Shown: positions 1-64,000 of the stretch, piece after piece
How the letters are laid out: the number at the start of each line of letters is the position of its first letter
Position numbering within the stretch: position 1 is the first letter of the stretch
IMG/VR virus record: IMGVR_UViG_3300029305_004519
Coordinates: 13,541-77,540 of that record
Reading direction: 5' to 3' (one strand)
DNA: 64,000 nucleotides
From: a virus
Program-made: the position numbers and the translations under genes
The notes under the pieces: generated by a model
The model's input: the letters and a program-made list of their open reading frames with translations, nothing else
The model's database searches: none
Told to the model about the DNA's origin: nothing

Positions 1-583
1 GCTCTATCAATCACTTTTACATCTTTGCCATCAAGCAGTGATAAGGGGCGGCCGGCGCGAATATCCATAGAGACTCTTATAATTTCTGACTCTTGTGCTT
101 GACGATGTACTTCTTTTAAGAATACATGTGGATTATCTAAAAGGTGATTATCCTCTTCTGGATTGATACTGGGTAATTGAAAAGGATCCCCTAGACATAT
201 GATGTGAGCATTATGTTTAAACAGTTGTTGAATTAGGTCTTTGCTTACCATTGAGACCTCGTCTACGATAACTAGTTTATAGGGAATAAATTCTACTGGT
301 CTGCGGAAAAAGGTTCCATCTCCATTTGGAAAATGCTCATATAAAAGGCGGTGAAGAGTGCAAACATTTTTATGCCCCTTCTTTTGCAAGACATTACACG
401 CTTTTCCCGTAAAACAAGAGTAAACAATATTTTCTTCTGGTATTTGCAGGGCTGCGACTAGAAATTTCACAAGCGTGCTCTTTCCACTGCCGGCCCAACC
501 CGCTATTACTGTATACTTTTCTCCTGCCTTATATCGTTGAAGTGCAATGGTAAGTCCAGTTAATTGCTGATCAGTTAAGACCA
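1..583 (-). CDS. SF1 helicase (RecD/Dda-like), N-terminal part. The gene continues past the window start.
   Basis: Hand translation of the minus strand from an ATG at 583-581 gives MVLTDQQLTGL...GWAGSGKST (Walker A) and ...IVDEVSMV (Walker B). The ORF stays open to position 1. Confidence 0.55.
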
Positions 584-949
584 TGTATCATTCACCACCT
601 TGCTTATTTCTTGCAAACGTCTAAAGTAAGCTTCTTTAGCATCGCATACTTCATCTAAAGCAATAACTAAATCTTCATTTTTACTTAATGCGTCACCAAG
701 AGCCTCTTCAACGCATTCAAGCTCTTCTCGTAGTTCTGCATTGCGCTCTTCCCAAAGAGATAGGTCATTTAAATATTGTTGTGCGCTTACAACATCTTCA
801 ATCTCTCCTTGAACTATCAGATATTTTTCTTTCATTTCTGCTTCAAAGATATTGCGTTCAAGAGCATTGCAATTTAACTTATCAAATCCTTTAGCTTGAT
901 AAAGTTGTTGCATTAAATCTTTTATTATATCTAAAACCTTGTCTTCCAT
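575..949 (-). CDS. Hypothetical coiled-coil protein
   Basis: ORF-track protein of 124 aa, heptad-rich, TAA stop. Overlaps the downstream helicase start. Confidence 0.45.
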   Translation of the reverse strand: MEDKVLDIIKDLMQQLYQAKGFDKLNCNALERNIFEAEMKEKYLIVQGEIEDVVSAQQYLNDLSLWEERNAELREELECVEEALGDALSKNEDLVIALDEVCDAKEAYFRRLQEISKVVNDTWS

Positions 950-1184
950 TATTTATCCTCCAATTTATATCCGTATTTCTTTATCATTTCATCTTCTTTA
1001 TCCTACTCAATACAAGGCTTAATTGAGAAGTAGACATATTGCGCTATAGCCCAGACTTCGTGCGGTAATGCTTTAACACATTTAAGGTTCTCTTGAGTGG
1101 AGGTTTGCTCTAACCAATGCTCATAAGTCCAATGTTTTTCTATTGCATGATAAGCACTGCTTACTAAATGTTCAATACAAAGCA

Positions 1185-1604
1185 TTATTCTTCCTCCAGC
1201 CTATTTCCATATTCTTGTTGAAATAATTTATCTGTCATAATCCATGAAATTGCTCCTTGTCCAAACATGGTAATCACCCAAAACCGATACCCATTGTATT
1301 CAAAAGGCTGAGCAAACTGTGGAAAATAACTGCCTTCTTCTGTAATATCTATTGATGGAGCATCGCTAAGTCCTGCGAACCAACTAATTCTGGAACCAAG
1401 TTCTCGATCAAGTTCTGGTTCATCACTATATAAAAACCACTCATCATCATGAGAATAGCCAGCCTCTGTATGTTTCATCATCCAGGCTCTAAACTGTGGT
1501 TCTAATGAAAGTTTTTTAATTCGTTCATCATGCTCTAAAAAAGGCAAAAAACAATCGTTACTAACAGGTTTGGTTAATTCATATATAAATTCTTGATCTG
1601 TCAT
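1185..1604 (-). CDS. Hypothetical protein
   Basis: 139-aa ORF directly downstream of a conserved promoter at 1631-1668; RBS-like GGAATAAG upstream. Confidence 0.45.
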   Translation of the reverse strand: MTDQEFIYELTKPVSNDCFLPFLEHDERIKKLSLEPQFRAWMMKHTEAGYSHDDEWFLYSDEPELDRELGSRISWFAGLSDAPSIDITEEGSYFPQFAQPFEYNGYRFWVITMFGQGAISWIMTDKLFQQEYGNRLEEE

Positions 1605-1630
1605 TATTCTTATTCCTCTTTTCTTATTCT

Positions 1631-1668
1631 TATAATATATTATAACATAATTTTAATAAAAAATCAAC
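1631..1668 (-). promoter_or_regulatory. Conserved phage promoter (middle/late class). Minus strand reads TTGATT-N17(TGt)-TATAAT.
   Basis: Reverse complement of 1631-1668 is TTGATTTTTTATTAAAATTATGTTATAATATATTATA: -35 TTGATT, 17-nt spacer, extended -10. The same ~35-nt motif recurs about 20 times in the window. Confidence 0.7.
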
Positions 1669-1674
1669 AGAAGA

Positions 1675-1899
1675 TTATTCTTCTGTTGATTTTGTTTCTA
1701 TAGTTGCAGTGTATTTTACAATAAATTGTTTATGACATATTGGACATTCAGATATTTCTGTTCCCTCAACAAGTGGCGGGATACGTCTGCCACCTTTCAC
1801 TATTTTTTCTTCTTGAACAAAATGCGCAATTACGGGTTTACCATTATGCCAACAGTTTGTTTTAAAACGACATTCTTTTTTCTTTTTCTTAAAAAACAT
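1675..1899 (-). CDS. Small zinc-ribbon-like protein
   Basis: 74 aa with C..C...CPIC cysteine pairs. Confidence 0.35.
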   Translation of the reverse strand: MFFKKKKKECRFKTNCWHNGKPVIAHFVQEEKIVKGGRRIPPLVEGTEISECPICHKQFIVKYTATIETKSTEE

Positions 1900-1972
1900 A
1901 TTTTACTCCTAAAAATTCTAAAACTGCTTTTCATTTTGAATTTACGACCCAGTTCGCTCCGAGCATTAGATA

Positions 1973-3667
1973 TCAGAAATTATACCTACTTTCACCTGTA
2001 ATTGCATATTCTTCAATGAATATCTGCGGACTTACCCAGCCATTGTATTCATTTTTATTTGGCTTCCCAATGATATCCATTTCCACATAACCTTGAGTGT
2101 TTTGAAGTTTCTCACATAAGTCATCTGGAGCATTAAATAGCATTATTGACAAGCGGTTGGGAAGTGTTATCTTGAGAGTATTGTTTTTCTTTACATATAC
2201 CGTTACCATATCTGCCGTTACTTTTAAGCCATCAATAGCAACGAATGATTCTTCCACATCTTTGCCCCAAATGCCATCAAGTTCAGCTATCTCAAGGATT
2301 TGATTAGGATCTACATTTGTGTTGTGATAGATATAGTCTACATAGTGAACTGGTTCAGAGGCCATGTGTTGAAGGGCGCGGTCGGTCGATTCAAGAAAGA
2401 AGGGCACGTCCTCTGGAAGAAGACCTAAACCAAATGCGCCTTGGTGTCCAGCCACGTATTGAATAAGTCCAGTTTCTTCGCAGATATCTTTGAAGTTAGA
2501 TACATCCGCTTTATCACAACCTCGCGCCGAACCTTCATAACAGTCATATTTGCGCGCAACGAGAGTTGGAGTTGCGTCCACTTCGCGCTCGCGGCGGGTT
2601 AAAACTGCGCATGGACGCTGATATTTTCCCATAATCTTGTTTGCCACTAAACCAGCTACATTTGGTTCTACCTCACCTGGTTCCAAGAGGAATAGCAACA
2701 CTTTGTGCGCCATCATATTCTCTTCCTCAATTCTACTTTCAAGACGCGCCATTGCGTCGTCTTGAGCCTTCGTTTGGCGCGTCTTTACATTTTTACAAGT
2801 GCGCACTGCCTGTGTTACCAACTGTTCAGTTTCACCCTGCTTATGCCCACGCTTTGTAGAATATATATAATCAAAAGCCTTAAACTTCAAGAAGGATTTG
2901 AAAAGAAGCTCCTTTTCTTCTTCTTCGCCGCTACGCACCATAGCATTAACAAATGGCGCAATATACCAAGCGGCGCCATGTGGCGTAATCTTATCTCCAA
3001 GAGAGTAAGCATTACTTTCAGCTATTGTTGCGATAAATGGATTATGGATATTCTCTGCGCGGAAGCCTTTCATTATAAGATGCTTTGTTTCTATTGATTG
3101 AAGCGACATCATATCAGCTGTATTACCAAGCGCTACAAGGTCAAGATAATTTTGCGCATAATTAGTATGCATAAGTGAATCGAGATATCTGCAGAACTGC
3201 CATGTAATACCAACACCTGATAGTTGCTTGTTTGGATAAGTGCAAAGCTGGTTGTTAATTACTATTGCATTGGGCGAGACTATATCTGCTTCGTGGTGAT
3301 CTAAGACAATAATATCTACGCCTTTATCAATAAAGGCTAGGTGATATTCATAGTCGTTAGATGATGCATCTGGACACAAGATTAATGCATAATTGGCGGC
3401 CGCCCATTCAACATCAACATCACTAAGCCCATGTTGTTTACCGCTATGAATAAACCAGTCTAAGTTATTTTGAACCCAAGCCGGGAAGTGGTCATAGAGG
3501 TAGTTGATTAAGAGCGCGGACGAGGTAAATCCGTCACAATCTGAGTCTACGATAACTAGCGCCCGGGCGCCTTGAGAAATCGTTTTTATTAAGGTTTGAG
3601 CTGCCTTGCGTAATCGATCGGCGCCCAATAAATTAAAGTCATTAATATCTGCATCTGTTGTATTCAA
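1973..3667 (-). CDS. recJ: RecJ-like ssDNA exonuclease (DHH/DHHA1 phosphoesterase)
   Basis: Motifs IVDSDCDGFTSS (DHH motif I) and VLDHHEADI (DHH). 564 aa. Confidence 0.7.
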   Translation of the reverse strand: MNTTDADINDFNLLGADRLRKAAQTLIKTISQGARALVIVDSDCDGFTSSALLINYLYDHFPAWVQNNLDWFIHSGKQHGLSDVDVEWAAANYALILCPDASSNDYEYHLAFIDKGVDIIVLDHHEADIVSPNAIVINNQLCTYPNKQLSGVGITWQFCRYLDSLMHTNYAQNYLDLVALGNTADMMSLQSIETKHLIMKGFRAENIHNPFIATIAESNAYSLGDKITPHGAAWYIAPFVNAMVRSGEEEEKELLFKSFLKFKAFDYIYSTKRGHKQGETEQLVTQAVRTCKNVKTRQTKAQDDAMARLESRIEEENMMAHKVLLFLLEPGEVEPNVAGLVANKIMGKYQRPCAVLTRREREVDATPTLVARKYDCYEGSARGCDKADVSNFKDICEETGLIQYVAGHQGAFGLGLLPEDVPFFLESTDRALQHMASEPVHYVDYIYHNTNVDPNQILEIAELDGIWGKDVEESFVAIDGLKVTADMVTVYVKKNNTLKITLPNRLSIMLFNAPDDLCEKLQNTQGYVEMDIIGKPNKNEYNGWVSPQIFIEEYAITGESRYNF

Positions 3668-3755
3668 CCAATGGTGGATATCATAGTATGGGATACCTCT
3701 GTTAGTTAATACCTACTCTATTGCTGAATAGTGCGGATTTATATTTCCTAAAAGT

Positions 3756-4124
3756 TTATAATTCATTTCTTTTCACCTGCTTTCCCCATGTGGGTGTAGT
3801 CGCAAGAGCATCGTAGTAATACTGATTACCCATTCCGCTATCTCCAAATCCGTATTCTCGGAAAGAAGCTAATTTCATATAAGAAATATAAAATCCAAGA
3901 GTAAAAGGTTTACCTTGTTTTTCTTTTGCATATCTTCGCTCCTTCCAAAAATATTCAAAATATGGGATATCAAGCTCTTCTAATATCCACATAAAAGTTT
4001 CTGGTCTATCAGGATCAAAATGCTTATTGATACAATCTTTGCAAATTTTAAAATAGTTGTTATGTTTGGTAGTTAAAAAACTTTTTTCTTCTTTTGTTTG
4101 ATGACAATTTTTACATTCTATCAC
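3756..4124 (-). CDS. Hypothetical Zn-finger protein
   Basis: CKNCH...CKDC motifs. 122 aa. Confidence 0.4.
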   Translation of the reverse strand: MIECKNCHQTKEEKSFLTTKHNNYFKICKDCINKHFDPDRPETFMWILEELDIPYFEYFWKERRYAKEKQGKPFTLGFYISYMKLASFREYGFGDSGMGNQYYYDALATTPTWGKQVKRNEL

Positions 4125-4139
4125 AATCTTGCCCCTTTC

Positions 4140-4340
4140 TTAAGCCAAAGTTAGTGGTCTATTATCCCACTCTTTTACTTGTAGTTTTTCAGTTGTTTGT
4201 AAAGTAATTTCTTTGTTACAGTAATTACATTTATAATATTCGATTTTATTACCTTGATATTCACCATAAGGGCCACCTCCTGTATGAGAGCCCTGGTAAT
4301 ATAAATATTGCAATTGTTGTTTGCATATAGGGCATTTCAT
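4140..4340 (-). CDS. Small zinc-ribbon protein
   Basis: CPICKQQ...CNYCNKE. 66 aa. Confidence 0.4.
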   Translation of the reverse strand: MKCPICKQQLQYLYYQGSHTGGGPYGEYQGNKIEYYKCNYCNKEITLQTTEKLQVKEWDNRPLTLA

Positions 4341-5452
4341 TATAATCTTACCCTTTCTTTAAATAATTTCATAAATGTTTCTGCGCCACAGTCGACGGGC
4401 GCATCTTTATATCCTAACATATCTCCCTTTTTATCAAAGATAAAAGAGATATTAACTAATTTCCTATATTTATTATGCAGCGCCGTTAGTTTCTTCGTCC
4501 ACTGCTTAAACTCTGCATCATTAGGTTCCTTAAATTGCTTATCAAAAGCAATCACTATCTCTATTGCTCCATACTGGCGCAAAAGGTCGACTTGATGCTG
4601 AATTAAGTTACTACCACAAGTTGCAACAGAGATGTCATTATCGGCACCAAACATTGATGCATATTTTAATGCGCTTTTCTCCCCCTCAAAGACTATTGCA
4701 GTTCTAAACTTACGGATGTTGTCTTTTGAGAAGTTTAAGTTATATAAAGCAAAACCTAATGGATGATTGTATTGAACGCCATTAAGAATCGCTGGTCGAT
4801 ACTTTCCGTATGCTTCTTCTTCTTTGATAAGCGTGCGTTCACGGATACCTATTAGTGCCCCATTTTCATCATAATGAGGTATCACAATACCTTGATTAAC
4901 TGGATCATAGCAGATACCGTGAGAATCCATTATCTCTTGAGTTATTCCTTCGTTAAGCCATGGCGTAATGCGCGGGCGTGGCAAATGCTGAAGAATATTT
5001 TCATCAAATTCTTTAAACTCAATTATTTTTTTATCATTACTGATGGAACTATTTTGTTGATAATTCTTTAAAATATCCCAATCACGAAGTTTTTGTTGAG
5101 AGTCTCCAAAATTTTCATCTTCAGATGAAGCTATGCTAAAGTAATGGGCAACATACCCTACGGCGCGCGATAGTGACCACTCTTCACCGCGCTGAAGCGC
5201 CCATTTGCGTGTTAGGTCAAAGATGTCGAATGAGTCACCACATTGAGTCCAACAATGGAACAACTTTGTATTCTCATAGTAGTAGAGTTTATGCGAACCA
5301 GTTCCGATTGGATTATGGCAGATGGTTCTTGAGATAAAGATTTCAGCACCATTTGAATCAAGTCGTGGTTCTCCTCCAAGCTCGGCAATATAATCGAATA
5401 CTTGTTGGAAGGTGAGTTGTTGCTTGATTGCGTCACTGTCATACCTCATTTT
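4340..5452 (-). CDS. DNA primase (DnaG-like; CHC2 zinc finger plus TOPRIM)
   Basis: CHNP...HKLYYYENTKLFHCWTQCG zinc finger; TOPRIM segment IVFEGEKSALK...VIAFDKQ. RBS GGGAGGAGAAAA upstream of the ATG at 5452. Confidence 0.8.
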   Translation of the reverse strand, partial: KMRYDSDAIKQQLTFQQVFDYIAELGGEPRLDSNGAEIFISRTICHNPIGTGSHKLYYYENTKLFHCWTQCGDSFDIFDLTRKWALQRGEEWSLSRAVGYVAHYFSIASSEDENFGDSQQKLRDWDILKNYQQNSSISNDKKIIEFKEFDENILQHLPRPRITPWLNEGITQEIMDSHGICYDPVNQGIVIPHYDENGALIGIRERTLIKEEEAYGKYRPAILNGVQYNHPLGFALYNLNFSKDNIRKFRTAIVFEGEKSALKYASMFGADNDISVATCGSNLIQHQVDLLRQYGAIEIVIAFDKQFKEPNDAEFKQWTKKLTALHNKYRKLVNISFIFDKKGDMLGYKDAPVDCGAETFMKLFKERVRL

Positions 5453-5894
5453 TCTCCTCCCTATATTTCGAACATATAAAACCAAAACCATCTATTCTAC
5501 CTTTTTTAAGCGTACAATAGTATGACCCTTGTTTAAAGGTGCAAAAAATACAATTTGGTTTGCAGAAAGTAAGATTACAAGCGTCCTCAAAAAAATTACA
5601 TTTTGCTCGCTGATCTCTTTTGTGATAATAATCGCAAGGCATATCTTTATAAAATTCTTTAAGAGGTTCAGGATGATTGAACAAACATATTGGACCTACC
5701 ATGGGATCACTGTCATCAAAATGAATACAATCATCTTGACAAGTTTTCTGCTCTCTAACAGGCTCAGTTTCTATATAACATCCGCATTTCCCATCGGCGT
5801 CAATATTAATCACATAGTTATCACATATTCCATTATAATTAAATAAGCAATTAGGATGCGCCTTACATTTTACTATTGTGTTCTTTTGATCCAT
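5439..5894 (-). CDS. Cysteine-rich hypothetical protein (about 23 Cys in 151 aa)
   Basis: ORF lying between the primase and helicase genes. No recognisable catalytic motif. Confidence 0.4.
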   Translation of the reverse strand: MDQKNTIVKCKAHPNCLFNYNGICDNYVINIDADGKCGCYIETEPVREQKTCQDDCIHFDDSDPMVGPICLFNHPEPLKEFYKDMPCDYYHKRDQRAKCNFFEDACNLTFCKPNCIFCTFKQGSYYCTLKKGRIDGFGFICSKYREEKNEV

Positions 5895-5908
5895 AATATT
5901 TTTTCTCC

Positions 5909-7453
5909 TTAAAAGGCTGATAAATCAACGCTCTTCTTTACATTTATTTTAAAGTCCTCAATATCAACTAATTCATAACTATATTTAGTTACGAATATTG
6001 GATCTAATCTACAAATACCACGGTCTGATTTAATCCAGACTAAAACATTCTTCCAACGACCTCGTCTATTCTTATAAATCGACATCTTAATATCTGGCAT
6101 TTCACATCCAAGACGCTTAACCAAAGGTGCCAACGCCTCTTTATCCTTATCCGTCGCCTCAAGCAAAATAGAACCAGCATCAATTTTATCTGCTATAGAC
6201 TTTGCACCACGAAGCAATCCTTGGTCATAAACCTCTGCCTCGTGATAATCATTACTCAGCTGAGTTGCAGACATAATGAATATTCCATACTGATTGCACA
6301 AATCTTTAAGTCTTACGGAAATCATAAAGAGAATATTATCTTCTCTAAGACGCACGCCGCCACTTCTTCGAGTAATTTCTTCGAGAATCTTCATACTTGT
6401 GTGTATATAGTCGTGGAATACATACTTGATATCATTCTCTCTAATGCCTTTCTTGATAACATTTTCAATGTCTTGCAATGAGAAATCTGGAAGTGCTTCA
6501 AAATAGATTTTTCCAGTCTTTAAGAGTTGCGCAGCATGGAGTGCGCGCTCCCATTCACCTTCAAGATATTCACCTGTAACAATATGCTCCTCATTCACAC
6601 CAGACAAAAATGCTATCATCATAGTCTGAACTTCTGATAGCTCTTGCTCTGTTGCTATATAAAGTGTTGCTTGAGGCTCACCCGTGTTTATCCAAGTTCG
6701 CTCTTCAATACTATACATAGAGCCGCATCCAATATAACACGCATCTGCTACCATAGAACGCGTTTTACCAACACCCGTTGCGGCTGAACGGAGATAGAAC
6801 TTTTTCAAGCGTGCGCCGCGGAAAATAGTATTAATATATTTCCCATATAATGGGTAGCCGAGCTCAGGATGCTGTTTTAGTTGCTCAAGAAGCAGCTCCA
6901 CATCGGCGCCCGCTTGAACAATATCAGCTTCACAGTTATCTACATAAACTGACTTAACTTCATCTATCTTTTTATCAATTAAATCTGCGATTTCTACAAG
7001 AGGTGTGTTATCTAACCAGTCCTCTTGCGCCTGTTTCTTCTTTGCATCGAAGATATTGTCCATATCATAGAGCCACGATAAATCCATTCCACAGCGCTCA
7101 TTATACATACGCAAAAGAGTCATCTTTTTGACTCTATCATAGTAATACTGAAATGCACTTATTTGTGTAGCTTCTTTAAGCTGCTCAAGATACTCTGCAC
7201 CCTTATTCGCCTTATATATCGCTTGGCGCTTAGGACGTTGCGCTAGATAGTCTTCTATTGCATTGAGAGTTATCTCCTTTGCGCCGAGTGCATGGAGATT
7301 ATATATAGTTCCAAAAAGAGTCACATGAAAATCTTCACAAAAATCCTCTTCGTGGAAGTGATAATTTTCGTTATCTAAAAGTGAGGGTTGGATATAGATA
7401 GCGCCAATAACTTGCATTATTGCGGCAGTATCTACATATTTGCTTTTGCTCAT
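5909..7453 (-). CDS. dnaB: Replicative DNA helicase (DnaB family)
   Basis: N-terminal DnaB-like domain; Walker A SAATGVGKT; RecA-like core of 514 aa. Confidence 0.8.
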   Translation of the reverse strand: MSKSKYVDTAAIMQVIGAIYIQPSLLDNENYHFHEEDFCEDFHVTLFGTIYNLHALGAKEITLNAIEDYLAQRPKRQAIYKANKGAEYLEQLKEATQISAFQYYYDRVKKMTLLRMYNERCGMDLSWLYDMDNIFDAKKKQAQEDWLDNTPLVEIADLIDKKIDEVKSVYVDNCEADIVQAGADVELLLEQLKQHPELGYPLYGKYINTIFRGARLKKFYLRSAATGVGKTRSMVADACYIGCGSMYSIEERTWINTGEPQATLYIATEQELSEVQTMMIAFLSGVNEEHIVTGEYLEGEWERALHAAQLLKTGKIYFEALPDFSLQDIENVIKKGIRENDIKYVFHDYIHTSMKILEEITRRSGGVRLREDNILFMISVRLKDLCNQYGIFIMSATQLSNDYHEAEVYDQGLLRGAKSIADKIDAGSILLEATDKDKEALAPLVKRLGCEMPDIKMSIYKNRRGRWKNVLVWIKSDRGICRLDPIFVTKYSYELVDIEDFKINVKKSVDLSAF

Positions 7454-7971
7454 TCCTCTTCCTCCAAATCATCTAAGTTAAACAAGCGCGGTGGTTTTAC
7501 GATTCTTATAGGTGGTTCAATAGAGAATTCTCTAACCTTAACTTGAAAATGCTCTACATCTTTGTCTTCATTAGCTACTGCCGCCAGATATAGCGCATAG
7601 TAATAGGCACACGCGTCTTTATACACATAGGGTACAATACCTATTGCGCCATTTGCTTTTTCTACATCGTTTCCTTTTAATTCATACCACCATTTAAGCG
7701 TTTTTAATATTCCGCTATAAGAATATTTATATACTTCTTTATATTCCTTGAGCTGTTTCCATACTCGCGGATTTAAATCCTCTCCTAAGAGGTATTTTAT
7801 ATATTCGATTAATTCATTATAGTCTCGTTCTTCTTGAGACATTGATGCCATATGTGTTTCATAGCATTTTTGATGCGCGTAACGATTACCTTTTGGTTTT
7901 GCGCAAGGCTCAGAGTTACGATCAAAAAGCTGACCACAGTAGAGGCATTTAACCATTGCTTTACTTGCCAT
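7450..7971 (-). CDS. Hypothetical Zn-finger protein (possible helicase-associated factor)
   Basis: CLYCGQ...C...HQKC. Translationally coupled to dnaB. Confidence 0.35.
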   Translation of the reverse strand: MASKAMVKCLYCGQLFDRNSEPCAKPKGNRYAHQKCYETHMASMSQEERDYNELIEYIKYLLGEDLNPRVWKQLKEYKEVYKYSYSGILKTLKWWYELKGNDVEKANGAIGIVPYVYKDACAYYYALYLAAVANEDKDVEHFQVKVREFSIEPPIRIVKPPRLFNLDDLEEEE

Positions 7972-8324
7972 TTAACACCACCAACTATAATACAAGTCTT
8001 CCTCTTTTGTAGGAATTTTTATTACTCTATATGAATTAAATGTATCATCAATGATAATAGGATGGTTTTTATACATCGGGAGACCATTTTCATCATCATA
8101 GATTCCACAATCTATTCTTTCTTTTAAATTCTCAAAAGTCTTTTGAGTCATATATAAAGATACTCTTTTGCGATTATATGCATCACCCGTACATATATAA
8201 AAATCTAATTCTGCTTCGTAAAAGTTATTCATTTCTTTACCTCTTTTGATACTTTTATATGTATATTATAACATAAATTAAATGAAAAGTCAATAGAGGA
8301 TATCATCCTCTATTGACTAATTCA

Positions 8325-9308
8325 TTATTGAGCTGCATTTATCAAATCTCTAATTGCTGTAACAATTAAATCCAAAGCTTCTGTTTGTTCGCGAGAACAT
8401 TGGCTTACGCGCATTCCTTTGCCTAAATAGCTTTCGATTATCTGAGTAATACGAGGCTGCCAATAGGTTTTAAATGTTTCTTCGTCACTTTGACCTGAAA
8501 GATCTTGAATCATTGAATTAAACTGCATCATAAGTTCATCAAAATCAAGTTCCTTTGAAACGAATGTGTGCAAATTCGCGCCAGTGTCTGTGAAGTATTG
8601 AGTTCCATCCTCAGCCGCTTGTTTATCAATAGCATCACCTATTGCGTTTACAAGAGCATTATAGTTAAAATCAATATAATCAGGTGTATATTTAAATCTA
8701 CTTCCTGCCACGAAACGAGGAGTTCCGCGCATAAAGAGTTTTGTAGATTTTTCTCCAGACTCAGACTCAACAGTTCTCGCATATCCGATAATATCTGCCA
8801 TACGGTTTACGATATTACGAGGCTTATTGTCAAGAGTGGGAACGATCTGATTATACTCGTTACCATTCTGATCCTTAAAGGTTTTATCTTGCGCGTGAGA
8901 GATAATTACTAAGCCATATCCTAATTGAAGGATTGAACGAAGCGCGCCATCAAACTCTTGCGCTGCCATTTTGAAGCCCTTTCCGTAACCAATATCTCCA
9001 ATACTATCAACTCCAATAGATCCATCGGGTCGCTGCGCGTTTGCACAAATATACTTTTCACAATAGTCATAAGCAATATCTGCAGTATCGAGAATAATAG
9101 TTTCGAATCTAGCTTTAACTTGTTCATTCTTCAATTGGCGTAGAAATTTCTTAAACTCTGACCAGCTATTGATGGGTTGCGCCATGGCGCCGGGAATTGC
9201 ATTATATCCCTTTTCAAATGCTGCCAAAAGGTGATTAGGGAATTTAGTCGCGGTAGTAGTTTTACCGGTCTTTGCGTCTCCATAAAAGAAGACGCAATAA
9301 CCGCGCAT
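8325..9308 (-). CDS. RecA-like / AAA_24 (Sak4-like) ATPase
   Basis: FFYGDAKTGKTT Walker A; IILDTADIAYDYC Walker B. Confidence 0.6.
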   Translation of the reverse strand: MRGYCVFFYGDAKTGKTTTATKFPNHLLAAFEKGYNAIPGAMAQPINSWSEFKKFLRQLKNEQVKARFETIILDTADIAYDYCEKYICANAQRPDGSIGVDSIGDIGYGKGFKMAAQEFDGALRSILQLGYGLVIISHAQDKTFKDQNGNEYNQIVPTLDNKPRNIVNRMADIIGYARTVESESGEKSTKLFMRGTPRFVAGSRFKYTPDYIDFNYNALVNAIGDAIDKQAAEDGTQYFTDTGANLHTFVSKELDFDELMMQFNSMIQDLSGQSDEETFKTYWQPRITQIIESYLGKGMRVSQCSREQTEALDLIVTAIRDLINAAQ

Positions 9309-9378
9309 ATCACGAGAGACCTAATGGGGCTAAATATCAAGTAAGTTAAAATCTGCCATTTTTACTTACCTCACTTAA

Positions 9379-10344
9379 TTAAAATATAAAATTGCCTTCT
9401 TTTGCTTTAGGAGCGGCGGGCGCTGCTACAGGATTATTCTTCTGTGCCTTATACTCTTCACTTCTCTTCTTTTCCTCGGCAAGTTTAACCTGTCTATCCT
9501 GCATAGCTTTTGTAAGCTCTTCCCCAGTAAGAACACCCTCTTCACCAAAGTCATAAGGATTCTGTGAAGCTCTTACAACGAGCCACTCTTTAGTCTTGCG
9601 CTCAAAGGTTCTTACAGAGTCGCCGCCAAAAGCACTCTCTTCTTTGAGTTCAGTCTTTACAGTGTTGCAGTTGATAACGCCTTCAACCCAAGTATAAACA
9701 GGCTCACTACCAGACGCGCCAAGTCCTTCAAAGTAGTTCATACCGTTAGGATTCTTAACCGTGAAAGTAAGAGGAAGAAGTTCCTTGCGGAAATTAAACA
9801 CCGCACCACGAATAGCAACATGCTCGTCAATATTCTTCTCTTCGTCTGCATCAATATGAGTTACATTTGTAATAACCATATCACAACGGAAATAGGTTCT
9901 TTCTGCCTCATTCTCAGGAAGAGTGTTTACGATTGTTGCAAATCCCCCCTCGTGCATTACCTGAGATACGAGCTTATCTTCGCCATTCTCGTTGATATAG
10001 AAATCATTGAGCGCGAAAGAAGGCTCGAGCTTAACCATGGGCGCAGCGTCCTTGCCATCCTTGACCCAGGTCTTACCACCATCGATAAGCGCCTTAAGAG
10101 CAGTAAAGGTATTGTTAGTTCCACCGGCCTTAGTTGTAGGACTTACAAAGGTATAGTGAACGGGGATCACATTGAGACCTGCCTCGTCTACTGCAACTTG
10201 AATGGTTCCTGCGATAAATTCTTTACCGAAGTTATCAGACTTCTCATTTTTTACAGTCTTAACCTCAAGCATATTTCTGCCATTAGCTTCTCCAAAACTG
10301 TAAACTCTTCCTTGAATTGTAATTGAATTCTTTGTGTACTTCAT
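9379..10344 (-). CDS. Putative single-stranded DNA-binding protein
   Basis: Beta-rich OB-like repeats; Ala/Pro-rich tail ending ...GNFIF, resembling SSB C-terminal tips. Sits beside the Sak4-like ATPase. Confidence 0.35.
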   Translation of the reverse strand: MKYTKNSITIQGRVYSFGEANGRNMLEVKTVKNEKSDNFGKEFIAGTIQVAVDEAGLNVIPVHYTFVSPTTKAGGTNNTFTALKALIDGGKTWVKDGKDAAPMVKLEPSFALNDFYINENGEDKLVSQVMHEGGFATIVNTLPENEAERTYFRCDMVITNVTHIDADEEKNIDEHVAIRGAVFNFRKELLPLTFTVKNPNGMNYFEGLGASGSEPVYTWVEGVINCNTVKTELKEESAFGGDSVRTFERKTKEWLVVRASQNPYDFGEEGVLTGEELTKAMQDRQVKLAEEKKRSEEYKAQKNNPVAAPAAPKAKEGNFIF

Positions 10345-10582
10345 TTCTTTCTCCTTTTTAATTTAATTATTTTACTTATTTAATATTTTTGTCCAATACT
10401 TTTATTATTATAACAAAAATTTTTTATTTAGTCAAATAAAAGCTGCATTATATCATTAACTATTTCATAAGTCATTCGAGAACTTCCATCGTTATTGTAG
10501 CAAGTTATTCCTTTTGTTTTAAGATATTCTTCTAAAACAGGAAAAGGTATATAAGAAATTGCTAAAACTATAAATTCTTCCA

Positions 10583-10963
10583 TTACTCCTCTTTCGACCT
10601 CTTTTCAGGTATTACTACTGTTACGCTCATACCAAGCTCAGTAAGTGAATAACAAGTGGGAGTTCCTTCTGTCTTACTTACATAACCATCAGTAACAAGC
10701 TTTCTCATGGCGCCAGATACTGTGCGCGAAGAACAGAAGAGCCCATCACCAATTTCCTTTGCTTTAAGGATGTTGTTATAAGACTCATGATTCTCCTGCA
10801 TCCAAATAAGAACCTTAGCGCCATTTTCTGTGAAGGGAGCCTTCTCCTTTTCAGGCGTTGCTTTAAGTTGCTCAAAGTAGGCGCGGGCGCCCTCTGAAAG
10901 AATAGTGCAACTCTTGCAAACCATATCTTCAATTTCTTTAATAAATTGCTCTTTGTTTGTCAT
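10583..10963 (-). CDS. Putative winged-helix transcriptional regulator
   Basis: SSRTVSGAMRKLVTDGYVSK, an HTH-like segment. Confidence 0.4.
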   Translation of the reverse strand: MTNKEQFIKEIEDMVCKSCTILSEGARAYFEQLKATPEKEKAPFTENGAKVLIWMQENHESYNNILKAKEIGDGLFCSSRTVSGAMRKLVTDGYVSKTEGTPTCYSLTELGMSVTVVIPEKRSKEE

Positions 10964-11044
10964 TTAATTAATTTATCTCCATTTCTATTTATTTGTTCAT
11001 TTTATATAATAATTATAATTAATTTTATATAAAAAGTCAATAAA

Positions 11045-11896
11045 TTAATCAAAGATTAGCTCTTTTGCATAAGGTAAAGTCTGCACCCATTCAAGAAAGC
11101 TATGCCATTCAGAGAGCTTATGTCCCATGCGCTGATGAGCCATGCTACGAAGATTCTCATAATTCATAGTCACTGTGCGGGTTTGGAGCCAACCATTAGG
11201 GAGCCAACGGATAAGTTCTTTCCAATAGCGTTTATCTTTTGTTTCAAGATACTTTTGACGAAGAGCTTCGAGATCTTCAATTAAGTCTTCTGCAAAGGCA
11301 CCTACTGGCATATCAACAGTAGCAGCTTCTTCAACATTAGGATAAGGATATGTGATAGAATCATCATAATCATCAGTCTCAAAGCAATCAAGCGTAATCG
11401 GCGTAAAAGCCAACTTGTGCATTGTACTAGTTGAGTTTGCCGTAGTTCCTATCTTGTAGGTGTCGAATTCTTTCCACCAATAGAGGGGAGCAGTAATGTC
11501 AACAGACACCATAATCTGACGTAAAAACTTACGATGTTCTGGACCTCCGTTTATAAGTCTACGACAAAGATCCATATCATTAGGTCCGATTAGATCAAGA
11601 GTATAGTGATGGTCTGTACCAATTAAAGCAGCCCCTTGTTGCCAGAGCCAGGTATATTTAGCATCAGAAATTTTATCAAACTCTTTATTGTAGTCTTCTT
11701 CTGTTGCAAAAGTGGCATTTTGCAGTTCATATTCTGCCCAAGCATTTGCGACATCATATACATCTTCAGAAATTGAATCTTCATATTCGCACCAAATTCC
11801 AAATTTACTATCGCTTTTCGCCCAGCTATTCATGGGGTTACGCATACCTCTTAGCGCGCCTTCAAAATTCATCACAGCAGTGTTTTCAAATTTCAT
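11045..11896 (-). CDS. ThyX-like (flavin-dependent thymidylate synthase fold) protein that lacks the RHR motif
   Basis: C-terminal region ...NLRSMAHQRMGHKLSEW aligns with ThyX ...[13 protein letters not shown]. At the expected RHR position it has ...KEFDTYKIG. Confidence 0.5.
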   Translation of the reverse strand: MKFENTAVMNFEGALRGMRNPMNSWAKSDSKFGIWCEYEDSISEDVYDVANAWAEYELQNATFATEEDYNKEFDKISDAKYTWLWQQGAALIGTDHHYTLDLIGPNDMDLCRRLINGGPEHRKFLRQIMVSVDITAPLYWWKEFDTYKIGTTANSTSTMHKLAFTPITLDCFETDDYDDSITYPYPNVEEAATVDMPVGAFAEDLIEDLEALRQKYLETKDKRYWKELIRWLPNGWLQTRTVTMNYENLRSMAHQRMGHKLSEWHSFLEWVQTLPYAKELIFD

Positions 11897-12083
11897 TTTC
11901 TTTATTTACCTTTCTATTCCATAATTCTATTGCATCTCTGCAATCTACTTTTGCTTCATCATAGTCAGCCGCCTCATAATAACAATGAGAGCATTGTACC
12001 ACCCAATAAGGACGCTGACCTCCCTCATCTCCTACCTAAATAGGACGAGCTGCATGATGGCATTTTGGACACATAGCTAACAT
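11886..12083 (-). CDS. Small zinc-ribbon protein with one in-frame TAG
   Basis: Hand translation gives MLAMCPKCHHAARPI[TAG]VGDEGGQRPYWVVQCSHCYYEAADYDEAKVDCRDAIELWNRKVNKENEI, then TGA. RBS GGAGGA upstream. Confidence 0.5.
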
Positions 12084-12362
12084 TATTCTTCATCCTCCTC
12101 TATTCCATCTTTATATTTCTTTTTAAGTTTCTTTAAATAGCGAATTGCATCGTCAAAAGAGTCTTCATAGGTCTCATGCTCGAATTCGCCGCTATCTTCC
12201 CATTCAAGAGAGATTTCAATTCTTGTTACTTTCATTATTTAATTCCTCAATTTTTATTTTAAAACAAGTATGACATACAAAATCTAAACAATCGTTCCAA
12301 GACCAAAACTCTTTTTCTTCAATGTCGCCGATTTCATCTGTCCATTCTAGTTTAATATACAT

Positions 12363-13556
12363 TTAGCTATTCCCGCGAGTTTTATTCAGGCCAAAATCAT
12401 ATGTTTGATAGAGGTCGATATAAAACTTCTCCTTTTCATTTAATTCATTGATACTACATTTTTCTAATACTTCAAAAGTAAAGTTATCAATACCTTTTTC
12501 TCTTGTGAATGCATAGAGTTGACTTGTTACAGGGGTGTCGATACCCAAGCTACATTTAACATGCGTTACCCAACGCTCTTTGATATCTTTAGCTTGTCCG
12601 ATGTATGATATGCCAGAGTCAATGTGGGTAATTTTATATATTCCACTTGCGCCCACCGCACCTACGCGCGCCGCAAGGTCATTGACTTTATCTCTATAGA
12701 ATGTAGACCATATAAGCATTCGCAAAGGTCTTGCCTCACGCAAATTATATTCAATGCTTTGAAGATATGCAACATCCCGTTTATCAGCTTCATTAATTTG
12801 AAGGGTATAAAATGTCGCTTGATTTTTAATTTCTTCTTCACGGAGTTGTGCCTCCATTGCGGCGGCCTTAGTTGCACGAATTTTTTCTAGCTCTTCACGA
12901 ATTGAATCTAAATCAGCGCGCATTGCCGCCTCTTCTTCTTGCAGCTCTTTAGACATTGATTGTTGCTTATCATAAAAGAGTTTTACAAGAATATCTAAAT
13001 CTTGACGCTGTTCTTCGATTAAACCATTTTCTCTAGCATCTAATTCTAACATTCTAGTGAAATAAAGCTCATCTAGCTTTGCGATGTCATTATTAAACTC
13101 CTGTTCTCGCTTTTGATATTCATAATCAAGAGTATCACAATATTGCTCAAATGAGGTGCGAGCAGCTGCCTTTAAACTACCTGACATCTCATCTATTGAG
13201 CGATTTAAAGTGGCGATTTGCGCCTCCACTCCTGCTTTTTCAATTTGCTTATTTTGAATTTCATTTATTAACAATAATTTCTATTGAGTTAATTGATTTA
13301 ATTCGTCATAAGAATTTTTTGTTTTTTTACAGTTCTCTTCATACTTTTGAGAAATTTCATTGTTAGATTTTATCAATAAGTCATTTTGAGCTTCTAGGCT
13401 TTTGCGAGTTGCATGTAATGACTAATTAAGCTCTTCCAGTTTCTAATTTTCTTCTGCTACATAGTGATTTGCTTTTATAGTTGTGGCTTTAGCCCATATT
13501 CCGTAAGCAAGGCCGCCTACGCCAAGAAGAATTGATATTACACATATGATTATCAT
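12363..13556 (-). CDS. GIY-YIG endonuclease with N-terminal TM/coiled-coil region and three in-frame TAG codons
   Basis: C-terminal GIYKITHIDSGISYIGQAKDIKERW (GIY-YIG). Reading up from the ORF-track start, the frame stays open through TAGs: MIIICVISILLGVGGLAYGIWAKATTIKANHYVAEEN[TAG]KLEELN[TAG]SLHATRKS...LNQLTQ[TAG]KLLLINEIQNK. Total 398 codons. Confidence 0.5.
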
Positions 13557-13569
13557 AATTACAATTTAA

Positions 13570-13605
13570 GGGGTAATTTATTCAATTACCCCTTATTTCC
13601 TTTAC
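13570..13605. terminator. Hairpin terminator-like element (9-bp perfect inverted repeat plus T-run)
   Basis: GGGGTAATTtattcAATTACCCC followed by TTATTTCCTTT. Confidence 0.4.
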
Positions 13606-13608
13606 TAA

Positions 13609-13860
13609 TTAGTCTTCTGTTGCAGTAGGATCATAGTCACGACCTGTATCAGTAAGGCGAATATATTTTACCTTACCGCCAGTGACTGCAACCTCTTCAC
13701 GCTCTAAAAGCTCGTGGTGTCTAGCCATAGCAGTGATGCATCCATTTACCGACTTTACAGGAATACCCGTTGCCTATGCAATATCTGCTGCAGTGAAATC
13801 TTCTCCGTCATGCTCTCTTACATAATTAAAAATTGTTAAACTGTTTTCTTTAAGTGCCAT
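13609..13860 (-). CDS. Small winged-HTH protein with one in-frame TAG
   Basis: MALKENSLTIFNYVREHDGEDFTAADIA[TAG]ATGIPVKSVNGCITAMARHHELLEREEVAVTGGKVKYIRLTDTGRDYDPTATED, then TAA. 84 codons. Confidence 0.5.
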
Positions 13861-14185
13861 TGCCTTAAATCTCCTTTTATTTCTTAATATTTAGCAGTAT
13901 TTATCTCTGCTATCGTAGTAATATAATTATATAATAAAATTTATTTATTGTCAAGAAGATTCTTATTATAGATATAGTCCTCAATAGCAAACATCTCAAT
14001 CATTGTGCAACTTTCAATGATGTTAGTCATTTCCTCTTCTGCTGCAGATTTATCAATGCCTGCTTTGATTTGCTTTTCAAGTTCTACAATGCGCTTGATT
14101 TTTGGCACAAGGCGCTTGTGCATTGCTTTGCGTTGCTCCCTATTCATAGGTGCATCTGCTTTTTCCGTTATGTTGTAATTTGCTT

Positions 14186-15019
14186 TCATTTCATTAACTC
14201 CAATAATTCTTCTTCAGTAATAATCGGAATGCCAAGTTCCTTTGCTTTAAGATTCTTTGATGATGTACTATCAATATCATTATTGACGAGATAATCAGTT
14301 TTTGAAGAGACCGATGATGTTACTTTACCACCTGCGGCGGTCACTGCTGCAGAAAGTTCATCTCGGTTTTTCCAGATGTGGACTCGACCTGTAACGCAAA
14401 AGGTTTTACCCTCAAGCGCATTTCCAGAATTTTCCAGCGCGCTTTCATTTGTTTTAAAGGTAATAATCCCCTTTTCTACAAGGCTATCTGCTTCCGTATA
14501 GTCAAAGCTTAAAATCGCATCTGCTTTCTCTGGTCCAATACCATCAAGCGACTCAAAATCAAAGCCATTCGCAACAGCATTTCTAAATTCTTCATAAGTT
14601 TCAAAAGTATTTGCAAGTTTCTGCGCATAGGTCTTACCTATAAGCGGAATGCTAATTGCGCTTAAATACTGTGCAAGAGTAGTCTCGCGTGCTTTCCATA
14701 TAGAGTCAATGAGCTTAGTTACGCTTTTAGGTCCGAAACCAGGCTTACTAGCCCAGAGATCAGCTACTTCACCGAGTGCGCAAATATCGCTTATAGAAGA
14801 TACCCAGCCCCAGTCGATAAGTTTCTCTAAAGTTGCTTTAGACAAGCCTTTAATATCAAGACCTTTCTTTGATACAAAATGTTCTAATTTGTTAATCAAT
14901 TTTCCACTGCAATCAGGATTATTACAAAATAATTCTTGTGTGCCGCTATCGCTCGTTTTGATAATTGTATTTCCGCCGCAAATAGGACAAGTCTTTGGTA
15001 TTTCAATCCATTCAATCAT
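14186..15019 (-). CDS. ligA: NAD-dependent DNA ligase, C-terminal half (Zn finger, HhH, BRCT)
   Basis: CPICGG...CNNPDC zinc finger, HhH region, then BRCT-like GKTFCVTGRV...ELGIPIITEEELLELMK. Own RBS and ATG. Confidence 0.8.
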   Translation of the reverse strand: MIEWIEIPKTCPICGGNTIIKTSDSGTQELFCNNPDCSGKLINKLEHFVSKKGLDIKGLSKATLEKLIDWGWVSSISDICALGEVADLWASKPGFGPKSVTKLIDSIWKARETTLAQYLSAISIPLIGKTYAQKLANTFETYEEFRNAVANGFDFESLDGIGPEKADAILSFDYTEADSLVEKGIITFKTNESALENSGNALEGKTFCVTGRVHIWKNRDELSAAVTAAGGKVTSSVSSKTDYLVNNDIDSTSSKNLKAKELGIPIITEEELLELMK

Positions 15020-15983
15020 ATTTTCTTTCCTTTTTTACAATAAATTTACTTTTATTAATATCTAAATCTTCTAAGGTTAATTGTTCAAGATGAGTATAAG
15101 GAATTCTAATTAATATAATATTATTATCCATACACCATTTATTCTTAAAAAGATCTCGAGCATTAGTTTTTTGAAATTGCTCTTCTGCGACTTTTTTAGA
15201 TATGCCTCCAAATTGTCGAGGAGTAAAATGCTGTTCCCCATCATATTCAATTAAATATTTATTTTCAACAAAAAAATCATAATATAAATGATAATTCGTA
15301 TCTGGGTAAACACAAGTATCAAAAGTTTTCTATTTTTCAAAAGTAATATTATTTTCTTTTAAAAGTTTTTCAATACAGTATTCTCCTTTTGATTTTCCTA
15401 AGCACCCACAAGAAGAAGTGTGACCTCGTCTAAGATTTAACGTTGAAACTTGGATTTTATTATGATCAGGACATGAGCATTCACATAGCCACATAATTCT
15501 ACCATTTGGATCACGTTCTTCCATTTTTTCTATAACTGTTAATTTACCAAAATGGGATCCAACAAGATTTAATGCTCTTTGTTCTCCCAATTTCTTCATG
15601 CGCTCTTTGGTAATACAACCACAAGATTTAGTACCTCCATTTTCTCCTTTTTTCAGCTAATCAGTTGGTACTTTAGTAATATTTCCACAATCACACTAAC
15701 ATTCCCATATCATACATCTTTTAGGGGTTTTTTCTCCAGTTGGACGTAAAGCCACTAATCGTCCGAATCTTTGCCCTGTTAAATCTTCAAATTTAGGTTC
15801 ATGTTTTTTACATCCACAAGAAGTTACTCGCTTTGCATTTAATTCTCCAGAAGTTACTTCTTTTTGATTTCCACACTAACATTGACAAAGCCAAACAACA
15901 GCTCCCCCTTTTCGTTTGTCTGTTTTTTCAATTACTGTTAAATAACCAAACTACTCTCCAATTAAATTTTTACAAGCTGGCAT
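15012..15983 (-). CDS. Homing endonuclease (Zn-ribbon repeats plus Vsr-like/DUF559 nuclease domain) with five in-frame TAG codons, inserted inside ligA
   Basis: RBS AAGGAGAAAAG and ATG at 15983. Frame open for 324 codons through TAGs at GE*FGY, QC*CGN, EC*CDC, TD*LKK and FEK*KTF. C-terminus has YDFFVENKYLIEYDGEQHF...ARDLFKNKW...ILIRIPY (DUF559/Vsr-like). Ends with TGA overlapping the ligA-C ATG. Confidence 0.5.
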
Positions 15984-17103
15984 CGTTTATCTTTTCTCCT
16001 TCTGCTACCTGCGGAATAATTTGATTAGCGAGGTAGACTTTAATTTTTTGTCCTTTATAAGGTCTACCTAATATTAAATTTAAAGTAGATAAATTATGCA
16101 AATTTGCCCTTGAAATTATATTTGAACCCGTATCTACATCTTTGTAAACTGCAACTGGAGTCAAGACACCAGTTCTACCCATAGACCATTCAATGTCTAA
16201 GAGTTCAGTCTCATATTCCTCGTCATAGAATTTATAAGCAAGACCGCCGCGAAAATGATGTTCTGTTCTACCTGCTGCTTGGTATTCTTTAATATTATCC
16301 CACTTAAAGACAATACCATCAATAGGATAGTCATTTAAAGAAGATAACCCTTTTATAGATGCTTCAATATATTTTTCAGTCTCACCTCCGCAAAATGGAA
16401 CACTAATAAAGCTTAAACTTTGCAAATGAGTAAGTTTGGCGCTTAAAGTAGTCATATCAATATAATTAAATCCTTGAATAATATCCCAAGCTACAAAAGT
16501 CAATTCTCTTTTAGCGCACTCATTACTATCCAAAAGTCGAATACTACCAGCTGCAAAGTTACGCGCATTAGCATGCTTGCCTTTGAATTGCTCAAAAGTA
16601 TCGAGATCGCAGATAACTTCTCCATCTACTACAAGTGTATCTTTATAAGGAATAATTTGTGGAATAGAGGGGAGCACTCGCGCATTATGGGTAATATCTT
16701 CGCCCTCAACGCCGTCTCCTCTTGTCTCGGCGCGAATTAGTCTACCTTCTTCATAAGTCAAACGACAAGTTAAACCGTCAAGCTTAAGCATTGCAATCCA
16801 TTCTTTATCACCGATAAAAGATTTAATTTCTTCAATATCTTTTGTCTTATCAAGTGAAAGCATAGGTTGATATTCATGCTTTACTTTTTTAAGCTCAGAT
16901 ACTACTTCATATCTAATCTTCTTAGTAGGTGAATTTTCAAATTCGATACTTGGAAACTCTTGTTCAAGAGCTTTAAGTTCCAAATAAGCTTCATCCCATT
17001 CTTTATCTGTTATCTTTGGAGTCCCAGCATCATATTGGTCTTGATGATAATTAAGATATTCAATTAATCTTCGCATTTTTTGCGCTACATCAAATTTCTC
17101 CAT
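15970..17103 (-). CDS. ligA: NAD-dependent DNA ligase, N-terminal half (adenylation plus OB domains)
   Basis: KxDG motif MLKLDGLTCRL and ...IIPQVAEG (OB end). Stops just before the Zn-finger region, which is encoded by 14186-15019. Confidence 0.8.
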   Translation of the reverse strand: MEKFDVAQKMRRLIEYLNYHQDQYDAGTPKITDKEWDEAYLELKALEQEFPSIEFENSPTKKIRYEVVSELKKVKHEYQPMLSLDKTKDIEEIKSFIGDKEWIAMLKLDGLTCRLTYEEGRLIRAETRGDGVEGEDITHNARVLPSIPQIIPYKDTLVVDGEVICDLDTFEQFKGKHANARNFAAGSIRLLDSNECAKRELTFVAWDIIQGFNYIDMTTLSAKLTHLQSLSFISVPFCGGETEKYIEASIKGLSSLNDYPIDGIVFKWDNIKEYQAAGRTEHHFRGGLAYKFYDEEYETELLDIEWSMGRTGVLTPVAVYKDVDTGSNIISRANLHNLSTLNLILGRPYKGQKIKVYLANQIIPQVAEGEKINDASL

Positions 17104-17123
17104 ATTTATTCTCCTTTTTATTC

Positions 17124-17165
17124 TTATAATATATTATAACATATTTTTAATAAAAAATCAAAAGA
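17124..17165 (-). promoter_or_regulatory. Conserved phage promoter (middle/late class) upstream of ligA-N
   Basis: Plus-strand ttataatatattataacatatttttaataaaaaatcaa; minus strand reads TTGATTTTTTATTAAAAATATGTTATAATATATTATAA. Confidence 0.65.
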
Positions 17166-17176
17166 AGAGAGGATAA

Positions 17177-17605
17177 TTAATCCTCTCTTTTAACCCGGCC
17201 TAGCTTATCCGCGGAAGCCTCAGTATAAAATGAATAATAACTAATATTATGCTTAATGCGGTAGCGTTCAAAACAGCCCGCCCAGATTAAAGAAGGTAAC
17301 GCAATCACTAACAGGTAAAGGGGACCAAGTTTGTGAGATTGAATAGTATGTCCGTACTCATGTGCCATATAATCTCGATGCCATTTAGATGCCATTACTT
17401 CTTCTATTGGCTTATCGAAATGCTTTCTTGGTAAAAAGATATGGTTGCTTAAAGACATTCCACCACCATGTCCCCAGAAATAAAAATGTACGCTCTCACC
17501 ATTCATGTCTGTCATATCAAGTGGCTCTGCTTTAAATACCCATTTTACGATATGGGCAAGCGCCTTTTGAGGCGCTTCCCATATTCTGCTTAACCATTTA
17601 TTCAT
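17177..17605 (-). CDS. Putative membrane zinc metallopeptidase (HExxH)
   Basis: HEYGH motif; hydrophobic C-terminal segment. Confidence 0.35.
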   Translation of the reverse strand: MNKWLSRIWEAPQKALAHIVKWVFKAEPLDMTDMNGESVHFYFWGHGGGMSLSNHIFLPRKHFDKPIEEVMASKWHRDYMAHEYGHTIQSHKLGPLYLLVIALPSLIWAGCFERYRIKHNISYYSFYTEASADKLGRVKRED

Positions 17606-19986
17606 AGTTTAATTACACTCCTTATAACGCTATTTTTAATCATTATATTGCCTTGCGCCGTACGTGCTAAGAGGGGAATTTCAGTGGCCGATATACAGAT
17701 GCTATTTGGTGAACCGACTATAAGAAGGTTATCTTCATCACTAATCAATACTGCGCCAGCCAGATCTCCACTTCCTATCTTTAGACCCTTACCACCTCTA
17801 CCCTGAACAGGGAATTCTTCAAGCAAGGTCTTGCGCCCCATACCATTTGTACTAAATGTTGCAAGAGTATCAGTGTTATGCTTAATAGGCAATCCGGTTA
17901 ATACTTCATCATCCTCATTTAGTTTAATACTCTTTACACCAGCGGTTACGCGCCCAATAGGGGCAATTTCTTTTGTTTCAAACCTAATGCTCATGCCTTG
18001 CTTGGTAATGATGATAAAATCTTCTTCATTAGCAAAAGTAACAGTAGCAAGAGAGTCGCCTTCCTTAAACTTAATTGCGGCGATGCCGGTTGCACGTTTG
18101 GTCTGGAGATATTCTTCCAATTTCGTCTTCTTGAAAAGACCTTGTTTTGTAATGAAGATTACATATTCTGCTTGGCTCTTGCGATAAAGTGAAGTCATCG
18201 CCACTACTTTTTCATCTGCTTCAAGATTAATCAACGCGCCAATACGCCCACCCTTGGAAGCATTAGTTCCAGTAGGAACTTTATCTACAAGTAAGCGATA
18301 CATTTTACCTTTATCTGTAAAGAACATTAAAGTATCAACAGTATTGGTAGAAATCATGTCAAGGATTGCGTCATCTGTTGTCTTTACTCCTTTGCCATTG
18401 CGGCGTTGCGTCTTAAAAGAAGCAGCAGGTACTCTCTTAATGTCACCATTTTGAGTCGCTATTACTACACAGTCTTCAGGCACTACTGTTTCAATTTCTT
18501 TCTCTGCTTTAGGAAGCTCGATTTGCTCAAGACCAGTTCTACGTGCGTCTCCGTATTTTTTAACGAATGCTGCAAGGCGCTCGCGCAATACTTCACGCTG
18601 CTTAGTTTCATTGAGGAAAAGAGTATTTAATTCTTCAACTTCTTTACGGAGCTCTTCTGCCTCTTGATTCAGCTCAACCTTTTCAAGTCCAGCAAGCTTA
18701 CCAAGTTTCATATCGACAATAGCTTTTGCCTGCGCTTCAGAGAATTTATAAGTGGTGATTAATGCATCCTTGGCGGCCGCCGCACTTGCAGATTTCTTAA
18801 TGAGAGCGATAATGTTGTCGATATCTTCCAATGCACGAAGCAGTCCTTCAACGATATGAAGTCTATCTTGTGCTTTTTCTAAATCAAACTGCGCTTCGTT
18901 TTGAATGCAAAGTAAGTTATGGTCTACATAAATCTCACAGCACTGTTTCAAATTAAGCTCCGTAGGAGTCTTATCAACAAGAGCGACCTGGTTGTATGAG
19001 AATGAGGACTGGAGATCAGTCTTTGCGAACAACTGCTTTACGATGGCGTCAGGGTTCGCGCCTTTTTCGCACTCGATAACAATTCTCATACCTTTCTTAT
19101 TACTCTCGTCTCTTAGATTTTCAATACCTTCAAGCTCTTTTGTATCACAAAGCTTACCAATATCCGCAAGAAGAGCTTCTGTTTGAACTCCATAAGGTAT
19201 CTCGTAAAAGACGATATTTTGTTTTTCTATATTATATCTACCGCGAACCTTTACTGTTCCGCGACCAGTTTTCATGATTGCAGGAATGTCGTTTTTATTT
19301 ATTACAACACCACCTGTTGGGAAGTCAGGTCCAGGTAACATAGGCTCGGCGCCATCCATATATGCGAAAATTGCATCTGCAACTTCAGTTAAGTTATGAG
19401 GCGCCCAATTACACGCAATAGCCCAACCAATACCCATATTCGGGTTGCAAAGTAGATTAGGAAACAATGCAGGAAGAGTCATAGGTTCTTCTGTTGTTTC
19501 ATCATAGTTGCGCATAAAGCGCACATTGCGCTTTTTTAGTCCTTGCAATAGTCCATCTTCAGTGAACTTAGCAAGGCGCGCTTCAGTATAACGATAATGT
19601 GCCGGACCATCGCCGCCCACATTTCCCATATTTCCGTGGAAATCAATCAGCGGATATCTCATTTCCCAAGGCTGCGCAAGGCGAACAAGCGCGCCGTAAA
19701 TAGAGCTATCTCCATGGGGATGGAATCTAGCCATTACATCTCCGACAATATTCGCGCATTTAACATGAGGCTTGTTAGAGCTTCTACCCGAATCATACGC
19801 GCCATAAATGATTCTTCTTGCAACAGGTTTTAAACCACTTGTAGCATCTGGTATCGCTCGGTCTTCATTCACGGCGGCTGCGTACTCAATGCAGTTATTA
19901 GATAATTCTTGTGTTAATTCAACTTTATTATACTCCATACTTAGCCTCCTTGCTATGGTCTTGAATAAACTTCTTTCTTGCTGCAA
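17602..19986 (-). CDS. Type IIA topoisomerase subunit A (GyrA/ParC/T4 gp52-like)
   Basis: AIPDATSGLKPVARRIIYGA...HPHGDSSIYGALVRLAQ...YRYTEARL signature; beta-pinwheel-like C-terminus. 794 aa. Confidence 0.85.
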   Translation of the reverse strand: MQQERSLFKTIARRLSMEYNKVELTQELSNNCIEYAAAVNEDRAIPDATSGLKPVARRIIYGAYDSGRSSNKPHVKCANIVGDVMARFHPHGDSSIYGALVRLAQPWEMRYPLIDFHGNMGNVGGDGPAHYRYTEARLAKFTEDGLLQGLKKRNVRFMRNYDETTEEPMTLPALFPNLLCNPNMGIGWAIACNWAPHNLTEVADAIFAYMDGAEPMLPGPDFPTGGVVINKNDIPAIMKTGRGTVKVRGRYNIEKQNIVFYEIPYGVQTEALLADIGKLCDTKELEGIENLRDESNKKGMRIVIECEKGANPDAIVKQLFAKTDLQSSFSYNQVALVDKTPTELNLKQCCEIYVDHNLLCIQNEAQFDLEKAQDRLHIVEGLLRALEDIDNIIALIKKSASAAAAKDALITTYKFSEAQAKAIVDMKLGKLAGLEKVELNQEAEELRKEVEELNTLFLNETKQREVLRERLAAFVKKYGDARRTGLEQIELPKAEKEIETVVPEDCVVIATQNGDIKRVPAASFKTQRRNGKGVKTTDDAILDMISTNTVDTLMFFTDKGKMYRLLVDKVPTGTNASKGGRIGALINLEADEKVVAMTSLYRKSQAEYVIFITKQGLFKKTKLEEYLQTKRATGIAAIKFKEGDSLATVTFANEEDFIIITKQGMSIRFETKEIAPIGRVTAGVKSIKLNEDDEVLTGLPIKHNTDTLATFSTNGMGRKTLLEEFPVQGRGGKGLKIGSGDLAGAVLISDEDNLLIVGSPNSICISATEIPLLARTAQGNIMIKNSVIRSVIKL

Positions 19987-21826
19987 CTCCAGCGCCCATT
20001 AATTGATCAAACAAAACATCTGCTTTCTTTGCTTCTTCAACTGTAACCTGATTCAACACTCTTAAACTTGGATCTACAAGAATTTCGGTCTCGTCTTCTG
20101 ACATCTCACCTAATCCTTTGAATCTATTAACCTGATACTTTTTTCCTCTATTTTTTTCTTGGAATTCAGCTAAATCTTTATCGTCTCTTAAATACAGATA
20201 AGTATCTTTACCCATTGTAATCTTATAGAGCGGCGCCACAAGCGCATATACATATCCTTCTTGAATAAGCTGTGGGCAGAAGTTCCAGATAAAAGTATAA
20301 AATAGGTTTCGAATATGGCTACCATCAGCGTCACCATCTGCGGCTATAATGATCTTGCCATAGCGCAACGAATCCTTGTCATAGGTAAGTTTCATTGTCT
20401 TAGGGTCTGCTTTAAGACCGAATGCCTCAATCATAGTCATAATCTCCGCATTTTTTTGGATCTTATCCAGCGTGTTCTTTTGACAATTAAGGATTTTACC
20501 TCGAACTGGCATCACAGCCTGAAATTCATTATTTCGGGCTGACTTAAGATTTCCAGAGGCAGAATCTCCCTCTGTCACATAGATCTCACAGTTGGCGCGA
20601 ATCTTTGAATAACAATCTGCTAATTTCGAATCAAACTTAAGTGCCTTTTCTTTCTTCTTTTTTTCGCCACGAGCCGCGTCGCGCGCCTTTTTGGCGGCCT
20701 CTCTTGCCTTCCTTGCATTAATTGCTTTATCTGCAATTACTTTAATTTCTTTTTCGTTATTATTTAACCAAATACCCAAATTCTCTGCAAGCGCCTGAGT
20801 AAAGGTTGTCATTCCTATTTTAGTAATATTACTCTTAACCTGCGCATCATATGACACATTAGGCGCAGTAATATTAAATACAATATACATTCCCTCTTGA
20901 ATATCATCACCTGACAGATTTTCATCAGTAGACTTCAGCCATTTTTTCTCCTTAAAGAACTTGTTAAATTCTCTTGTGAGTACTGTTTTAATCTGCGTGA
21001 TATGAGGTCCTTTCTCTGTAAGTCCAGTATTAACATAGGGGACAAGAGTAGAAGAATAATTACTAGTATAAGTGAGGATAAAGTCCATTTTCTCTTTTCC
21101 TTCACTAAAATTCATAGAAAATCTATTATTGATTATTTCTTTATCTTTTACTGCTTTATCTGCTAAATCATTTAATCCACGAGTTGAATGATAAGTTGTT
21201 TTCTTTCCATTATCATCGAGATTAATGGTAAGTCCAGGGCAAAGGCAAGTGATCGTCTCAAAGAGCGAATGGATCTTAGACACTTCTACTTCAGGGTGAG
21301 TAAAGAATTCTTCGCTTGGTTCCCACTCAACTATTGTACCTGTTGCTAACTTAGAAATACCCGTTTCTCTTTCAAAAAATACTCCTTCTTTAAAACTTAC
21401 TCTTTCCATTCTGCCATCTCTGTGTGTAACAACATCAAGCCAGTGAGATAAAAACGTAGTAATCTTTGAACCAATACCAAAACTACCAAGAGAAGTCCCT
21501 TCATAAGTTCCATCATCTCGATATTTACCAGAAGTATTTAGAACTGAGAATGCTGCTTCTAGAATAGTTTTTCCATCATCGCGCTTTTCATTTACCAAGA
21601 AGCCCTGACCGTAATCACGCACTCTTACTTTAGCTCCTCGAAGTTCTACATCGATCTGATTGCCATGACCCAATCTAAATTCATCGACACTATTCGAGAT
21701 AATTTCTACTAAGAGCTGCGTTGCATAGGTAGTATCTCCAGCATATACTCCTGGGCGTAACCTTGTGAATTCCAAGGGCGAGAGCGATTCTATACTATCT
21801 TTAGTATATAATTTACTATCTACCAT
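19928..21826 (-). CDS. Type IIA topoisomerase subunit B (GyrB/ParE-like ATPase plus TOPRIM)
   Basis: GHKL ATPase N-terminus; TOPRIM segment EGDSASGNLKSARN...MPVRGKILN. 632 aa. Confidence 0.85.
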   Translation of the reverse strand: MVDSKLYTKDSIESLSPLEFTRLRPGVYAGDTTYATQLLVEIISNSVDEFRLGHGNQIDVELRGAKVRVRDYGQGFLVNEKRDDGKTILEAAFSVLNTSGKYRDDGTYEGTSLGSFGIGSKITTFLSHWLDVVTHRDGRMERVSFKEGVFFERETGISKLATGTIVEWEPSEEFFTHPEVEVSKIHSLFETITCLCPGLTINLDDNGKKTTYHSTRGLNDLADKAVKDKEIINNRFSMNFSEGKEKMDFILTYTSNYSSTLVPYVNTGLTEKGPHITQIKTVLTREFNKFFKEKKWLKSTDENLSGDDIQEGMYIVFNITAPNVSYDAQVKSNITKIGMTTFTQALAENLGIWLNNNEKEIKVIADKAINARKAREAAKKARDAARGEKKKKEKALKFDSKLADCYSKIRANCEIYVTEGDSASGNLKSARNNEFQAVMPVRGKILNCQKNTLDKIQKNAEIMTMIEAFGLKADPKTMKLTYDKDSLRYGKIIIAADGDADGSHIRNLFYTFIWNFCPQLIQEGYVYALVAPLYKITMGKDTYLYLRDDKDLAEFQEKNRGKKYQVNRFKGLGEMSEDETEILVDPSLRVLNQVTVEEAKKADVLFDQLMGAGVAARKKFIQDHSKEAKYGV

Positions 21827-21872
21827 ATTTTCTCCTTTAATTTATTTTTATTCATTTTTATTTACTTATACT

Positions 21873-21908
21873 ATATTATAATATATTTTTTCAAAAATTT
21901 CAACAAAA
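21873..21908 (-). promoter_or_regulatory. Conserved phage promoter upstream of the topoisomerase B gene
   Basis: Minus strand reads TTGAAATTTTTGAAAAAATATATTATAATATAGTATA (TTGAAA-N17-TATAAT). Confidence 0.55.
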
Positions 21909-21919
21909 TAAACCACAGA

Positions 21920-22423
21920 TTAACTCTGTGGTTTATTATTTTCTTTATACCATTTATATCCTTCAATTTGAATTCTAAACTTCGTATACAACTCTGTTAA
22001 ACTATCGGCACATAAAAAGTTATCCTGAAAGCAGTAAAAATCTGCTCGTTGACGCAGGTTATTTTCGATTAAAAAATCTCTAAAAGCATCTGCGATTTGG
22101 TACAAGCGATCGATCTCTGCCCGAGCAGCCTCTTCACTTTTATCTAGTTCAAACCTTTTAGTGTAAAAAGCCGTATCTACAATCATGCAATACTTTTTAC
22201 TTTTCCGGTCAAAATAAACATAGGCATCATCCCACGAAAGAAAAGAAGGTGTTTTACTAGGGTCGACATTATATCCCCAAATGAATTTATTATCAAGCAT
22301 ATTAAATTCATCGTCTTCCCAATCAGGATACTCACGGCGGCAGCGCGCCTTGTCCTTAGCTAAATTCCGTGATATTGTTTTTAAATGTTTACTTATATAT
22401 TTAGTTAATTTTTGTTCTTGCAT
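21920..22423 (-). CDS. Hypothetical protein
   Basis: 167-aa ORF; RBS present. Confidence 0.4.
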   Translation of the reverse strand: MQEQKLTKYISKHLKTISRNLAKDKARCRREYPDWEDDEFNMLDNKFIWGYNVDPSKTPSFLSWDDAYVYFDRKSKKYCMIVDTAFYTKRFELDKSEEAARAEIDRLYQIADAFRDFLIENNLRQRADFYCFQDNFLCADSLTELYTKFRIQIEGYKWYKENNKPQS

Positions 22424-22467
22424 ATTTTCTCCTTTTTTGAGTAAAAGCTCCTCCTTAAATAAGAGGA

Positions 22468-22543
22468 GCTTTAAGTATGGCTGGGAGTGTGGGATTCGAA
22501 CCCACGCATAACCGGGTTAGAGCCGGAGGCCTTAGCCGCTTGG
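22468..22543 (-). tRNA. Amber suppressor tRNA, anticodon CUA, tRNA-Gln-like body (tRNA-Sup(CUA), predicted Gln)
   Basis: Hand-folded canonical 76-nt cloverleaf: AGGGAGT/ACTCCCA acceptor (A1·A72 mismatch, G2-C71, G3-C70), G73, encoded CCA, D-arm GCCA/AGGC, anticodon loop C-U-C-U-A-A-C (U33, C34 U35 A36), T-arm GTGGG-TTCGAAT-CCCAC. Shares TCGCCAAGCGG...CCCAGCCA features with the tRNA-Gln(UUG) at 42331-42408. Confidence 0.8.
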
Positions 22544-22602
22544 CGAACTCCCTATTGATTACATATAAATTATAATCAAAATTTTTGAAAAAATCAATTA
22601 TT

Positions 22603-23121
22603 TTAATCAATAGGGAACCAGTTTTCACCATTCTTAGGTTCTTTAATTTCCCAGAACTCAATTAGATCTCTGTATTTACTCCAGTTTTGAGTTGCAATGG
22701 CGTCAGCTAATTCATTACCAAGCTCTCCTTTGTGACCACTACATTTGATGATCTCGGCATTAAAAAATGGACGAGAAATATAGCCCCAAATTGCTTTCAT
22801 TAAGTCTACATTTTCTACTTCTTGCTTTTTACTGTTGCGCCAACCATTAGACGCCCAAGTTCGCATCCAAGAGTTACAACTATTAACTACATAGGCGCTA
22901 TCAGAGTAAATGACGAATTGATCATACATATGAGACTCTACATATCCAAGAGCACAAAGCATTGCCTTAAGTTCCATGCGGTTATTGGTTACATAATCTT
23001 CAGTATCATGCTCTATAAACAAGATCTCAGTATCATTTTCGTTCATTATAACCATACCCCAGCCGCCTTTTCCTGGGTTGCCGCGAGAAGATCCATCAGT
23101 ATATATATAATATTTACTCAT
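22603..23121 (-). CDS. rnhA: Ribonuclease HI
   Basis: YTDGSS...GWG, NNRMEL, SDSAYVVN, GHKGELGNELADAIA motifs. Confidence 0.8.
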   Translation of the reverse strand: MSKYYIYTDGSSRGNPGKGGWGMVIMNENDTEILFIEHDTEDYVTNNRMELKAMLCALGYVESHMYDQFVIYSDSAYVVNSCNSWMRTWASNGWRNSKKQEVENVDLMKAIWGYISRPFFNAEIIKCSGHKGELGNELADAIATQNWSKYRDLIEFWEIKEPKNGENWFPID

Positions 23122-23737
23122 TGTTTTTCTCCTCTAACCATTTATCCAAATCAAATTCAGTTGTTTCTCTTTTATATACTGATTTAAGCCATACAGGACA
23201 AAGGTCAACATCAAGCAACCATTCTTTTTTTACTCGCAGTTCATCGTAAGCAAGATTAACGAAAACGCAAGAAATAAATTCTTTAATATGAGGATGCATG
23301 GCAAGTGGTTTAGAACATTTATTAAGCCACCATTTCCATTCTTTTTGATAGGTGAAATCCTTCCCCATATAGGCGCGCCCGGCGCCGAGATAGTCACAAA
23401 GCATTTCAACAGCATCTTTATAAGGCATTGGGACAGGATTCCCACCATTGTCAAAATTGTCAACCCAATATTCATAATGGTGAGTGTTTCTACCCTTATG
23501 ATGCATCCATGCCTTAGAGACGCCTTTATCTTCTTTACAAGCATCAATAGGGGATCTATTACCTTGATAATATCTTACAGACTCCCAAAACTCAATCGGA
23601 GAGAACTTAGACCAATCATGCATAAAACCACGCCAAGGAATTCCTGCCTTGCAGCAATAATAAAATACCCACCATTTGTGTTTACAAATTTTACCAAAGT
23701 GGCGAAAAGTGTTTTTAATAGTAATTCGAGGTGTCAT
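23114..23737 (-). CDS. Hypothetical protein (His/Trp-rich)
   Basis: 207-aa ORF; no confident motif. Confidence 0.35.
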   Translation of the reverse strand: MTPRITIKNTFRHFGKICKHKWWVFYYCCKAGIPWRGFMHDWSKFSPIEFWESVRYYQGNRSPIDACKEDKGVSKAWMHHKGRNTHHYEYWVDNFDNGGNPVPMPYKDAVEMLCDYLGAGRAYMGKDFTYQKEWKWWLNKCSKPLAMHPHIKEFISCVFVNLAYDELRVKKEWLLDVDLCPVWLKSVYKRETTEFDLDKWLEEKNNE

Positions 23738-24009
23738 TTATAATCCTTTCTACTTTATATCCTTTATCTTCAATAGCCATAAAATCAATATCGTCATATA
23801 TTAATAATACAGTATGATTTGGGAAAGCTTCTTCTAAAGAGCGCTTTATATTTTTCATATCTTCAAAATCATATCCGCCATCTTTTGAAAGGCGCGCAAC
23901 AAGCACTGAATTACGCTCAAGGGTAAGTGTGTTAAGTTGCACAGGGAGAATGTTTGGCGCTTCATGATATTTGAGAATTTTCTGTTTGACAGGCGTTTCA
24001 GTGTAATAT

Positions 24010-24450
24010 TCAATCATTATTGCGCTCCTTACATCTATTTCTTTGTGCATTAAAAGAATCAAAAGTAGTAATCTTTAGATGATAAGTTTCTTTCAAATAG
24101 TTGATTTTATTCTTCCACCATTTAACAGTCAATTCAAGATCTTCAATTTGCTGCTCGATTTTCTTTACCCAAAAAGCGGCATCATCATAAGTTCTTGTCT
24201 TAGACATATTTCCCCAAAACTCTTTAAGAACTTTCACTTGAGCGTCATAATATTTCTTTTTAGCTCTTGCATATTTAATATTGGCTTTGATTTCTGCTAA
24301 CTCCCAGCCAAAATAATTAGAACGACAACTTTCGTCTTCAGGACGAATTTCTACCGTTGCGCTAAATTGCCCCATATCAGTACCGATAATGACATTATAC
24401 TGGCGTCCATCGACGCTAATGCCATTCTTAATAAGTGTCGGTCGTTTCAT
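24010..24450 (-). CDS. Hypothetical coiled-coil protein
   Basis: 146-aa ORF. Confidence 0.35.
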   Translation of the reverse strand: MKRPTLIKNGISVDGRQYNVIIGTDMGQFSATVEIRPEDESCRSNYFGWELAEIKANIKYARAKKKYYDAQVKVLKEFWGNMSKTRTYDDAAFWVKKIEQQIEDLELTVKWWKNKINYLKETYHLKITTFDSFNAQRNRCKERNND

Positions 24451-24560
24451 TTCTAAAAACCTCCATATTTATAATTTCTTTAATATAGTATTTAATTGCA
24501 TTATAATGATGCATAATCCAATCGGTCAGCACCAAACCAATGCATCCCACAATTCCTATA

Positions 24561-25127
24561 TCAATCATCATTTTCTAACAGCTCCTCACATTTCTTCATT
24601 TCTGCTTTAACATCAGCAATTGCGTCATCAAGTAAAACAGGATATCCATCATGAGAGTCTACTCCAATATGATACATCCAAGGATCTCCCTTATAGAAGT
24701 TAGATGCTTGATGAGTATGCCCAAACAAATTAATCACGACCTGCCAAATTTCTTTTTCATCCAGATTATGAGTAATAATAGGATAGTGAGAGAGATAGAA
24801 ATTTAGTTTCTTATATTTTAGTCTTGCACAAAGCTGAACATCCCAGCCCATATCTCGATAAGCCTGTTCGCGCTTAGCAGTATCGTGATTTCCAAGACAT
24901 ACATGGATTTTGCCTTTGAGTTGTTTAAGAAGCGCCAAACCTCCCTCAATGTCGCCTAATACCAAATCTCCAAGAATCCATACATCATCTTCATCAGACA
25001 CTACAGAATTGAACTTTTCAATCTGCTTCATATTCATTTCATTTACATCTGCATACCCTCTGGCGCCCCAGATAAACTCACGGTCATGCCCCAGATGCAG
25101 GTCGCTAGTGATCCAAATCTTGCTCAT
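24561..25127 (-). CDS. Calcineurin-like metallophosphoesterase
   Basis: SDLHLGH, GDLV, GNHD and GHTH motifs. Confidence 0.7.
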   Translation of the reverse strand: MSKIWITSDLHLGHDREFIWGARGYADVNEMNMKQIEKFNSVVSDEDDVWILGDLVLGDIEGGLALLKQLKGKIHVCLGNHDTAKREQAYRDMGWDVQLCARLKYKKLNFYLSHYPIITHNLDEKEIWQVVINLFGHTHQASNFYKGDPWMYHIGVDSHDGYPVLLDDAIADVKAEMKKCEELLENDD

Positions 25128-25627
25128 TTTTTCTCCTCCATATTTCCATTTTCATCAACAATATAAATTTTATTATAGGTAAAAATACCTTCATGCCACT
25201 TAGGTTCTTTAAGTGCACGATACATTTTTGCAATTGCTTCAGGCGGAACATAGGCACGTCCGGCGCGCTGTGCATTGCGCTCTTGCGCAACCTCAAGAGG
25301 AACCTTAAAATAAATTACCTCAATCTCATTAGGAATAATATCCAATGCTTTAAGCAACTTCAAGCGAGCGCCATGGTTAAGATGAGTTGCGTCTGCATAA
25401 ACAGTTTCTCCAGACTTTAAAAGAGATTCAATGCTTGCTACATAAGTTTCCCAAACCTCATCTTCCTTTGAGAAATAATTATCATTCTCTTGAAGTAAAG
25501 CAAAACGAATTGCATCTCTTGAGACAATAAATTCATCTATCTTTTTATTTTGGTTAAGCCAAGTGCTTTTCCCTGAACCCGGAATACCAACCATCAATAT
25601 CAGCTTACCATTTATCTTATATTCCAT
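25124..25627 (-). CDS. P-loop polynucleotide kinase-like protein
   Basis: LMVGIPGSGKST Walker A; AAA_33/T4 PNK-kinase-like. Translationally coupled to the phosphoesterase. Confidence 0.55.
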   Translation of the reverse strand: MEYKINGKLILMVGIPGSGKSTWLNQNKKIDEFIVSRDAIRFALLQENDNYFSKEDEVWETYVASIESLLKSGETVYADATHLNHGARLKLLKALDIIPNEIEVIYFKVPLEVAQERNAQRAGRAYVPPEAIAKMYRALKEPKWHEGIFTYNKIYIVDENGNMEEKK

Positions 25628-25977
25628 TTAATTATTACCTCTTTTACCATGAAATATACACCCAAATTTGTATATGGTTATCGACAACTTTTTGTTGTGT
25701 TTTAACATCAAAACCAAGTGTATTTATACCCAATTCCATAATGGCATTTTCAAAATCAGCCACTGGAATATTATAATCATCTAAAACAGTTTTGCTCCAA
25801 AAATCAGAGATTGAAGAAGATCCCATTGCAATAGCCCTATGAATCATGGGTTCTAAACAAGTAACCCATTCACTATTGGCAAAATTTTTAGCTTCGTTTA
25901 ACTGTGTTTCACGAATTTTATTAGTCTGTTTTCTTGCTTCTATTGCTGTAATCATTTCTTTTTTCTCCTTTTTATTT

Positions 25978-26022
25978 CTTTATAATTTATTATATCATAT
26001 TTTTTTAATAAAATCAAAAAAG
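25978..26022 (-). promoter_or_regulatory. Conserved phage promoter (middle/late class)
   Basis: Plus-strand ctttataatttattatatcatatttttttaataaaatcaa. Confidence 0.6.
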
Positions 26023-26037
26023 AAAAAGGAGAGTAAA

Positions 26038-26346
26038 TTACTCTCCTTTAATGTAGGTATCTACTTTTTCATTGTCTTGAATTAATCCTTCAAGAGTGTC
26101 TAAAGCATCATCAACTAATGTCTTGAAAGTTTCAAAAGACATAAATTTACTGATGATTGGGAATTTAGTTAAAAATGCATCATATACTTGACGCAATTTT
26201 AATTCGCCAGTTCCAGTTCCTAATAACTTTTCTGCAGTTGCAACTGCATAAAGTAGCCAATTTTTGAGATTTTTACGCTCTCTGTAGGCAAGCAATGCGA
26301 CTCCTCCAATAAGAAGTACTAATGCTACGATCCATAAGTATTCCAT
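26038..26346 (-). CDS. Small membrane protein (N-terminal TM helix)
   Basis: MEYLWIVALVLLIGGVALLAY... Confidence 0.4.
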   Translation of the reverse strand: MEYLWIVALVLLIGGVALLAYRERKNLKNWLLYAVATAEKLLGTGTGELKLRQVYDAFLTKFPIISKFMSFETFKTLVDDALDTLEGLIQDNEKVDTYIKGE

Positions 26347-26364
26347 GGTTCATCCTCCTTTTTA

Positions 26365-27144
26365 TTACATAATATACCAAGTTGAAACCGTATTCTTTAT
26401 TAATTTAATAGTTGCAGCGGTTCCTTTTGTATATGTCACAGTTAAGTTTGTTAATTCTTCTCCATCTTGTAATGCAGCGGTAAATGAGGTGCCATTTAAA
26501 GTTATTGCACCACCCTCGGTAATAGCTAAGGCAGGATTGCTATTATTAGTAGTTTTCGTTTCAATTACTCCATCTTTAATAATAGTAACGGTAGTGAGAT
26601 TAGAGGAAGCTGTTGGAGGAGTATATGCTTCTCCTTCCATAGTAATGATACATAACTCTTTATTTTCATTTGGAAAAGCATCAAATGTAAATGTAAATAT
26701 TGAAGGATCTCCGGTTGGAGCCATAGAAAGATTTAAAGTTGTTTGTAATTTTGCTTCAGGAATAGTAATAGTTGCACTATGATCTACGCCTTCATCATCT
26801 CTAATTAAGGTTGTTGCATTTACCGTATAATAAGCTGCAAATGAAGTAGTTTTAATTTTAAAAATTGTCTATGATGAGCCAGACGTTACTTCTGCTCCAG
26901 TTAGAGCATGGAATGACTCCATTGTAAGCAATGCGTCTTCTACTGTAAAAGTAAGCGTTTTTTCACCTTCCCAAGCAATTAAACGAGAATTACCTTTACC
27001 TCCTTGAGCATATACTGTTGAGCTTGTTGATTCAATTGTACTCATTTTTGCAGTATCGATAACAAAAGAGCTGGGACCTTCTCCAGAACCAACTTTTTTA
27101 GTAAAAGTTAAATCACAAACTTCACGAATACCAAATCTATTCAT
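26365..27144 (-). CDS. Beta-rich structural-like protein with one in-frame TAG
   Basis: ORF-track fragments 26869-27144 and 26365-26724 are in the same frame and joined through a TAG at 26869-26871 (...EVTSGSS[TAG]TIFKIKTTSF...MAPTGDPSIF...). 260 codons. Confidence 0.5.
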
Positions 27145-27243
27145 AAAAATATTTCCTTTTCTTTCAAAATAAAAATATAAGCGGCAAGCTTCTATATTAT
27201 ATTGAAAATTAAGGAGATATAATTAATTACTTTTGACCAATTT

Positions 27244-28434
27244 TTAAGAATGGTATTTCAAGAGGAACTCATTACTTACAGCTTTAAAGCTCAATTCGCC
27301 ATCTTCTGAACGGAATACTAAGCCTTCACGCATACCCCCATCAATCTTTGACGGCGCGGATGCGGCAAGAGTCAACACCTCTTCACAAGTAGCAGGAAGT
27401 TCTAGGCGCCCAAGCACGGGTACAGTAGGCAATCCATAGGTATCACAAATGATCTTCATATCAATAGGATTCAGGCGTTCAACCCTACCATCCTTATAAC
27501 CATAAATAACATTAAAGATAGCCAAATCACGATTCTTCATTCCATAATCGCGCTTTTGCACAGAGGCACCGTAGATTTCGCCTTGAATGGTAAGAAATTC
27601 CAATTCCCTATCACAATTGTCCATCCATTCCATCCAACGAGCCATAACATTTTCCATATCATACTTTTCCGCCATTTCAACATAAATGTTGGTGTCATAA
27701 AAACACTTCTTATCTGGCTTATCAAATACGACATTTCGAGAGCAAACATAGAACTCTCTCTTTTTGCCTTTGCCGCGCAAGGTAAAGGTTGAAGAACTAC
27801 CATCAATTTTTTCAGTCAAGATCCAAGTTTTACGCTCTGAAGTATTGAAAAGATAAGGTAGATTTTGAACGCGCTCTTCATCAGTCTTTTTTACCCAAGC
27901 CGGCCAGCCATTTTTCTTATCTTTCTTTTTACCAAAGAAGAAGAACATTAGGCGGCGACCCCATTCGCGCTTCATTAACCAACGTGCCCACTTCTTTTTA
28001 AAGATGTCAGGTCTGCGCTGAGCCATTCTCTTATACTTGTCAGGTCCAGATCCTTTACGCTCATTATCAGCAGCTTCAGAATAAGTTACACCAAGCAACT
28101 CGGTGCAATCAACATTAGTTTCATTAGGAATTTTTACATCAAAGGCATTGATAGGAAGCGCCAAGCCTTGACTAATAACTCCAAACTTAGAAAGTTTCAT
28201 ACTCTTAACCTTAAACTTTTTAGGTGCCAAAAATGCACACCATTCCTTGTCTTCGGGTAGTTTTGAGTCAATCTCAAAATATACGCAAAGGTCTCCTGCT
28301 TTAAACTCACCGATCTTAGCGATACAAGTCCATCCGCCAATCCCAACAAGCTCTATATTATCAGCACCTTCAATAGGTCTTACCCAGTCTATACGAGTAG
28401 TATAAGCCAGTGCTCTTTTATCATTTATCAGCAT
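27244..28434 (-). CDS. ATP-dependent RNA ligase (Rnl family nucleotidyltransferase)
   Basis: Covalent nucleotidyltransferase motif I, TEKIDGSS (KxDG). 396 aa. Confidence 0.55.
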   Translation of the reverse strand: MLINDKRALAYTTRIDWVRPIEGADNIELVGIGGWTCIAKIGEFKAGDLCVYFEIDSKLPEDKEWCAFLAPKKFKVKSMKLSKFGVISQGLALPINAFDVKIPNETNVDCTELLGVTYSEAADNERKGSGPDKYKRMAQRRPDIFKKKWARWLMKREWGRRLMFFFFGKKKDKKNGWPAWVKKTDEERVQNLPYLFNTSERKTWILTEKIDGSSSTFTLRGKGKKREFYVCSRNVVFDKPDKKCFYDTNIYVEMAEKYDMENVMARWMEWMDNCDRELEFLTIQGEIYGASVQKRDYGMKNRDLAIFNVIYGYKDGRVERLNPIDMKIICDTYGLPTVPVLGRLELPATCEEVLTLAASAPSKIDGGMREGLVFRSEDGELSFKAVSNEFLLKYHS

Positions 28435-28559
28435 CTTTTTTCTCCTTTTTTATCTTATCTTTTTTCTTTAATTTATCATTGCAAATAGTCTTTGCAATAT
28501 CGAAAGTAAATAATCCTACAAAAATTATGATTCCCATAATTGCTAATGCTATATCCATA

Positions 28560-29480
28560 TTATACCTCCAAACATTCTCTCAGCAATCCTGCGCGTAGCG
28601 GATTGCGCAGTTTGCGCAAGGCCTTTTCTTCAATCTGTCTAATGCGCTCTTTAGATAGCTTATATTCATTTCCAATTTCTTCCAAAGTCTGAGCTTTATG
28701 ATTATTCAAACCATAGCGACGTGTCAGCACATCTGCTTCTCTATTGTCAAGAGTTGATAATACTTGTTGAATACGCTTAGAGACTTCTTCTTTGAAAATG
28801 TCTTCAATTGGAGATTCATTATTTTCATCTGCTACTAAATCGCCAATAGTTGCATCATCTTCATCATTGATACTTTGATCAATAGAGATTGGGTCTTTAA
28901 CAATAGCTCGCAACTCTTTAATTTTCTTTTCTTCAAGTCCCATATGATTTGCAAGCTCTTGTGTGGTAGGTTCTCTATTCAGTACTTGACAGAGTTCATT
29001 AGTGGCACGACTCAGTTTACTAAGTTGCTCAATAACATGCATAGGTACTCGAATGGCTCGCGATTGCTCAACGACAACTTTAGAGATACTTTGTTTAATC
29101 CACCATGTAGCGTAGGTAGAAAATTTATAACCTAAAGTATAATCCCACTTATCTACGGCGCGCATTAATCCAATATTTCCCTCTTGAATTAAATCAAGAA
29201 ATGGCATATTGGTACGATGTAAATATTTTTTTGCAATACTTACTACCAAACGCAAATTTGCTTCAATCAGTTTATTCCTTGCTTCAATACTTCCATTTGC
29301 AATTTGGGCGCCTAAAGCTTGCTCTTCTTCGTAGGAGAGCAAAGGAATTTTACTAATTGAGTTCATATATGCTTTTGTTGCGTCTGGTAAAAAACCCATA
29401 TTATCAAAATCTACATCAATACTATTTTCTTCCTCAAGAATCAAATCTTCCGCTTCTAAAATCATTACATTATTTTCCAT
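28560..29480 (-). CDS. Sigma-70 family RNA polymerase sigma factor (regions 1.2, 2, 3 and 4 all present)
   Basis: ...[14 protein letters not shown]...[19 protein letters not shown]...[10 protein letters not shown] (region 2) ... [28 protein letters not shown] (region 4.2 HTH). Confidence 0.8.
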
Positions 29481-30076
29481 TATGCTTTACTCTTTTCTTT
29501 AATATATTTTTATTTAGTATAATATTATAACATAATTTTTTTAGAAAATCAATTATCTGCTCCTTGAAACTCTTGCATACTTATAGGGGGGATAATGGCG
29601 CCAAAACGCGACCATGAGCCAAAGTCAACAAATGTGGCATTAGATGCCATAAGATATCGCCAATACCCGCCATGATTACTGGTTACATCAGCAAGTAATT
29701 TACACGCTTCTTGAATCGAATTAGCATCGCCTATAAACAATTCATTTTCAAGCACCTCAATAGAGTCGGTTAAAAATACCTTATAGCGACCATGGGCGCC
29801 GAACAACTCAGCATCTTTAAATCTTTCACACACTTCTTGATCGGTTGCTTTACATGTATAAATACAATGATTACAGGTTTTCATTTTTATTTTCTCCCTC
29901 TTGATTATTAATTTGAGCTTTTAATTTTTCACATTCTTCTACTATTGATTCCATTTCATTTAAAATATTTACAAGTGATGTAAATTCATTCGCAAGATTT
30001 ACAAAACCAATATTAGAATAATAATTAGCTTTTTCAATGGATTTATTTTTTAATTCAAGTATTTTTTCTTTCACAG

Positions 30077-39594: not shown

Positions 39595-40009
39595 CGTTGT
39601 CCATCTCCTTTGTTAACTCAATATAAGTGCCTTTAACCCCTTGGTTTTTAACTTGCGCAATACCAAATTTTTCCATTTTCGCCAACAATGAAGTCCAAAC
39701 AGGGCGCGATAGGTTTGTTTTTTGAATCATTTTTACAATTGAAAGATTACCAGATAGCCCAATTGTTTCTCTAATTGCTATAAAAGCATTTTTTTCATTA
39801 ACAGTTAATGATTTGTAAAAATCTTCTACTAAAACAAGCTGATCGGCGCCAATCACTGCTTCTAAAAAATTCATAAGGCGCCCAATATCACCATCTAATC
39901 TAAACTCACGAATATCTTCCTCGTAGTCATGAGCTATTGAGAGTAATTTTTCGTAACTAATCATTTCTTTACACATCCTTTTATTTATTCTATTAAAATT
40001 ATAAGACAT
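39578..40009 (-). CDS. Hypothetical protein
   Basis: 143-aa ORF. Confidence 0.35.
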   Translation of the reverse strand: MSYNFNRINKRMCKEMISYEKLLSIAHDYEEDIREFRLDGDIGRLMNFLEAVIGADQLVLVEDFYKSLTVNEKNAFIAIRETIGLSGNLSIVKMIQKTNLSRPVWTSLLAKMEKFGIAQVKNQGVKGTYIELTKEMDNDDLPT

Positions 40010-40121
40010 ATTTTTGAAAATTTCAATTAAAAATATCTAAAACCAACTTTGATTTTCAAAATACGAGCCTTTGCGCCCCGCGCAGACCAAAAAGAAAAAG
40101 CCACTCAAAAGAGTGACTAAA

Positions 40122-40197
40122 TGGAGGCGACACTCCGATTCGAACGGAGACCTCGTAGCTTTGCAGGCTCGCACCTTTGCCGTTTGGCTATGTCGCC
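40122..40197 (-). tRNA. tRNA-Cys(GCA)-like
   Basis: Acceptor GGCGACA/TGTCGCC, U73, CCA encoded, T-arm CTCCG-TTCGAAT-CGGAG, anticodon loop CUGCAAA. The anticodon stem is weak (3 bp). Confidence 0.5.
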
Positions 40198-40283
40198 ATA
40201 TCCAATTACCTCGCGCCACCGAACGGCGCGAGGTAAAAGCAGAAAGGAAGGTAGGAAAAATGTTGCCCAAAATTAAAAGGGGC

Positions 40284-40358
40284 TGGAGCAAGTAGCGAGA
40301 ATCGAACTCGCACCAAATGCTTGGAAGGCACTTATACTAGCCGTTATACGATACCTGC
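40284..40358 (-). tRNA. tRNA-Gly(UCC)
   Basis: Acceptor GCAGGTA/TACTTGC, U73, anticodon stem AGTGC/GCATT, loop CUUCCAA. Confidence 0.65.
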
Positions 40359-40443
40359 ATGGAGCTGAAGGTCCGATTCGAACGGACGCGGACTCTCGTC
40401 TCTCGCTTACAAGGCGAGTGCAATCGGCCACTATGCGACTTCA
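40359..40443 (-). tRNA. Class II tRNA (long variable arm). The canonical fold gives anticodon UGU, which is atypical.
   Basis: Acceptor GCTGAAG/CTTCAGC, U73, D-arm GCA/TGC with an 11-nt loop, anticodon stem CTCGC/GCGAG with loop CUUGUAA, a 14-nt variable arm, T-arm GTCCG-TTCGAAT-CGGAC. Directly abuts tRNA-Gly. Confidence 0.45.
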
Positions 40444-41228
40444 GCATATTAAGTTTTCAATAATCGCATAAGAAAATATATAATCACTTTAACGAGCCTT
40501 CACTCTACATCGTTTCTGAAGTGCGTTATTAACATATGTTCACGGGAGGCTGAGCAATGGGTAGCGATCCCACGCTTCTCCAATGGTTCTCTCTATCTTG
40601 CCCCGATAGGAAAGCAAGTAAATTAAACTACCACACCCTCGATCAATACTAAGGGAACTTTCACCGAGCTTCAGCATTAATTCTAAAATACCTGTTTTCA
40701 TCAAATTTGAAGCTATCTTTTATGCCCGATACGGCTACTCGCACCAGCCAAATCTGTTATAGTTTGTTACCAAACATCAACGGGAACGCTTATTTTTGAG
40801 ATACCTAGTTGATTATTCGCTTCATAACGGTTTCTCACGCCGCCAACTTTAGGTGGTATGCATCACTGCAGGGACTCTTCTCGCGCCAGATTCCTGACTG
40901 TTGTTTACGCTAAATCATCAATATGCACCATTATCCGCAACCTTTGTCAGGCATACTCGTTTATTCAGTATATTCACGAGTTTTATTTACTTTAGAGCAG
41001 TATCCCACTCTGTTTCTTTCCCCGCGGATCTGTCCTAGCCATCATGCAAGATGTCTGCACTAGGATGTTAAAGGTTTATATATTTTCTTATGCAATTATC
41101 AATGAACTTTTTTCTTTTGATTACTTAATCATTATATCATAAATTTTTTAAGTTTTCAAGAGAGAGGTGAGGCTTTAGGTCAGCCGACCGCACATCTGTT
41201 GATTGCTGGAACTTTTGCTCTTCCAAAA

Positions 41229-41305
41229 TGGTGCTTCAAATAGGATTCGAACCTATACTACCGAAGGTTTGAGCTTCGCGCCTCTGCCAATTGGGCTATT
41301 AAAGC
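41229..41305 (-). tRNA. tRNA-Leu(CAA)-like with a short (5-nt) variable arm
   Basis: Acceptor GCTTTAA/TTGAAGC, A73, Leu-type D-arm GCC-CAATTGGCAGA-GGC, anticodon stem CGAAG/CTTCG with loop CUCAAAC, variable GTAGT. Confidence 0.5.
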
Positions 41306-41861
41306 ATACTAAATAAATACTACTACCTATTTTCATTATACTTTCTGGCTTAGAACTCTTTGCTCTACCAGAACCACTCCTCTTCCCTTCGCGACCAGCT
41401 TTAAGTATGCATGAAATAAAGGCTGGCAGGTACTAGGCATTATCAATGCCGTTCGCTTGCTTTTTACACGGATTAACGCCTCAAACTAATCATAGGCTTT
41501 CGTATTTATTTGTACCGAATATGCTTGTGTTTGGAAAAGAGAAGCTCTCTTTTCTCGCTTGGATCGTTACTCACTACAGATATTGTGTAACACTTAGCAT
41601 ACCGTATCGTTAATCTTTCCAAGTTCATTCAATATATGGCTAGCGCTGTATCGCTTTTTGATTTATCGCATCGTGGGCCTCGCCGCGTCATCTTTTAACA
41701 GCGATGAATCTGTCGAATTTGATACGCGGATTTCGCCCGCGCCATTGACTTTATTGAAGGGTATTCGCGGTAATGGATCGCGTTTCTTGCTTTAACGCAT
41801 CAAGACTGCGGAGGTTATCTTTTCAACCGCCCTATCCCAGTTGAGTAATGAGATCAAGATA

Positions 41862-41944
41862 ACAGATCTATTGGTGTTGATTCTGGGACTCGAACCCAGA
41901 CCCTTTCGGACTAGTTCCTAAGACTAGCGCGGCTGCCAGTTACG
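41862..41944 (-). tRNA. tRNA-Leu(UAG)
   Basis: Acceptor GTTGGTT/AATCAAC, A73, anticodon stem CTAGT/ACTAG with loop CUUAGGA, long variable arm, T-arm CTGGG-TTCGAGT-CCCAG. Confidence 0.65.
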
Positions 41945-42038
41945 CCAAACCAACATTCCAGAGGCTATTGTTTTAGCGGTAATAGCCTAAACCCGCACAA
42001 AGAAGGGAGGAAAAATTGTGAAAATCAAAACGGTTCAT

Positions 42039-42114
42039 GGTGGAGAATATCGGCTATGATCCGATCACCTTCCGCTTGCAGGGCGGATGCTCTTCCAAAT
42101 GAGCTAATTCCCCA
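42039..42114 (-). tRNA. tRNA-Ala(UGC)
   Basis: Acceptor GGGGAAT/ATTCTCC with a G3·U70 pair, A73, anticodon stem TCCGC/GCGGA with loop CCUGCAA. The T-loop is atypical. Confidence 0.55.
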
Positions 42115-42248
42115 TTTTGCACTTTACTTTGCCTCTTTATATCCCGTTTGTCACAAGCCACATACTATGAAGTGGTAGTTTAAGTGCGAAATCCATGCTA
42201 ACGGATAAGAGTGCGGCTATATAGTCTAACTTAATAGACACCGACTCA

Positions 42249-42325
42249 TGGCTGGGGAGGTGGGGCACGATCCCACGACCTACGGTTTAACAGACCGTCG
42301 CTACTACCAACTGAGCTACACCCCA
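42249..42325 (-). tRNA. tRNA-Asn(GUU)
   Basis: Anticodon stem ACGGT/ACCGT with loop CUGUUAA, G73, D-arm GCTC-AGTTGGTAG-TAGC. One acceptor mismatch and an atypical T-loop. Confidence 0.55.
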
Positions 42326-42330
42326 ATCAA

Positions 42331-42408
42331 TGGCTGGGCAGGTTGGACTCGAACCAACGAAATGCAGGAGTCAAAGTCCTGTGCCGTAACCAACTTGGCT
42401 ACTGCCCA
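42331..42408 (-). tRNA. tRNA-Gln(UUG)
   Basis: Acceptor TGGGCAG/CTGCCCA (U1-A72), G73, anticodon stem CAGGA/TCCTG with loop CUUUGAC, T-arm GTTGG-TTCGAGT-CCAAC. Confidence 0.7.
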
Positions 42409-42498
42409 ATATATGATTAGCGACCTCTTTCGAGCAATTTTGAATCGAGAATTTGTTGATGGAAGCGGTCAAATAAGCCGCTTATATTGCATCGCCTT

Positions 42499-42545
42499 TA
42501 TCTTACATATATATTATATCATAAATTTTTTATTTTTTCAACGAA
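42499..42545 (-). promoter_or_regulatory. Conserved phage promoter (middle/late class) driving the tRNA sub-cluster
   Basis: Plus-strand atatatattatatcataaattttttattttttcaa. Confidence 0.55.
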
Positions 42546-42571
42546 TTATCCTTACGCTACCTTTTTATTTA

Positions 42572-42658
42572 TGGTGAGCGTGGCGGGAATCGAACCCGCG
42601 ATGGACATAATGTCGAGGGATTAAAAGTCCCTTGTACTCGCCGCTGTACTACACGCTC
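42572..42658 (-). tRNA. Class II tRNA (long variable arm). The canonical fold gives anticodon UUU, which is atypical.
   Basis: Acceptor GAGCGTG/CACGCTC, A73, D-arm GTAC-AGCGGCGA-GTAC, anticodon stem AGGGA/TCCCT with loop CUUUUAA, a 16-nt variable arm, T-arm GCGGG-TTCGATT-CCCGC. Confidence 0.45.
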
Positions 42659-42828
42659 ATATCAAGCGATTCGCGGCAGATAAAATTATTTTTGCATTGC
42701 TCTTAACTGCCGCTCCAACTTACGGATAATTCTTCCGTTGTCGCGTTTTCGGCTCTTAAGCAGATCAATGCGCGCTTGAAGCGCTTCTACAGTTCTCATT
42801 ATTTTTATTTCCTTTCTTTTGATTACAT

Positions 42829-42868
42829 ATATATTTTATCATAAATTTTTAATAAAATCAATGATAAA
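42829..42868 (-). promoter_or_regulatory. Conserved phage promoter (middle/late class)
   Basis: Plus-strand atatattttatcataaatttttaataaaatcaa. Confidence 0.55.
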
Positions 42869-43002
42869 TCTTAAAGCTGCCTTTCATCTAATGGTGGTTA
42901 GATGATAAGGACTGCTCGCACAGCGTTTATTATTGGCTACGCTTAAACCCATACTTAGGCTTGCGCCGCAGACAGTTTTGATTTAGCTACTGACAAACTT
43001 AT

Positions 43003-43078
43003 GGTGCGGCTTGTAGGACTCGAACCTACGGTCTTCTGGATGTAAGCCAGATGCTTTAACCAACTAAGCTAAACCCGC
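43003..43078 (-). tRNA. tRNA-Val(UAC)
   Basis: Anticodon stem TCTGG/CCAGA with loop CUUACAU, A73, T-arm GTAGG-TTCGAGT-CCTAC. One acceptor mismatch. Confidence 0.6.
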
Positions 43079-43193
43079 AAGAAAGAGAGGGGAGAATTTT
43101 TATACCCAGCAAGAGATAACTCTCCAAACTCAGAGTTTTACGAGGCGCCCGTCGATACTCGCTGGCAGCATCAAGGCGCAGATTAAATCATAT

Positions 43194-43270
43194 TGGTCTG
43201 AATGAAGGGACTCGAACCCCCAGCCTCTAGATCCCAAATCTAGAGCTCTGCCAAATTGAGCTACATCCAG
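43194..43270 (-). tRNA. tRNA-Pro(UGG)
   Basis: Acceptor CTGGATG/CATTCAG (C1-G72), A73, anticodon stem CTAGA/TCTAG with loop UUUGGGA. Confidence 0.65.
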
Positions 43271-43980
43271 ATGTGGTTCCATAAGGTCGGAAACCTCGCC
43301 GCACATTTTTCACCTACTAGCAGGGTCGCCATTTGCTCAATGCGATTATAAGAGCTTTTAAGCGCTTTCACGCGGAGGCTCTTACTTTATATTCCAGCTT
43401 TTGGATGCGGGAAGCTGGACCCGCGCCATTCATAGGGTTCGCGGATAAACCATCACCTACTACTAAGCCACATCATAACTTGCCCACTTCATCTTGGAGG
43501 AGCGACTCCAGCGGATATTTGGCCCACCGCTGCCTGTGTCTTGAGACTCAACACTATTACCTGTGTTTTTATATAGCGTTTTCAGCTTCGCTTTCTACTC
43601 GCTCTGTTGATAGGGGGAGGATCGAAGGGACTCCTCCCAGAGGTCATTATAGAAAAGAACCGTAGCGGAAATCTATTGGCGGTTCAATTTGTCTGCTTTA
43701 TCCGCAATTGAGAGGGAAACGGACTAAATGCTCTCGCAGGGGTTAAGGTACCCTGTTTTTGTAAGACATTACTCGAGTTATTCTTACCACAACTTCCGAC
43801 TTTACCTAATAGGCTGGTTTTCGCATTATCCATTTACCACAGTTTTCCTCCATTCATACTTGACTTCCGGCTTCGTGGCACCTATTATCTTTCCCGTTGC
43901 TCACGGATACGGGACCCCGGACGCTCTGCGTATTACCGCACAGGTTAGTCTCCTGACCAATGATTAGGCATTGGCACCTC

Positions 43981-44146
43981 TGGTGGAATGGGTAGGAGTT
44001 GAACCTACTTTGTCGCGACACACCGTGGCTTTACCGATTGCTTACCACCCCATAAATTGTGAGCGTTTATGCTTGGTAGCTCACTCCACTTCTGACCACT
44101 GGTCTTACACTCCCAGAGCGTGAAGATTTCAATACGGTTCTTCAAC
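43981..44146 (-). ncRNA. tRNA-like 3' domain (T-arm, G3·U70 acceptor, ACCA) without D and anticodon arms. Could be a tmRNA-like or other structured RNA.
   Basis: Minus strand ends ...GTAGG-TTCAACT-CCTAC-CCATTCC-A-CCA. Candidate 5' partner strands GGGGTGG (about 40 nt upstream) or GGAATGG (about 160 nt upstream). The interior has a perfect palindrome, GTGTCGCGACAC, not an anticodon arm. Confidence 0.3.
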
Positions 44147-44287
44147 CATTCCGCAGTATGCCGTTGGCTAACGATGACATACGATTCGTATCAGACTGTA
44201 GTACTCCAGCTTTTCACCTACGGCGTCTGATAATCGCCTTTTGTTAGTTTAGGGTTAATGCCGCGACGAACTAACAAAACTCGGCAT

Positions 44288-44363
44288 TGGCGACTCTGAG
44301 GCATTCCGACAGCCCGACCTTCGCAGTGACAGTGCGATGCTCTACCCCCTGAGCTACAGAGCC
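44288..44363 (-). tRNA. tRNA-Asp(GUC)
   Basis: Acceptor GGCTCTG/CAGAGTC, G73, D-arm GCTC-AGGGGGTA-GAGC, anticodon stem TCGCA/TGCGA with loop CUGUCAC. T-arm is irregular. Confidence 0.5.
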
Positions 44364-44524
44364 AAATATTAAAATAAAAGACTGGCTCAGTATGGATATT
44401 TCACCATAAGAAAAGTTTCCTGATTTAAGACTGACTAACTTGATGCCTGTTGATACGCGTTTATCTGAACAGGTCTTATTCGTTAAAATCCAGTCACCAA
44501 ATGTTGCTTTTTTTCTTTCTTTAT

Positions 44525-44570
44525 CTTTTGTATATATATTATAACAAAATTTTTATTAAAAATCAATTAA
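44525..44570 (-). promoter_or_regulatory. Conserved phage promoter (middle/late class)
   Basis: Plus-strand atatatattataacaaaatttttattaaaaatcaa. Confidence 0.55.
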
Positions 44571-44600
44571 GAATGCTTTATCCAGCTTCAATGAAAGATC

Positions 44601-44790
44601 TTATCTAGATTTTTCAACGGGCCAATCAAGAATCTTTCGACCATCTTGGCGCTTCATATAGCTAATTTTATTACACGCTTTGCAACGAAGACGCTTTCTA
44701 GTTCCAAAATGTGGAGTCCAAAACCACTTCCAAAAGTCTGTGATTTCATTTGTCTCTTTACAATGCTTACAAGTATATCTTACTTTCATA
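44601..44790 (-). CDS. Small zinc-ribbon protein inside the tRNA island
   Basis: MKVRYTCKHCKETNE...RLRCKACNK. RBS AGGAGG. The longer ORF-track version reads through the His tRNA. Confidence 0.45.
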
Positions 44791-44809
44791 ATAAACCTCC
44801 TAAAGTTTA

Positions 44810-44886
44810 TGGGGAGAAAGGTGGGGCTCGAACCCACAACATCTGGACTCACATTCCAGTGCTCTGCCAATTGCGCTACTAACTCC
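44810..44886 (-). tRNA. tRNA-His(GUG)
   Basis: Anticodon stem CTGGA/TCCAG with loop AUGUGAG, C73 with an extra 5' G(-1), T-arm GTGGG-TTCGAGC-CCCAC. The acceptor has two U·U mismatches. Confidence 0.5.
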
Positions 44887-44970
44887 AAGTATACACCCCC
44901 AACCTTGTGTCCCATTACAGTTGGCAAGAGGATTTTCCGTGATAGTGCATGATCTCAAAGGGACGCGCTC

Positions 44971-45047
44971 TGGTGGGAAGAATTGGAGTCGAACCAACAC
45001 ACTCTGGTTTTTCAGACCAGCGCTTAGACCGCTTAAGCTATCTTCCC
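44971..45047 (-). tRNA. tRNA-Phe(GAA)
   Basis: Acceptor GGGAAGA/TCTTCCC, A73, anticodon stem CTGGT/ACCAG with loop CUGAAAA. Confidence 0.7.
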
Positions 45048-45303
45048 ATATTCGAAGTGGGGAACTGGATTTTGATCGAGAGATATCCCCTTCGCATCTT
45101 GTACTGTTTGTGGTTGATTGACACATAGTACATTCCTGTAAACTCTATCCGACTTACACGGAGCCTTCTTTATCGCGTTTCGAACCACTTAGAAAGGCAT
45201 ATTTCTCAACACGCGTGGAATCTTCTGCATCCCCTTACCATGGGTGTACCTCCTCTTATTTTAAGACGGGTAGGGAGGCCGCGTCATACAAGAGCCTTTC
45301 GGC

Positions 45304-45379
45304 TGGAGCGATATACGAGACTTGAACTCGTTGCCTTCTGCATGGCAAGCAGACGCTCTACCAAATGAGCTAATACCGC
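45304..45379 (-). tRNA. tRNA-Gly(GCC)
   Basis: Acceptor GCGGTAT/ATATCGC, U73, D-arm GCTC-ATTTGGTA-GAGC, anticodon stem TCTGC/GCAGA with loop UUGCCAU. Confidence 0.7.
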
Positions 45380-45755
45380 ATTAAGGGAGAAGGTCCCGAT
45401 CTCCCACGGGGAATGAATTTCACATTATCACTCACAACGCCAATAGTCAATAACTGGCTTTCTATTGACAAAGCCCTCATTTGCGCCGTGCACTGCGCTT
45501 CGTCTTTAGCACTGGACACAAGCCTACAGTTCCTAAAGGTTATCAAATATACACACGGTAATGAGTTACCGTTTGCTACTTTTTTAGAGCATTTTCGCGC
45601 TCATGGCTTATCGATGGTAGCTAACCAATATCACGGCAAGGTCATGACTCCTTGCGACAAATTTCAAAGCTCGCGATGAGTGTTTTAGCCTCATATCAAA
45701 CTACGCTCTTAGGCGGAGGGCATCGAACCCCCTTCTCTCTTAACTTTGAAATTTT

Positions 45756-45830
45756 GGTGTGGACTCTAGGGATCGAACCTAGGACAACGCGATTATCAGT
45801 CGCGTCCTCTTCCAACTGAGGTAAGCCCAC
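45756..45830 (-). tRNA. tRNA-Ile(GAU)
   Basis: Anticodon stem CGCGA/TCGCG with loop CUGAUAA, A73, T-arm CTAGG-TTCGATC-CCTAG. Confidence 0.65.
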
Positions 45831-45961
45831 ATATTAAAAATGGAAACTTCAAGTGGGTCGGCGTATCCTCTATCCAACTTTTCCGCGCTGTCGACTCGGC
45901 GCTTCACCGTGCTACTTTTTATCCGCGTCCAGACCTGCTCCTTACAGGTGTTTCCTATGTA

Positions 45962-46056
45962 TGGCGGAGGAGGTAGGATTCGAACCCACGGGTCAGATCA
46001 AAGCTGACACAACAGATTTCAAGTCTGTGCGCTTATGTCCTCTTGCGCACTCCTCC
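45962..46056 (-). tRNA. tRNA-Ser(UGA)
   Basis: Acceptor GGAGGAG/CTCCTCC, G73, anticodon stem ACAGA/TCTGT with loop CUUGAAA, long variable arm. 95 nt. Confidence 0.7.
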
Positions 46057-46455
46057 ATAATGCACAGATTCTCGTACTGTGCGCAGTCCCATATGGCGCC
46101 TTGAAAAGACTGCACGAGGAATGTTTATACAGGCACATTCACTCAAACCTAACCTAGACTTCTCAATAAGGTCACACTGTGTGCTTTCTCTACTACGGCG
46201 GTTCGCACGCTTTAATGTCTCGCACAAAAGACAGCTGGCAGAGAGCGCAGGTCCCGACCCTGAGCGGATAACCGCCACATCCCTTAGCAGGGGAGTGCCG
46301 CGCCTTGCGACTTCACTCTCTATAATGTGTGTTCCACTTGCGTTTTCTCTTCTTCATCGGTTTACACACAACCTACCACTTGAAGCGCCACTAATTTATA
46401 TACCGAGTCTGGCTTTCGTCGGTGAATTACACTAATTGTGTTACTTTGCGCTGGT

Positions 46456-46613
46456 GCTACCCCCGGGACTCGAACCCGGACGCCTCTAACGAGACACTGG
46501 ATTTTTGGTGCCTGAAATGAGATTTGAACTCATAATCTGAAGCTAGGTCGCCCCAGAGTTTTCCGTTTGAGCTTATTCAAGCAAGTCCAGGGCGTCTGCC
46601 ATTCCGCCACGGT
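46456..46613 (-). ncRNA. Composite tRNA-like element: a class II tRNA interrupted in its anticodon loop by an ~85-nt insert that itself ends in a tRNA-like T-arm, acceptor and CCA
   Basis: 5' half GCTACCG..CTGGA-CUUGC..., then ...GAGTTCAAATCTCATTTCAGGCACCA, then AAAATCCAG plus variable arm GTCTC-GTTA-GAGGC, then CCGGG-TTCGAGT-CCCGG-GGGTAGC-A-CCA. Confidence 0.35.
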
Positions 46614-46626
46614 AGCATAATGCGTC

Positions 46627-46986
46627 TTACCAAGGACGCACAAAACTATACAGTTTCAATATTGGGCAACCAAGTTGCTCATAAAACTCCTCTCCAAAGA
46701 ATTGGTTAAAAGCGTAAGGAATTTCATATTCTTGATTTTTAAGCCAGCCTTTAACTTCAGTAGGATCAAGTTCGATTTCATCATCAAGTCTTACTCCAAA
46801 ATACACAAAATCTGGATCAGAATATCCATTATCAGTAATGAAATATAAATCTGGAAACTGTTCATCAAGAATATCACCCAATTCCCAAAATTCTCTTCCT
46901 GTTGCCCGAAACATAGCCGCATAATTTTCATTTGTTAAAGGAATTTGAAATCCATAAATTAAAACTGAACTATAATCAACACTCAT
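46627..46986 (-). CDS. Hypothetical protein
   Basis: 119-aa ORF, RBS present, conserved promoter upstream at about 47005-47050. Confidence 0.4.
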   Translation of the reverse strand: MSVDYSSVLIYGFQIPLTNENYAAMFRATGREFWELGDILDEQFPDLYFITDNGYSDPDFVYFGVRLDDEIELDPTEVKGWLKNQEYEIPYAFNQFFGEEFYEQLGCPILKLYSFVRPW

Positions 46987-47080
46987 TTTTATTTCCTCTT
47001 TCCTTTTGATTACATATATATTTTATCATATTTTTTAATAAAAATCAATAAAGTATATGCAATTTAAAGTTATTGATAAA

Positions 47081-47167
47081 TGGTGGGAAGGGTGGGAATT
47101 GAACCCACTGAGACCGAAGCCAACGGTGTTACAGACCGCCCCAACTCTCCTACTTTGGCGCCCGCCC
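47081..47167 (-). tRNA. tRNA-Tyr(GUA)
   Basis: Acceptor GGGCGGG/CCTTCCC (one mismatch, one GU), A73, anticodon stem GCGGT/ACCGT with loop CUGUAAC, long variable arm, T-arm GTGGG-TTCAATT-CCCAC. Confidence 0.55.
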
Positions 47168-47253
47168 ATATTAAAATGACTTTAAGTCAGTCAACTGCAC
47201 ATCCATTTAGCCTCCCACATTTGCTCTCGGAGGGTAAATAATATGGATAATAC

Positions 47254-47342
47254 TGGAGCGAAAGGCGAGATTCGAACTCGCGATAGTGGAGTATTAAAAC
47301 CCGTCCCTATAACGGGCGCCTTTACCTCTAGGCTACTTTCGC
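47254..47342 (-). tRNA. Class II tRNA with an ambiguous anticodon loop (UAUAGGG; possibly UAG)
   Basis: Acceptor GCGAAAG/CTTTCGC, U73, T-arm GCGAG-TTCGAAT-CTCGC, anticodon stem CCCGT/ACGGG, long variable region. Confidence 0.4.
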
Positions 47343-47345
47343 ATA

Positions 47346-47417
47346 TGGTGCCAGAATCTGGAGTCAAACCAAACACTCAAGGTGTATGAAACCTCAATGC
47401 GCATCGGCGCTTCTGGC
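47346..47417 (-). tRNA. tRNA-Met(CAU) (elongator type or Ile2-type)
   Basis: Acceptor GCCAGAA/TTCTGGC (G1-C72), A73, anticodon stem GAGGT/ACCTT with loop UUCAUAC. Short D-arm. Confidence 0.5.
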
Positions 47418-47849
47418 ATAAAGAGGAAGTAAGAGAGACCAATCTCTTGTTTGTTTTGGTACAACATATCCTCATTCAAAACCTGCAGTCTGGTTCACTG
47501 CACGAACACTGGCTTCTTTAACGGCTACCAGCCCGACGACATGAGGGATGGGGCATCATGTATACCCATAGTATTTTTGGTCTGACCTCAACTACTCTTG
47601 GTCTGGATGCGGATCCGCAGACTCGAACTGGGCAACCTGAGCTTATGAGGCTCTGGCGGGCACCTTGCCCATCCGCAATGTAAGTGAGAGTTTCCAGCAC
47701 CCTCGTAGCTTTATCCCAACTTCCCTTTAAGCACAGCCAAGTTGGCACTGTGCGCCTTATCATTTTATACGAGTGTAAGGTAACACATACGGGCGCCTTT
47801 CCGCGGATCCCAAGCGGCGCATCTAATTCACAAAGGCTTGGCATTACAT

Positions 47850-47927
47850 TGGTGACGCTAGGGGGATTTGAACCCACCGAATACCACCGTGAAAGGGTGG
47901 TGACTTAGACCGCTTGTCAATAGCGCC
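47850..47927 (-). tRNA. tRNA-Glu(UUC)
   Basis: Anticodon stem CCACC/GGTGG with loop CUUUCAC, A73, T-loop TTCAAAT. Confidence 0.55.
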
Positions 47928-48195
47928 GTCGACCCTGAGGATTCTCTACAAGCCCCTCAGGTAGCTCTCGTGTTTTTCGTACTGTTCCGAGCAACGCTCT
48001 TTTATCATGCTTCCTCGCAACCGCTAAGAGTAAACGCGCTGCGCCATTCATCATCAAATAATCTCCGCGCCTCACTCCATTGGGCGCGCAGCTGTAAACG
48101 GTCACTCCACCAACCGTTAATTTTAGAGTGGGTTTTTTCTATTAATTCGCGTCATACCCACTAACGCTTATAGAGAGGGACTTAACGGACTCGAA

Positions 48196-48268
48196 CCGTT
48201 GCCATCATATTTAAAAATTATGAGCTCTACCATCTGAGCTAAGGTCCCAGAATCGGAGTATTATAATC
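48196..48268 (-). tRNA. tRNA-Lys(UUU), no encoded CCA
   Basis: Acceptor GGGACCT/AAGTCCC, D-arm GCTC-AGATGGTA-GAGC, anticodon stem CATAA/ATATG with loop UUUUUAA, T-arm AACGG-TTCGAGT-CCGTT. Confidence 0.6.
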
Positions 48269-48578
48269 GCCCTCCGAGGCGCGTTGATCAACTGCCAATT
48301 CCGCTCGTTACACCGCTGAGTCTCTGGCATCTCTCACCGCGTTCAATCTGTTTGGTTTTTTAACTCTCTACGAACAGAGACTCTGAGTGATTGAAACCTC
48401 TTTTGTCTGAAACGGAAAGTTTCTCCAAACTTACAAGGATAAGTTTCAATATCGGCTAAAACTTATAAAGAACGCCCTTCACTAGGGTAGTACAGCCTTG
48501 GGCTCATGAACCCTTAGCCGCATTCCAAGTAGTTGGTGCCCCGGCTGGCAACCTATGGGGACTACGGCTCCCATAATT

Positions 48579-48818
48579 TTACTCTACGATATAGTCAGAA
48601 AAATCAACCCAGTCTCCAAGAGAAGTGATGACTTCACCGCCAAACTTATCTTCATCTGCATGAAGATAAAGAGAATCAATATCCAACACTCCGCCGCAAC
48701 AACTCCAAATAACCTTATCTTCAAAAGCAATTCCTACAAAGAATTGAGGTTCTCCGTCTTCCATGCAGTCATATGCGCGAACTCTTGTAGGTTCGTCAAA
48801 CCAATATACATTTTCCAT
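48579..48818 (-). CDS. Hypothetical small acidic protein
   Basis: 79-aa ORF with RBS. Confidence 0.4.
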   Translation of the reverse strand: MENVYWFDEPTRVRAYDCMEDGEPQFFVGIAFEDKVIWSCCGGVLDIDSLYLHADEDKFGGEVITSLGDWVDFSDYIVE

Positions 48819-48879
48819 TTTTCTTTCTCCTCTCTTTATCTTACAAATATATTATATCATATTTTTTTATAAAAATCAA

Positions 48880-49251
48880 TCAACGATCAACAGTCATGAT
48901 TACGCGCCACACAGGAATTAAATCCGCTGAAACCTTACATAGGTCATGCGCATAATTCATAAGCTTTCGATTAAGGTCTACATCCGATTGAACAGAAAGT
49001 AAATCAAGAGGATCAAACACGACTGCCATATTATCATCAGAAACAGAAGGTGACCAATAGCCAAAATACCACGGTCCCTCAAGGGCGCCATAAGTATCGG
49101 TTGGACGCAGCTCAAATTCATCTATTCCATTCATTAAAAGATCTCGATCTTTATCAGTTAAGGGGCCAGCTTGCACCTCAAACCCATAACAAAGACTCGA
49201 CTTATGCTCTACGCTCATTTTACTTATCGCTCCTTTATACAAAATCTTCAA
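48880..49251 (-). CDS. Hypothetical protein
   Basis: 123-aa ORF. Confidence 0.4.
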   Translation of the reverse strand: MKILYKGAISKMSVEHKSSLCYGFEVQAGPLTDKDRDLLMNGIDEFELRPTDTYGALEGPWYFGYWSPSVSDDNMAVVFDPLDLLSVQSDVDLNRKLMNYAHDLCKVSADLIPVWRVIMTVDR

Positions 49252-49452
49252 AAGTTCCTACAAAGATAAAACGACTTCTGAGGAACTGCAATTCGCTTGC
49301 TTGACGAATTACAGTGATATGTTTTACATTATCATCGTCGATATACCAAACAGCTTTAATTACAGTTTTCATAAGTGTCTCTCCTTTGCTTTTTCAATTT
49401 TCTTTTGTAATTTATTATAACATAAATTTTTTAAGAAATCAATTTACGAATA

Positions 49453-49671
49453 TTAAATCACAATAAAATCTTCGATGTTTCGATAAATATCTTCATCAGA
49501 TTCGCACCAAAGCTCTTCAAACTCCATCGCGTACAGAGCGCCGAGCAATGACTTTGCGCTAACTTTAAGCCCTGCATTATCGGTGATATATACATTACCA
49601 TGCATACGCGTTGCGATATTTACGAAATCTTGCACATTATGCATAGTGTCTAAACGAATTTGTACTTTCAT
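49453..49671 (-). CDS. HPr-like phosphocarrier-family small protein
   Basis: MKVQIRLDTMHNVQDFVNIA...GLKVSAKSLLGALYAMEF resembles the HPr His15 region (GLHTRPA) and Ser46 region (SASAKSLFKLQTLGL). 72 aa. Confidence 0.4.
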   Translation of the reverse strand: MKVQIRLDTMHNVQDFVNIATRMHGNVYITDNAGLKVSAKSLLGALYAMEFEELWCESDEDIYRNIEDFIVI

Positions 49672-49785
49672 ACTTTTGCCTCTCTTTCATTTTATACTTT
49701 ATTTTATCATATTTTTTTATAAAAATCAATGAGGCGCACAAGCTTCACTATAAGTTTTCTTATGGTGCAGATTGAAGTATTTGGC

Positions 49786-49854
49786 AGGGGACCAAGGAAT
49801 CGGACCAAGGTCTTCGCTTTTGGAGAGCGTTATTCTACCATTGAACTAGTCCCC
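49786..49854 (-). tRNA. tRNA-Trp(CCA)-like with an aberrant T-arm
   Basis: Acceptor GGGGACT/GGTCCCC, D-arm GTTC-AATGGTA-GAAT, anticodon stem CGCT/AGCG with loop CUCCAAA. The T-arm region holds a direct repeat (CCTTGGTCC x2) rather than a stem. Confidence 0.35.
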
Positions 49855-49862
49855 TATATTTA

Positions 49863-50108
49863 TTACCAGACATCCCACCAATATTCTGATACTCTACGAT
49901 ACAATCCTTTAGAACTAAGCGCTCCTTTATAGCGACGAACAGCGCGATTGCATTTGCGCTTTACGAATTTAGCTCTTCTTGGTTGCCAATAACGAATATA
50001 TCTGCCTTTTTCATCATCATACCAGACACCGGCGCCATAGTGACGCATAGTTTTATCATAAAGACGCTTATATCTTTTCTTTGTCTCTTGGCTTCTTTTA
50101 TATCCCAT
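49863..50108 (-). CDS. Small basic protein
   Basis: 81 aa, K/R-rich. Confidence 0.4.
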   Translation of the reverse strand: MGYKRSQETKKRYKRLYDKTMRHYGAGVWYDDEKGRYIRYWQPRRAKFVKRKCNRAVRRYKGALSSKGLYRRVSEYWWDVW

Positions 50109-50181
50109 AGCGCACCTCCATTATTTTGGTATAGATTATAAAAATAGGTTTAATTACTTTATTTAACTTTGAAAAAAATTT

Positions 50182-50337
50182 TTACTTCTAATCCTCCATG
50201 GATCGACGCATTTGCGCCTTATCTCGTTTGCGATTATATTTCTTCTTACTTTCAACTACTCTTGTGCGAAGAAAAGCAGAATTTTGAATCCGCTCTTTTC
50301 TACGCTCTTTAGATTCTTTTGCTTCAAGTGGTTTCAT
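50182..50337 (-). CDS. Small basic protein whose frame runs ...MED-TAG-AAG-TAA (recoded TAG one codon before the TAA stop)
   Basis: MKPLEAKESKERRKERIQNSAFLRTRVVESKKKYNRKRDKAQMRRSMED[TAG]K, then TAA. Confidence 0.4.
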
Positions 50338-50364
50338 TTCTGCTTTTCTCCTTTTGAATAATGT

Positions 50365-50441
50365 TGGTGCGGGCGTCGGGACTTGAACCCAGCATCACGC
50401 GATTATAAGTCGCGCGCTCTGACCAATTGAGCTACACCCAC
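50365..50441 (-). tRNA. tRNA-Ile(UAU)
   Basis: Acceptor GTGGGTG/CGCCCGC (two GU pairs), A73, D-arm GCTC-AATTGGTCA-GAGC, anticodon stem CGCGA/TCGCG with loop CUUAUAA. Confidence 0.6.
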
Positions 50442-50471
50442 AATATGGCTTACGCCATACTTAATTGTGGC

Positions 50472-50547
50472 TGGCACCGCGTCTAGGATTCAAACCTAGG
50501 TCTCACTCCTTCGTAGGGAGGTACACTATTCACTATGCTAACGCGGC
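50472..50547 (-). tRNA. tRNA-Arg(ACG)
   Basis: Acceptor GCCGCGT/ACGCGGT, G73, anticodon stem CTCC/GGAG with loop CUACGAA, T-arm CTAGG-TTTGAAT-CCTAG. Confidence 0.6.
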
Positions 50548-50590
50548 ATAAAATGGTATTCCCTCAGAGACTCGAACTCTGGGTCTTCTA

Positions 50591-50630
50591 TAATTGATGA
50601 GGAAATTATTCCTCATCAATTAATTTTTGA
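50591..50630. terminator. Perfect 11-bp hairpin plus T-run, at the 3' end of gene 50606-51055
   Basis: TTGATGAGGAA-atta-TTCCTCATCAA followed by TTAATTTTTG. Confidence 0.45.
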
Positions 50631-51055
50631 TACTGTGCTTCAAAACAATAATCTTCTGCTAATCTTATTCCTATTTTTTGGTTATTTTTCGGTGGATCAA
50701 GCCTAATATTTAATTGTTGTGGAATACTCTCGTCGCTATCTTGAACAATATATAATCCGCACCAATTATTTTCTACGCAGTATAAGAAAAAAATATCAAT
50801 ATCGCGTGTAGAATAAGGCACACTTTTCCATGAACCTTTAGTATAGTTCGTAGTTTTAGTAGCAAATTCCATTTTTCCATCTTTAACTGCATTAGTAGCT
50901 TTAACTTGCACTCGATATATCTTATGATTTATTTCTACAACTAAATCATATCGTGCATTATTAGATAAAGGCTTGGAAACAATTGCTCCCTTAGATAAAA
51001 AATTCACCAAAGCTAATGCTTCTCCATAATCTCCAATTGAAACAGTATTCGACAT
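50606..51055 (-). CDS. Hypothetical protein
   Basis: 149-aa ORF. Confidence 0.4.
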   Translation of the reverse strand: MSNTVSIGDYGEALALVNFLSKGAIVSKPLSNNARYDLVVEINHKIYRVQVKATNAVKDGKMEFATKTTNYTKGSWKSVPYSTRDIDIFFLYCVENNWCGLYIVQDSDESIPQQLNIRLDPPKNNQKIGIRLAEDYCFEAQYQKLIDEE

Positions 51056-51287
51056 TTAAAAAGTCCTCCTTTAATATTTTATATTTTTCTGTTCACTATT
51101 ATATAAAAATTAAAGTAATATCTTTAAATAAAACTGACCAAATTTTTGTCAATAGGTTGTTTATTAGTCAGACGCTTTACCATCTAAGCTAAGGGAATAT
51201 ATTTACTTCCAACCGCCGAACGAGTAGCACGGTCATCTGGTCTCCTTTAATGGCAAGACGCTTACTACATTTCTCATGTTTTCCTTG

Positions 51288-51365
51288 TGGCACGGGATAC
51301 TGGACTCAAACCAGTGACCTAGCGCTTAGAAGGCGCTTGCTGCTGTTCAACTGAGCTAATCCCGC
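51288..51365 (-). tRNA. tRNA-Arg(UCU)
   Basis: Acceptor GCGGGAT/ATCCCGT, G73, D-arm GCTC-AGTTGAACA-GCAG, anticodon stem AGCGC/GCGCT with loop CUUCUAA, T-arm ACTGG-TTTGAGT-CCAGT. Confidence 0.65.
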
Positions 51366-51377
51366 ATACGAAGGGAA

Positions 51378-52124
51378 TTAGATAAAATTCCCTTCTCTAA
51401 AATAAATTGATTGCATAATAAGTTCTTCAAGTATACGATCTACTCCGGGCTTATAAGAACCCTTACCCGTATAAAAATCAAGATCATTTAAATAGTCTTC
51501 AAGAACACCTAAAAGCAACTTTACAAAAGAGGGGTCAGGTGTCTTATACCTGTGTTCGCGTACATCATCTGCCATCCAGATACAGTCTTTATAAGACTCT
51601 TTAGTATCAAGAATCTTCTCAAGAGTGCGCACAATACGCACACCATTCATAATCTTCTTTGGATCTTCTGGATTTTGTTTAATGGTATGAATAGCTTGAT
51701 GCACCATAGAATGAATGGCTTGACGAAAATCATAACGCGCTACCTTTTCTCTATCTGCAAGAGGGAATTGTTCTGCCCAAAACTCCTTATATAAAGGATT
51801 AATAATGCAATAATTAGTAAACATTATTTCAACAAAATTAATGTTCTGCTTTTTCCAATTTGCAACCATATGCATAATGCTCATACACTCACAGACTTCA
51901 AAGCCCTCTTCAGTATGAATATGAAGGTGCTTAACTTCAAAAGGCTTAATAGCAAGATTGTAAATTGAAGGAATAAGAATACATTTAGTATCTACATCAG
52001 AATCTGGAGTGTTGGTGTTATAGTTCCAGCTACCATACAGAAATACGCCAAGAACTGCTTCTTTGCCAAAATGCTCTATAGCGCGTGTATAATGTTTATT
52101 TACTCTTGCCATTACATCAGTCAT
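51378..52124 (-). CDS. Pol-beta-superfamily nucleotidyltransferase domain protein
   Basis: LYGSWNYNTNTPDSDVDT (GS...DxD). True start MTDVMARV with RBS GAGAGGGAAT. 248 aa. Confidence 0.5.
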   Translation of the reverse strand: MTDVMARVNKHYTRAIEHFGKEAVLGVFLYGSWNYNTNTPDSDVDTKCILIPSIYNLAIKPFEVKHLHIHTEEGFEVCECMSIMHMVANWKKQNINFVEIMFTNYCIINPLYKEFWAEQFPLADREKVARYDFRQAIHSMVHQAIHTIKQNPEDPKKIMNGVRIVRTLEKILDTKESYKDCIWMADDVREHRYKTPDPSFVKLLLGVLEDYLNDLDFYTGKGSYKPGVDRILEELIMQSIYFREGNFI

Positions 52125-52194
52125 TTTTATTCCCTCTCTTTCTTTTAACATATATATTTTATCATATTTTTTTGATAAAATCAAAAGAGAAATA

Positions 52195-52617
52195 TTAATT
52201 CAGCCAATTCATATTTGCATTCTTGACAATGGTTTTAATTTCTGCGGCCCGGTCATCGCGCTTTTCTTGGCGTAATTTTTCATAAGCGGCAGCAATATAG
52301 TCATAAAGCGTATTGGCATTAGGGCATATTTCATGAAACTGATTGTCTTCATCAAAAAGCCAAACACACAGATAACTACCGCAATCCGCTGTAAGCTCGT
52401 CTTTTGCTCCAAGATGCAAAGGATCAATTTCAGCATCAAGAGCGTCAAGAATAGAATCCATATACTTATCTACGATAATTTCTTGCACCCCAAGTTTTGC
52501 CATACCTTCACTGAAATCACCATTAAAATATTCGTCAAGAGCTTCAATCATTTTAACAAAATTTTCTTTTTGCATTTTTCTTTCCTCCTTAAATAATATA
52601 ATTATATTTTCGCGCAA
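52195..52617 (-). CDS. Hypothetical protein
   Basis: 140-aa ORF. Confidence 0.4.
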   Translation of the reverse strand: MRENIIILFKEERKMQKENFVKMIEALDEYFNGDFSEGMAKLGVQEIIVDKYMDSILDALDAEIDPLHLGAKDELTADCGSYLCVWLFDEDNQFHEICPNANTLYDYIAAAYEKLRQEKRDDRAAEIKTIVKNANMNWLN

Positions 52618-52885
52618 GTGCGTTAATTTTATTTTTAAACAATCGCATATCGGTTAATTTCTTCCAACTATAAACAAGAACATCTCGCTCTTGATTGTAA
52701 CGGATATAGTCAGGATGAAAATTATCTATAATCCATGTAATATATTCAGAAGGAGAGATATTCATCATTCGCGCGGGTGCCCACCATAAGCTGCGGACAC
52801 TCGAAAGATCCGATGTATCATTACAATACCAGCTCCCATTTGCGCCCTGCCATTCGACATACTTTAAAAGTTTAGGCTCGCCCAT
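52589..52885 (-). CDS. Hypothetical protein
   Basis: 98-aa ORF. Confidence 0.35.
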   Translation of the reverse strand: MGEPKLLKYVEWQGANGSWYCNDTSDLSSVRSLWWAPARMMNISPSEYITWIIDNFHPDYIRYNQERDVLVYSWKKLTDMRLFKNKINALARKYNYII

Positions 52886-52912
52886 TTTATATCTCTCCTT
52901 TTGATTTAATAA

Positions 52913-53221
52913 TTATAGTCCTAAAGACTTTAACAAATCTGCAACTGCTTGTTTTTCAGCATCAGTGGGTTTAACAGGCTCCGTACGCTCAGGAGTTGGA
53001 GCTGTCATCTTTGGAGCTGGGAAATCGCCCGGAATAGCGGCATCGGCGCCCATCTCTACATTTTCTTTTGCGCAAGTTAATGCTACTTTAATTTGCACAG
53101 TTTCGCCATTCTCTTGGCAAGGAATGCGCAATTCTTTCCCGTCATTGTATAAGAAGGAGCCGGGAAACATCTCCAAAAGTTTCTTTTGTACTTCTTGTTT
53201 TGCTATTGCTCCACGAGCCAT
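52913..53221 (-). CDS. Hypothetical protein
   Basis: 102-aa ORF. Confidence 0.35.
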   Translation of the reverse strand: MARGAIAKQEVQKKLLEMFPGSFLYNDGKELRIPCQENGETVQIKVALTCAKENVEMGADAAIPGDFPAPKMTAPTPERTEPVKPTDAEKQAVADLLKSLGL

Positions 53222-53286
53222 AATTTATTCTCCTTTTGTTTTATAATTTATTATAACATATTTTTTTAAAAAATGCAATAAAGTTA

Positions 53287-54093
53287 TTAATGTTTAATAA
53301 CCAAATGATTTTGACGCAATAAATTGCTAATATTTAATGCCGATTCACAAATACCACATCGTTCACCTTTCATGCAACGCTTGCCGCAATATTTTCGCGC
53401 TTCTGCAAAAGCTGGTAATACTCTGGTAGAGTCAAAGTTACAATCAAAATCCAAAATAATTGTGTCTAAACTACTTTTCCAAGCCTTCTTTATAGCATAG
53501 ATTCTATATAGTACCGCCTGCCTATCTTCTGGCCCCCAGAATTCAATAGTGTCAATCACATCTTGATAAGTGTCAATATCTTCGGGGCGAATAAAGAACT
53601 TTTTAATTGGCGCCGTAGCTTTGACACTTGATTGAGCAATATTCGGAAAAGCGCGAATTTGTACATTATGCGCACTACAGATACGCTTTGCGCGCACTAG
53701 GTCAAAGCAAATATCTTCGACCAAATATACTTGAGCTACTCCAAGGCTTAATGTATATTGTAATTGTTCAAAATTAGAAATAAAACTTCCTAAAAAGAAA
53801 GGTACTTTTATTTCCTTAATGCATTCTAACAACACATTATCAACTTCAAAAAACTTTTGGCGCTCACCAAAGCGAACTGTAAAGTTAGGATATGTTTCAT
53901 AAATTGCATTCAATTTATGCCACTCTTGAGTGGTATGAAAAGTCGGAATATCTTTCACTGATAAAACAATATGTTGATTAGAATGTAGTTGTAAAAATTC
54001 AATTAATTCTTCATTCTAATTCTCATATTGAATAATAACTTCATCAAATGGAATTAAATCAATTTTATTTGAAAATACTGCTGAATATCTCAT
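53287..54093 (-). CDS. Hypothetical protein with C-terminal Cys cluster and one in-frame TAG
   Basis: AGGAGG RBS and ATG at 54093: MRYSAVFSNKIDLIPFDEVIIQYEN[TAG]NEELIEFLQLHSNQHIVLSVKDIPTFHTT... in frame with ORF-track 53287-53958. 269 codons. Ends CGKRCMKGERCGIC... Confidence 0.5.
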
Positions 54094-54160
54094 TTAATCC
54101 TCCTTAATAAGAAAAGAGGCGACGTAACCCCGCCGCCTCTTTTCCGAACATGATTTTTAA

Positions 54161-54544
54161 TTATTCTGCATCTACGGGAAGAGTCCAAGCAGTCTTGGTC
54201 TTACCCTCTTCAGTCTTTACCTTGGTCTTGGAAGCTTGACCAGCCTCTACAAGATTATTCAACTTAGCCTGAATCTTAGCCACAGTCAACTCGCCATCCT
54301 CGTTCTCAAAGTGAGCAAGAATATCTTCGCGAGTCTGAGGAGTCTCGCTCAAAGTGCTCAAAACAGCAGCCTGAAGCTCATCTCCGATAGCACGCTTTGC
54401 AGCTGCGCGCTCTCTTGCCTTTACATTCTTCTTCTCCAGAAGAGCCTTCTCATTTTCGCAGTAAGCAACGATAGTCTCGTTATCTGCGCATGCCTCGATG
54501 ATCATATCGAGAACCATTGCCTTGGTGATCTTAGTGTTTTCCAT
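54161..54544 (-). CDS. Hypothetical protein, member of a three-paralog family (with 61386-61808 and 62425-62808)
   Basis: The N-terminal ~40 aa and overall layout are shared by the three proteins. Confidence 0.4.
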   Translation of the reverse strand: MENTKITKAMVLDMIIEACADNETIVAYCENEKALLEKKNVKARERAAAKRAIGDELQAAVLSTLSETPQTREDILAHFENEDGELTVAKIQAKLNNLVEAGQASKTKVKTEEGKTKTAWTLPVDAE

Positions 54545-54747
54545 TTTTTGTTTCTCCTTAAAATATATTTATTTTTTATTTGGTGTTATTATTATACCAA
54601 AAATTTTTTAATTTTTCAACTAAAGGCGGCCGCGCCTGCAAGTAACTTTTATTACTTGTATAAGATTTCTTTTTTCCTTATCTTACATTTATATTATATC
54701 AAAAAATTTTAGAATTTTCAAGTGAGCAGATTAGATCTCCTTTATAG

Positions 54748-55473
54748 TTACCACTCATTAAAGTCGGAATAATCAAGCAAGATCGGCGCGCCACAGTAGT
54801 AGCCCAAGTTTCCCTCATGAAGATCATAAATATGATGTTTTTCAAGAAATTGAGACAAGCGCACAAATTCACTTTCTCCATAATAGTTAAAAAAATCGCT
54901 GATCCACAGATCGTTAAAACATTTCACATTCAATTGAGTGCATCTTTTTCTTGTTGAATCACATTCAGATAGTCTAGAGAGTCTATCACAATCCATAGGG
55001 ACAACTCTTTGTTGGACATAAACAGGGTAGTCTTTTATCATTGCATACAATTCTTCTTTTGCAAAATATTGCGCAAGATCTTCTGCTTCGGCTTGTTTAT
55101 AAATGGCACATTCAAGAGCACAATAGTCCCATTCATTACTTGTTTCAATCTCGTCAGAACAAGCACAAAAGAATTTTTGCAGATAATCTTCAGGAAAAGG
55201 TTCTTCAGCATTTTCGTTTTCTCCAGAATCCCAATAAGAGCAGTCATCATTATATGACTCTTCATCAAACAACATTGAATAAGGAATCTTAATAACTTTA
55301 TCTTCTCCCTTAATAAGGATTACAAGCTTTGAAATCCCGCTATCCACACCAATATGTGCATTTTCTCCGAATTGCTTGCGTAAATATGAAGAAACTTGCG
55401 TATGCTCTGCTTCATATAGGTTCTCAAATTTTATATCTGAATTTTGCAACGCTGCAATAACTTTATCAATCAT
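54748..55473 (-). CDS. Acidic hypothetical protein
   Basis: 241-aa ORF, D/E/C-rich. Confidence 0.4.
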   Translation of the reverse strand: MIDKVIAALQNSDIKFENLYEAEHTQVSSYLRKQFGENAHIGVDSGISKLVILIKGEDKVIKIPYSMLFDEESYNDDCSYWDSGENENAEEPFPEDYLQKFFCACSDEIETSNEWDYCALECAIYKQAEAEDLAQYFAKEELYAMIKDYPVYVQQRVVPMDCDRLSRLSECDSTRKRCTQLNVKCFNDLWISDFFNYYGESEFVRLSQFLEKHHIYDLHEGNLGYYCGAPILLDYSDFNEW

Positions 55474-55580
55474 AGGAAATACCTCTTTATCATCTTTTTT
55501 CTATATATATTATATCATAAAAATATAAAAAAATCAATAAAAACAGAGCGGCGCAAAGCGTCGCTCTGAGAATTCCTATA

Positions 55581-55898
55581 TCAAGCATTGGCGCCCAATC
55601 TGTTAGAGACTTCTTGAATGATATATTCTCTTTCTGACTCAAACCCATCATCATTTAAGTCATACTTTTGCATAACTTGATTAAAGATGTTTGCATCAGC
55701 AATATCAACATCGTCATAGTAGAGATCTACAAGATAATTGATTGCGCTTTCAACATTAGCGTAGTGTTCTGCAATAGCAAAATTAAAATCACTCAACATC
55801 TTCGATCTCCTCCTCAATAAGATAATAACAAGCCTCTGCAAAGAGATCAAACTCAATATCCGAACAGAGCGCAATATAAAGATCATGGTGATCATCAA
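55581..55898 (-). CDS. Hypothetical protein
   Basis: 105-aa ORF; overlaps 55789-56031 in another frame, so one of the two may be spurious. Confidence 0.3.
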   Translation of the reverse strand: MMITMIFILRSVRILSLISLQRLVIILLRRRSKMLSDFNFAIAEHYANVESAINYLVDLYYDDVDIADANIFNQVMQKYDLNDDGFESEREYIIQEVSNRLGANA

Positions 55899-56147
55899 GG
55901 TAGGCGCCTACACATTCTTCAGCGCAATATTCCATCTCCTCTTGGCTAGAAATGTCTACATTGTGACACATATATTCATCTATTACTCCATTCAAAAAAG
56001 AATTTCCAACGGTTACCTTAATTACTCCCATAGCTTTTATCCTTTCTTACTTTCTTTATTTTACATATATATTTTATCATATATTTTTCAAAAAATCAAT
56101 CAAATGACTTAAAAGTGGCACAAAGCGATGGTTGCGCGCCTTAGTTG

Positions 56148-56190
56148 ACTACTTTTTAAAAATATATTATAATATAAGTAACTAAAGATA
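56148..56190 (+). promoter_or_regulatory. Plus-strand sigma-70-type promoter (TTGACT-N17-TATAAT) at the start of the plus-strand gene block
   Basis: ttagTTGACTactttttaaaaatatatTATAATataag, followed by an RBS AAAAGGAGAAAAA and an ATG at 56208. Confidence 0.55.
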
Positions 56191-56207
56191 TAAAAGGAGA
56201 AAAACAG

Positions 56208-56672
56208 ATGGTATTTGGTGGATGTTTGATTATTTGCGTGTTAATTGTACTTGGTATATGGCATGGAAAAACTTTGATAGACTATAAGCGTTTATAGGAC
56301 AATTGCGGTGATAATGGGGTCATTGGCCCAGATCATATCATTTTTGTTGCTCTTGATCAAAGTAAGTATATGCAGGATTTAGCGCAGCGATGTATTTAGG
56401 CTCGTAAAAAAGTATAGATTCAAATATTTAAAACGCAAACAACGAAAGATGGGCGGCAAGATATTTTCTTTGAAAATGGAGATATTCTAAGTATTATTAC
56501 TTATGGGGCGCAAATCGCTCCGTTAAGTAAGCGTGATATTGGTATATACACGCATCGCTTTTTCTTTGATTATAAGCTACCTGAGGGCGCAGAGCGCGCC
56601 GTAATTAAAGATTTAGGTTTATTGGATTATGTATTAGACATCGGTATTTGTACCGAGAAAAGTGGGGGTTAA
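56208..56672 (+). CDS. Membrane protein (N-terminal TM helix) with three in-frame TAG codons
   Basis: MVFGGCLIICVLIVLGIWHGKTLIDYKRL[TAG]DNCGDNGVIGPDHIIFVALDQSKYMQDLAQRCI[TAG]ARKKV[TAG]IQIFKTQ..., then TAA. 155 codons. Confidence 0.5.
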
Positions 56673-56674
56673 AT

Positions 56675-57037
56675 ATGGATACTTGGAAAAAAACAAATGA
56701 AGCTTGGTTCGGAGATACTTTTGATAGAGCTTCCATTTGTGCTTATAATAGTGCTACTACGGATGCTGTTAACGGTGTCTCTGTAACAAAAGGCGTCGAT
56801 AACAATGCAGTTTTTACTTGCACAAATACTAATAATTGGGATAATGCAACTCTTCTTGTTGGAAATAATGGAGAGATAGCTTATAAGGATTATGCGGTTA
56901 AAAGTGATGTTGATTCTATTTGCAGTCAGTTAAAGAAACTACAAGAGCAAATAGATGAATTAAAGGTACGCTCAATGGTTACTTCAAACTTGCGTTCGGC
57001 GCTTAAAACATTGCAATATAAAAGAGAGGTAAAATAA
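56675..57037 (+). CDS. Hypothetical protein (possible virion or tail component)
   Basis: MDTWKKTNEAWFGDTFD..., translationally coupled to the upstream gene. Confidence 0.45.
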   Translation: MDTWKKTNEAWFGDTFDRASICAYNSATTDAVNGVSVTKGVDNNAVFTCTNTNNWDNATLLVGNNGEIAYKDYAVKSDVDSICSQLKKLQEQIDELKVRSMVTSNLRSALKTLQYKREVK

Positions 57038-57369
57038 TGTATTATAATGGATCAAGTTTTATATATAATAGACCAACAGCAAGTAAAGTTGAAAAAACTG
57101 AATACGCTGAGATGGTACATGTCAAAGCTCTTGCAACAAGAGTTGCGGTTTTAGAAGATAGGGAAAGTAAAATAGTCAATCAAGTGGCAACAGATAAAGC
57201 AATTCTAGAGGATGCTATTGATCAAATTAGATATAATTATCAAGCAATAAATGATTTGCGCTATGAGATTGATAAGTTAAAAAATGCGCTAAGCGTTGCT
57301 AAAAAACGTCGTAGGGTAACGATTTGCGCAGGCGATCAGAAAGTAGAAATTATCCGCGTTAATAATTGA
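57037..57369 (+). CDS. Hypothetical coiled-coil protein
   Basis: 110-aa ORF; ATG overlaps the upstream stop. Confidence 0.45.
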   Translation: MYYNGSSFIYNRPTASKVEKTEYAEMVHVKALATRVAVLEDRESKIVNQVATDKAILEDAIDQIRYNYQAINDLRYEIDKLKNALSVAKKRRRVTICAGDQKVEIIRVNN

Positions 57370-57615
57370 TAAAAGGTTGCTAAGGGCAAAGATTGGCGTC
57401 TCTTAAACCAACACGATTTTGTTACGATTTTAATTGATTTTGCTTTTGGGAAAAGGCGGAATGACAACAGATTGTTGTAGATTAATTAAAAAACCTCAAG
57501 CATACGAAAAGTAGAAAAATTTTAATAGCTTTATAAATCTTGGGCAAATTCAAGCAAAAAAGTTGTTGGAATTTTTATAATAAGATAGAAAAGATAAAGA
57601 AAGAGAGGTTTTATA

Positions 57616-58413
57616 ATGACTGTTGAAGAACTTTCTGATAAATATAATATGTCAGTAAGTAGTATTAAGAATTCTTTTCCACGAACTCAAGCTTCTATTT
57701 TGAAAAAACATGGAGTAAAAATTGTGAAATAGGGTAGAGGAGATAATGCTTAGTATTATGAGGAATGGGTCGATGACCAGCGCGCCTTAACAATGTATGA
57801 AGAAACAAAAGGAACGGTAATGATTAGTAGTGAACAATTATCAATGGTGAATTGGGACTTCCATGTTTTTTTAGGTATTATTACAACTCCAATGTTAGTT
57901 TTTAGAGGAAGTTATGAGGATTTTTTAAGATATACTTCTATCCCTGTTAATAATAATAATATATGGGAATTAAAAATGGCGCTTTAGCATCTTGTTGCGC
58001 GCGATTATATTAGCTATTAGATAGATAAAACTAATGAGAATTATTTTGTAGCCGCCCTTTGGTATTAGACGGAAAAAGATATGGAAATTGGAATAGAAAT
58101 GGTGCGCACTTGTAAATAGTTAGCGGAGTCTTATAATAAAAGAAGTTGGGTGCCATTATTAAAAACTTGGTTGGGTGTTTAGATGATGTCTAAGCATTAG
58201 CCTTATACAGTTGCGCAATTAGCGGAGATTACTGGGCTAAGCGATTATGCAATAAGAGAAAGTACAAAGATACTAGGAGATTGCGCAGTGTTTTAGACAT
58301 CGCGCGCATATAAATCTTATTAGAAATGTATTGGTACAAATGTAGAGTTTATTCATGAGGCTTTTTATGATTTGCCAGAAGATGGAGAAAAGAGGAAAGT
58401 GCCGAAGAAATAA
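57616..58413 (+). CDS. HTH-containing protein encoded with 11 in-frame TAG codons
   Basis: RBS AAAGAGAGG, ATG at 57616. 266 codons open through 11 TAGs to a TAA at 58411. Contains HTH-like segments SVSSIKNSFPRTQASILKKHG and PYTVAQLAEITGLSDYAIRESTKIL. ORF-track 57793-57987 is an internal fragment. Confidence 0.5.
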
Positions 58414-58630
58414 TACAAAGTTGTTGGAATTTAATACTTTTCTTAAGGATATATAAATAATATATAATGTTTAAGTAAAGTATTAAATCCAAACGAAAGT
58501 TGTTTATTATCGACCATGAGTTTAAGTAATTTATTAAATTCCAACAAATTTGGTTTAAAATGTCGAAAGATGGACTGCCCTAGCGAAGCGACGGGCAGGA
58601 CTTCTTGAGGAATGGAGGTGAAATAGATAG

Positions 58631-58840
58631 ATGGATGAATTTTTAATATTAGCTATGGCGCAAATTTTTGAAATACCAGAAGTAATAATGAAGGATACAG
58701 AAGTGTCTGAATGGTTTCTTGAAGAATTAACTAGATTGTTAGAAAGAGTAGAAGTGCAAACGTATTTAAAGAAATTCATGGAAAATGAACATTGGAAATA
58801 TAAAAGATGGTATGGGAAAATAGAAGAAGAAAATGAGTAA
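58631..58840 (+). CDS. Hypothetical small protein
   Basis: 69-aa ORF. Confidence 0.35.
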   Translation: MDEFLILAMAQIFEIPEVIMKDTEVSEWFLEELTRLLERVEVQTYLKKFMENEHWKYKRWYGKIEEENE

Positions 58841-59028
58841 TGATACTTGAAAAGGTGGAATTGTAATAAAGTATAATAAAGTGCGGGTGTGTGGTGGCAC
58901 CTAATCCAAACCCACTTCACTACACCCTCGTCTCCGTTATCCTTATGGAGATTAATATCTCTTATTTGATTTATAATAAAATATATGATATAATATATAT
59001 AGAAAATGGAAAGGAGAATATAAATAAT

Positions 59029-59349
59029 ATGAATATTCTTGAATTGCTGAAAAATGGTAAAACAGTAGAAGATATTACTGAAGACTTTTTTGCTGCTGTA
59101 GAGGAGTCTCAAGCAGCTTATGAGAAGTGGAAGGAAGAGGAAGAGGAAAAGAAGCGCGCGGCCGCTCAAAGAGCGCTGGAGCTAGAGTATAAGAAATCTA
59201 AGCAAGAGCAGGCGCGTAAGGCCTTGGGCGCCGCAATTGTTGATTACTTCTCTTCTCTTGATATCAAGGTAACTGAGAAGACCTTGGAAGATGTAGAGTG
59301 GATCATCGATGCGCTGCCGCAGATTAAGGTGGTGAGAACCTGGAGATGA
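59029..59349 (+). CDS. Hypothetical coiled-coil protein
   Basis: MNILELLKNGKTVEDITEDFF... (internal Met of ORF-track 58891-59349, with RBS GGAAAGGAGAA). Confidence 0.4.
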   Translation: MNILELLKNGKTVEDITEDFFAAVEESQAAYEKWKEEEEEKKRAAAQRALELEYKKSKQEQARKALGAAIVDYFSSLDIKVTEKTLEDVEWIIDALPQIKVVRTWR

Positions 59350-59633
59350 GCAATATGAATGAAGGTGTTATCAAGGAAGGCCGCGCCTATATTATCAATG
59401 GTCTCTTGGCTTATGGCGAAGGGTTTGGCGTATTGGCGCCGGAGGAGATTCCTCAGGAATTGATGGAAGACTTGGATGAAGGGCTTGAGACTATTGAAGC
59501 GGCGATCCCGGTTTTGATCAGCTTATGGGAAATGAGTAATAAACTTAAGGACAAGGATGAACAACAGACATTCCTAGAGTTTTTAGCAGAAATTCTGAAA
59601 GATAGACAAGATAAGCATGGATTATTTGGTTAA
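59346..59633 (+). CDS. Hypothetical protein
   Basis: 95-aa ORF. Confidence 0.4.
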   Translation: MSNMNEGVIKEGRAYIINGLLAYGEGFGVLAPEEIPQELMEDLDEGLETIEAAIPVLISLWEMSNKLKDKDEQQTFLEFLAEILKDRQDKHGLFG

Positions 59634-59636
59634 AGG

Positions 59637-59672
59637 GAGGCGCTTGAGGGCGCCTTTCCTTATTTTTACAAT
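59637..59672 (+). terminator. Rho-independent terminator ending the plus-strand block
   Basis: GGCGC-ttgagg-GCGCC followed by TTTCCTTATTTTTAC. Confidence 0.6.
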
Positions 59673-60189
59673 ATTTCCAAATTTTGGAAGGGCGCATCGT
59701 ACACTATCCCCGAGTCATGGCTTCCCTTCATTTCTATTATAATTATATCATAATTTTCACTAAAAATCCACTTATTCTCTTGACTCTAGGCGCATAATAT
59801 CATTTTTTCGTTTCTGGGATCAAATTTTAGCACTATTGAAAGAACAAAAACAAGTAAAATCTGTTAAAACTATGCGTTTTTGATTAAGAATTCACAGTTT
59901 ATGCGGAAAAATGAATAAAAATGCTAATTATAGGAAAAAATAATGGAAATCAAACAACCAAAAACCGCGGCGCATATATGCGAAGGTCTAGCCTAGCGCG
60001 GAAGACGGGGGCTTCCCGATGGTCAGCGGCCCGCGCAGAAGTTGGGTATTGCGGGAAAATAGGTGAAGATTGAAACATTCAGATTTCGAATCGCATATGT
60101 GTGAAGAGATAGCTGGAGTGTGGAAACGGCAGGCGACGAACGCCGCCGTGCCGAAATTATGAACAGATTGTGAACACGTTTGGCGCAGA

Positions 60190-60226
60190 TAAAAAACAGA
60201 GGGCTTTACCCTCTGTTTTCTTTTAG
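60190..60226. terminator. Bidirectional hairpin terminator at the boundary with the high-GC early-type block
   Basis: AAAAAAC-AGAGGG-cttta-CCCTCT-GTTTTCTTTT. Confidence 0.55.
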
Positions 60227-60387
60227 TAACGTTTGGCGCTAATCCAAAAACCAAAACGAGCCATCTACGCAAAACTTAAAGAGTATATTTCCAATTCCTA
60301 TCAATGGGCCATTGGGTGCATTTAGCTCTTCATAATTTTCTTTTGGAAGGTGTTTTTCACACCATGCTTTCAGCTCTTCATATGCAG

Positions 60388-60588
60388 TCATTGTTTTAAT
60401 ACCCCCATATATCCAAATTTGATATTTAATATTTCGGTCACATCATTGCGCGCCTCAATATCGGCTTTAAATTCTTCTTTGGCTTGCAACCGCGCCTCGT
60501 AAGGATTGTTTGCTTCAACGGCATAACTCTTTGTAATAGAAGAAACGCACTCGCCCGTGACTTCAACTTCATATACATGTAATTTCAT
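60388..60588 (-). CDS. Hypothetical small protein
   Basis: 66-aa ORF. Confidence 0.4.
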   Translation of the reverse strand: MKLHVYEVEVTGECVSSITKSYAVEANNPYEARLQAKEEFKADIEARNDVTEILNIKFGYMGVLKQ

Positions 60589-60836
60589 ATTTCTTTTCCC
60601 TCTGCATTATAGATTTTTGTATCTCCATCCTCGGTTTCAATGTTATAACCGCAATACTGGACAGAAAAATTATCATCCCACTCTGCGCCACATTGATTGC
60701 ACCTCATATGCGCATATGCGCACATATCCTCGAACCCACTGCTTACTTCGGTGGTATCGTCACTGTGGCAAATAGGACAAATCCATTCGCTTGTTTTAGC
60801 CATTTTCTTTTTCCTCTCTTTCGTTTTATGTAGCAA
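60585..60836 (-). CDS. Zinc-ribbon small protein
   Basis: CPICHSDD...CNQCGAEW. Confidence 0.4.
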   Translation of the reverse strand: MLHKTKERKKKMAKTSEWICPICHSDDTTEVSSGFEDMCAYAHMRCNQCGAEWDDNFSVQYCGYNIETEDGDTKIYNAEGKEI

Positions 60837-60843
60837 GGGGTTT

Positions 60844-61308
60844 TCACCCCTTGCTTTCCTTTTGCGGTCTCTGCCGAATAAGGTCTACCTTGAAACTGTC
60901 TGTACCGACCTTAAAGGTAATCAGTTTACCCTTTTTCTCGATATTTACCTCTGTTGCTTCAAGGCTTGGGAGTAAGTCTGCGATTGCTTGGATAATGCCC
61001 TCTTTGACTTTATCCTCTTTTACCACTCGCTCTCGCTGGGTTTTCTGCTTGACTTCGGCTTTTGCTTCATGGATGGTTGCGGTAATGCGGTTTTCTTTTG
61101 CCTTTGCGGTCAAGGCTTGCTCTTCCTCATTCTCGATATAGTCATGGTCGAATAGCCATAAGTCAATAGCCTCGGCTTTGGAGTTGCATACCGCCATATT
61201 CCGTGCAATTTCGGCATTGGGGATATTTACCACTTTGCCACTTGCCAACTTATAGGGGGTATATGCACTTGCCATTGGTAACACCTCTCTTTCTTGTCCT
61301 CTTGACAC
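60844..61308 (-). CDS. Hypothetical protein (early region)
   Basis: 154-aa ORF directly downstream of early promoter 61310-61342. Confidence 0.45.
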   Translation of the reverse strand: MSRGQEREVLPMASAYTPYKLASGKVVNIPNAEIARNMAVCNSKAEAIDLWLFDHDYIENEEEQALTAKAKENRITATIHEAKAEVKQKTQRERVVKEDKVKEGIIQAIADLLPSLEATEVNIEKKGKLITFKVGTDSFKVDLIRQRPQKESKG

Positions 61309-61309
61309 T

Positions 61310-61342
61310 TATATTATACCACATTGTGCGCTAAATGTCAAG
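61310..61342 (-). promoter_or_regulatory. Early-class promoter. Minus strand reads TTGACA-N17(TGg)-TATAAT.
   Basis: Reverse complement is CCTCTTGACATTTAGCGCACAATGTGGTATAATATAAG, a sigma-70 consensus, flanked by the AT-rich aaaaatttttcaaaaaattttt. Confidence 0.65.
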
Positions 61343-61385
61343 AGGTTTGGGAAAAATTTTTCAAAAAATTTTTGGGGTTGGGGGC

Positions 61386-61808
61386 TTATGCCCCCTCTCC
61401 CTCAACCTCGGTATCCTCGCCATACGCAAGCGCATAATAGGATACCTTCTTCACCTTGGTGTTCACAAAGTCCTTGGGATTCTTGGTGAAAATTGCGGTA
61501 ATCATCTGCGAGGACACCTTATGTCCGTCTGCCTTGACATAGGCTTGGATGCGGTCATCTTTGAGAATGTCTCCCACGGTCATGCCGACCTCTTCCTTGC
61601 ACTCGGCAAGAATATCCTTAACGATTTCGGCAACCGCCGCCGCATCTTTCTGTGCAGGGGTTTCCTTACCGCTCTTGGACGATTTGCGCGACAAGAGTTC
61701 AATCTCATGCGCCATAACATCTGCCCACTCGGTTTTGCCCTGTTCGGTGAGGAACGCCATAATGCCCTCAAAATGTTCTCTTTTGGTAACTCTGTTCTTT
61801 TCTGCCAT
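61386..61808 (-). CDS. Hypothetical protein (paralog family member)
   Basis: 140-aa ORF. Confidence 0.45.
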   Translation of the reverse strand: MAEKNRVTKREHFEGIMAFLTEQGKTEWADVMAHEIELLSRKSSKSGKETPAQKDAAAVAEIVKDILAECKEEVGMTVGDILKDDRIQAYVKADGHKVSSQMITAIFTKNPKDFVNTKVKKVSYYALAYGEDTEVEGEGA

Positions 61809-61865
61809 GATTCTCTACCTCATTCTTTCTTTTAGTCAGTAGGGATTGGCTTTCCCTTACTGCTC

Positions 61866-61899
61866 TTATATTATACCACATTTCGTGGGTTTTGTCAAG
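61866..61899 (-). promoter_or_regulatory. Early-class promoter (TTGACA-N17-TATAAT on the minus strand)
   Basis: Plus-strand cttatattataccacatttcgtgggttttgtcaagg. Confidence 0.65.
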
Positions 61900-61995
61900 G
61901 GGTTTTTTGAAATTTCTTCAAAAATTTTCGTGGAAAGGGAAACGAAATAAGTTTTTACGCGCGCCTTCGTCCTTGCTTTCCCCCCTTGATTACAT

Positions 61996-62030
61996 TAATA
62001 TTATACCATAAAAATAAAAATTTGTCAATA
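61996..62030 (-). promoter_or_regulatory. Early-class promoter
   Basis: Plus-strand taatattataccataaaaataaaaatttgtcaatagg. Confidence 0.55.
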
Positions 62031-62158
62031 GGTTTTGGGAAATCTAAATGCACAAAGTTTGGGCAGTTTTTGGTAGGAAAATTGTGCAACTTGCACAGAA
62101 ACGCACAAATCGGCTCAAACGCGACCGCGCTTGAGCCGGCAAAAAGAAAACAAGGTGT

Positions 62159-62368
62159 TTAAACACCTTGTTCAACTTTCTTAATTCCGAAAACTTTGCA
62201 CACCTTGCAAAAGGCTTTGCGAGTTTTCTTTTCTGCTTTTTTGATTTCCTTCATAGGAATTTCAAAATCTTCGTGTAATTCAAACTCTGCTTTGTAACAT
62301 TCTTTTACATAAATTTCTGCGATAGTGTCCATAAGTTTGTCTGCGCTTGATTGCTTAATACTTTTCAT
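62159..62368 (-). CDS. Hypothetical small protein
   Basis: 69-aa ORF. Confidence 0.4.
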   Translation of the reverse strand: MKSIKQSSADKLMDTIAEIYVKECYKAEFELHEDFEIPMKEIKKAEKKTRKAFCKVCKVFGIKKVEQGV

Positions 62369-62424
62369 TTTTTTCCTTCCTTTTAGTTTTATGTATGGGG
62401 CGGTTTAAACCGCCCCTTGTGCGC

Positions 62425-62808
62425 CTACTCCGCAAGGGAGAACAGAACATCCTTGCCCTTTTCGGTGCGGATTACCTCACCCGAGCCGTCGGGGTTCTTG
62501 TCGCTCGGGGGAAGCAACTTACGAAGCATAGCATTGATCTTGGACGAAGAAAACTTGGTGCCATTTGCGGCGTTGACCGCTTCCATGATTGCATTGCACT
62601 TCATGGGGGAATCGGAGTTGCAGAGGACGGATACAATCATATCCATGACCTCGCGGTGTTCTTCATTCTTCTTGGTGTCGGTCTTGGAAGTCTTGTTTTC
62701 CAACTGCGCCAACTTCTTCTCGCACATTGCAACAACATTTTCGTTGTCGGCCATAGCCGCCATGACTTCCTCGTAAAACTGCTTTTGAGTGTAGGTTACC
62801 TTTGCCAT
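62425..62808 (-). CDS. Hypothetical protein (paralog family member)
   Basis: 127 aa, MAKVTYTQKQFYEEVMAAMADNENVVAMCEKK... Confidence 0.45.
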   Translation of the reverse strand: MAKVTYTQKQFYEEVMAAMADNENVVAMCEKKLAQLENKTSKTDTKKNEEHREVMDMIVSVLCNSDSPMKCNAIMEAVNAANGTKFSSSKINAMLRKLLPPSDKNPDGSGEVIRTEKGKDVLFSLAE

Positions 62809-62878
62809 AATTTTTTTCCTCTCTCGCTATTGGTTGCGACCCTTTATTTTTATATTCAGTAGGTTTTCCCTTACTGCT

Positions 62879-62913
62879 CTTATATTATACCGCACTTTTG
62901 TGGATTTGTCAAT
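62879..62913 (-). promoter_or_regulatory. Early-class promoter
   Basis: Plus-strand cttatattataccgcacttttgtggatttgtcaatagg. Confidence 0.65.
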
Positions 62914-62958
62914 AGGTTTTTGAAAAATTTTTTTATTTTTTTTATGGGGAAAGAGGTT

Positions 62959-63657
62959 TTACCCTCTTTCCTCAAAGTCGACCACAGTGCCATCAAGGCG
63001 AATCCAACCGCCACGGGAAACATACTCGAAAATGTTTTGCCCTCGCTTGCCACACTCACACAAAATGCGCAACTCCCAATATACATCGGATAGGGCGGTG
63101 TGTTCCTCAACAAAATCCACATTTTGATTGAGGTACTTGGTTACACCCTCAACAGAGGTCGGGAAGAATTTTCCGCTTTTGGTTTTGAGGTCATATGCAA
63201 GACAGAAATCTTGATATTCTTTGCTTGTGCAGATATTCCAGTATGCAAAGCCCCAAAGGTCGAATACTTTAATTTTTTCAAGCGGATTGGGAAGTCCGTA
63301 TGCGATTGCGGTCTTGGCAAATTTGTCGGTATCAAACTGACAGTTGTAGGCATAGCCAAACTCAACTCCGTAGCGGTCAAGGTCTCGCTCCAACTGTTCA
63401 AACACTTGCTTTTCGGTGCGCTCGATTGCGCCCTTATGCTTGACATTGTGCGCCATTACCGCCAACTTATCATCACCTACGAACATATCGTTACGCATCC
63501 ACATGGTATTGCGGTAAATATCTCGCATGAGGTAGTCTCGCTTTACCTTGGTGCGGTAGGTGAAAGTGGTTAAGTCAAGGTCTACAATCATGTAGCCTAC
63601 ATTGAGTAGCGATTGGGTTTTACACCCAGCCGTTTCGGTGTCGAACACAATAATGTT
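62959..63657 (-). CDS. DEDDh 3'-5' exonuclease (DnaQ-like)
   Basis: MNIIVFDTETAG (Exo I) ... EEHTALSDVYWE (Exo III, H-x4-D). Confidence 0.65.
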   Translation of the reverse strand, partial: NIIVFDTETAGCKTQSLLNVGYMIVDLDLTTFTYRTKVKRDYLMRDIYRNTMWMRNDMFVGDDKLAVMAHNVKHKGAIERTEKQVFEQLERDLDRYGVEFGYAYNCQFDTDKFAKTAIAYGLPNPLEKIKVFDLWGFAYWNICTSKEYQDFCLAYDLKTKSGKFFPTSVEGVTKYLNQNVDFVEEHTALSDVYWELRILCECGKRGQNIFEYVSRGGWIRLDGTVVDFEERG

Positions 63658-63718
63658 CATGTTTTTCTGTTTTCCTCTCTTTCTACCATAGTGGGTAGCC
63701 CTCGCTCCCATCTCGGTA

Positions 63719-63754
63719 CTTATATTATACCACATTTCTGCGGTTTTGTCAAGA
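63719..63754 (-). promoter_or_regulatory. Early-class promoter upstream of the exonuclease gene
   Basis: Plus-strand cttatattataccacatttctgcggttttgtcaagagg. Confidence 0.65.
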
Positions 63755-63771
63755 GGTTTTGAAAAAATTTT

Positions 63772-63978
63772 TTAAATTTTTTTCAAAACTTCAAGAACTT
63801 CAAAGATTTCGTGAGGCGCATATGCTTGCCCATTTCCCGCCCATTCTTCACGATTGCGCTTTTCGTCATCGAACAAAATACCGATAGTTTCAGCAACTTG
63901 ACTTTTGGGCGTGCCATATGCTACAATATGAATTTCGTCAAAATGCACAGAACCGAGGTGTTCAGCAAGCCATGCCAT
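63772..63978 (-). CDS. Hypothetical small protein
   Basis: 68-aa ORF. Confidence 0.4.
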   Translation of the reverse strand: MAWLAEHLGSVHFDEIHIVAYGTPKSQVAETIGILFDDEKRNREEWAGNGQAYAPHEIFEVLEVLKKI

Positions 63979-64000
63979 TTTTACAGCGGATACAAGCGCA

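What the first reader, a model, noticed from the sequence alone, without database searches (positions are those of the whole stretch)
40000..51400. An 11-kb tRNA island of about 28 minus-strand tRNAs, interleaved with 250-800-nt GC-rich non-coding blocks
Hand folding recovers Cys, Gly(UCC), Gly(GCC), Leu(UAG), Leu(CAA)-like, Ala, Asn, Gln, Val, Pro, Asp, His, Phe, Ile(GAU), Ile(UAU), Ser, Tyr, Met, Glu, Lys, Trp-like, Arg(ACG) and Arg(UCU), plus several odd class II tRNAs. Most encode CCA and several abut with zero spacer. Between them, blocks at 40450-41220, 41310-41860, 43275-43980, 44060-44285, 45050-45300, 45400-45750, 46060-46450, 47420-47845, 47930-48190 and 48270-48560 have roughly 50% GC against about 35% elsewhere. 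They contain no credible ORF: the ORF-track entries there are antisense to or overlap tRNAs. They also contain no canonical tRNA. They could be structured RNAs (group I introns, tmRNA-like, RNase P-like, regulatory RNAs) or decayed tRNA copies.
Basis: seen in the sequence. Interest (0 to 1): 0.6.

Follow-up and report, generated by a model that had tools for sequence, protein, structure and literature searches.

The report
Phage tRNA island packed with structured RNAs
An 11-kb stretch of a large gut-phage genome holds about 31 tRNA genes, one known giant RNA (ROOL) and about a dozen conserved folded RNAs found in no RNA database, showing that phage tRNA clusters can hold many more unexplained RNA genes than the one or two known so far.

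Summary
Window 40122-51365 (minus strand) carries 31 tRNA or tRNA-like genes, and 30 of them encode CCA. The "GC-rich blocks" between them are non-coding under every genetic code tested.

- **Block 1** is a full-length ROOL RNA (Rfam RF03087, 175 bits), a known phage RNA that sits next to tRNA islands.
- **The other blocks** match no Rfam family, even at E<=10. They are not junk.
  - They sit in the same slots between the same tRNAs in about 15 related gut-phage contigs.
  - They are better conserved than the neighbouring ORFs: 87% versus 77% DNA identity, with one 101-nt core at 89-99%.
  - They show no codon periodicity.
  - The four tested formally (J, C-core, E, F2) have 3-10 times more compensatory base-pair changes than the slid-partner controls. 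A coding control did not.
- **Missed tRNAs.** Some blocks also hide aberrant tRNAs that default tools miss: Ser-GCU, two CAU tRNAs, Asp, and a degenerate tRNA-like element.

Best reading: sigma-70-type promoters drive operons in which tRNAs punctuate a dozen discrete structured RNAs. tRNA processing releases these RNAs. What they do is unknown. They are not group I introns, tmRNA or RNase P RNA.

Noticed along the way: a tRNA-Leu(UAA) with a tRNA-shaped insert in its anticodon, a tRNA split by a homing-endonuclease gene, and a tRNA scaffold whose anticodon arm differs in almost every relative.

The parts
40474..41088 (-). ROOL RNA, full length (model positions 1-574)
   Evidence: Rfam RF03087, 175.2 bits against a gathering score of 99.1, E 1.5e-37. 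A promoter-like site lies at 41159-41131 just upstream. A ROOL in the same slot in relative L019 scores 194.8 bits.
41306..41871 (-). Module B: 566-nt non-coding RNA between tRNA-Leu(UAG) and tRNA-Leu(CAA). It is a divergent member of a clade-wide 'B family' of 450-680 nt.
   Evidence: No ORF and no Rfam hit. The single-sequence MFE z-score is only -1.3. The 3' half aligns with elements in the same slot in L031, L023, L032, L001 and L019: 65 pairs, 12 compensatory, including a closing helix (A7). L014 has an 81-97% identical copy that is cut by the locus end.
43271..43980 (-). Module C, a composite: C1 43862-43980, C2 about 43640-43900, C-core 43385-43640, C3 43271-43390. It lies between a tRNA-like element and tRNA-Pro.
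   Evidence: C1 is 96-97% identical in L003 and L014. C-core is 78-94% identical in 8 loci. C-core has 13 pairs with double changes, against 6.3+-1.7 in shuffles (0/500) and 0-3 in slid controls, with 93% of cells paired. The sub-parts occur in different combinations in relatives.
44056..44287 (-). Module D, between tRNA-Asp and the tRNA-like element
   Evidence: The 31-nt core 44187-44217 is 93-97% identical in 7 loci. L031 aligns over 466 nt at 75%. The module is absent from L003 and L014. Only 3 sequences were available, so covariation evidence is weak.
45048..45303 (-). Module E, which fills the whole gap between tRNA-Gly(GCC) and tRNA-Phe
   Evidence: 78-83% identical in L014, L021, L023 and L027. 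16 pairs with double changes, against 8.3+-1.9 in shuffles (0/500) and 1-4 in slid controls.
45380..45754 (-). Module F, between tRNA-Ile(GAU) and tRNA-Gly(GCC). It includes an invariant 26-mer at 45501-45476 and a terminator-like hairpin at 45572-45555.
   Evidence: Conservation is patchy, with the 26-mer 100% identical in at least 5 loci. 18 of 40 pairs are compensatory, against 2-8 in slid controls.
45831..45961 (-). Module F2: a 131-nt multi-hairpin RNA closed by a GGAAAC/GUUUCC helix, between tRNA-Ser(UGA) and tRNA-Ile(GAU)
   Evidence: 84-90% identical in 5 loci. 98.8% of cells paired. 6 double-change pairs, against 1.9+-1.1 in shuffles (1/500) and 0-1 in slid controls.
46057..46235 (-). 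Module G2, between tRNA-Ser(GCU) and tRNA-Ser(UGA)
   Evidence: Full length in L014 (94%), L015 and L017. The 3' 60 nt is 86-90% identical in 6 more loci. 7 of 44 pairs are compensatory, against 0-2 in slid controls.
46322..46451 (-). Module G1 (core 46323-46423): a near-invariant 101-nt element between the split tRNA-Leu(UAA) and tRNA-Ser(GCU)
   Evidence: 89-99% identical in 9 non-redundant loci whose ORFs are about 77% identical. Two helices. The GCCA/UGGC pairing covaries in L026.
47418..47603 (-). Module H2, between the two CAU tRNAs. It contains a terminator-like hairpin at 47502-47484.
   Evidence: Only L012 shares 76 nt at 82%. This is the weakest module.
47679..47849 (-). Module H1, between tRNA-Glu and tRNA(CAU)
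   Evidence: 74-92% identical in 12 loci. 18-20 consensus pairs, 3 compensatory, against 0-1 in slid controls.
47928..48174 (-). Module I, between the variable-anticodon tRNA scaffold and tRNA-Glu. It has two hairpins with the loop NUGGAGUG(A).
   Evidence: 84-96% identical in 5 loci and partly conserved in 8 more. The stem of the first hairpin covaries in all 14 loci while the 10-nt loop UGRUGGAGUG stays invariant.
48249..48578 (-). Module J: a structured RNA of about 275-330 nt, between ORF 48579-48818 and the variable-anticodon tRNA scaffold
   Evidence: 78-92% identical in L015, L017, L018 and L023. 80 pairs, 14 with double changes, against 5.4+-1.6 in shuffles (0/500) and 1-4 in slid controls, with 94.5% of cells paired.
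44364..44520 (-). Conserved leader between promoter 44566-44538 and tRNA-Asp
   Evidence: 74-97% identical in 9 loci. 5 of 31 pairs are compensatory, against 0-1 in slid controls.
42409..42505 (-). Conserved leader between promoter 42541-42513 and tRNA-Gln
   Evidence: 79-95% identical in 7 loci. 5 of 13 pairs are compensatory, against 0-1 in slid controls.
43079..43193 (-). Conserved spacer between tRNA-Pro and tRNA-Val
   Evidence: 83-93% identical in L001, L014 and L015. No covariation was seen.
42114..42248 (-). Conserved spacer between tRNA-Asn and tRNA-Ala
   Evidence: 96% identical in L014 and 79% in L023. 4 of 27 pairs are compensatory.
51288..51365 (-). tRNA-Arg(UCU)
   Evidence: ARAGORN; Rfam 52.6 bits.
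50554..51198 (-). tRNA split in the anticodon loop by a 569-nt insert. The insert carries a promoter, the PD-(D/E)XK_5 ORF 50606-51055 and a 13-bp terminal hairpin. The intact homologue in L003 is tRNA-Lys(CUU).
   Evidence: ARAGORN -i. Alignment of the two halves to L003 and L004 Lys(CUU). Pfam PF11645, 91 bits. In relatives the same gene family is free-standing next to tRNAs.
50472..50547 (-). tRNA-Arg(ACG)
50365..50441 (-). tRNA-Ile(UAU)
49782..49855 (-). tRNA-Trp(CCA)
48175..48248 (-). tRNA scaffold without encoded CCA. Here the anticodon is UUU (Lys). The anticodon arm differs in almost every relative.
   Evidence: alignment A5.
47850..47927 (-). tRNA-Glu(UUC)
47604..47678 (-). tRNA(CAU), missed by default tools
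   Evidence: ARAGORN at ps90. Acceptor UGCGGAU/AUCCGCA plus UCCA, read from the sequence.
47346..47417 (-). Second tRNA(CAU), found by hand
   Evidence: T-arm scan. Acceptor GCCAGAA/UUCUGGC plus ACCA and loop UUCAUAC, read from the sequence.
47254..47342 (-). tRNA-Leu(UAG), class II
47081..47167 (-). tRNA-Tyr(GUA)
46452..46616 (-). tRNA-Leu(UAA), class II, interrupted after U34 by a 77-nt tRNA-shaped insert (46582-46506). The insert has its own acceptor stem, T-arm and ACCA.
   Evidence: ARAGORN -i. Rfam tRNA 26.9 bits for the insert. T-arm and acceptor scan. Alignment A8: the same site is occupied in L021 by a different insert, and the tRNA is intact in 6 relatives.
46236..46321 (-). tRNA-Ser(GCU), missed by default tools
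   Evidence: ARAGORN at ps90. It aligns to tRNA-Ser(GCU) of L001 and L003.
45962..46056 (-). tRNA-Ser(UGA)
45755..45830 (-). tRNA-Ile(GAU)
45304..45379 (-). tRNA-Gly(GCC)
44971..45047 (-). tRNA-Phe(GAA)
44810..44885 (-). tRNA-His(GUG)
44288..44363 (-). tRNA-Asp(GUC)
   Evidence: Rfam 44.9 bits.
43981..44051 (-). tRNA-like element with a degenerate anticodon arm. The homologue in L031 scores as a tRNA with anticodon UCA.
   Evidence: ARAGORN at ps80; Rfam tRNA-Sec 19.9 bits; L031 315-390.
43194..43270 (-). tRNA-Pro(UGG)
43002..43078 (-). tRNA-Val(UAC)
42572..42658 (-). tRNA-Lys(UUU) with a long extra arm (87 nt)
   Evidence: conserved in L003.
42331..42408 (-). tRNA-Gln(UUG)
42249..42325 (-). 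tRNA-Asn(GUU)
42038..42113 (-). tRNA-Ala(UGC)
41872..41954 (-). tRNA-Leu(UAG)
41229..41305 (-). tRNA-Leu(CAA)
40360..40445 (-). tRNA-Thr(UGU) with a long extra arm (86 nt)
40284..40358 (-). tRNA-Gly(UCC)
40122..40197 (-). tRNA-Cys(GCA)
40099..40118 (-). Intrinsic-terminator-like hairpin plus T-run, closing the island
48851..48879 (-). Promoter-like site (TTGATT-17-TATAAT with TG). It is one of a repeated family, with others at 49729-49701, 49442-49414, 47048-47020, 44566-44538, 42861-42833, 42541-42513 and 41159-41131.
   Evidence: The same motif recurs throughout the related loci.

Best explanation
The region is the tRNA island of a large (about 105-150 kb) Clostridia-type gut phage. The 'GC-rich blocks' are genes for discrete structured non-coding RNAs that are transcribed together with the tRNAs.

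**Inferred from sequence**
- Eight or nine near-identical sigma-70-type promoters (TTGAtt-17-TAtAAT with a TG extension) divide the island into operons. A phage sigma factor is encoded at 28560-29480.
- Inside each operon, tRNAs alternate with structured modules, with spacers of zero to a few nucleotides.

**Mechanism (inferred)**
- Host RNase P cuts at each tRNA 5' end, and tRNA 3'-end maturation cuts at each 3' end.
- Together these cuts release every module as a separate RNA, as in tRNA-punctuated transcripts.

**What the modules are**
- One module is ROOL. ROOL is known from cryo-EM to assemble into an RNA-only nanocage and to sit next to phage tRNA islands.
- The other roughly twelve modules (B, C1/C2/C-core/C3, D, E, F, F2, G1, G2, H1, H2, I, J) and several leaders are families absent from Rfam.
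- They are cassette-like. Each keeps its slot between particular tRNAs across the clade, yet it can be missing, replaced by another RNA, or replaced by a homing-endonuclease gene.

**What they do (speculative)**
I think they most likely act in trans during infection as stable RNAs tied to the phage's investment in tRNA and RNA repair. They could be scaffolds, decoys, or processing elements for the tRNA transcripts. None of this is shown.
For: **ROOL.** 175 bits, full length.

**Non-coding.**
- No open frame under four codes.
- Variable columns are evenly spread over the three phases: 37/40/40, 48/47/47, 37/42/37 and 13/13/13. A neighbouring ORF gives 36/35/72.

**Conserved and syntenic.** The modules lie between the same tRNAs in about 15 non-redundant related contigs. 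Mean DNA identity is 87.0% for modules, 76.6% for island ORFs and about 85% for tRNAs.

**Structure.** Pairs with double changes, against slid controls:
- J: 14 against 1-4
- C-core: 13 against 0-3
- E: 16 against 1-4
- F2: 6 against 0-1

90-99% of cells are paired and consensus energies are -28 to -65 kcal/mol. The coding control gives 7 against 1-6, 87.5% paired and -12 kcal/mol. The B family has 12 compensatory pairs. The stem of the module I hairpin covaries in 14 loci around an invariant loop.

**Not a known family.** No Rfam hit at E<=10. No GenBank phage carries the modules.

**Operon layout.** The best promoter matches are all on the minus strand. A terminator follows the last tRNA.

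**RNA-centred gene context.**
- An RlaP-related nucleotidyltransferase lies directly upstream of the island in every relative.
- RNA ligase, P-loop kinase and metallophosphoesterase genes lie at 24561-28434.

**Precedent.**
- ROOL and GOLLD lie near phage tRNA islands, and GOLLD can embed tRNAs (PMC5737381, PMC12286853).
- Phage K has abundant lncRNAs next to its tRNA genes (PMC9241854).
- Ribozymes flank phage tRNAs (PMC10879173). Sub-threshold HDV-like and twister hits occur in the tRNA islands of relatives.
Against: - There are no expression or end-mapping data, so transcription, processing and stability are all inferred.
- Alignments hold only 5-9 sequences from one phage clade.
- The consensus structures were predicted from the same alignments. 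The shuffle control is also passed by a coding control, so only the slid controls, the energies and the paired fraction discriminate.
- Evidence is weak for H2 (one partial homologue) and for D and C3 (few sequences).
- Module B has weak single-sequence support (MFE z -1.3).
- Some 100%-identical tRNAs show recent recombination between these phages. That could inflate identity for some modules.
- 30 of 31 tRNAs encode CCA. In Firmicutes such precursors are usually trimmed by 3' exonucleases, which might degrade the downstream modules instead of releasing them.
- No function can be assigned to any module except by analogy.
Confidence: 0.72

Rival explanations
1. The blocks are mainly processing elements: undescribed self-cleaving ribozymes or structured signals that cut the polycistronic tRNA transcripts. 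The phage kinase, phosphoesterase, RNA ligase and nucleotidyltransferase would then heal the resulting ends. On this view the blocks are not trans-acting RNAs in their own right.
For: - Relatives carry ribozyme-like elements inside their tRNA islands. An HDV-like hit (37 bits, E 0.003) starts at the last base of tRNA-Gln, which lacks CCA, in L001. A twister-P1-like hit (56 bits) lies in Phass-1.
- Theta ribozymes are known to flank phage tRNAs and to co-occur with nucleotidyltransferases and RNA ligases (PMC10879173).
- The window encodes just such enzymes.
- The G1 core is 101 nt, near-invariant and possibly pseudoknotted, as ribozyme cores are.
Against: - No known ribozyme family is detected in the window's island, even at E<=10.
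- 30 of 31 tRNAs encode CCA, unlike tRNAs associated with theta ribozymes.
- Modules of 250-700 nt are far larger than any self-cleaving ribozyme.
- About twelve unrelated folds would not be needed for one task.
Confidence: 0.15
2. The blocks are spacers with no function of their own. They would be remnants of tRNAs, or sequence kept similar by recent recombination and by gene conversion driven by homing endonucleases. Their apparent structure would be a by-product of GC content and of the prediction method.
For: - The islands are full of GIY-YIG, HNH and PD-(D/E)XK homing endonuclease genes.
- Some tRNAs are 100% identical between otherwise diverged phages.
- One element (44051-43981) and two interrupted tRNAs are indeed decayed or disrupted.
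- A coding control also beats the shuffle test.
- Module B is no more stable than its shuffles.
Against: - Identity is graded (74-99%) across many loci, not all-or-none.
- Compensatory changes exceed the slid controls 3-10 fold in J, C-core, E and F2, but not in the coding control.
- The module I hairpin has 7 different stems around one invariant loop.
- The G1 core keeps 89-99% identity in all 9 loci, whatever their distance.
- The tRNA model finds nothing in the modules at E<=10.
Confidence: 0.08
3. The blocks are cis-regulatory leaders, such as attenuators or riboswitch-like elements, that control read-through into the downstream tRNAs and small ORFs.
For: - Two conserved elements sit directly between a promoter and the first tRNA: 44364-44520 and 42409-42505.
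- Terminator-like hairpins lie inside F and H2.
- G1 has two alternative partners (ACCGA, twice) for one UCGGU segment, read from the sequence.
Against: - Most modules lie between two tRNAs in mid-operon and have no terminator.
- The overall count of terminator-like sites is not clearly above chance: 17 against 10.6+-3.3, mostly on the wrong strand.
- No riboswitch family matches.
Confidence: 0.05

Closest known systems
ROOL RNA (Rfam RF03087; Weinberg et al. 2017, PMC5737381; cryo-EM nanocage, PMC12286853)
   Same: Block 40474-41088 is a member. It matches the full-length model at 175 bits, lies in a phage and sits next to tRNAs. The other blocks share ROOL's context (phage tRNA island, co-orientation with tRNAs) and, for B and C, its size class.
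   Different: Blocks B to J have no detectable sequence or structure similarity to ROOL (Rfam E<=10 finds nothing). Most are smaller, at 100-375 nt. Nothing is known about whether they oligomerise.
GOLLD RNA (phage and prophage, next to tRNA arrays; tRNAs sometimes embedded in its linker)
   Same: It is a large structured RNA in phage tRNA arrays. The alternation of conserved RNA domains with tRNAs recalls a GOLLD with an embedded tRNA.
   Different: No match to the GOLLD model. Here the modules are separable cassettes that vary independently between phages. A predicted long-range J-I helix has essentially no covariation support.
Theta / HDV-like and twister ribozymes flanking phage tRNAs (PMC10879173)
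   Same: They are structured RNAs immediately next to tRNAs in gut-phage tRNA clusters. They co-occur with phage nucleotidyltransferase and RNA ligase genes and with an amber-suppressor tRNA. Relatives of this phage have sub-threshold HDV-like and twister hits in their islands.
   Different: None of the window's modules matches a ribozyme family. Their tRNAs encode CCA. The modules are much longer than ribozymes of 50-90 nt.
Stable RNAs of the phage T4 tRNA cluster (species 1 and 2 RNAs) and the lncRNAs next to phage K tRNA genes (PMC9241854). The T4 case is from my own knowledge.
   Same: They are non-tRNA stable RNAs co-transcribed with phage tRNAs and released by tRNA processing, with unknown function.
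   Different: Those phages have one or two such RNAs. Here about a dozen families take up about 3.5 kb of an 11-kb island. No sequence relation was tested or is expected.

Membership tests
ROOL RNA (RF03087) | Covariance-model score above the curated gathering score over the full model | tested here: met
   175.2 bits against 99.1, model positions 1-574 of 574, window 40474-41088 minus strand.
ROOL RNA (RF03087) | Phage or prophage context next to tRNA genes | tested here: met
   ROOL is flanked by tRNA-Leu(CAA) and tRNA-Thr. Phage genes surround the island.
ROOL RNA (RF03087) | Assembly into a homo-oligomeric nanocage | not testable with these tools
   This needs cryo-EM or native gels.
ROOL RNA, applied to blocks B to J | Any match to the ROOL model | tested here: not met
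   No ROOL hit in 41300-44300 or 45040-48600 at E<=10.
For tmRNA, also an ARAGORN tmRNA call. | tested here: not met
   No hit at E<=1 over 39500-52000, nor at E<=10 over the blocks. The only exception is a 15-bit 'permuted tmRNA' noise hit. ARAGORN with -m finds no tmRNA.
tRNA (RF00005), applied to blocks B to J as 'decayed tRNA copies' | Cloverleaf detectable by the covariance model or by relaxed ARAGORN | tested here: inconclusive
   Met for sub-segments: Ser-GCU, two CAU tRNAs, Asp, the tRNA-like 44051-43981 and the insert 46582-46506. Not met for the remaining sequence, about 3.5 kb.
HDV-like / theta ribozymes | Nested double-pseudoknot fold starting within 5 nt of a tRNA 3' end | tested here: not met
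   No HDV-family hit in the window's island. A candidate exists only in relative L001 at 16796-16863, at 37 bits, below the gathering score of 44. My own descriptor scan was too strict even for that candidate.
Structured non-coding RNA (generic) | Conserved base pairing with compensatory substitutions and no coding signal | tested here: met
   Met for J, C-core, E and F2 with controls, and for the B family. Weaker or untested for D, H2 and C3.
Structured non-coding RNA (generic) | Transcribed and accumulating as a discrete RNA | not testable with these tools
   No transcriptome data are available.

The most novel reading that the evidence does not exclude
The island is an array of about a dozen previously undescribed functional RNA classes working alongside ROOL. 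It would include at least one new large RNA family of ROOL size (the B family of 450-680 nt, plus a structured element of about 500-670 nt between tRNA-Thr and tRNA-Gly in relatives). It would also include at least one new catalytic or ligand-binding RNA (the near-invariant G1 core). These RNAs would form, with the phage's tRNAs, RNA ligase, kinase, phosphoesterase and RlaP-type nucleotidyltransferase, an RNA-based system for taking over or protecting host translation. The system could also include protein-assisted splicing of the tRNA-Leu(UAA) that carries a tRNA-shaped 'intron'.
Probability: 0.2. Interest if true: 0.85.

Novelty: new variant of a known kind. Interest (0 to 1): 0.66.

Why it matters
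ROOL and GOLLD are among the largest bacterial and phage RNAs with no known function. Their only consistent clue is that they sit beside phage tRNA islands.

This island suggests ROOL is one member of a much larger repertoire. About a dozen other conserved, structured, exchangeable RNA cassettes share the same operons and the same tRNA punctuation, in a clade of human-gut phages.

That gives RNA biologists three things:
- a set of compact new folds for structure work;
- natural presence/absence variants, such as ROOL replaced by an endonuclease gene, for functional comparison;
- a genomic link between these RNAs and a phage RNA-repair gene set.

It also shows that default tRNA finders miss about a fifth of the tRNA genes in such islands.

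Tried and rejected
**Recoded protein genes.** Rejected. No frame opens under TAG, TGA or TAA reassignment, and there is no codon periodicity.

**Known RNA families.** Eight Rfam searches found only ROOL and tRNAs in the window.

**Wider search for relatives and modules.**
- Metagenome scan with the nucleotidyltransferase profile: 3 short contigs.
- Exact-pattern scans of IMG/VR for G1: the same 3 contigs.
- Exact-pattern scans of IMG/VR for B: none.
- GenBank phages, megablast and blastn: tRNA hits only.
- The useful route was protein homologues, then their encoding contigs.

**One giant RNA spanning J, the tRNA and I.** A joint fold predicts two long-range helices. One is almost invariant and breaks in the most distant sequence, and the other has mismatches. 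This is not supported.

**A peptide in G1 (MKKRKRKWNTHYRE).** Rejected. The ATG is ATT in all other loci.

**The 'UGGAGUGA' loop.**
- As a K-turn or C/D-type motif: the key A varies to G.
- As a binder of tRNA 3' CCA ends: this fits the window's UGGUGG variant but not the commoner UGAUGG variant.
- Both rejected, on reading the sequences.

**My own HDV descriptor.** It failed on the positive example, so it says nothing about the window.

**The split tRNA at 51198-50554 as a group I intron.** Rejected. Only about 119 nt of the insert lie outside the ORF, and there is no Rfam hit.

**Shuffle control alone as evidence of structure.** Rejected after the coding control passed it too.

Full report
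**1. What the window is**

Nearly all long ORFs are on the minus strand and are phage-like:
- gyrase A and B
- DnaB-type helicase
- RecJ
- NAD-dependent DNA ligase
- NAPRTase
- a sigma-70-family factor
- HNH and GIY-YIG endonucleases
- an Mtd_N tail-fibre-like protein

The gene directly upstream of the island (51378-52184) is a nucleotidyltransferase (PHROG 388). A 49%-identical homologue of it passes Pfam's RlaP model, 'RNA repair pathway DNA polymerase beta family'.

Relatives are contigs of about 100-153 kb from IMG/VR and from ENA and Logan gut metagenomes. One is binned in a 'Eubacteriales bacterium' MAG. The only GenBank relative is remote. It is phage Phass-1 (human gut, 'code 15 clade'), whose 30%-identical nucleotidyltransferase also sits just upstream of a tRNA island.

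**2. The observation**

ARAGORN default finds 24 minus-strand tRNAs in 40122-51365. Rfam adds Asp. Relaxed ARAGORN, a T-arm/acceptor scan and alignments to relatives add the rest:
- Ser(GCU)
- two CAU tRNAs
- a degenerate tRNA-like element
- two interrupted tRNAs

The total is 31, and 30 encode CCA. The ten blocks are 39-50% GC, against 37.5% outside the island. No block is an ORF on either strand under the standard code or with TAG, TGA or TAA reassigned.

Two details are off. The first two blocks are only 39-42% GC.

**3. What the blocks are**

*Block 1* is a full-length ROOL RNA: RF03087, 175 bits against a gathering score of 99, at 40474-41088. A strong promoter-like site lies just upstream.

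*None of the other blocks* matches any of 4227 Rfam families, even at E<=10 on short sub-regions. No GenBank phage carries them.

*They are conserved.* BLAST against about 15 non-redundant related islands finds every module except H2 in several phages. Each keeps the same slot between the same tRNAs:

| Module | Slot |
|---|---|
| J | before a particular tRNA scaffold |
| I | between that scaffold and Glu |
| H1 | between Glu and Met |
| G1 | between Leu(UAA) and Ser(GCU) |
| G2 | between the two Ser tRNAs |
| F2 | between Ser(UGA) and Ile(GAU) |
| F | between Ile and Gly |
| E | between Gly and Phe |
| D | after Asp |
| C | before Pro |
| B | after Leu(UAG) |
| ROOL | before Thr |

Mean DNA identity to relatives is 87.0% for modules, 76.6% for island ORFs and about 85% for tRNAs. 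The 101-nt G1 core is 89-99% identical in all nine phages that have it.

**4. Structure tests**

I predicted consensus folds and counted pairs with the two controls offered.

| Alignment | Double-change pairs | Shuffled | Slid controls | Cells paired |
|---|---|---|---|---|
| J | 14 | 5.4+-1.6 (0/500) | 1-4 | 94.5% |
| C-core | 13 | 6.3+-1.7 (0/500) | 0-3 | 93% |
| E | 16 | 8.3+-1.9 (0/500) | 1-4 | 90.5% |
| F2 | 6 | 1.9+-1.1 (1/500) | 0-1 | 98.8% |
| ORF81 (coding control) | 7 | 4.1+-1.1 (6/500) | 1-6 | 87.5% |

Because these structures come from the same alignments, I ran the neighbouring coding gene ORF81 through the same procedure. It also beats the shuffles, but not the slid controls, and its consensus energy is only -12 kcal/mol. 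The four modules give -28 to -65 kcal/mol. The shuffle test is therefore uninformative here. The slid controls, the energies and the paired fraction do separate the modules from coding sequence.

Variable columns show no three-base periodicity in the modules, whereas ORF81 shows 36/35/72.

A Python survey gives similar though weaker signals for F, G2, H1, I and the Asp and Gln leaders.

The first hairpin of module I is the clearest single example. It has seven different stems in 14 phages around an invariant 10-nt loop, UGRUGGAGUG.

Module B alone is no more stable than shuffles (z -1.3). However, its 3' half is homologous to a 450-680 nt element in the same slot in five other phages, with 12 compensatory pairs including the closing helix.

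**5. Cassette behaviour**

- The ROOL slot holds ROOL in the window and in L019 (195 bits).
- In L031 that slot holds a GIY-YIG endonuclease gene that keeps ROOL's first and last about 20 nt.
- L001 and L003 have no ROOL.
- Module D is absent from L003 and L014.
- The parts of module C occur in different combinations.
- Relatives carry further structured elements that the window lacks. One is an element of about 500-670 nt between Thr and Gly(UCC), with 24 of 115 pairs compensatory. Another is an extra module of about 190-300 nt after G1.
- The islands are dense in GIY-YIG, HNH and PD-(D/E)XK homing endonuclease genes.

**6. How it probably works**

The top-scoring promoter-like sites are all on the minus strand and share one motif with a TG extension: 49729, 49442, 48879, 47048, 44566, 42861, 42541 and 41159. 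A terminator-like hairpin follows the last tRNA. The total count of consensus matches is not far above chance, so this rests on the repeated motif, not on the count.

This layout gives operons such as:
- P48879 - ORF79 - J - tRNA - I - Glu - H1 - Met - H2 - Met - Leu - Tyr
- P47048 - ORF119 - Leu(UAA) - G1 - Ser - G2 - Ser - F2 - Ile - F - Gly - E - Phe - His

Modules abut tRNAs with zero to a few nucleotides, so tRNA 5' and 3' processing should free each module. This is inference.

By analogy with ROOL and GOLLD (PMC5737381, PMC12286853), with phage K's tRNA-adjacent lncRNAs (PMC9241854) and, from my own knowledge, with the T4 species 1 and 2 RNAs, I expect stable trans-acting RNAs.

The gene context is RNA repair. 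RNA ligase (27244-28434), a P-loop kinase (25124-25627), a metallophosphoesterase (24561-25127) and the RlaP-related nucleotidyltransferase are all present.

Relatives have sub-threshold HDV-like and twister hits within their islands. This echoes the published theta ribozymes that flank phage tRNAs (PMC10879173). A processing or ribozyme role for some modules, G1 above all, is therefore the main rival.

**7. Comparison and novelty**

ROOL beside phage tRNAs is already known. What is new is the number and density of further families: about twelve, taking about 3.5 kb of an 11-kb island. Also new are their conserved slots, their exchangeability, and their absence from Rfam 15.

A catalogue of 10,006 candidate viral structured RNAs built from IMG/VR exists (PMC10690425). 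I could not check whether any of these modules is listed there. I therefore rate the finding a new variant of a known kind.

**8. Limits**

- There are no expression data.
- The alignments are small and come from a single clade.
- The structures were predicted and tested on the same data.
- D, H2 and C3 are weakly supported.
- Function is unknown.

Noticed in passing
window 46452-46616 (-); insert 46506-46582; L021 about 14856-14935: tRNA-Leu(UAA) is interrupted between U34 and A35 by a 77-nt element that is itself tRNA-shaped, with its own 7-bp acceptor stem, T-arm and ACCA, and an 8-nt 'anticodon' loop. L021 has a different tRNA-shaped insert at exactly the same site. Six relatives have the intact tRNA. 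From my own knowledge, this is the position of the classical cyanobacterial and plastid tRNA-Leu(UAA) group I intron. The phage's RNA ligase could in principle rejoin the halves after RNase P and RNase Z excise the insert.
   Followed up: partly
window 48175-48248 (-); alignment A5 across 13 loci: One tRNA scaffold has nearly identical acceptor, D- and T-arms in all relatives. It has no encoded CCA and a C-A mismatch in the acceptor stem. Its anticodon arm differs in almost every phage: UUU, GAU, GCA, GUU, UGG, and several 8-nt or odd loops. It always lies between modules J and I.
   Followed up: partly
window 50554-51198 (-); ORF 50606-51055: A tRNA is split in its anticodon loop by a 569-nt cassette. 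Its intact homologue in L003 is Lys-CUU. The cassette has its own promoter, a PD-(D/E)XK_5 endonuclease gene and a 13-bp terminal hairpin. From my own knowledge, PF11645 is the family of the tRNA-intron homing endonuclease I-Ssp6803I. There is no room for a group I core. In relatives the same gene family sits free-standing right after tRNAs, once next to a tRNA 3' fragment.
   Followed up: partly
window 42572-42658 (-) and 40360-40445 (-): tRNA-Lys(UUU) (87 nt) and tRNA-Thr(UGU) (86 nt) carry long extra arms, which normally occur only in Leu, Ser and Tyr tRNAs. Both are conserved in relatives.
   Followed up: no
window 24561-28434 (-) and 51378-52184 (-): An RNA end-healing and sealing gene set: metallophosphoesterase, AAA_33 P-loop kinase and RNA ligase (PHA02142 OB-fold plus RNA_ligase). 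An RlaP-related nucleotidyltransferase is conserved directly upstream of the tRNA island in every relative, including the remote phage Phass-1.
   Followed up: partly
window 22478-22553 (-): An amber-suppressor-type tRNA(CUA), which ARAGORN calls 'Pyl', lies outside the island next to an RNase H gene. Together with the kinship to the 'code 15 clade' phage Phass-1, it hints at TAG recoding in part of the genome. I did not check whether late genes contain in-frame TAG.
   Followed up: no
window 30716-33283 (-) and 37476-39014 (-): An 855-aa protein matches the major-vault-protein shoulder domain (PF11978, 83.8 bits) and, weakly, a vault repeat. A 512-aa SPFH/Band 7 and flotillin-like protein lies nearby. 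Cage- or scaffold-forming proteins encoded 7-9 kb from an island of structured RNAs are curious, though probably they are just SPFH-family proteins.
   Followed up: no
L001 16796-16863 (+); L030 (Phass-1) 8790-8846 (+): Ribozyme hits below the gathering score inside the tRNA islands of relatives. An HDV-like element (37 bits, E 0.003) starts at the last base of a CCA-less tRNA-Gln, and by eye it fits P1, P2, P3 and P1.1. A twister-P1-like element (56 bits, E 1e-10) lies in Phass-1.
   Followed up: partly
L031 3507-4400 (+) against window 40446-41228: In a close relative the ROOL gene is replaced by a GIY-YIG homing endonuclease ORF, with about 20 nt of ROOL kept at each end. This is a natural ROOL-minus variant.
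   Followed up: partly
window 48063-48113 (-), module I: The invariant hairpin loops read NUG-GAG-UGA. The one variable loop base keeps a start codon (AUG, GUG or UUG), so the loop forms a start-Glu-stop mini-frame next to a GGAG. Whether this is meaningful or a coincidence is open.
   Followed up: no
window 12363-17103 (-): The NAD-dependent DNA ligase appears to be split into two ORFs: adenylation plus OB domains at 15970-17103, and HhH plus BRCT domains at 14186-15019. A protein with a GIY-YIG domain lies just downstream at 12363-13274.
   Followed up: no

Follow-up and report, generated by a model that had tools for sequence, protein, structure and literature searches.

An anticodon-less tRNA-shaped element at the border of two conserved non-coding RNAs in a phage tRNA array

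Results

Organization of the locus

The window (the whole 64,000-nt stretch of viral DNA analysed here, positions 13,541 to 77,540 of IMG/VR record IMGVR_UViG_3300029305_004519) comes from a large phage genome, and every long ORF within it lies on the minus strand. Among the gene products are gyrase A, NAPRTase, an SPFH protein, a major-vault-protein-like protein, a sigma-70 factor and RNase H. A tRNA array, also on the minus strand, spans about 40.1-51.4 kb. ARAGORN finds 24 tRNAs in the array and an amber-suppressor-type tRNA at 22478, and Rfam adds to the array a tRNA-Asp (44291-44363) and a ROOL RNA (40474-41088, 175 bits). The CCA end is encoded in every tRNA of the array. By BLAST, GenBank phages share just the tRNA-Pro with the region described below.

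Relatives of the locus were reached through homologues of a 143-aa protein that flanks the array, on contigs from many metagenome assemblies, and their modules were mapped by blastn and direct reading. The comparison covers 13 distinct contigs (L001, L002, L010, L015, L016, L017, L020, L026, L031, L041, L046, L048 and the truncated L034), in which the homologous region is a mosaic of conserved non-coding modules with tRNAs between them. Exact-word searches of viral contigs gave no match for the 3' end of the element, and two words from the large RNA (L, below) recovered two contigs already known plus a chance match in a GC-rich coding region (L008). A word from module M yielded no additional relatives in viral contigs or genome collections, and the L core word had no match in genomes; an exact-word scan of metagenomes contributed one useful locus, L020.

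Read along the minus strand, the unit runs in the order promoter-like site, module U, tRNA-Asp, module M, tRNA-shaped element, RNA L, tRNA-Pro. The promoter-like site (TTGATT-17-TG-TATAAT, 44566-44538) is a consensus match only. Module U (44500-44376) is a conserved 125-nt leader upstream of the tRNA-Asp, with 80-94% identity in 10 relatives. The tRNA-Asp (GUC; 44288-44363, Rfam 44.9 bits), which has an unusual T loop and is not called by ARAGORN, forms the upstream boundary of M. M itself (44052-44287) is a conserved non-coding RNA between the tRNA-Asp and the element, ending in a hairpin (GAGUGAGC...GCUCAC) followed by AAUUUAU. It is 71-98% conserved in L001, L010, L015, L016, L020, L031, L041, L046 and L048, always starts immediately 3' of a tRNA CCA, measures about 230-300 nt, and matches no Rfam 15 family at E<=10.

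On the other side of the element lies L (43390-43980, minus strand), a large non-coding RNA conserved in the 13 distinct relatives. The first-pass annotation had noted a GC-rich non-coding block at 43275-43980 with the element at its edge, and this is borne out: all three stops occur in all six frames, and the GC content is 47.9% against 38.4% for the window. L is built from a variable 5' segment that exists in three versions (type A in the window, 43980-43920), a constant hairpin with AAUAGGUGCCACGAAGC that forms its core (43918-43870), a mosaic middle, and a conserved block at the 3' end, about 256 nt long (43646-43391), which carries a terminal hairpin, CCAGCUU...AGCUGG (43418-43394). Its size across relatives ranges from about 450 to 2300 nt. 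When ten sequences of the 3' block are aligned, 96.5% of the cells pair, and double compensatory changes are found in 12 of the 41 predicted pairs, against 6.7 +/- 1.4 in shuffled alignments (0/500 shuffles reach this number) and 1-4 in slid controls. We place no weight on the long-range 5'-3' pairings that three sequences predict for L, because L017 joins a different 5' segment to the same 3' block.

L has no Rfam 15 match at E<=10. This led us to reject its identification as GOLLD, ROOL, RNase P RNA or a group I intron, the GOLLD model having been verified on phiCbK; the 3' domain of GOLLD (RF02032) is likewise without a match in window positions 43150-44450 at E<=10 and in L016 at E<=5. A full-text literature search returned no description of an RNA like L. 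L and M are conserved non-coding RNAs absent from Rfam 15 and undescribed in the literature searched. The unit is bounded downstream by a tRNA-Pro (UGG; 43194-43270, minus strand, called by ARAGORN and by Rfam with 63.6 bits). A window-specific 110-nt spacer separates this tRNA from L; in L001, L002 and L015 the tRNA-Pro follows L within about 7 nt or less, and across relatives the tRNA found 3' of L is usually tRNA-Pro.

A 71-nt element with the top half of a tRNA

Between M and L, direct reading, the Rfam tRNA model and a stem table delimit a 71-nt tRNA-shaped element on the minus strand (44051->43981). It consists of an acceptor 5' strand GGGGUGG (44051-44045), U8 and A9 (44044-44043), a D arm (44042-44027), A26 (44026), a 17-nt stub, CGGUGUGUCGCGACAAA, in place of an anticodon arm (44025-44009), a T arm GUAGG-UUCAACU-CCUAC (44008-43992), an acceptor 3' strand CCAUUCC (43991-43985), A73 (43984) and an encoded CCA (43983-43981). 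The 3' end (44008->43981) is exactly as first annotated, GTAGG-TTCAACT-CCTAC-CCATTCC-A-CCA. That annotation also held that the D and anticodon arms are both missing, which is correct for the anticodon arm; a weak D arm is present, however, and is aligned by Rfam. It reads AGCA-AUCGGUAA-AGCC, with two central G-C pairs, only two or three pairs in its stem, and the D-loop GG retained. The stub folds at best into a 3-bp tetraloop hairpin and holds a 10-nt palindrome, TGTCGCGACA (44020-44011), previously written as a 12-mer that does not occur in the sequence.

The outer extent of the element had been given as 43981-44146, with two candidate strands to complete its acceptor stem. Both strands exist, GGGGTGG at 44051-44045 and GGAATGG at 44152-44146, but the distal one is a chance match outside the element: it falls within 30 nt that the window has and L001 does not (alignment columns 245-274), and at the corresponding place nothing in L001 complements that contig's own 3' acceptor strand. 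We accordingly take the 71-mer 44051->43981 as the element and discard a 172-nt version using the distal strand; the folding of the 180-nt region is no stronger than that of shuffled sequence (z=-0.40). With the proximal strand the acceptor stem has seven base pairs, GGGGUGG/CCAUUCC, including G3.U70 and G4.U69. The G3.U70 pair that had attracted attention is thus genuine with this strand only, since the distal strand would give A3-U70.

The element shares with canonical tRNA (RF00005) the 7-bp acceptor stem, U8, the D-loop GG, a T arm with a UUCRA loop, the discriminator base and CCA. It differs in lacking the 5-bp anticodon stem and its 7-nt loop (U33, anticodon, purine 37), in going uncalled by ARAGORN, and in scoring 28.1 bits (E=0.0022) with the Rfam tRNA model, just under the gathering cut-off of 29. 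The Rfam alignment spans 44051->43984 with acceptor, D and T arms paired, and places 10 nt against the 15 anticodon-arm positions of the model. What the element retains is the 'top half' of a tRNA with its elbow, namely acceptor stem, T arm, D-loop GG, A73 and encoded CCA; having lost the anticodon arm, it is unable to decode.

Chance is a poor explanation for such an arrangement. A motif made up of a five-pair T stem, a TTCRA-type loop, 7 nt, any base and CCA occurs 24 times on the minus strand and not at all on the plus strand, against 0.115 expected per 60 kb, or 0.005 when a 7/7 matching 5' strand is included, under a first-order Markov null with the composition of the tRNA array. With the motif so far above chance, we regard the element as real.

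Comparison with tmRNA

The first-pass annotation took the element for a possible tmRNA-like RNA, and several features do recall the tRNA-like domain of tmRNA (RF00023, RF04321): the G3.U70 acceptor, A73, CCA, a T arm whose loop, GGUUCAACUCC, resembles that of tmRNA, and the absence of an anticodon. In addition, L016 gives a single weak and partial match to the tmRNA_permuted model (14.7 bits, E=3.5). However, the tmRNA search of ARAGORN finds nothing at the element, and none of the Rfam tmRNA families (standard, alpha, beta, cyano, permuted) matches in window positions 43150-44450 at E<=10. The same Rfam library, run on phiCbK as a positive control, detects the real permuted tmRNA of that phage with 71.4 bits and its GOLLD RNA with 165.3 bits.

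The architecture of the element also differs from that of a tmRNA. It has a D stem, and it has neither an mRNA-like domain (resume codon, tag ORF, stop) nor pseudoknots; the 17 nt between its D and T arms leave no space for a tag ORF or pseudoknots and hold no reading frame, and homologues fill this middle with unrelated sequences of 22-58 nt. For a permuted form, the supposed 5' strand GGGUGAG stays constant while the 3' acceptor strands vary, without covariation, and G3.U70 is not conserved among the elements found at this position in relatives. A tmRNA or tmRNA-like ribosome-rescue RNA, in one piece or permuted, therefore appears vanishingly improbable, and we regard this reading as refuted within the reach of sequence and structure models.

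A tRNA-shaped unit precedes L in every relative

The slot directly 5' of L is always occupied by a tRNA-shaped unit (13/13 relatives), the last base of which precedes the 5' segment of L. In three contigs (L002, L017, L041) the occupant is a true tRNA-Asp, and in ten it is an anticodon-less tRNA-like of one of three types: type 1, which resembles the window element (L016, L020, L026), type 2 (L001, L015, L048), and type 3, about 100 nt long (L010, L031, L046). ARAGORN calls the type-2 element of L001 a tRNA-SeC(tca), with a loop, CGUCAAG, that lacks U33. The border with L is sharp: in the window, L001, L002, L015 and L020, CCA is followed without a gap by the conserved sequence of L, and in L048 the same holds for CTA.

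Type-1 elements have in common G1-C72, G2-C71, the T arm, A73 and CCA, and their acceptor positions 4-6 vary yet pair, the copy in L026 having two acceptor mismatches. The filler that replaces the anticodon arm measures 17 nt in the window, 23 in L016, 22 in L026 and 58 in L020, and is unrelated between elements.

M and L are separable modules. L002 and L017 carry L without M, and in L041 M is followed by a genuine tRNA-Phe and then by unrelated sequence, with L appearing later, after a tRNA-Asp. This bears on a different view of the locus, in which the element would remain unexcised as the tRNA-like domain of one long ornate RNA comprising U/M, the element and L, in the manner of the GOLLD linkers. 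GOLLD RNAs have a 5' part that varies, a linker in which tRNAs are sometimes found and a 3' domain that is conserved (PMC12286853), and our phiCbK control has a tRNA-Gly embedded in its GOLLD linker. L is similarly large, structured and mosaic, has a tRNA-shaped unit directly 5' of its conserved domain, and shares its tRNA array with a ROOL RNA 2.9 kb from the element. Yet L goes unrecognized by the GOLLD and ROOL models even at E<=10, the unit in the window is an anticodon-less tRNA-like and not a decoding tRNA, M and L occur independently, and the true tRNAs that fill the slot in some relatives need release in order to function. We consider a permanently attached domain distinctly unlikely.

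The slot elements also speak to the G3.U70 pair, which the first-pass annotation used as an argument for alanine identity. AlaRS charges minihelices bearing G3.U70 independently of the anticodon, so that an alanine-accepting tRNA mimic, a minihelix-like AlaRS substrate serving as a decoy or in some non-ribosomal role, might be envisaged; G1-C72, G2-C71, G3.U70 and A73 are indeed constant in the window, L016 and L020 as positions 4-6 vary. G3.U70 is confined to these three of the four type-1 elements, however, and no other slot element has it: L026 has A3-U70, and types 2 and 3 have U-A or C-G at 3:70, with T73 in all except L048 (type 2), which has A73. At 3:70, one of the two tRNA-Phe genes that were compared carries G-C and the other A-U, and G.U is the expected intermediate between these. 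The tRNA-Ala of the array is among the tRNAs least similar to the element, which led us to discard a decayed copy of that gene as its origin. We conclude that alanine acceptance is not supported as a conserved feature of the slot elements, that the identity argument is weak, and that an alanine mimic is highly unlikely.

Covariation, 5' context and decay

Compensatory change was assessed over 13 elements, combining slot elements with the tRNA-shaped inserts described below. Acceptor and T-stem cells are paired in 98.1% of cases, a percentage inflated by the fact that several of these elements came from a scan that requires pairing (the slot elements were located by position, not by pairing). 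Double changes are present in 9 of the 12 acceptor and T-stem pairs, and the covariation score is 0.877, compared with 0.273 +/- 0.041 for shuffled alignments (0/500) and at most 0.29 for slid controls. G18, G19, T54, T55, C56, A58 and C61 are invariant across elements. MAFFT misaligned the 5' ends of two family members, and a covariance model of the tRNA-like family was dropped, as it would score any tRNA and offer no discrimination. The invariant elbow and the covarying stems indicate that the top half of the tRNA shape is maintained and the bottom half is not, a pattern that argues for selection on shape rather than on sequence.

The 5' end of the element also resembles that of its neighbours. 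Bacterial RNase P prefers U at -1, and T stands at this position in 25 of 27 tRNA 5' ends of the window, as well as before the element, T making up 28% of the bases.

These observations have to be set against a simpler account, also raised in the first-pass annotation as a degenerate tRNA remnant: the element could be a functionless pseudogene, a decaying and possibly tRNA-Phe-like copy that has lost its anticodon arm and persists between genes. The sub-threshold Rfam score, the missing ARAGORN call, the weak D stem, the acceptor G.U pairs and the degenerate L026 copy all fit decay. As to origin, tRNA-Phe is, weakly, the nearest tRNA of the array, the L016 element has the T arm of tRNA-Phe (GUUGG/CCAAC), the position after M is held by a real tRNA-Phe in L041, and a functional tRNA-Phe is found elsewhere in the window (44971-45047). 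Against simple decay, acceptor positions 4-6 differ among the window, L016 and L020 and still pair, the elbow nucleotides do not change, the slot is filled in 13/13 relatives despite an otherwise highly mosaic array, and the conserved flanks adjoin the element to the base. The term 'remnant' is close to the truth, with covariation and constant position arguing for one that is maintained. A pseudogene without any function seems to us rather unlikely; a pseudogene origin and a role in processing are not mutually exclusive.

tRNA-shaped inserts within tRNA genes

Our scan found further uncalled tRNA-shaped units in the window, one of which (46582->46506, 77 nt) lies inside a class II tRNA. In the window and its relatives, we deleted in silico each 40-140-nt stretch that ends in NCCA and has a perfect 7-bp terminal stem (n=703), and ran ARAGORN on the joined flanks. 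A canonical tRNA was restored in 11 of the 703 deletions (9 after merging two L026/L027 duplicates), with the junction always after the first anticodon base (U34|N35). Inserts of 49, 77 or 103 nt interrupt tRNA-Leu(UAA) seven times, a 78-nt insert interrupts tRNA-Lys(UUU) twice, in the duplicate contigs L026 and L027, and a 75-nt insert interrupts tRNA-Gln(UUG) once.

Independently, the intron mode of ARAGORN reports in the window a tRNA-Leu(taa) at 46616-46452 with a 77-nt intron. Splicing is predicted to join CUGGACUU to AAAAUCCAG (window 46583|46505), and the joined exons are identical at 82/88 positions to the uninterrupted tRNA-Leu(taa) of L017, the six differences all being in the variable arm, which still pairs. 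Intact exons with compensating changes of this kind suggest that the split tRNA genes are functional. If so, the inserts must leave precisely at their 5' base and after CCA, and these would be the same two cuts as those proposed below for the element between M and L.

The inserts start with G, end with GCACCA and have a 7-bp acceptor-like stem, and all of them lack an anticodon loop. A T arm is found in most, the 49-nt inserts carrying a short hairpin only, and most contain a D-like AAUUGGUA. Some are related to one another and to slot elements: the type-2 slot element shares homology with the Gln insert (32/41 central positions, z=7.8), as does the window Leu insert with the Lys insert (28/43, z=7.2). 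The window element has weak similarity to the Lys insert (23/43, z=3.6) and to the window Leu insert (z=2.5), and it displays the traits of an insert in its 7-bp acceptor-like stem, T arm, A73-CCA, T at -1 and missing anticodon loop. It is not among the 11/703 deletions that restore a tRNA, and sits between M and L, not within an anticodon loop. Phage tRNA genes with tRNA-shaped inserts are not described in the full-text literature searched.

Discussion

The data presented here portray the element as a maintained, anticodon-less, tRNA-derived module that lies between two undescribed non-coding RNAs of the phage and most likely acts as a processing handle. Its position, the covariation of its stems and the T at -1 make this the best explanation of those we have weighed, and on the sequence evidence the element probably serves as tRNA-derived 'punctuation' between M and L. 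It stands at the exact border of two independently conserved RNAs, at a place where relatives have a true tRNA, and elements of the same shape lie within tRNA genes of the same genomes, where exact cuts at the 5' base and after CCA would be required. Several of its features are pseudogene-like and weigh against such a role: the tRNA score is below threshold, two of the acceptor pairs are G.U, the D stem has just 2-3 pairs, and the L026 copy is degenerate. The unremarkable folding of the 180-nt region and the weak similarity of the window element to the tRNA inserts also count against it.

A rough proposal for the processing of this unit can nevertheless be outlined. The element would be co-transcribed with its neighbours, as part of one transcription unit in the phage tRNA array. 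Cleavage by RNase P at the 5' end of the element would free the 3' end of M, and a second cut, made at the CCA or directly behind it by the enzymes that mature tRNA 3' ends, would free the 5' end of L, with the neighbouring tRNAs punctuating the rest of the array in like manner. In many bacteria, precursors that contain CCA are not cleaved by RNase Z, and the 3' cut would therefore need another enzyme or an atypical RNase Z.

Comparable systems are known. Mitochondrial tRNAs punctuate transcripts, and the tRNA-like structures of MALAT1 (mascRNA) and MEN-beta are cut by RNase P and RNase Z. In common with these, the phage element has a non-decoding tRNA fold that borders long non-coding RNAs, and as in mascRNA and MEN-beta the acceptor and T 'top half' is kept and the anticodon region is variable. 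It differs in its phage (bacterial) setting, in its encoded CCA, in having conserved RNAs on both sides, and in belonging to a family that also occurs within tRNA genes; moreover, cleavage of the phage element is our proposal from sequence. The T4 tRNA cluster includes stable RNAs of unknown function, species 1 and 2 (rnaC and rnaD). These are likewise non-tRNA stable RNAs, co-transcribed and co-processed with phage tRNAs, but they are not known as anticodon-less cloverleaves, and the likeness is one of description.

If the punctuation model holds, a stripped-down tRNA shape would act as a border marker between phage non-coding RNAs. Such a role would explain why ROOL and GOLLD are frequently embedded in tRNA arrays, as their ends may come from tRNA-processing enzymes. 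More novel than the element itself are RNA L and RNA M, which are found in a group of phage contigs of about 120-136 kb, all from metagenome assemblies, and the tRNA-shaped inserts that interrupt tRNA genes.

The genomes in which these inserts divide tRNA genes at the wobble position also code for an RNA ligase, a kinase and a phosphoesterase. The inserts open a further, more tentative possibility, which goes beyond punctuation and which we put forward as a speculation from the sequences: the element may belong to an undescribed class of tRNA-shaped excisable intervening elements that are cut out by tRNA end-processing enzymes, the exons being sealed by a phage ligase. RNase P would then act at the 5' G of an insert and a nuclease directly after its CCA, and the phage RNA ligase would join the exons, with the kinase and the phosphoesterase healing the ends if needed. 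At the locus described here, excision of the element by these enzymes would set M and L free, or perhaps lead to their being joined. Were the inserts spliced in this way, they would represent a new kind of tRNA intron and give phage RNA repair enzymes a new role, in what would amount to a protein-dependent splicing route via tRNA mimicry in a bacterial virus. Candidates for these activities are encoded in the window itself, namely an RNA ligase (27244-28434; PF09414 with a PHA02142 OB domain), a kinase of the AAA_33 family (25124-25627) and a phosphoesterase of the Metallophos family (24561-25127), and one relative, L037, has a T4 Rnl1-type ligase at the equivalent place.

Split tRNA genes

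Several tRNA genes of these phages are interrupted by stretches that are themselves tRNA-shaped. The minus-strand tRNA-Leu(UAA) gene at 46452-46616 carries a 77-nt insert at 46506-46582, placed between U34 and A35, which has an acceptor-like stem (GCUUGAA/UUCAGGC), a T arm, A73 and CCA but lacks an anticodon loop. Once joined, the exons match the intact tRNA-Leu(taa) of the related phage contig L017; they depart from it only in the variable arm, where the changes are compensated. In other related contigs (L001, L010, L015, L026, L041 and L048), this position is where inserts of the same kind, ranging from 49 to 103 nt, interrupt genes for Leu(UAA), Lys(UUU) and Gln(UUG).

A much longer insert of 569 nt was predicted by the intron mode of ARAGORN within an interrupted tRNA at 50554-51198 (minus strand). 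It contains, on the minus strand at 50606-51055, an ORF for a PD-(D/E)XK_5 endonuclease (PF11645). This Pfam family includes I-Ssp6803I, a homing endonuclease encoded by the intron of a tRNA gene. The predicted tRNA with this insert gave no match to the Rfam group I intron model at the gathering score. Up to four PD-(D/E)XK_5 endonuclease genes are found in the array of relatives, along with GIY-YIG and HNH genes.

The phage also encodes a set of RNA repair or ligation genes on the minus strand, upstream of which lies a phage sigma-70 gene (28560-29480). The set consists of an RNA ligase (27244-28434; PF09414 with a PHA02142 OB domain) and, within 24561-25627, separate genes for a Metallophos phosphoesterase (24561-25127) and for a kinase of AAA_33/KTI12-like type (25124-25627). 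In one relative, L037, the equivalent place is occupied by a T4 Rnl1-type ligase (PF09511).

The large RNA L and its neighbours

The large mosaic non-coding RNA that we call L lies on the minus strand at 43390-43980 and varies from about 450 to 2300 nt across its homologues, which are present in L001, L002, L010, L015, L016, L017, L020, L026, L031, L041, L046 and L048. It has both a conserved, covarying 3' block and a conserved core, GGGGUCCCG...AAUAGGUGCCACGAAGC...CAGUGGUAAAUGGA; searched against Rfam 15, L matched no family at E≤10. One array houses both L and a ROOL RNA. In the window, the ROOL RNA (RF03087) is a full-length model match of 175.2 bits at 40474-41088 (minus strand), flanked by tRNA-Leu(CAA) and tRNA-Thr.

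Two smaller modules on the minus strand, M (44052-44287) and U (44376-44500), are likewise conserved and non-coding, and neither matched in Rfam. M invariably has a tRNA CCA end on one side and a tRNA or tRNA-like 5' end on the other. U forms a leader preceding tRNA-Asp and is itself preceded by a promoter-like site (44566-44538).

In the window, the tRNA-Asp(GUC) that precedes M (44288-44363) has a non-canonical T loop, GUCGGAA. Its place is taken in L015 (about 4405-4482), L016 (about 2652-2728) and L048 (about 3795-3872) by an Asp-like gene whose D region is aberrant and whose T loop reads GGCAGCA. A loop resembling this one, GGCAGCA or GUCAGCA, also occurs in the 49-nt Leu inserts.

Other tRNAs and array neighbours

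The array lacks any called tRNA-Met because a 72-nt tRNA-Met-like gene on the minus strand (47346-47417) went uncalled. Its acceptor is GCCAGAA/UUCUGGC, its D hairpin has 4 bp and a loop of 4 nt, and its 7-bp anticodon stem carries the loop UUCAUAC with anticodon CAU; the same type was called by ARAGORN in L001, L010 and L026.

Adjoining the array, and conserved there in all relatives, is a minus-strand gene (30716-33283) for a protein of 855 aa that carries the shoulder and repeat domains of major vault protein (PF11978, PF17795); an SPFH/flotillin-like protein is encoded at 37476-39014. Away from the array, next to an RNase H gene, lies an isolated minus-strand tRNA of the amber-suppressor type (22478-22553; anticodon CUA; Rfam tRNA, 48.2 bits), called tRNA-Pyl by ARAGORN, through which the phage may recode TAG.

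Follow-up and report, generated by a model that had tools for sequence, protein, structure and literature searches.

The question raised by this locus is whether, and by what route, a tRNA gene whose anticodon is split by a second, tRNA-like sequence could still deliver a tRNA. In the window (the whole 64,000-nt stretch of viral DNA that was analysed), neither default ARAGORN nor Rfam at its gathering threshold reports a tRNA over 46452-46616. Run with intron search, ARAGORN calls a tRNA-Leu(UAA) at c[46452,46616] with an insert between positions 34 and 35. That is, the gene is a class II tRNA-Leu(UAA) of a large phage, split between U34 and A35 inside the anticodon (Table 1). A preliminary description had proposed a class II tRNA with an interruption in its anticodon loop, and all the motifs it listed are indeed present, on the minus strand; it gave no strand itself. 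Its limits, 46456-46613, hit the right locus but fall short by 3 nt in the 5′ acceptor strand and omit the ACCA at the 3′ terminus. Likewise, the separation of about 85 nt it gave is close to the 84 nt between the two anticodon-stem strands (3 + 77 + 4), but the insert itself is 77 nt long. Two ordinary adjacent tRNAs, the outcome it named as fatal to its view, are not what is found: the two units are nested.

After deletion of the 77 nt, ARAGORN calls the outer sequence as an 88-nt tRNA-Leu(taa) with the features of class II (7-bp acceptor stem, 5-bp anticodon stem, long variable arm, TTCRANY T loop and A73). The exon junction in the predicted spliced tRNA reads GCCCTGGACTT/AAAATCCAGTGTCTCGTTAGAGG (here and below, a slash marks a junction or cut), and the predicted loop, CUUAAAA, is that of the intronless genes in contigs L013 and L048. 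The outer acceptor stem contains a single G.G mismatch, at 7:66, which is also present in the intronless allele. In the minimum-free-energy fold of the 165-nt RNA, a cloverleaf is formed and a second tRNA-like branch emerges from its anticodon loop. UUA and UUG make up 38% of the leucine codons in the phage, and no other UUA-reading tRNA was found in the window by ARAGORN or Rfam. The phage has a G+C content of 38%, the nearest cultured relatives of its helicase infect Bacillota, and a search of deposited phage genomes gave no DNA similarity match to the window.

Table 1. Features of the interrupted tRNA gene and of candidate processing genes in the window
Feature	Position	Strand	Description
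Interrupted tRNA-Leu(UAA) gene	46452..46616	minus	165 nt = 88-nt tRNA + 77-nt insert; ARAGORN intron search, extraction
5′ exon	46583..46616	minus	Acceptor GCTACCG, D arm, anticodon stem CTGGA, loop C32-U33-U34
3′ exon, first part	46452..46505	minus	A35-A36-A37-A38, anticodon stem TCCAG, long variable arm
3′ exon, rest	46452..46505	minus	T arm CCGGG-TTCGAGT-CCCGG, acceptor GGGTAGC, A73, CCA
tRNA-shaped insert (intron)	46506..46582	minus	77 nt, G+1 to CCA76 of the inner unit; boundary from L048
Inner acceptor 5′ strand GCTTGAA	46576..46582	minus	G+1 directly after outer U34; pairs 7/7 with 46510-46516
Inner 8-bp hairpin, 6-nt loop	46536..46557	minus	Degenerate anticodon-arm remnant; from fold
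Inner T arm ATGAG-TTCAAAT-CTCAT	46517..46533	minus	Stacked straight onto inner acceptor stem
Inner acceptor 3′ strand TTCAGGC, discriminator A73, CCA	46506..46516	minus	3′ boundary of insert right after CCA
ATP-dependent RNA ligase, Rnl5 type (candidate sealing enzyme)	27244..28434	minus	Pfam PF21189 + PF09414
Metallophosphoesterase (candidate end-healing)	24561-25127	minus	Pfam
P-loop AAA_33 kinase (candidate end-healing)	25124-25627	minus	Pfam

The insert starts with GCTTGAAT and ends with GGCACCA. All seven acceptor pairs and all five T-stem pairs of the inner unit are formed, the T loop (TTCAAAT) has 7 nt, and A73-CCA follows. The insert scores 26.9 bits against the Rfam tRNA model (RF00005), below the 29-bit gathering cut-off, and the match falls in the acceptor stem, T arm and discriminator. 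This bears out the earlier suggestion, made along with a call for a check by tRNA and intron models, that a tRNA 3′ terminus (here ACCA) closes the insert; no intron family was matched. The key anatomical fact, that the insert corresponds exactly to +1 to CCA76 of the inner unit, had been missed. The rest of the inner unit folds as an unpaired 18-nt segment and an 8-bp hairpin, without a canonical 7-nt loop, U33 or a D arm, and ARAGORN run on the insert reports no tRNA. The features of a substrate for RNase P and 3′-end enzymes, i.e. U-1, G+1:C72, a 12-bp acceptor/T stack and a single-stranded RCCA, are all present and conserved. A search for further copies of the insert, as the preliminary description had advised, found none in the window, and rule-based scans of the window found no further nested tRNA.

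The identical gene occurs in at least eight independent assemblies from JGI and ENA (contigs L004-L009, L011 and L012), with JGI 3300029705 and 3300032167 and ENA ERZ27248314 among the samples that contain this phage, and L049 and L050 also carry the insert, with a G.U to A-U change within the stem of the inner 8-bp hairpin. An intronless allele, L048, has near-identical exons (its 5′ exon differs from that of the window by only a 1-nt indel in the D loop) joined at the exact junction GGACTT/AAAATCC, and can be told from the gene of the window by its variable arm; it comes from JGI sample 3300041682 and, were that sample RNA, the allele could represent a spliced product. Aligned with L048, the window shows a clean 77-nt difference without duplication or flanking direct repeats, and since the flanking bases differ, the boundary of the insert cannot slide and is unambiguous. 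L013 is a further intronless orthologue. The gene directly upstream of the tRNA, orf119, was considered as an intron-linked factor and rejected, as it is found both with and without the intron. HNH genes adjoin an intronless tRNA (L013) as well as an interrupted one (L018), in no clear pattern, and the tRNA array is absent from L001-L003, which are related to the window through a Band_7 protein.

Twelve distinct relatives of the composite tRNA, on large phage or metagenome contigs from IMG/VR and other metagenomes, carry inserts of 49-78 nt at the same site. For the inner 12-bp minihelix and ACCA, 204 of 204 cells are paired across the relatives, with compensatory changes in 8 of the 12 minihelix pairs; nine of the 12 family members were retrieved with a pattern in which GGACTTG and GGCACCAAAAATCC were set beforehand, so that base invariance there is imposed rather than observed in those nine, while the window, L014, L018 and L049 are free of this constraint. 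The covariation score of the inner minihelix was reached by none of 500 shuffles, and controls slid along the alignment paired at only 32-51%. The inner T arm keeps its geometry (5-bp stem, 7-nt loop) in all 12 relatives. The D and anticodon parts of the inserts decay, vary or are deleted, and where these arms are gone (L018, L022 and L028) ACCA and the 7 + 5-bp geometry persist; ACCA is invariant even in relatives reduced to a minihelix of 49-50 nt. Full pairing together with compensatory changes indicates that the inner minihelix is under selection. The outer acceptor stem, whose halves are separated by the insert, pairs in 131 of 132 cells with compensatory changes in 11 of 12 pairs, a score again reached by 0 of 500 shuffles. 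Judging from this covariation across the split, and from the lack of another UUA-reading tRNA in the window, the outer tRNA is under selection as well.

The design goes beyond chance. A strict rule (7-bp acceptor stem, hairpin of 5 bp, NCCA, and a 5-bp stem on the flanks that leaves 7 loop nucleotides) gave no match when 397 kb of sequence was shuffled; applied to real DNA, it picked out 28 true composites along with seven matches whose junction lacked an outer tRNA. When the rule was loosened but ARAGORN had to recognise the spliced product, composites alone were returned. Gapped-pattern matches (9/9 in genome_contigs and 7/16 in the metagenome set) were rejected as chance hits in coding DNA without a tRNA, and exact-pattern scans of IMG/VR matched neither the 5′ junction, nor the outer 3′ end, nor the 3′ end of the 78-nt-type intron.

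The homologous inserts of L033, L020, L035, L034 and L021 score 28-45 bits as tRNA, four of them at or above the 29-bit cut-off (L033, 44.9; L020, 36.5; L035, 34.6; L034, 31.4). That of L033 is a complete cloverleaf, a tRNA(UCA), which argues that the insert is tRNA-derived and agrees with the nested tRNA that the preliminary description had listed among its options. Contig L022 alone encodes four nested tRNAs, with inserts at 34/35 in Leu(UAA) and Thr(UGU), at 35/36 in Asn(GUU) and at 36/37 in Ile(UAU), each insert preceded by U and ending in NCCA. In L014, L034 and L036, the introns are 95-99% identical whereas the exons are 71-76% identical; conversely, L020 and L034 share 90% of their exon sequence but only 59% of their intron. 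Such discordant histories point to mobility. They suggest a mobile or exchangeable insert that passes between the tRNA genes of related phages, which suits another of the earlier options, a tRNA-derived mobile mini-element. A possible origin of the intron is the joining of a mature tRNA, by a repair ligase, into an anticodon loop that had been cut.

Literature searches on nested tRNAs, tRNA-like introns and RNase P-dependent phage splicing brought up no precedent; a later one led to a paper on Lak megaphages. It describes 'enigmatic' short inserts in the anticodon loops of tRNA genes of Lak megaphages, with alleles that have or lack the intron and introns more conserved than their surroundings; the authors remarked that the intron of tRNA-Thr(TGT) 'itself may encode a tRNA', and gave neither a mechanism nor a defining architecture (Devoto et al. 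2019, Nat Microbiol, PMC6784885). When we re-analysed Table S6 of that paper, four of the four listed introns (Tyr, Phe, Thr and Gly) were found to end in a tRNA-like minihelix. The window shares the insert in the anticodon loop, the intron-plus and intron-minus alleles and the 3′ tRNA-like unit. However, the Lak introns are 79-114 nt long, lack CCA, end 1-3 nt after the acceptor stem and have an extra 5′ module of 27-31 nt before the tRNA-like unit (a 5-bp hairpin with a 6-nt loop and an A/U linker, as we read the published sequences, rather than a published definition). The window insert has no such module: it begins at G+1 and consists of exactly one unit. Moreover, the host tRNA here is Leu(UAA), and the phage, with helicase kin that infect Bacillota, has a G+C content of 38% against about 26% in Lak phages. 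The window insert is a cleaner, previously undescribed variant of the Lak-type tRNA introns.

We favour, with a probability of roughly 55%, the interpretation that this is a working tRNA-Leu(UAA) gene from which the tRNA-derived insert is cut out by tRNA end-processing enzymes, the exons then being ligated. Bacterial RNase P prefers U-1, G+1:C72 and RCCA, accepts acceptor/T minihelices, and leaves a leader with a 3′-OH. From the sequences we infer the following route. The insert would be a tRNA mimic pared down to what end-processing enzymes read, namely U-1, G+1:C72, the 12-bp minihelix, the 7-nt loop and A73-CCA, and the 165-nt precursor would fold into the cloverleaf with its second tRNA-like branch. 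RNase P would cut at U-1/G+1, on the 5′ side of the inner G+1, leaving exon 1 with a 3′-OH on U34, and an endonuclease would cut right after the inner CCA, so that exon 2 begins with a 5′-phosphate on A35. The outer acceptor, D, T and anticodon stems would hold the exons together as a nicked tRNA, in which an ATP-dependent RNA ligase, possibly the Rnl5-type enzyme of the phage, would close the loop to CUUAAAA; a kinase and a phosphoesterase could serve as back-up should the ends require healing. The excised 77-nt tRNA-like RNA would be a by-product or a second product. Bacillota have no RNase E and Bacillus RNase Z is inhibited by CCA, which, for a Bacillota-like host, counts against either enzyme as the one that would cut after the CCA. 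In E. coli, RNase E cuts proL at GACCA/AAAAUC, directly after the CCA (PMC5291269), and the junction here reads CACCA/AAAAUCC. Given their 27-31-nt module, an RNase P cut alone cannot set the 5′ splice site of the Lak introns, and Lak-type and window-type introns alike may involve another nuclease, in place of RNase P or besides it.

The candidate ligase has an N-terminal OB fold and an adenylyltransferase domain, its best solved relative is the Naegleria gruberi RNA ligase (5cot, E 8.6e-38), and L021 has a homologue of 71% identity 8 kb away from its composite tRNA. The composites of L020, L034 and L022 have AAA_33 kinase genes at a distance of 3.5-7.5 kb, the one in L034 with an additional HD-domain match, and a gene for a MazF/PemK-like endoribonuclease adjoins the composite of L026. 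From this setting we infer a link of ligase, kinase and phosphoesterase to the intron; since RNA-repair genes are common in tRNA-rich large phages, proximity as such is weak evidence. T4 Pnkp and Rnl1 and the bacterial RNA repair systems, which rejoin tRNA halves broken in the anticodon loop, involve an analogous set of genes. However, T4-type repair mends the damage done by host anticodon nucleases, and we know of no such system that processes genome-encoded interruptions. The ligase here is also of the Rnl5 type, and no Rnl1 homologue was recognised: T4 Rnl1 is a specialist for anticodon loops, and Rnl5-type ligases such as NgrRnl have been characterised as nick sealers in duplexes. A Pfam scan of about 40 ORFs of the window found no tRNA splicing endonuclease.

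The cuts might instead be made by a dedicated phage or host nuclease that recognises the minihelix and leaves 2′,3′-cyclic phosphate and 5′-OH ends, which the kinase and phosphoesterase would heal before the ligase seals them. Heal-and-seal is the classic pathway used against anticodon nucleases, the window encodes the kinase, phosphoesterase and ligase it calls for, and the kinases (with the HD domain in L034) and the MazF/PemK-like enzyme near other composites, as well as the Lak-type introns that RNase P alone does not explain, fit such a nuclease. We nevertheless hold it to be unlikely, as the conserved U-1, G+1:C72, 12-bp stack and ACCA are determinants of RNase P and 3′-end enzymes, and no candidate nuclease consistently co-occurs with the composites, orf119 being independent of the intron. 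It is also conceivable that the inner RNA is the real product (a decoy, a regulator or a real tRNA) and that the outer halves are mainly a structured leader and trailer. The complete tRNA(UCA) in L033 and the conserved minihelix and CCA would agree with this, as would sub-threshold matches beside several composites to YrlA, a Y-RNA-like family whose members have a tRNA-like domain. However, a leader and a trailer would not need the isotype features of the outer tRNA (A73, variable arm, T loop, anticodon-loop nucleotides), and most inserts are without an anticodon loop, some being only 49-50 nt long; we regard this as improbable. Release of an inner product and splicing of the outer tRNA are mutually compatible.

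Were the insert a selfish tRNA-derived element that inactivated the gene, the locus would be a young, unspliced pseudogene, as the presence/absence alleles in close relatives, the discordant histories of introns and exons and the general view that enzymatic tRNA splicing is unknown in bacteria might suggest. Yet 12 divergent composites keep all outer stems, with compensatory changes across the insert, and retain the exact 3 + 4 loop nucleotides that rebuild CUUAAAA; the inserts degenerate in their middle part and never at their ends, and four isotypes in one contig share the design, which is unexpected for a dead gene and makes inactivation decidedly improbable. A self-splicing or self-cleaving intron, either a mini group I-like element or a small nucleolytic ribozyme, is brought to mind by the insertion point, U34/A35, which we take to be the site of the group I intron of cyanobacterial and plastid tRNA-Leu(UAA); the gene is the same, and precise removal is likewise needed to rebuild the anticodon. 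Group I introns, though, are ribozymes that splice themselves; they exceed ~200 nt, possess a P1-P9 core with a conserved catalytic P3-P9 portion, and finish with a G. The inserts span 49-78 nt, have the tRNA minihelix as their only conserved structure and lack the terminal G, that of the window having no such core and ending in A. The 5′ exon ends in U, as for the U.G pair at a group I 5′ splice site, yet the insert has no internal guide sequence, and in Rfam none of the ribozyme and intron families gave a match with E up to 10. A ribozyme is thus highly improbable, in keeping with the preliminary remark that a group I intron would need a longer insert. For the other interrupted tRNA (50554-51198), too, a group I explanation found no support in Rfam. 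Finally, that the locus arose by faulty assembly, resembles a nested tRNA by chance or marks an integration-site scar is scarcely credible: the identical sequence recurs in at least eight independent assemblies with relatives in IMG/VR and other metagenomes, shuffles yield no matches, and the insertion is clean and without flanking direct repeats. A recombination scar, as suggested earlier, is further contradicted by the structure conserved with compensatory changes in 12 relatives. The L048 alignment shows no duplicated tRNA segment of the kind that an element integrated at an attachment site would leave.

Removal of the insert by end-processing enzymes and a ligase would matter beyond this gene, since the documented tRNA introns of bacteria and of bacterial viruses are, to our knowledge, self-splicing ribozymes. 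If true, intron removal by nuclease and ligase would add a third way of splicing tRNAs, independent of the other two, and phage RNA ligases and end-healing enzymes would gain a housekeeping role beyond damage repair. More tentatively, large phages might possess a previously unrecognised, non-ribozyme form of bacterial tRNA splicing, in which the processing sites of the mimic itself (RNase P and a post-CCA endonuclease) are the splice sites, a phage ligase joins the exons and the mobile intron jumps from one anticodon loop to another, always following U; as part of this tentative picture, some phages might deliver a second functional tRNA, e.g. the UCA cloverleaf of L033, from within the first. 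For the 'enigmatic' tRNA introns described in megaphages in 2019, removal of this kind provides a concrete explanation that can be put to the test. The graded family, from a full nested tRNA to a 49-nt minihelix, would reveal which tRNA features the processing machinery needs, and provides a natural counterpart to engineered tRNA scaffolds and tRNA-punctuated guide-RNA arrays. Standard annotation overlooks such genes, here the sole UUA-reading tRNA found in the window, and phage tRNA repertoires and codon-supply analyses are consequently biased.

Among known systems, the closest analogue for the working of the element would be tRNA punctuation, plant mitochondrial t-elements and the MALAT1 mascRNA, where a tRNA fold embedded in a longer RNA directs precise cuts by RNase P and RNase Z at its +1 position and 3′ end and thereby sets the ends of the RNAs on either side; these systems free the flanking RNAs separately, whereas here the flanks would need to be rejoined. 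Split and permuted tRNAs (Nanoarchaeum equitans, Cyanidioschyzon merolae) also have disrupted genes and unconventional processing, permuted pre-tRNAs being cut at the tRNA ends by RNase P and tRNase Z. The halves in the window, however, are contiguous and in normal order, with no circular intermediate or bulge-helix-bulge, so that the permuted tRNA proposed earlier does not apply. Archaeal and eukaryal tRNA introns are similarly short, non-self-splicing and located in the anticodon loop, and are removed, as the insert here would be, by protein or RNP enzymes before the ligation of exon halves held by the tRNA body, but they lie at 37/38 rather than 34/35, and the context here is a bacterial virus. 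In a bulge-helix-bulge, the splice sites lie in 3-nt bulges 4 bp apart. Such an intron was rejected for the window, where, in the covarying structure, a single internal loop separates the inner acceptor stem from the outer anticodon stem and contains both junctions, which face each other, unstaggered, across 3 and 8 nt.

The window contains an array of about 27 tRNA genes at 40.1-51.4 kb (ARAGORN/Rfam), all on the minus strand and nearly all with an encoded CCA. Between tRNA-Ser (45962-46056) and tRNA-Tyr (47081-47167) in this array, no gene was found by ARAGORN with default settings or by Rfam at the gathering threshold. When the intron search of ARAGORN was enabled, a tRNA-Leu(UAA) gene was predicted there on the minus strand, at c[46452,46616], in which an 88-nt class II tRNA is interrupted by 77 nt, inserted between positions 34 and 35. 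A preliminary description, made from the sequence alone, had placed a tRNA interrupted in its anticodon loop at 46456-46613; the locus was right and all of the listed motifs are present, but the 5′ end was short by 3 nt and the 3′ end lacked the final ACCA. The same description had named two ordinary adjacent tRNAs as a sign of wrong boundaries. These were not predicted; instead, all 165 nt together fold, at minimum free energy, into a cloverleaf from whose anticodon loop a second tRNA-like branch extends, in agreement with its suggestion of a nested tRNA. The first nucleotide of the insert is G+1 of a 7-bp acceptor stem (GCTTGAA paired with TTCAGGC), on which a T arm (ATGAG-TTCAAAT-CTCAT) is directly stacked, and A73-CCA forms the 3′ end. 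An 8-bp hairpin with a 6-nt loop replaces the anticodon arm, no convincing D arm was found in the insert, and the score against the Rfam tRNA model is 26.9 bits, slightly below the 29-bit cut-off.

Coordinates of the interrupted tRNA-Leu gene and of other features in the window and on related contigs (L numbers)
Feature	Sequence	Position	Strand	Remark
Exon 1	window	46583-46616	-	confirmed by extraction
Insert	window	46506-46582	-	confirmed by extraction
Exon 2	window	46452-46505	-	confirmed by extraction
Neighbour protein ORF	window	46627-46986		119 aa
26-nt intergenic motif	window	46397-46422	-	small hairpin, then TATATA
Metallophosphoesterase	window	24561-25127	-	adjacent to AAA_33 kinase
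AAA_33 P-loop kinase	window	25124-25627	-	adjacent to metallophosphoesterase
Rnl5-type RNA ligase	window	27244-28434	-	best solved relative Naegleria gruberi RNA ligase, E 8.6e-38
Second interrupted tRNA	window	50554-51198	-	76-nt tRNA, 569-nt insert (ARAGORN -i)
PF11645 ORF	window	50606-51055		149 aa, in 569-nt insert
Interrupted tRNA with PF11645-type ORF	L013	16055-16624
Interrupted tRNA with PF11645-type ORF	L018	5177-5717
CUA-anticodon tRNA	window	22478-22553	-	ARAGORN label 'Pyl'
ROOL RNA	window	40474-41088	-	RF03087, 175 bits (gathering cut-off 99)
Unusual tRNA bodies	window	40360-40445, 41229-41305, 42572-42658	-
tRNA found by Rfam	window	44291-44363	-	44.9 bits
Vault shoulder ORF	window	30716-33283	-	855 aa, PF11978
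Band_7/flotillin protein	window	37476-39014	-	512 aa
Nested tRNA-Leu(UAA)	L022			insertion 34/35, insert 50 nt
Nested tRNA-Thr(UGU)	L022			insertion 34/35, insert 129 nt
Nested tRNA-Asn(GUU)	L022			insertion 35/36, insert 60 nt, G73
Nested tRNA-Ile(UAU)	L022			insertion 36/37, insert 50 nt
Nested tRNAs, CUA suppressor tRNA, tmRNA	L022	1060-4521, 6609-6952
Cloverleaf insert	L033	1332-1405	-	UCA anticodon
PemK/MazF-like protein	L026	831-1451	-
YrlA sub-threshold match	L034	4125-4228
YrlA sub-threshold match	L035	4605-4713
YrlA sub-threshold match	L020	7686-7957
YrlA sub-threshold match	L026	1468-1586
YrlA sub-threshold match	L022	7159-7230

Related phages were reached via homologues of the 119-aa protein encoded just upstream of the composite gene. 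This protein is present on nine further contigs (JGI and ENA assemblies), and the identical 165-nt gene is found in eight of them, which are those extending far enough to include the locus. In L049 and L050 (neighbour protein 73% identical) the same 77-nt insert carries three substitutions, including G1:C72 to G.U and, within the 8-bp hairpin, G.U to A-U. L048 (83%), a contig that may derive from DNA or from RNA, has almost the same exons and no insert, the junction reading GGACTT/AAAATCC. A different 78-nt insert occupies the same site in L014-L017 (81%), L018 (73%) has a 49-nt insert, and in L013 (62%; a GenBank MAG) the tRNA-Leu(UAA) gene has no intron and its loop is CUUAAAA. Removal of the insert restores exactly the loop of the intronless genes, and the 77-nt limits cannot slide because the bases flanking each boundary differ. 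A conserved 26-nt intergenic motif, CCGACGAAAGCCAGACTCGGTATATA, occurs once in the window and also just downstream of the tRNA-Leu genes of L013 and L018, phages with differing tRNA genes; a role as promoter or processing signal is possible.

All three insert versions (77, 78 and 49 nt) share GGACTT/G ... GGCACCA/AAAATCC, and a gapped pattern built from this sequence retrieved true composites on three IMG/VR and nine metagenome contigs, together with 16 chance matches in coding DNA that include all nine from bacterial and archaeal genomes. The 12 distinct composites have inserts of 49, 50, 67, 71, 74, 76, 77 or 78 nt in class II outer tRNAs (83-94 nt), except for class I (77 nt) in L018, L021 and L033. 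In every one of them the inner acceptor stem pairs at 7/7 positions and is abutted by a 5-bp stem with a 7-nt loop, followed by A73-CCA, and the outer anticodon stem pairs at 5/5. In a 52-column core alignment 204 of 204 cells pair, with compensatory changes in 8 of the 12 inner minihelix pairs, the first three inner and last three outer anticodon-stem pairs carrying no weight because they were fixed by the search pattern in 9 of the 12 members. None of 500 shuffles reached the observed values, and slid controls paired in only 32-51%. The variable part is the middle of the insert: that of L033 is a full cloverleaf (Rfam 44.9 bits; tRNA(UCA) by ARAGORN), those of L020, L035 and L034 score 31-37 bits and that of L021 28 bits, and in L018, L022 and L028 the insert is reduced to a minihelix and a 14-15-nt linker. 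The inserts, which range from full cloverleaf to minihelix, therefore derive from tRNAs, and nothing but the acceptor/T stack and ACCA has been retained by selection. The L033 cloverleaf, nested inside a class I tRNA(UAA), would read UGA and has C, not U, at position 33; here a working suppressor tRNA may be released out of another tRNA.

The outer gene is not in decay. Its acceptor stem halves, parted by the insert, covary at all seven pairs, and across the outer acceptor and T stems 131 of 132 cells pair, with 11 of 12 pairs compensatory. UUA and UUG make up 38% of the leucine codons in the large ORFs of the window, where no other UUA-reading tRNA was found by ARAGORN or Rfam. We put at about 0.9 the probability that the composite is a real interruption, under selection, in a gene that functions. 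L014, L034 and L036 share 95-99% identity in their introns and 71-76% in their exons, while L020 and L034 share 90% identity in the exons and only 59% in the introns; furthermore, at one and the same locus related phages differ in intron type or lack the intron altogether. This discordance and variation argue that the insert has been exchanged between tRNA genes. Of the earlier proposal of a tRNA-derived mobile element, derivation from a tRNA thus holds, given the L033 cloverleaf, and mobility is probable; the gene is neither permuted nor a recombination scar, as had also been considered.

A rule-based scan for composites gave no match in shuffles of 397 kb and, with the additional requirement that ARAGORN recognise the spliced product, returned composites only, in real DNA. 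The window has a single nested tRNA, and L022, a 192-kb metagenome contig, has four, in which the position of insertion within the loop varies; every insert is preceded by U, has +1 of a 7-bp stem as its first base and NCCA at its 3′ end. L022 also carries a CUA suppressor tRNA and a tmRNA gene (61 bits).

The insertion site, U34/A35, is also that of the cyanobacterial tRNA-Leu group I intron, but the insert is no group I intron, matching no Rfam intron or ribozyme family at E up to 10, and by its fold and covarying structure no bulge-helix-bulge intron. Targeted searches found no literature on nested tRNAs or RNase P-dependent splicing. Nearest in mechanism are tRNA punctuation, t-elements and mascRNA, in which RNase P and RNase Z are guided to their cut sites by a tRNA-like fold; the window element would add T4-style sealing of the anticodon loop. 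Devoto et al. (2019) described 'enigmatic introns' in Lak megaphage tRNAs, noted that the tRNA-Thr(TGT) intron, for which alleles with and without exist, may itself encode a tRNA, and reported no Rfam match for the others (PMC6784885). Our re-analysis of the four introns listed in Table S6 of PMC6784885 (Tyr, Phe, Thr, Gly) showed that all end in a 7-bp acceptor plus 5-bp T-stem minihelix with a TTCGAAT-type loop, preceded by a conserved 27-31-nt module (a hairpin with a 6-nt loop and an A/U linker), and lack CCA. This shared architecture of 5′ hairpin, A/U linker and tRNA-like minihelix is unreported. Shifting each Lak intron by one nucleotide gives canonical A37-A38 loops and places its 3′ end at the discriminator of the tRNA-like unit; in a tRNA that has no encoded CCA, RNase Z cuts at this position. 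Compared with the Lak introns, the window element is simpler, its intron spanning a single tRNA-like unit (+1 to CCA76), and both the tRNA and the phage that carry it are different. Introns of this general kind had been glimpsed before but lacked an explanation, and the window element adds a simpler variant.

The best explanation of the composites, as read from their sequences, is a tRNA-shaped intervening sequence that would be removed by tRNA-processing nucleases and a ligase. The conserved features of the inserts, namely U at -1, G+1:C72, the 12-bp acceptor/T stack and single-stranded ACCA, are the determinants of bacterial RNase P, for which minihelices, too, are substrates. Its predicted cut separates U34 from G+1 and would give exon 1 a 3′-OH end. 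The 3′ boundary of the inserts is always directly after CCA, where an endonuclease would cut to leave exon 2 with a 5′-phosphate. RNase Z-type cuts after CCA are known in Thermotoga and for E. coli RNase BN. E. coli RNase E cleaves proL endonucleolytically right after CCA, at GACCA/AAAAUC (PMC5291269), compared with CACCA/AAAAUCC at the 3′ junction in the window. Held by the outer stems, the two exons would form a nicked tRNA with the ends that an ATP-dependent RNA ligase requires. The candidate for this step is the Rnl5-type ligase of the window; homologues of the window's RNA-repair genes are encoded no more than a few kb from the composites of L020, L021, L022 and L034. The pathway has weak points: the nearest cultured relatives of the phage helicase are from phages of Bacillota, which are not known to have the RNase E that could make the post-CCA cut; Rnl5 enzymes have been characterised on duplex nicks, not loops; and RNA-repair genes are common in tRNA-rich phages, which weakens the argument from gene proximity. 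The specific enzymes named here are tentative, at somewhat short of even odds.

The metallophosphoesterase, AAA_33 kinase and Rnl5-type ligase of the window make up a full set of genes for RNA healing and sealing, at a distance of 18-22 kb from the tRNA array. In L026, a protein with a PemK/MazF-like endoribonuclease domain is encoded directly beside the interrupted tRNA-Leu. Sub-threshold matches (35-44 bits; cut-off 69) to YrlA, a Y-RNA-like family with a tRNA-like domain, adjoin interrupted tRNA-Leu genes and are accompanied by AAA_33 kinase genes, that of L034 also with an HD domain; together these may represent a phage RNA-repair or Y-RNA module.

A second interrupted tRNA, with good acceptor and T arms, is predicted in the window; its anticodon-loop insert carries a PD-(D/E)XK (PF11645) ORF, a hairpin at the end, and sequences that resemble a promoter and an RBS. 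PF11645 is the family of the intron-encoded endonuclease I-Ssp6803I; no group I match was obtained for this tRNA with Rfam at E up to 10. Homologous ORFs lie inside predicted tRNA-Thr and tRNA-Asp introns of two related phages. The window also encodes an amber suppressor tRNA, and of 18 large ORFs none ends in TAG (TAA 14, TGA 4); the phage may have recoded TAG, like Lak and other phages that use alternative codes. A ROOL RNA lies inside the tRNA array. Three tRNAs of the window have unusual bodies: tRNA-Thr(UGU) (40360-40445, 86 nt) and tRNA-Lys(UUU) (42572-42658, 87 nt) have long variable arms, and a tRNA whose anticodon is CAA (Leu) is of class I (41229-41305, 77 nt), comparable to the class I interrupted UAA tRNAs of L018, L021 and L033. 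One tRNA, detected by Rfam and missed by ARAGORN, has the sequence of a tRNA-Asp(GUC) whose T arm is atypical. An ORF with a major-vault-protein shoulder domain and a Band_7/flotillin protein are unusual phage cargo; Band_7 genes are also found near the composites in L021 and L033.

What the first reader, a model, noticed from the sequence alone, without database searches (positions are those of the whole stretch)
49453..49671. HPr-like phosphocarrier homolog encoded by the phage
The 72-aa protein aligns with HPr around the phospho-His region (DTMHNVQDFVNIA against NGLHTRPAAQFV) and the regulatory Ser46 region (GLKVSAKSLLGALYAMEF against SASAKSLFKLQTLGL). In Firmicutes, HPr-Ser46-P with CcpA controls catabolite repression. 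A phage mimic could rewire host carbon metabolism or interfere with HPrK or CcpA.
Basis: partly seen in the sequence, partly recalled or inferred. Interest (0 to 1): 0.55.

Follow-up and report, generated by a model that had tools for sequence, protein, structure and literature searches.

The report
Histidine-less mini-HPr protein in phage
A large gut phage carries a real 72-residue gene for a stripped-down relative of the bacterial sugar-signalling protein HPr that has lost the phosphate-carrying histidine but kept the regulatory serine, so it cannot carry phosphate but may tamper with the host's carbon-source control.

Summary
The ORF at 49453-49671 (minus strand, 72 aa) is a real gene. It has its own promoter-like element and ribosome-binding site, about 430 homologue clusters, and dN/dS of about 0.15.

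The HPr-like reading is supported at family level:
- A family profile hits Crh/HPr structures (E 1e-4).
- hhalign against Crh+HPr gives 95.8% probability.

The Ser46 motif is the best-conserved feature: S41 is present in 99% of 247 sequences, within a VNAKSIMG-type motif.

The phospho-His alignment is wrong. H11 is peculiar to this phage, and profile alignments place a 3-residue deletion over His15-Ala16-Arg17. The protein is therefore not a phosphocarrier. No curated HPr or Crh model is passed.

The family is not confined to phages. Copies about 53% identical lie downstream of lepA in two Oscillospiraceae-like chromosomes. The phage's strong Shine-Dalgarno usage also points to a Firmicutes host.

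My best inference is a Ser/Thr-phosphorylatable decoy or partner in HprK/P-CcpA signalling. This is untested. I rate it a new variant of a known kind, of moderate interest.

The parts
49453..49671 (-). Coding sequence of the 72-aa His-less mini-HPr (ATG at 49671, TAA stop at 49453-49455). Predicted topology is beta-alpha-beta-beta-alpha-beta-alpha. Key residues are T9 (opposite HPr/Crh position 12), S41 (opposite Ser46) and G44 (opposite Gly49).
   Evidence: ORF list. 111 close homologues. 429 representative clusters. Conservation table. dN/dS 0.13-0.17. AlphaFold2 pLDDT 95.9. HPr fold matches. Profile matches to Crh/HPr.
49679..49684 (-). Shine-Dalgarno-like GAGAGG, 8-13 nt upstream of the ATG.
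   Evidence: Read from the sequence. 49 of 71 minus-strand genes in the window have an SD core at -20..-4, against 12% at random positions.
49701..49729 (-). Promoter-like element TTGATT-N14-TGATAAAAT (-35, 17-nt spacer, extended -10). The -10 ends 30 nt upstream of the ATG. It is one of 16 near-identical copies in the window.
   Evidence: Promoter scan. Pattern TTGATTN14TGNTAWAAT: 16 matches against 0.00 expected in 100 shuffles, 15 of them on the minus strand ahead of genes.

Best explanation
SHOWN.
- The gene encodes a 72-residue, single-domain, remote homologue of HPr/Crh with the HPr open-faced beta-sandwich fold.
- The family has lost the phosphocarrier machinery. It has no conserved His, and the loop that carries His15-Ala16-Arg17 is 3 residues shorter.
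- The family has kept, as its most conserved feature, the helix-B motif V-(S/N)-A-K-S-(L/I)-L-G. This corresponds to the Ser46 phosphorylation site of Firmicutes HPr/Crh.
- It also keeps a Thr (T9, 96%) opposite HPr/Crh position 12.
- The gene is under purifying selection. It has its own promoter-like element of the phage's repeated class, plus an SD sequence.
- It travels as a stand-alone gene, without conserved neighbours, across diverse large phages (~100-160 kb contigs). Chromosomal copies lie downstream of lepA in Oscillospiraceae-like Clostridia.

INFERRED.
- It is not a PTS phosphocarrier but a regulatory HPr-like module.
- After infection it is made from its own promoter, read by the host sigma-A RNA polymerase or by the phage's own sigma-70-type factor.
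- It presents the HPr helix-A/helix-B face to host partners of HPr.
- The most likely route is that Ser41 is recognised by the host HPr kinase/phosphorylase. The protein then acts as a competing substrate or trap for HprK/P, or as a competitor of Ser(P)-HPr for CcpA and other Ser(P)-HPr partners.
- Because Arg17 and His15 are missing, it should bind differently from the true co-repressor. The net effect would shift carbon catabolite control and inducer exclusion in favour of phage replication.
- The direction of that effect (relief or imposition of repression) cannot be told from sequence.
For: Homology and fold:
- Profile against PDB: Crh 1k1c/2rlz/1mo1/1zvv at E 1e-4, then HPr.
- hhalign against Crh+HPr: 95.8%, E 7e-9.
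- NCBIfam HPr/Crh model hit weakly by 18 of 40 members; PF00381 by 14 of 40.

Conserved sites: S41 99%, T9 96%, G44 94%, K40 88%; position 11 variable. Motif in 208 of 247.

Real gene: dN/dS 0.13-0.17; promoter-like element and SD.

Firmicutes setting:
- SD usage 49 of 71 genes and GC 38%.
- Chromosomal homologues lie in genomes whose LepA is 88-89% identical to proteins named Ruminococcaceae/Oscillospiraceae MAG.
- Clostridia possess HprK and phosphorylate HPr at the Ser46 and Ser12 equivalents (PMC8730811).

Crh precedent: a His15-less HPr paralogue that HprK/P phosphorylates on Ser46 and that then binds CcpA. Non-phosphorylatable forms are trapped on the kinase (PMC2788870).

Stand-alone nature: distant phages share only this gene locally.
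Against: - No experiment or docking was possible, so no partner has been identified.
- His15 is part of the HPr-HprK/P interface (PMC2788870). From memory of the CcpA-HPr structures, Arg17 and His15 contact CcpA. Deleting that loop could abolish rather than modify both interactions.
- Ser46 is the N-cap of helix B, and T9 sits just before predicted helix A (helix 10-21). Their invariance could therefore be structural.
- Ser46 is also conserved in E. coli HPr, which has no HprK (my own knowledge).
- The host and its HprK/CcpA repertoire are inferred, not known. One relative sits on a 19-kb contig binned to a Bacteroidales MAG.
- No PTS, HprK or CcpA gene is adjacent in phage or bacterial loci.
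- The window protein has N12 where 81% of the family has Asp.
Confidence: 0.4

Rival explanations
1. An HPr-fold adaptor that binds some other host protein, independent of HprK/P and CcpA. The target might be a metabolic enzyme or a transcription factor. On this reading S41 and T9 are conserved mainly as helix N-caps or contact residues rather than as phosphosites.
For: HPr and Crh are promiscuous binders using the same helix-A/helix-B face. PDB hits include HPr complexes with glycogen phosphorylase (9s8k/9s8b), the anti-sigma factor Rsd (4xwj) and FruR (7x7h). YesS also binds HPr (PMC2788870). From memory, unphosphorylated Crh inhibits methylglyoxal synthase.

The active-site loop used by HprK/P and CcpA is deleted. 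The C-terminal third (E50-[FW]51, [WY]55-C56, D61-I62-Y63) is conserved within the family but not aligned to HPr by hhalign. That suggests family-specific functions. Chromosomal copies sit by lepA with no PTS genes nearby.
Against: The single most conserved stretch is precisely the HprK/P target motif of Firmicutes HPr/Crh, including K40, S41 and G44. A pure N-cap role would usually tolerate S, T, D or N, yet Ser is found in 99%.
Confidence: 0.35
2. A small-molecule-sensing domain of the NiaR '3H' type, which is an HPr-like fold. It would be linked to the phage's NAD salvage genes.
Against: All sequence-profile signals go to HPr/Crh and none to the 3H domain. The family has no conserved histidines. 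There is no DNA-binding domain. The linkage to NAD genes is loose and is not kept across loci.
Confidence: 0.04
3. A genuine PTS phosphocarrier that uses His11.
For: The window protein has a His two residues after the conserved Thr. One metagenomic 76-aa protein (P0256) joins a canonical GLHARPA N-terminus to a family-type C-terminus.
Against: H11 is replaced by S, R, T, K or N in almost all relatives. Arg17 and Pro18 are absent. H11 lies inside predicted helix A (10-21), whereas His15 lies immediately before the first helix (PMC8509676 abstract). No curated HPr model is passed. No EI or EII genes are nearby.
Confidence: 0.02

Closest known systems
Crh (catabolite repression HPr) of Bacillus subtilis and other Bacillaceae (PDB 1k1c, 1mo1, 2rlz, 1zvv)
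   Same: It is the best sequence-profile match (E 1e-4; hhalign 95.8%). Both have the HPr fold without the phosphorylatable His15. Both keep the Ser46 motif: VNAKSIMG in Crh against V(S/N)AKS(L/I)LG here. Both have a Thr at position 12. Both would be regulatory rather than phosphocarrier.
   Different: - Crh keeps the full active-site loop (G13-L14-Q15-A16-R17-P18). This family lacks three of those residues, including Arg17.
- This protein has 72 aa against 85, with a shorter C-terminal helix.
- The C-terminal third carries its own conserved motifs (E-[FW], [WY]-C-E, D-I-Y).
- It scores 15.5 bits against the Crh/HPr equivalog cut-off of 123.
- It is encoded by phages and by Oscillospiraceae-like Clostridia rather than in the Bacillaceae yvc operon (operon context from my own knowledge).
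HPr (PtsH), PTS phosphocarrier, Pfam PF00381 / TIGR01003
   Different: No His15 and no Arg17, so no PEP/Enzyme I-dependent phosphotransfer is expected. The window protein gets no PF00381 hit. No genomic link to ptsI or EII genes was seen.
HPr-fold proteins auto-annotated in uncultured gut phages (UniProt A0A8S5PSI8, A0A8S5S213, A0A8S5S9E0 in BFVD)
   Same: They are phage-encoded, 81-88 aa, with the HPr fold (TM 0.82-0.84 for two of them). They show that HPr-like genes in gut viromes have already been noticed by annotation pipelines.
   Different: They are only 13-20% identical to this protein and 9-16 residues longer, so they are probably other lineages. I could not read their sequences to check His15. 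None is experimentally characterised as far as the searched literature shows.
NiaR 3H domain (PDB 9ebr, 7cv2)
   Different: No sequence-profile relationship was detected. The family has no conserved His triad and no fused DNA-binding domain.

Membership tests
HPr / PTS phosphocarrier (PF00381, TIGR01003) | Open-faced beta-sandwich with beta-alpha-beta-beta-alpha-beta-alpha topology | tested here: met
HPr / PTS phosphocarrier (PF00381, TIGR01003) | Active-site His15 at the N-cap of helix A, in a G-x-H-(A/T)-R-P loop | tested here: not met
   H11 is not conserved; the commonest residues are S, R, T, K, N. Only 9 of 239 members have a His in the loop, and only the odd P0256 has GLHARP. The alignments require a 3-residue deletion over positions 15-17.
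HPr / PTS phosphocarrier (PF00381, TIGR01003) | Conserved Arg17 | tested here: not met
   Arg17 is invariant in the Crh+HPr alignment A2. It has no counterpart in A1, where it falls in the deletion.
HPr / PTS phosphocarrier (PF00381, TIGR01003) | Score above the curated family threshold | tested here: not met
   The window protein has no Pfam hit at E<=10. 14 of 40 members hit PF00381 weakly, best E 3.3e-4. 3 of 40 hit TIGR01003, best E 0.0039.
HPr / PTS phosphocarrier (PF00381, TIGR01003) | Regulatory Ser46 in a K-S-(I/L)-(M/L/F) motif at the start of helix B | tested here: met
   S41 aligns with Ser46. Conservation is S41 99%, K40 88%, G44 94%. The motif is in 208 of 247 sequences. Predicted helix B starts at residue 42.
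HPr / PTS phosphocarrier (PF00381, TIGR01003) | Phosphotransfer from Enzyme I to EIIA | not testable with these tools
   This needs a biochemical assay. It is not expected in the absence of His15.
Crh (NCBIfam NF010354 / PRK13782) | His15 replaced (by Gln) while the rest of the loop (A16-R17-P18) and the ~85-aa length are kept | tested here: not met
   The loop is shortened by 3 residues and the protein has 72 aa. Crh orthologues have 85 aa with an intact loop.
Crh (NCBIfam NF010354 / PRK13782) | Equivalog score at or above 123 bits | tested here: not met
   15.5 bits, E 0.013. 18 of 40 members hit the model, best E 0.0093.
Crh (NCBIfam NF010354 / PRK13782) | Ser46 phosphorylated by HprK/P, and Ser(P) form binds CcpA | not testable with these tools
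   The site motif is conserved, but phosphorylation and binding need experiments. The property of Crh itself is taken from PMC2788870.
NiaR 3H domain | Conserved histidines forming the ligand/metal site, fused to an HTH domain | tested here: not met

The most novel reading that the evidence does not exclude
These roughly 72-aa proteins would form a distinct, previously undescribed branch of the HPr superfamily, shared by gut Clostridia (Oscillospiraceae-like) and their large phages. The branch would have discarded phosphotransfer altogether and would work purely as a Ser/Thr-phosphorylated signalling module, using T9 (position 12) and S41 (position 46). The phage copies would be deployed from their own promoter to hijack HprK/P-CcpA carbon catabolite control, or PrkC-type signalling, of the host. 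That would be a virus-encoded manipulator of the central carbon-status switch of Firmicutes.
Probability: 0.25. Interest if true: 0.65.

Novelty: new variant of a known kind. Interest (0 to 1): 0.5.

Why it matters
HPr-Ser46 phosphorylation is the master carbon-status signal of Firmicutes. It drives CcpA-dependent catabolite repression and inducer exclusion.

A phage-borne, histidine-less HPr that keeps only the regulatory serine would be a compact tool for rewiring host carbon metabolism during infection of abundant but poorly studied gut Clostridia.

The family is large: 429 representative clusters at 50% identity. I found no model for it. The window protein has no Pfam hit and members score only weakly against the HPr models, none of the 40 aligned members has a convincing PHROGs hit, and two members give no match in deposited phage genomes.

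It also shows how far the HPr fold can be trimmed (72 aa, active-site loop deleted) while keeping the helix-B site.

Chromosomal copies next to lepA suggest there is also an unknown cellular role. If the protein proves to be only a generic binding module, the finding is a modest family annotation.

Tried and rejected
- Single-sequence searches were essentially negative: Pfam, PHROGs (one 0.14 hit to an unknown family) and PDB. Homology appeared only with family profiles.
- Nucleotide megablast of 48000-52000 against deposited phages gave no match. tblastn of the protein and of a distant member (P0120) against the same collection also gave none.
- PHROGs has no family for HPr, Crh or this family.
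- PADLOC gave no defence-system match for the protein or its relatives.
- The GTDB genome scan used one narrow peptide pattern and found only one locus, a 19-kb contig binned to a Bacteroidales MAG. It cannot measure how common chromosomal copies are, and it missed the lepA-linked ones.
- Cluster look-ups returned no organism names. I inferred taxonomy from named LepA relatives instead.
- tblastn of B. subtilis HPr against phage records gave hits only in unannotated fragments and 'Bacteriophage sp.' contigs. These may be host contamination, so I did not use them as evidence for phage HPr.
- Literature searches for phage-encoded HPr found nothing relevant. The MMBR PTS review was not held. Searches gave no interface residue lists, so the CcpA contact details (Arg17, His15) rest on my memory.
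- The AFDB50 fold library was unavailable.
- The test for TAG recoding was inconclusive in this window.
- No conserved partner gene was found next to the mini-HPr across distant phages.
The 12 Crh sequences came from the database.

Full report
**1. The observation**

It lies in a minus-strand block of small genes interspersed with a 25-gene tRNA array, between tRNA-Trp (49782-49855) and tRNA-Lys (48175-48248).

The window is from a large phage. It encodes:
- RecJ, DnaB, primase, topoisomerase II subunits, an NAD-dependent ligase, an RNA ligase and a nicotinamide phosphoribosyltransferase;
- a sigma-70-type factor and an isochorismatase-family protein;
- homing endonucleases.

Relatives of the gene sit on viral contigs of 55-221 kb.

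**2. Is it a real gene?**

Yes, on four counts.
- There are 111 homologues at E<=0.01 in the 90%-clustered database, nearly all 70-76 aa.
- A family profile finds 429 representative clusters (50% identity) at E<=0.001, and 205 at E<=1e-10.
- Pairwise dN/dS against orthologues in related phages is 0.13-0.17 where dS is not saturated.
- Eight to thirteen nucleotides upstream of the ATG is GAGAGG. 49 of 71 minus-strand genes in the window carry an SD core, against 12% of random positions.

Thirty nucleotides upstream ends a promoter-like element, TTGATT-17 nt-(TG)ATAAAAT at 49729-49701. The pattern TTGATT-N14-TGNTAWAAT occurs 16 times in the window against 0.00 expected, 15 times on the minus strand ahead of genes. 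The gene therefore has its own copy of the phage's repeated promoter class. Who reads these promoters, host sigma-A or the phage sigma factor at 28560-29480, is not known.

**3. Is it HPr-like?**

As a single sequence it barely registers. There is no Pfam hit at E<=10 and no PDB hit. The only signal is a 15.5-bit match to the NCBIfam HPr/Crh model, whose cut-off is 123 bits.

At family level the signal is consistent.
- An HMM of 40 members hits the five Crh chains in the PDB at E 1e-4 to 2e-4, then HPr of Thermoanaerobacter and Bacillus anthracis.
- 14 of 40 members hit PF00381 and 18 of 40 hit the NCBIfam HPr/Crh model, all weakly.
- hhalign against a Crh+HPr alignment gives 95.8% probability, E 7e-9, over 47 columns.
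- The AlphaFold2 model is confident (pLDDT 95.9, pTM 0.84) and has HPr's beta-alpha-beta-beta-alpha-beta-alpha order.
- The top 40 Foldseek PDB hits are all HPr, Crh or NPr.

**4. What is and is not conserved**

Across 247 family sequences the most conserved positions are:

| Position | Conservation |
|---|---|
| S41 | 99% |
| T9 | 96% |
| G44 | 94% |
| L7 | 92% |
| F16 | 91% |
| V37 | 90% |
| K40 | 88% |
| E50 | 87% |
| A39 | 86% |
| D61 | 86% |
| D31 | 85% |
| D12 | 81% |

Both HMMER and hhalign align S41 with Ser46, K40 with Lys45 and G44 with Gly49. 208 of 247 members carry an 8-residue motif that also matches VNAKSIMG (Crh) and VNLKSIMG (Firmicutes HPr).

The His alignment is not.
- Position 11 is S, R, T, K or N in most members, and His is not in the top five.
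- Only 9 of 239 members have any His in the four residues after the L-x-T motif.
- The profile alignments need a three-residue deletion that removes positions 15-17 (His/Gln15, Ala16, Arg17). They put H11 opposite Leu14 and T9 opposite Thr12.
- In the model, helix A begins at residue 10. In HPr, His15 lies immediately before the first helix (PMC8509676 abstract). The residue in that structural position here is T9, not H11, which lies inside the helix.

The exact placement of the gap is uncertain. The absence of a conserved His or Arg is not uncertain. The protein is therefore not a phosphocarrier.

**5. Where the family lives**

Close relatives (69-76% identity) keep synteny with the window. 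More distant phages (42-55% identity) share only this gene locally, with no conserved neighbour (contexts). It therefore behaves as a stand-alone module.

Unexpectedly, P0084 (53% identical) lies in an ordinary bacterial chromosome. Its neighbours are obg, ligA, an S1-domain gene, pfk, maf and lepA upstream, and on the other side spoU, a biotin ligase, trkA/H, a PASTA kinase, a PP2C phosphatase, a radical-SAM gene and a PBP.

A second genome keeps maf-lepA-X with different downstream genes, and its X is 78% identical. LepA of that contig is 88-89% identical to proteins named 'MAG: Ruminococcaceae/Oscillospiraceae bacterium'.

With the strong SD usage and 38% GC, this points to a Clostridia (Bacillota) host. 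One contrary hint is a relative on a 19-kb contig binned to a Bacteroidales MAG. I consider a mis-binned phage contig more likely there.

Clostridia possess HprK and phosphorylate HPr at the equivalents of Ser46 and Ser12 (PMC8730811).

**6. Mechanism**

Shown:
- an HPr/Crh-like fold;
- loss of the phosphotransfer loop;
- retention of the Ser46 motif, and of a Thr opposite position 12;
- an independent promoter-like element;
- occurrence as a stand-alone gene in phages and in some Clostridial chromosomes.

Inferred: the protein acts on the host's HPr-centred regulatory network. The nearest functional model is Crh. Crh is a His15-less paralogue that HprK/P phosphorylates on Ser46 and that then binds CcpA. 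Its S46A form is trapped on the kinase (PMC2788870).

Because the family keeps the kinase target motif but lacks His15 and Arg17, my preferred reading has two possible routes:
- a competing substrate or trap for HprK/P;
- a non-productive competitor of Ser(P)-HPr for CcpA and other partners.

His15 is part of the HprK/P interface. From my memory of the CcpA-HPr structures, His15 and Arg17 both contact CcpA.

Either route would alter catabolite repression and inducer exclusion during infection. The sign of the effect is not predictable. I give this 0.4.

The main rival (0.35) is an HPr-fold adaptor for another partner, with S41 and T9 conserved as helix caps or contacts. HPr is known to bind many unrelated proteins, including glycogen phosphorylase, Rsd and FruR among the PDB hits. 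In addition, the family-specific C-terminal motifs are not explained by HPr.

A true phosphocarrier role is essentially excluded.

**7. Comparison and novelty**

The protein fails the formal membership tests for HPr (no His15, no Arg17, below thresholds) and for Crh (loop deleted, 72 against 85 aa, 15.5 against 123 bits). It meets the fold and Ser46 criteria. It is best described as a new, minimal, His-less branch of the HPr superfamily.

It is not in PHROGs v4 and not in deposited phage genomes.

The idea of phage HPr-like genes is not entirely new. BFVD holds three gut-virome proteins of 81-88 aa with this fold, auto-named 'Catabolite control protein A', 'PTS HPr component phosphorylation site' and 'HPr domain-containing protein'. 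They are only 13-20% identical to this one. I found no experimental literature on any of them.

One curiosity is P0256, on a 752-bp contig. It joins a canonical GLHARPA HPr N-terminus to a family-type C-terminus. It is either an evolutionary intermediate or an assembly chimera.

**8. Verdict**

I rate it a new variant of a known kind, with moderate interest (0.5). The family is large, unannotated and shared between gut Clostridia and their big phages. It touches the central carbon switch of Firmicutes, but its function rests wholly on inference.

Noticed in passing
window, 16 sites: minus strand at 1639, 17133, 25989, 29524, 30645, 33255, 42833, 44538, 47020, 48851, 49414, 49701, 52156, 55509, 56071; plus strand at 58966 (each 29 nt): There are sixteen near-identical promoter-like elements, TTGATT-N14-TGnTAWAAT (consensus about TTGATTTTTATTAAAAAAATATGATATAAT), against 0 expected in shuffles. 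They look like a dedicated promoter class with an extended -10. They could be read by host sigma-A or by the phage's own sigma factor.
   Followed up: partly
window 28560-29480 (-): A 306-aa protein has sigma-70 regions 1.2, 2, 3 and 4 (Pfam E 1e-8 to 7e-22). This is a full primary-like sigma factor encoded by the phage. Relatives are present in L010 and L013 at 46% identity.
   Followed up: no
window 22478-22553 (-), and the tRNA array at 40122-51365 (-): There are 25 tRNA genes, all on the minus strand. One has anticodon CTA, an amber suppressor that ARAGORN calls 'Pyl'. My crude test of TAG-as-sense raised ORF coverage from 67% to 77%, but the ORFs containing TAG mostly look like read-through into upstream regions. 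Stop-codon recoding is neither shown nor excluded in this window.
   Followed up: partly
window 30716-33283 (-): An 855-aa protein carries a Major Vault Protein shoulder domain (E 1e-23) and a vault repeat. It has no PHROG match. This is an unusual domain for a phage.
   Followed up: no
window 37476-39014 (-): A 512-aa SPFH/Band 7 protein with a flotillin-like region (E 6e-23 and 6e-6). It has no PHROG match.
   Followed up: no
window 15970-17103 (-) and 14186-15019 (-): The NAD-dependent DNA ligase appears split into two ORFs: the adenylation/OB part (377 aa) and the HHH+BRCT part (277 aa). They are separated by about 950 bp. A GIY-YIG endonuclease gene lies nearby at 12363-13274. This may be an intron or intein-type interruption, or a genuinely split gene.
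   Followed up: no
window 35348-36607 (-) and 33506-34027 (-): A nicotinamide/nicotinate phosphoribosyltransferase lies near an isochorismatase-family (nicotinamidase-like) protein. Together they form a phage NAD-salvage module. The same pair occurs in the related phage locus L024 at 86% and 48% identity.
   Followed up: no
L021 8001-8225 and L032 3260-3484 (bacterial chromosomal loci): Homologues of the mini-HPr lie immediately downstream of lepA on the same strand in two Oscillospiraceae-like genomes, GCA_054279875.1 and GCA_965349845.1. They are about 53% identical to the phage protein and 78% identical to each other. The family therefore has a cellular role too.
   Followed up: partly
L020 244-474 (752-bp metagenome contig): P0256 is a 76-aa protein with a canonical HPr N-terminal half (GLHARPA, Arg17) fused in register at VNAKSLLG to a family-type C-terminal half (EWDELYCESDADIY). 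It is either an evolutionary intermediate or an assembly chimera.
   Followed up: no
L017 8001-8217: The mini-HPr orthologue in IMGVR_UViG_3300029305_002985 is split into two overlapping reading frames. This looks like a frameshift, from either a pseudogene or a sequencing error.
   Followed up: no
window 50606-51055 (-) and 51378-52184 (-): Two neighbours of the gene have recognisable domains. One is a PD-(D/E)XK endonuclease (PF11645, E 7e-26; the PADLOC 'HEase' homing-endonuclease model also matches). The other is a 268-aa protein with a weak nucleotidyltransferase signature. The remaining small neighbours have no family match.
   Followed up: partly
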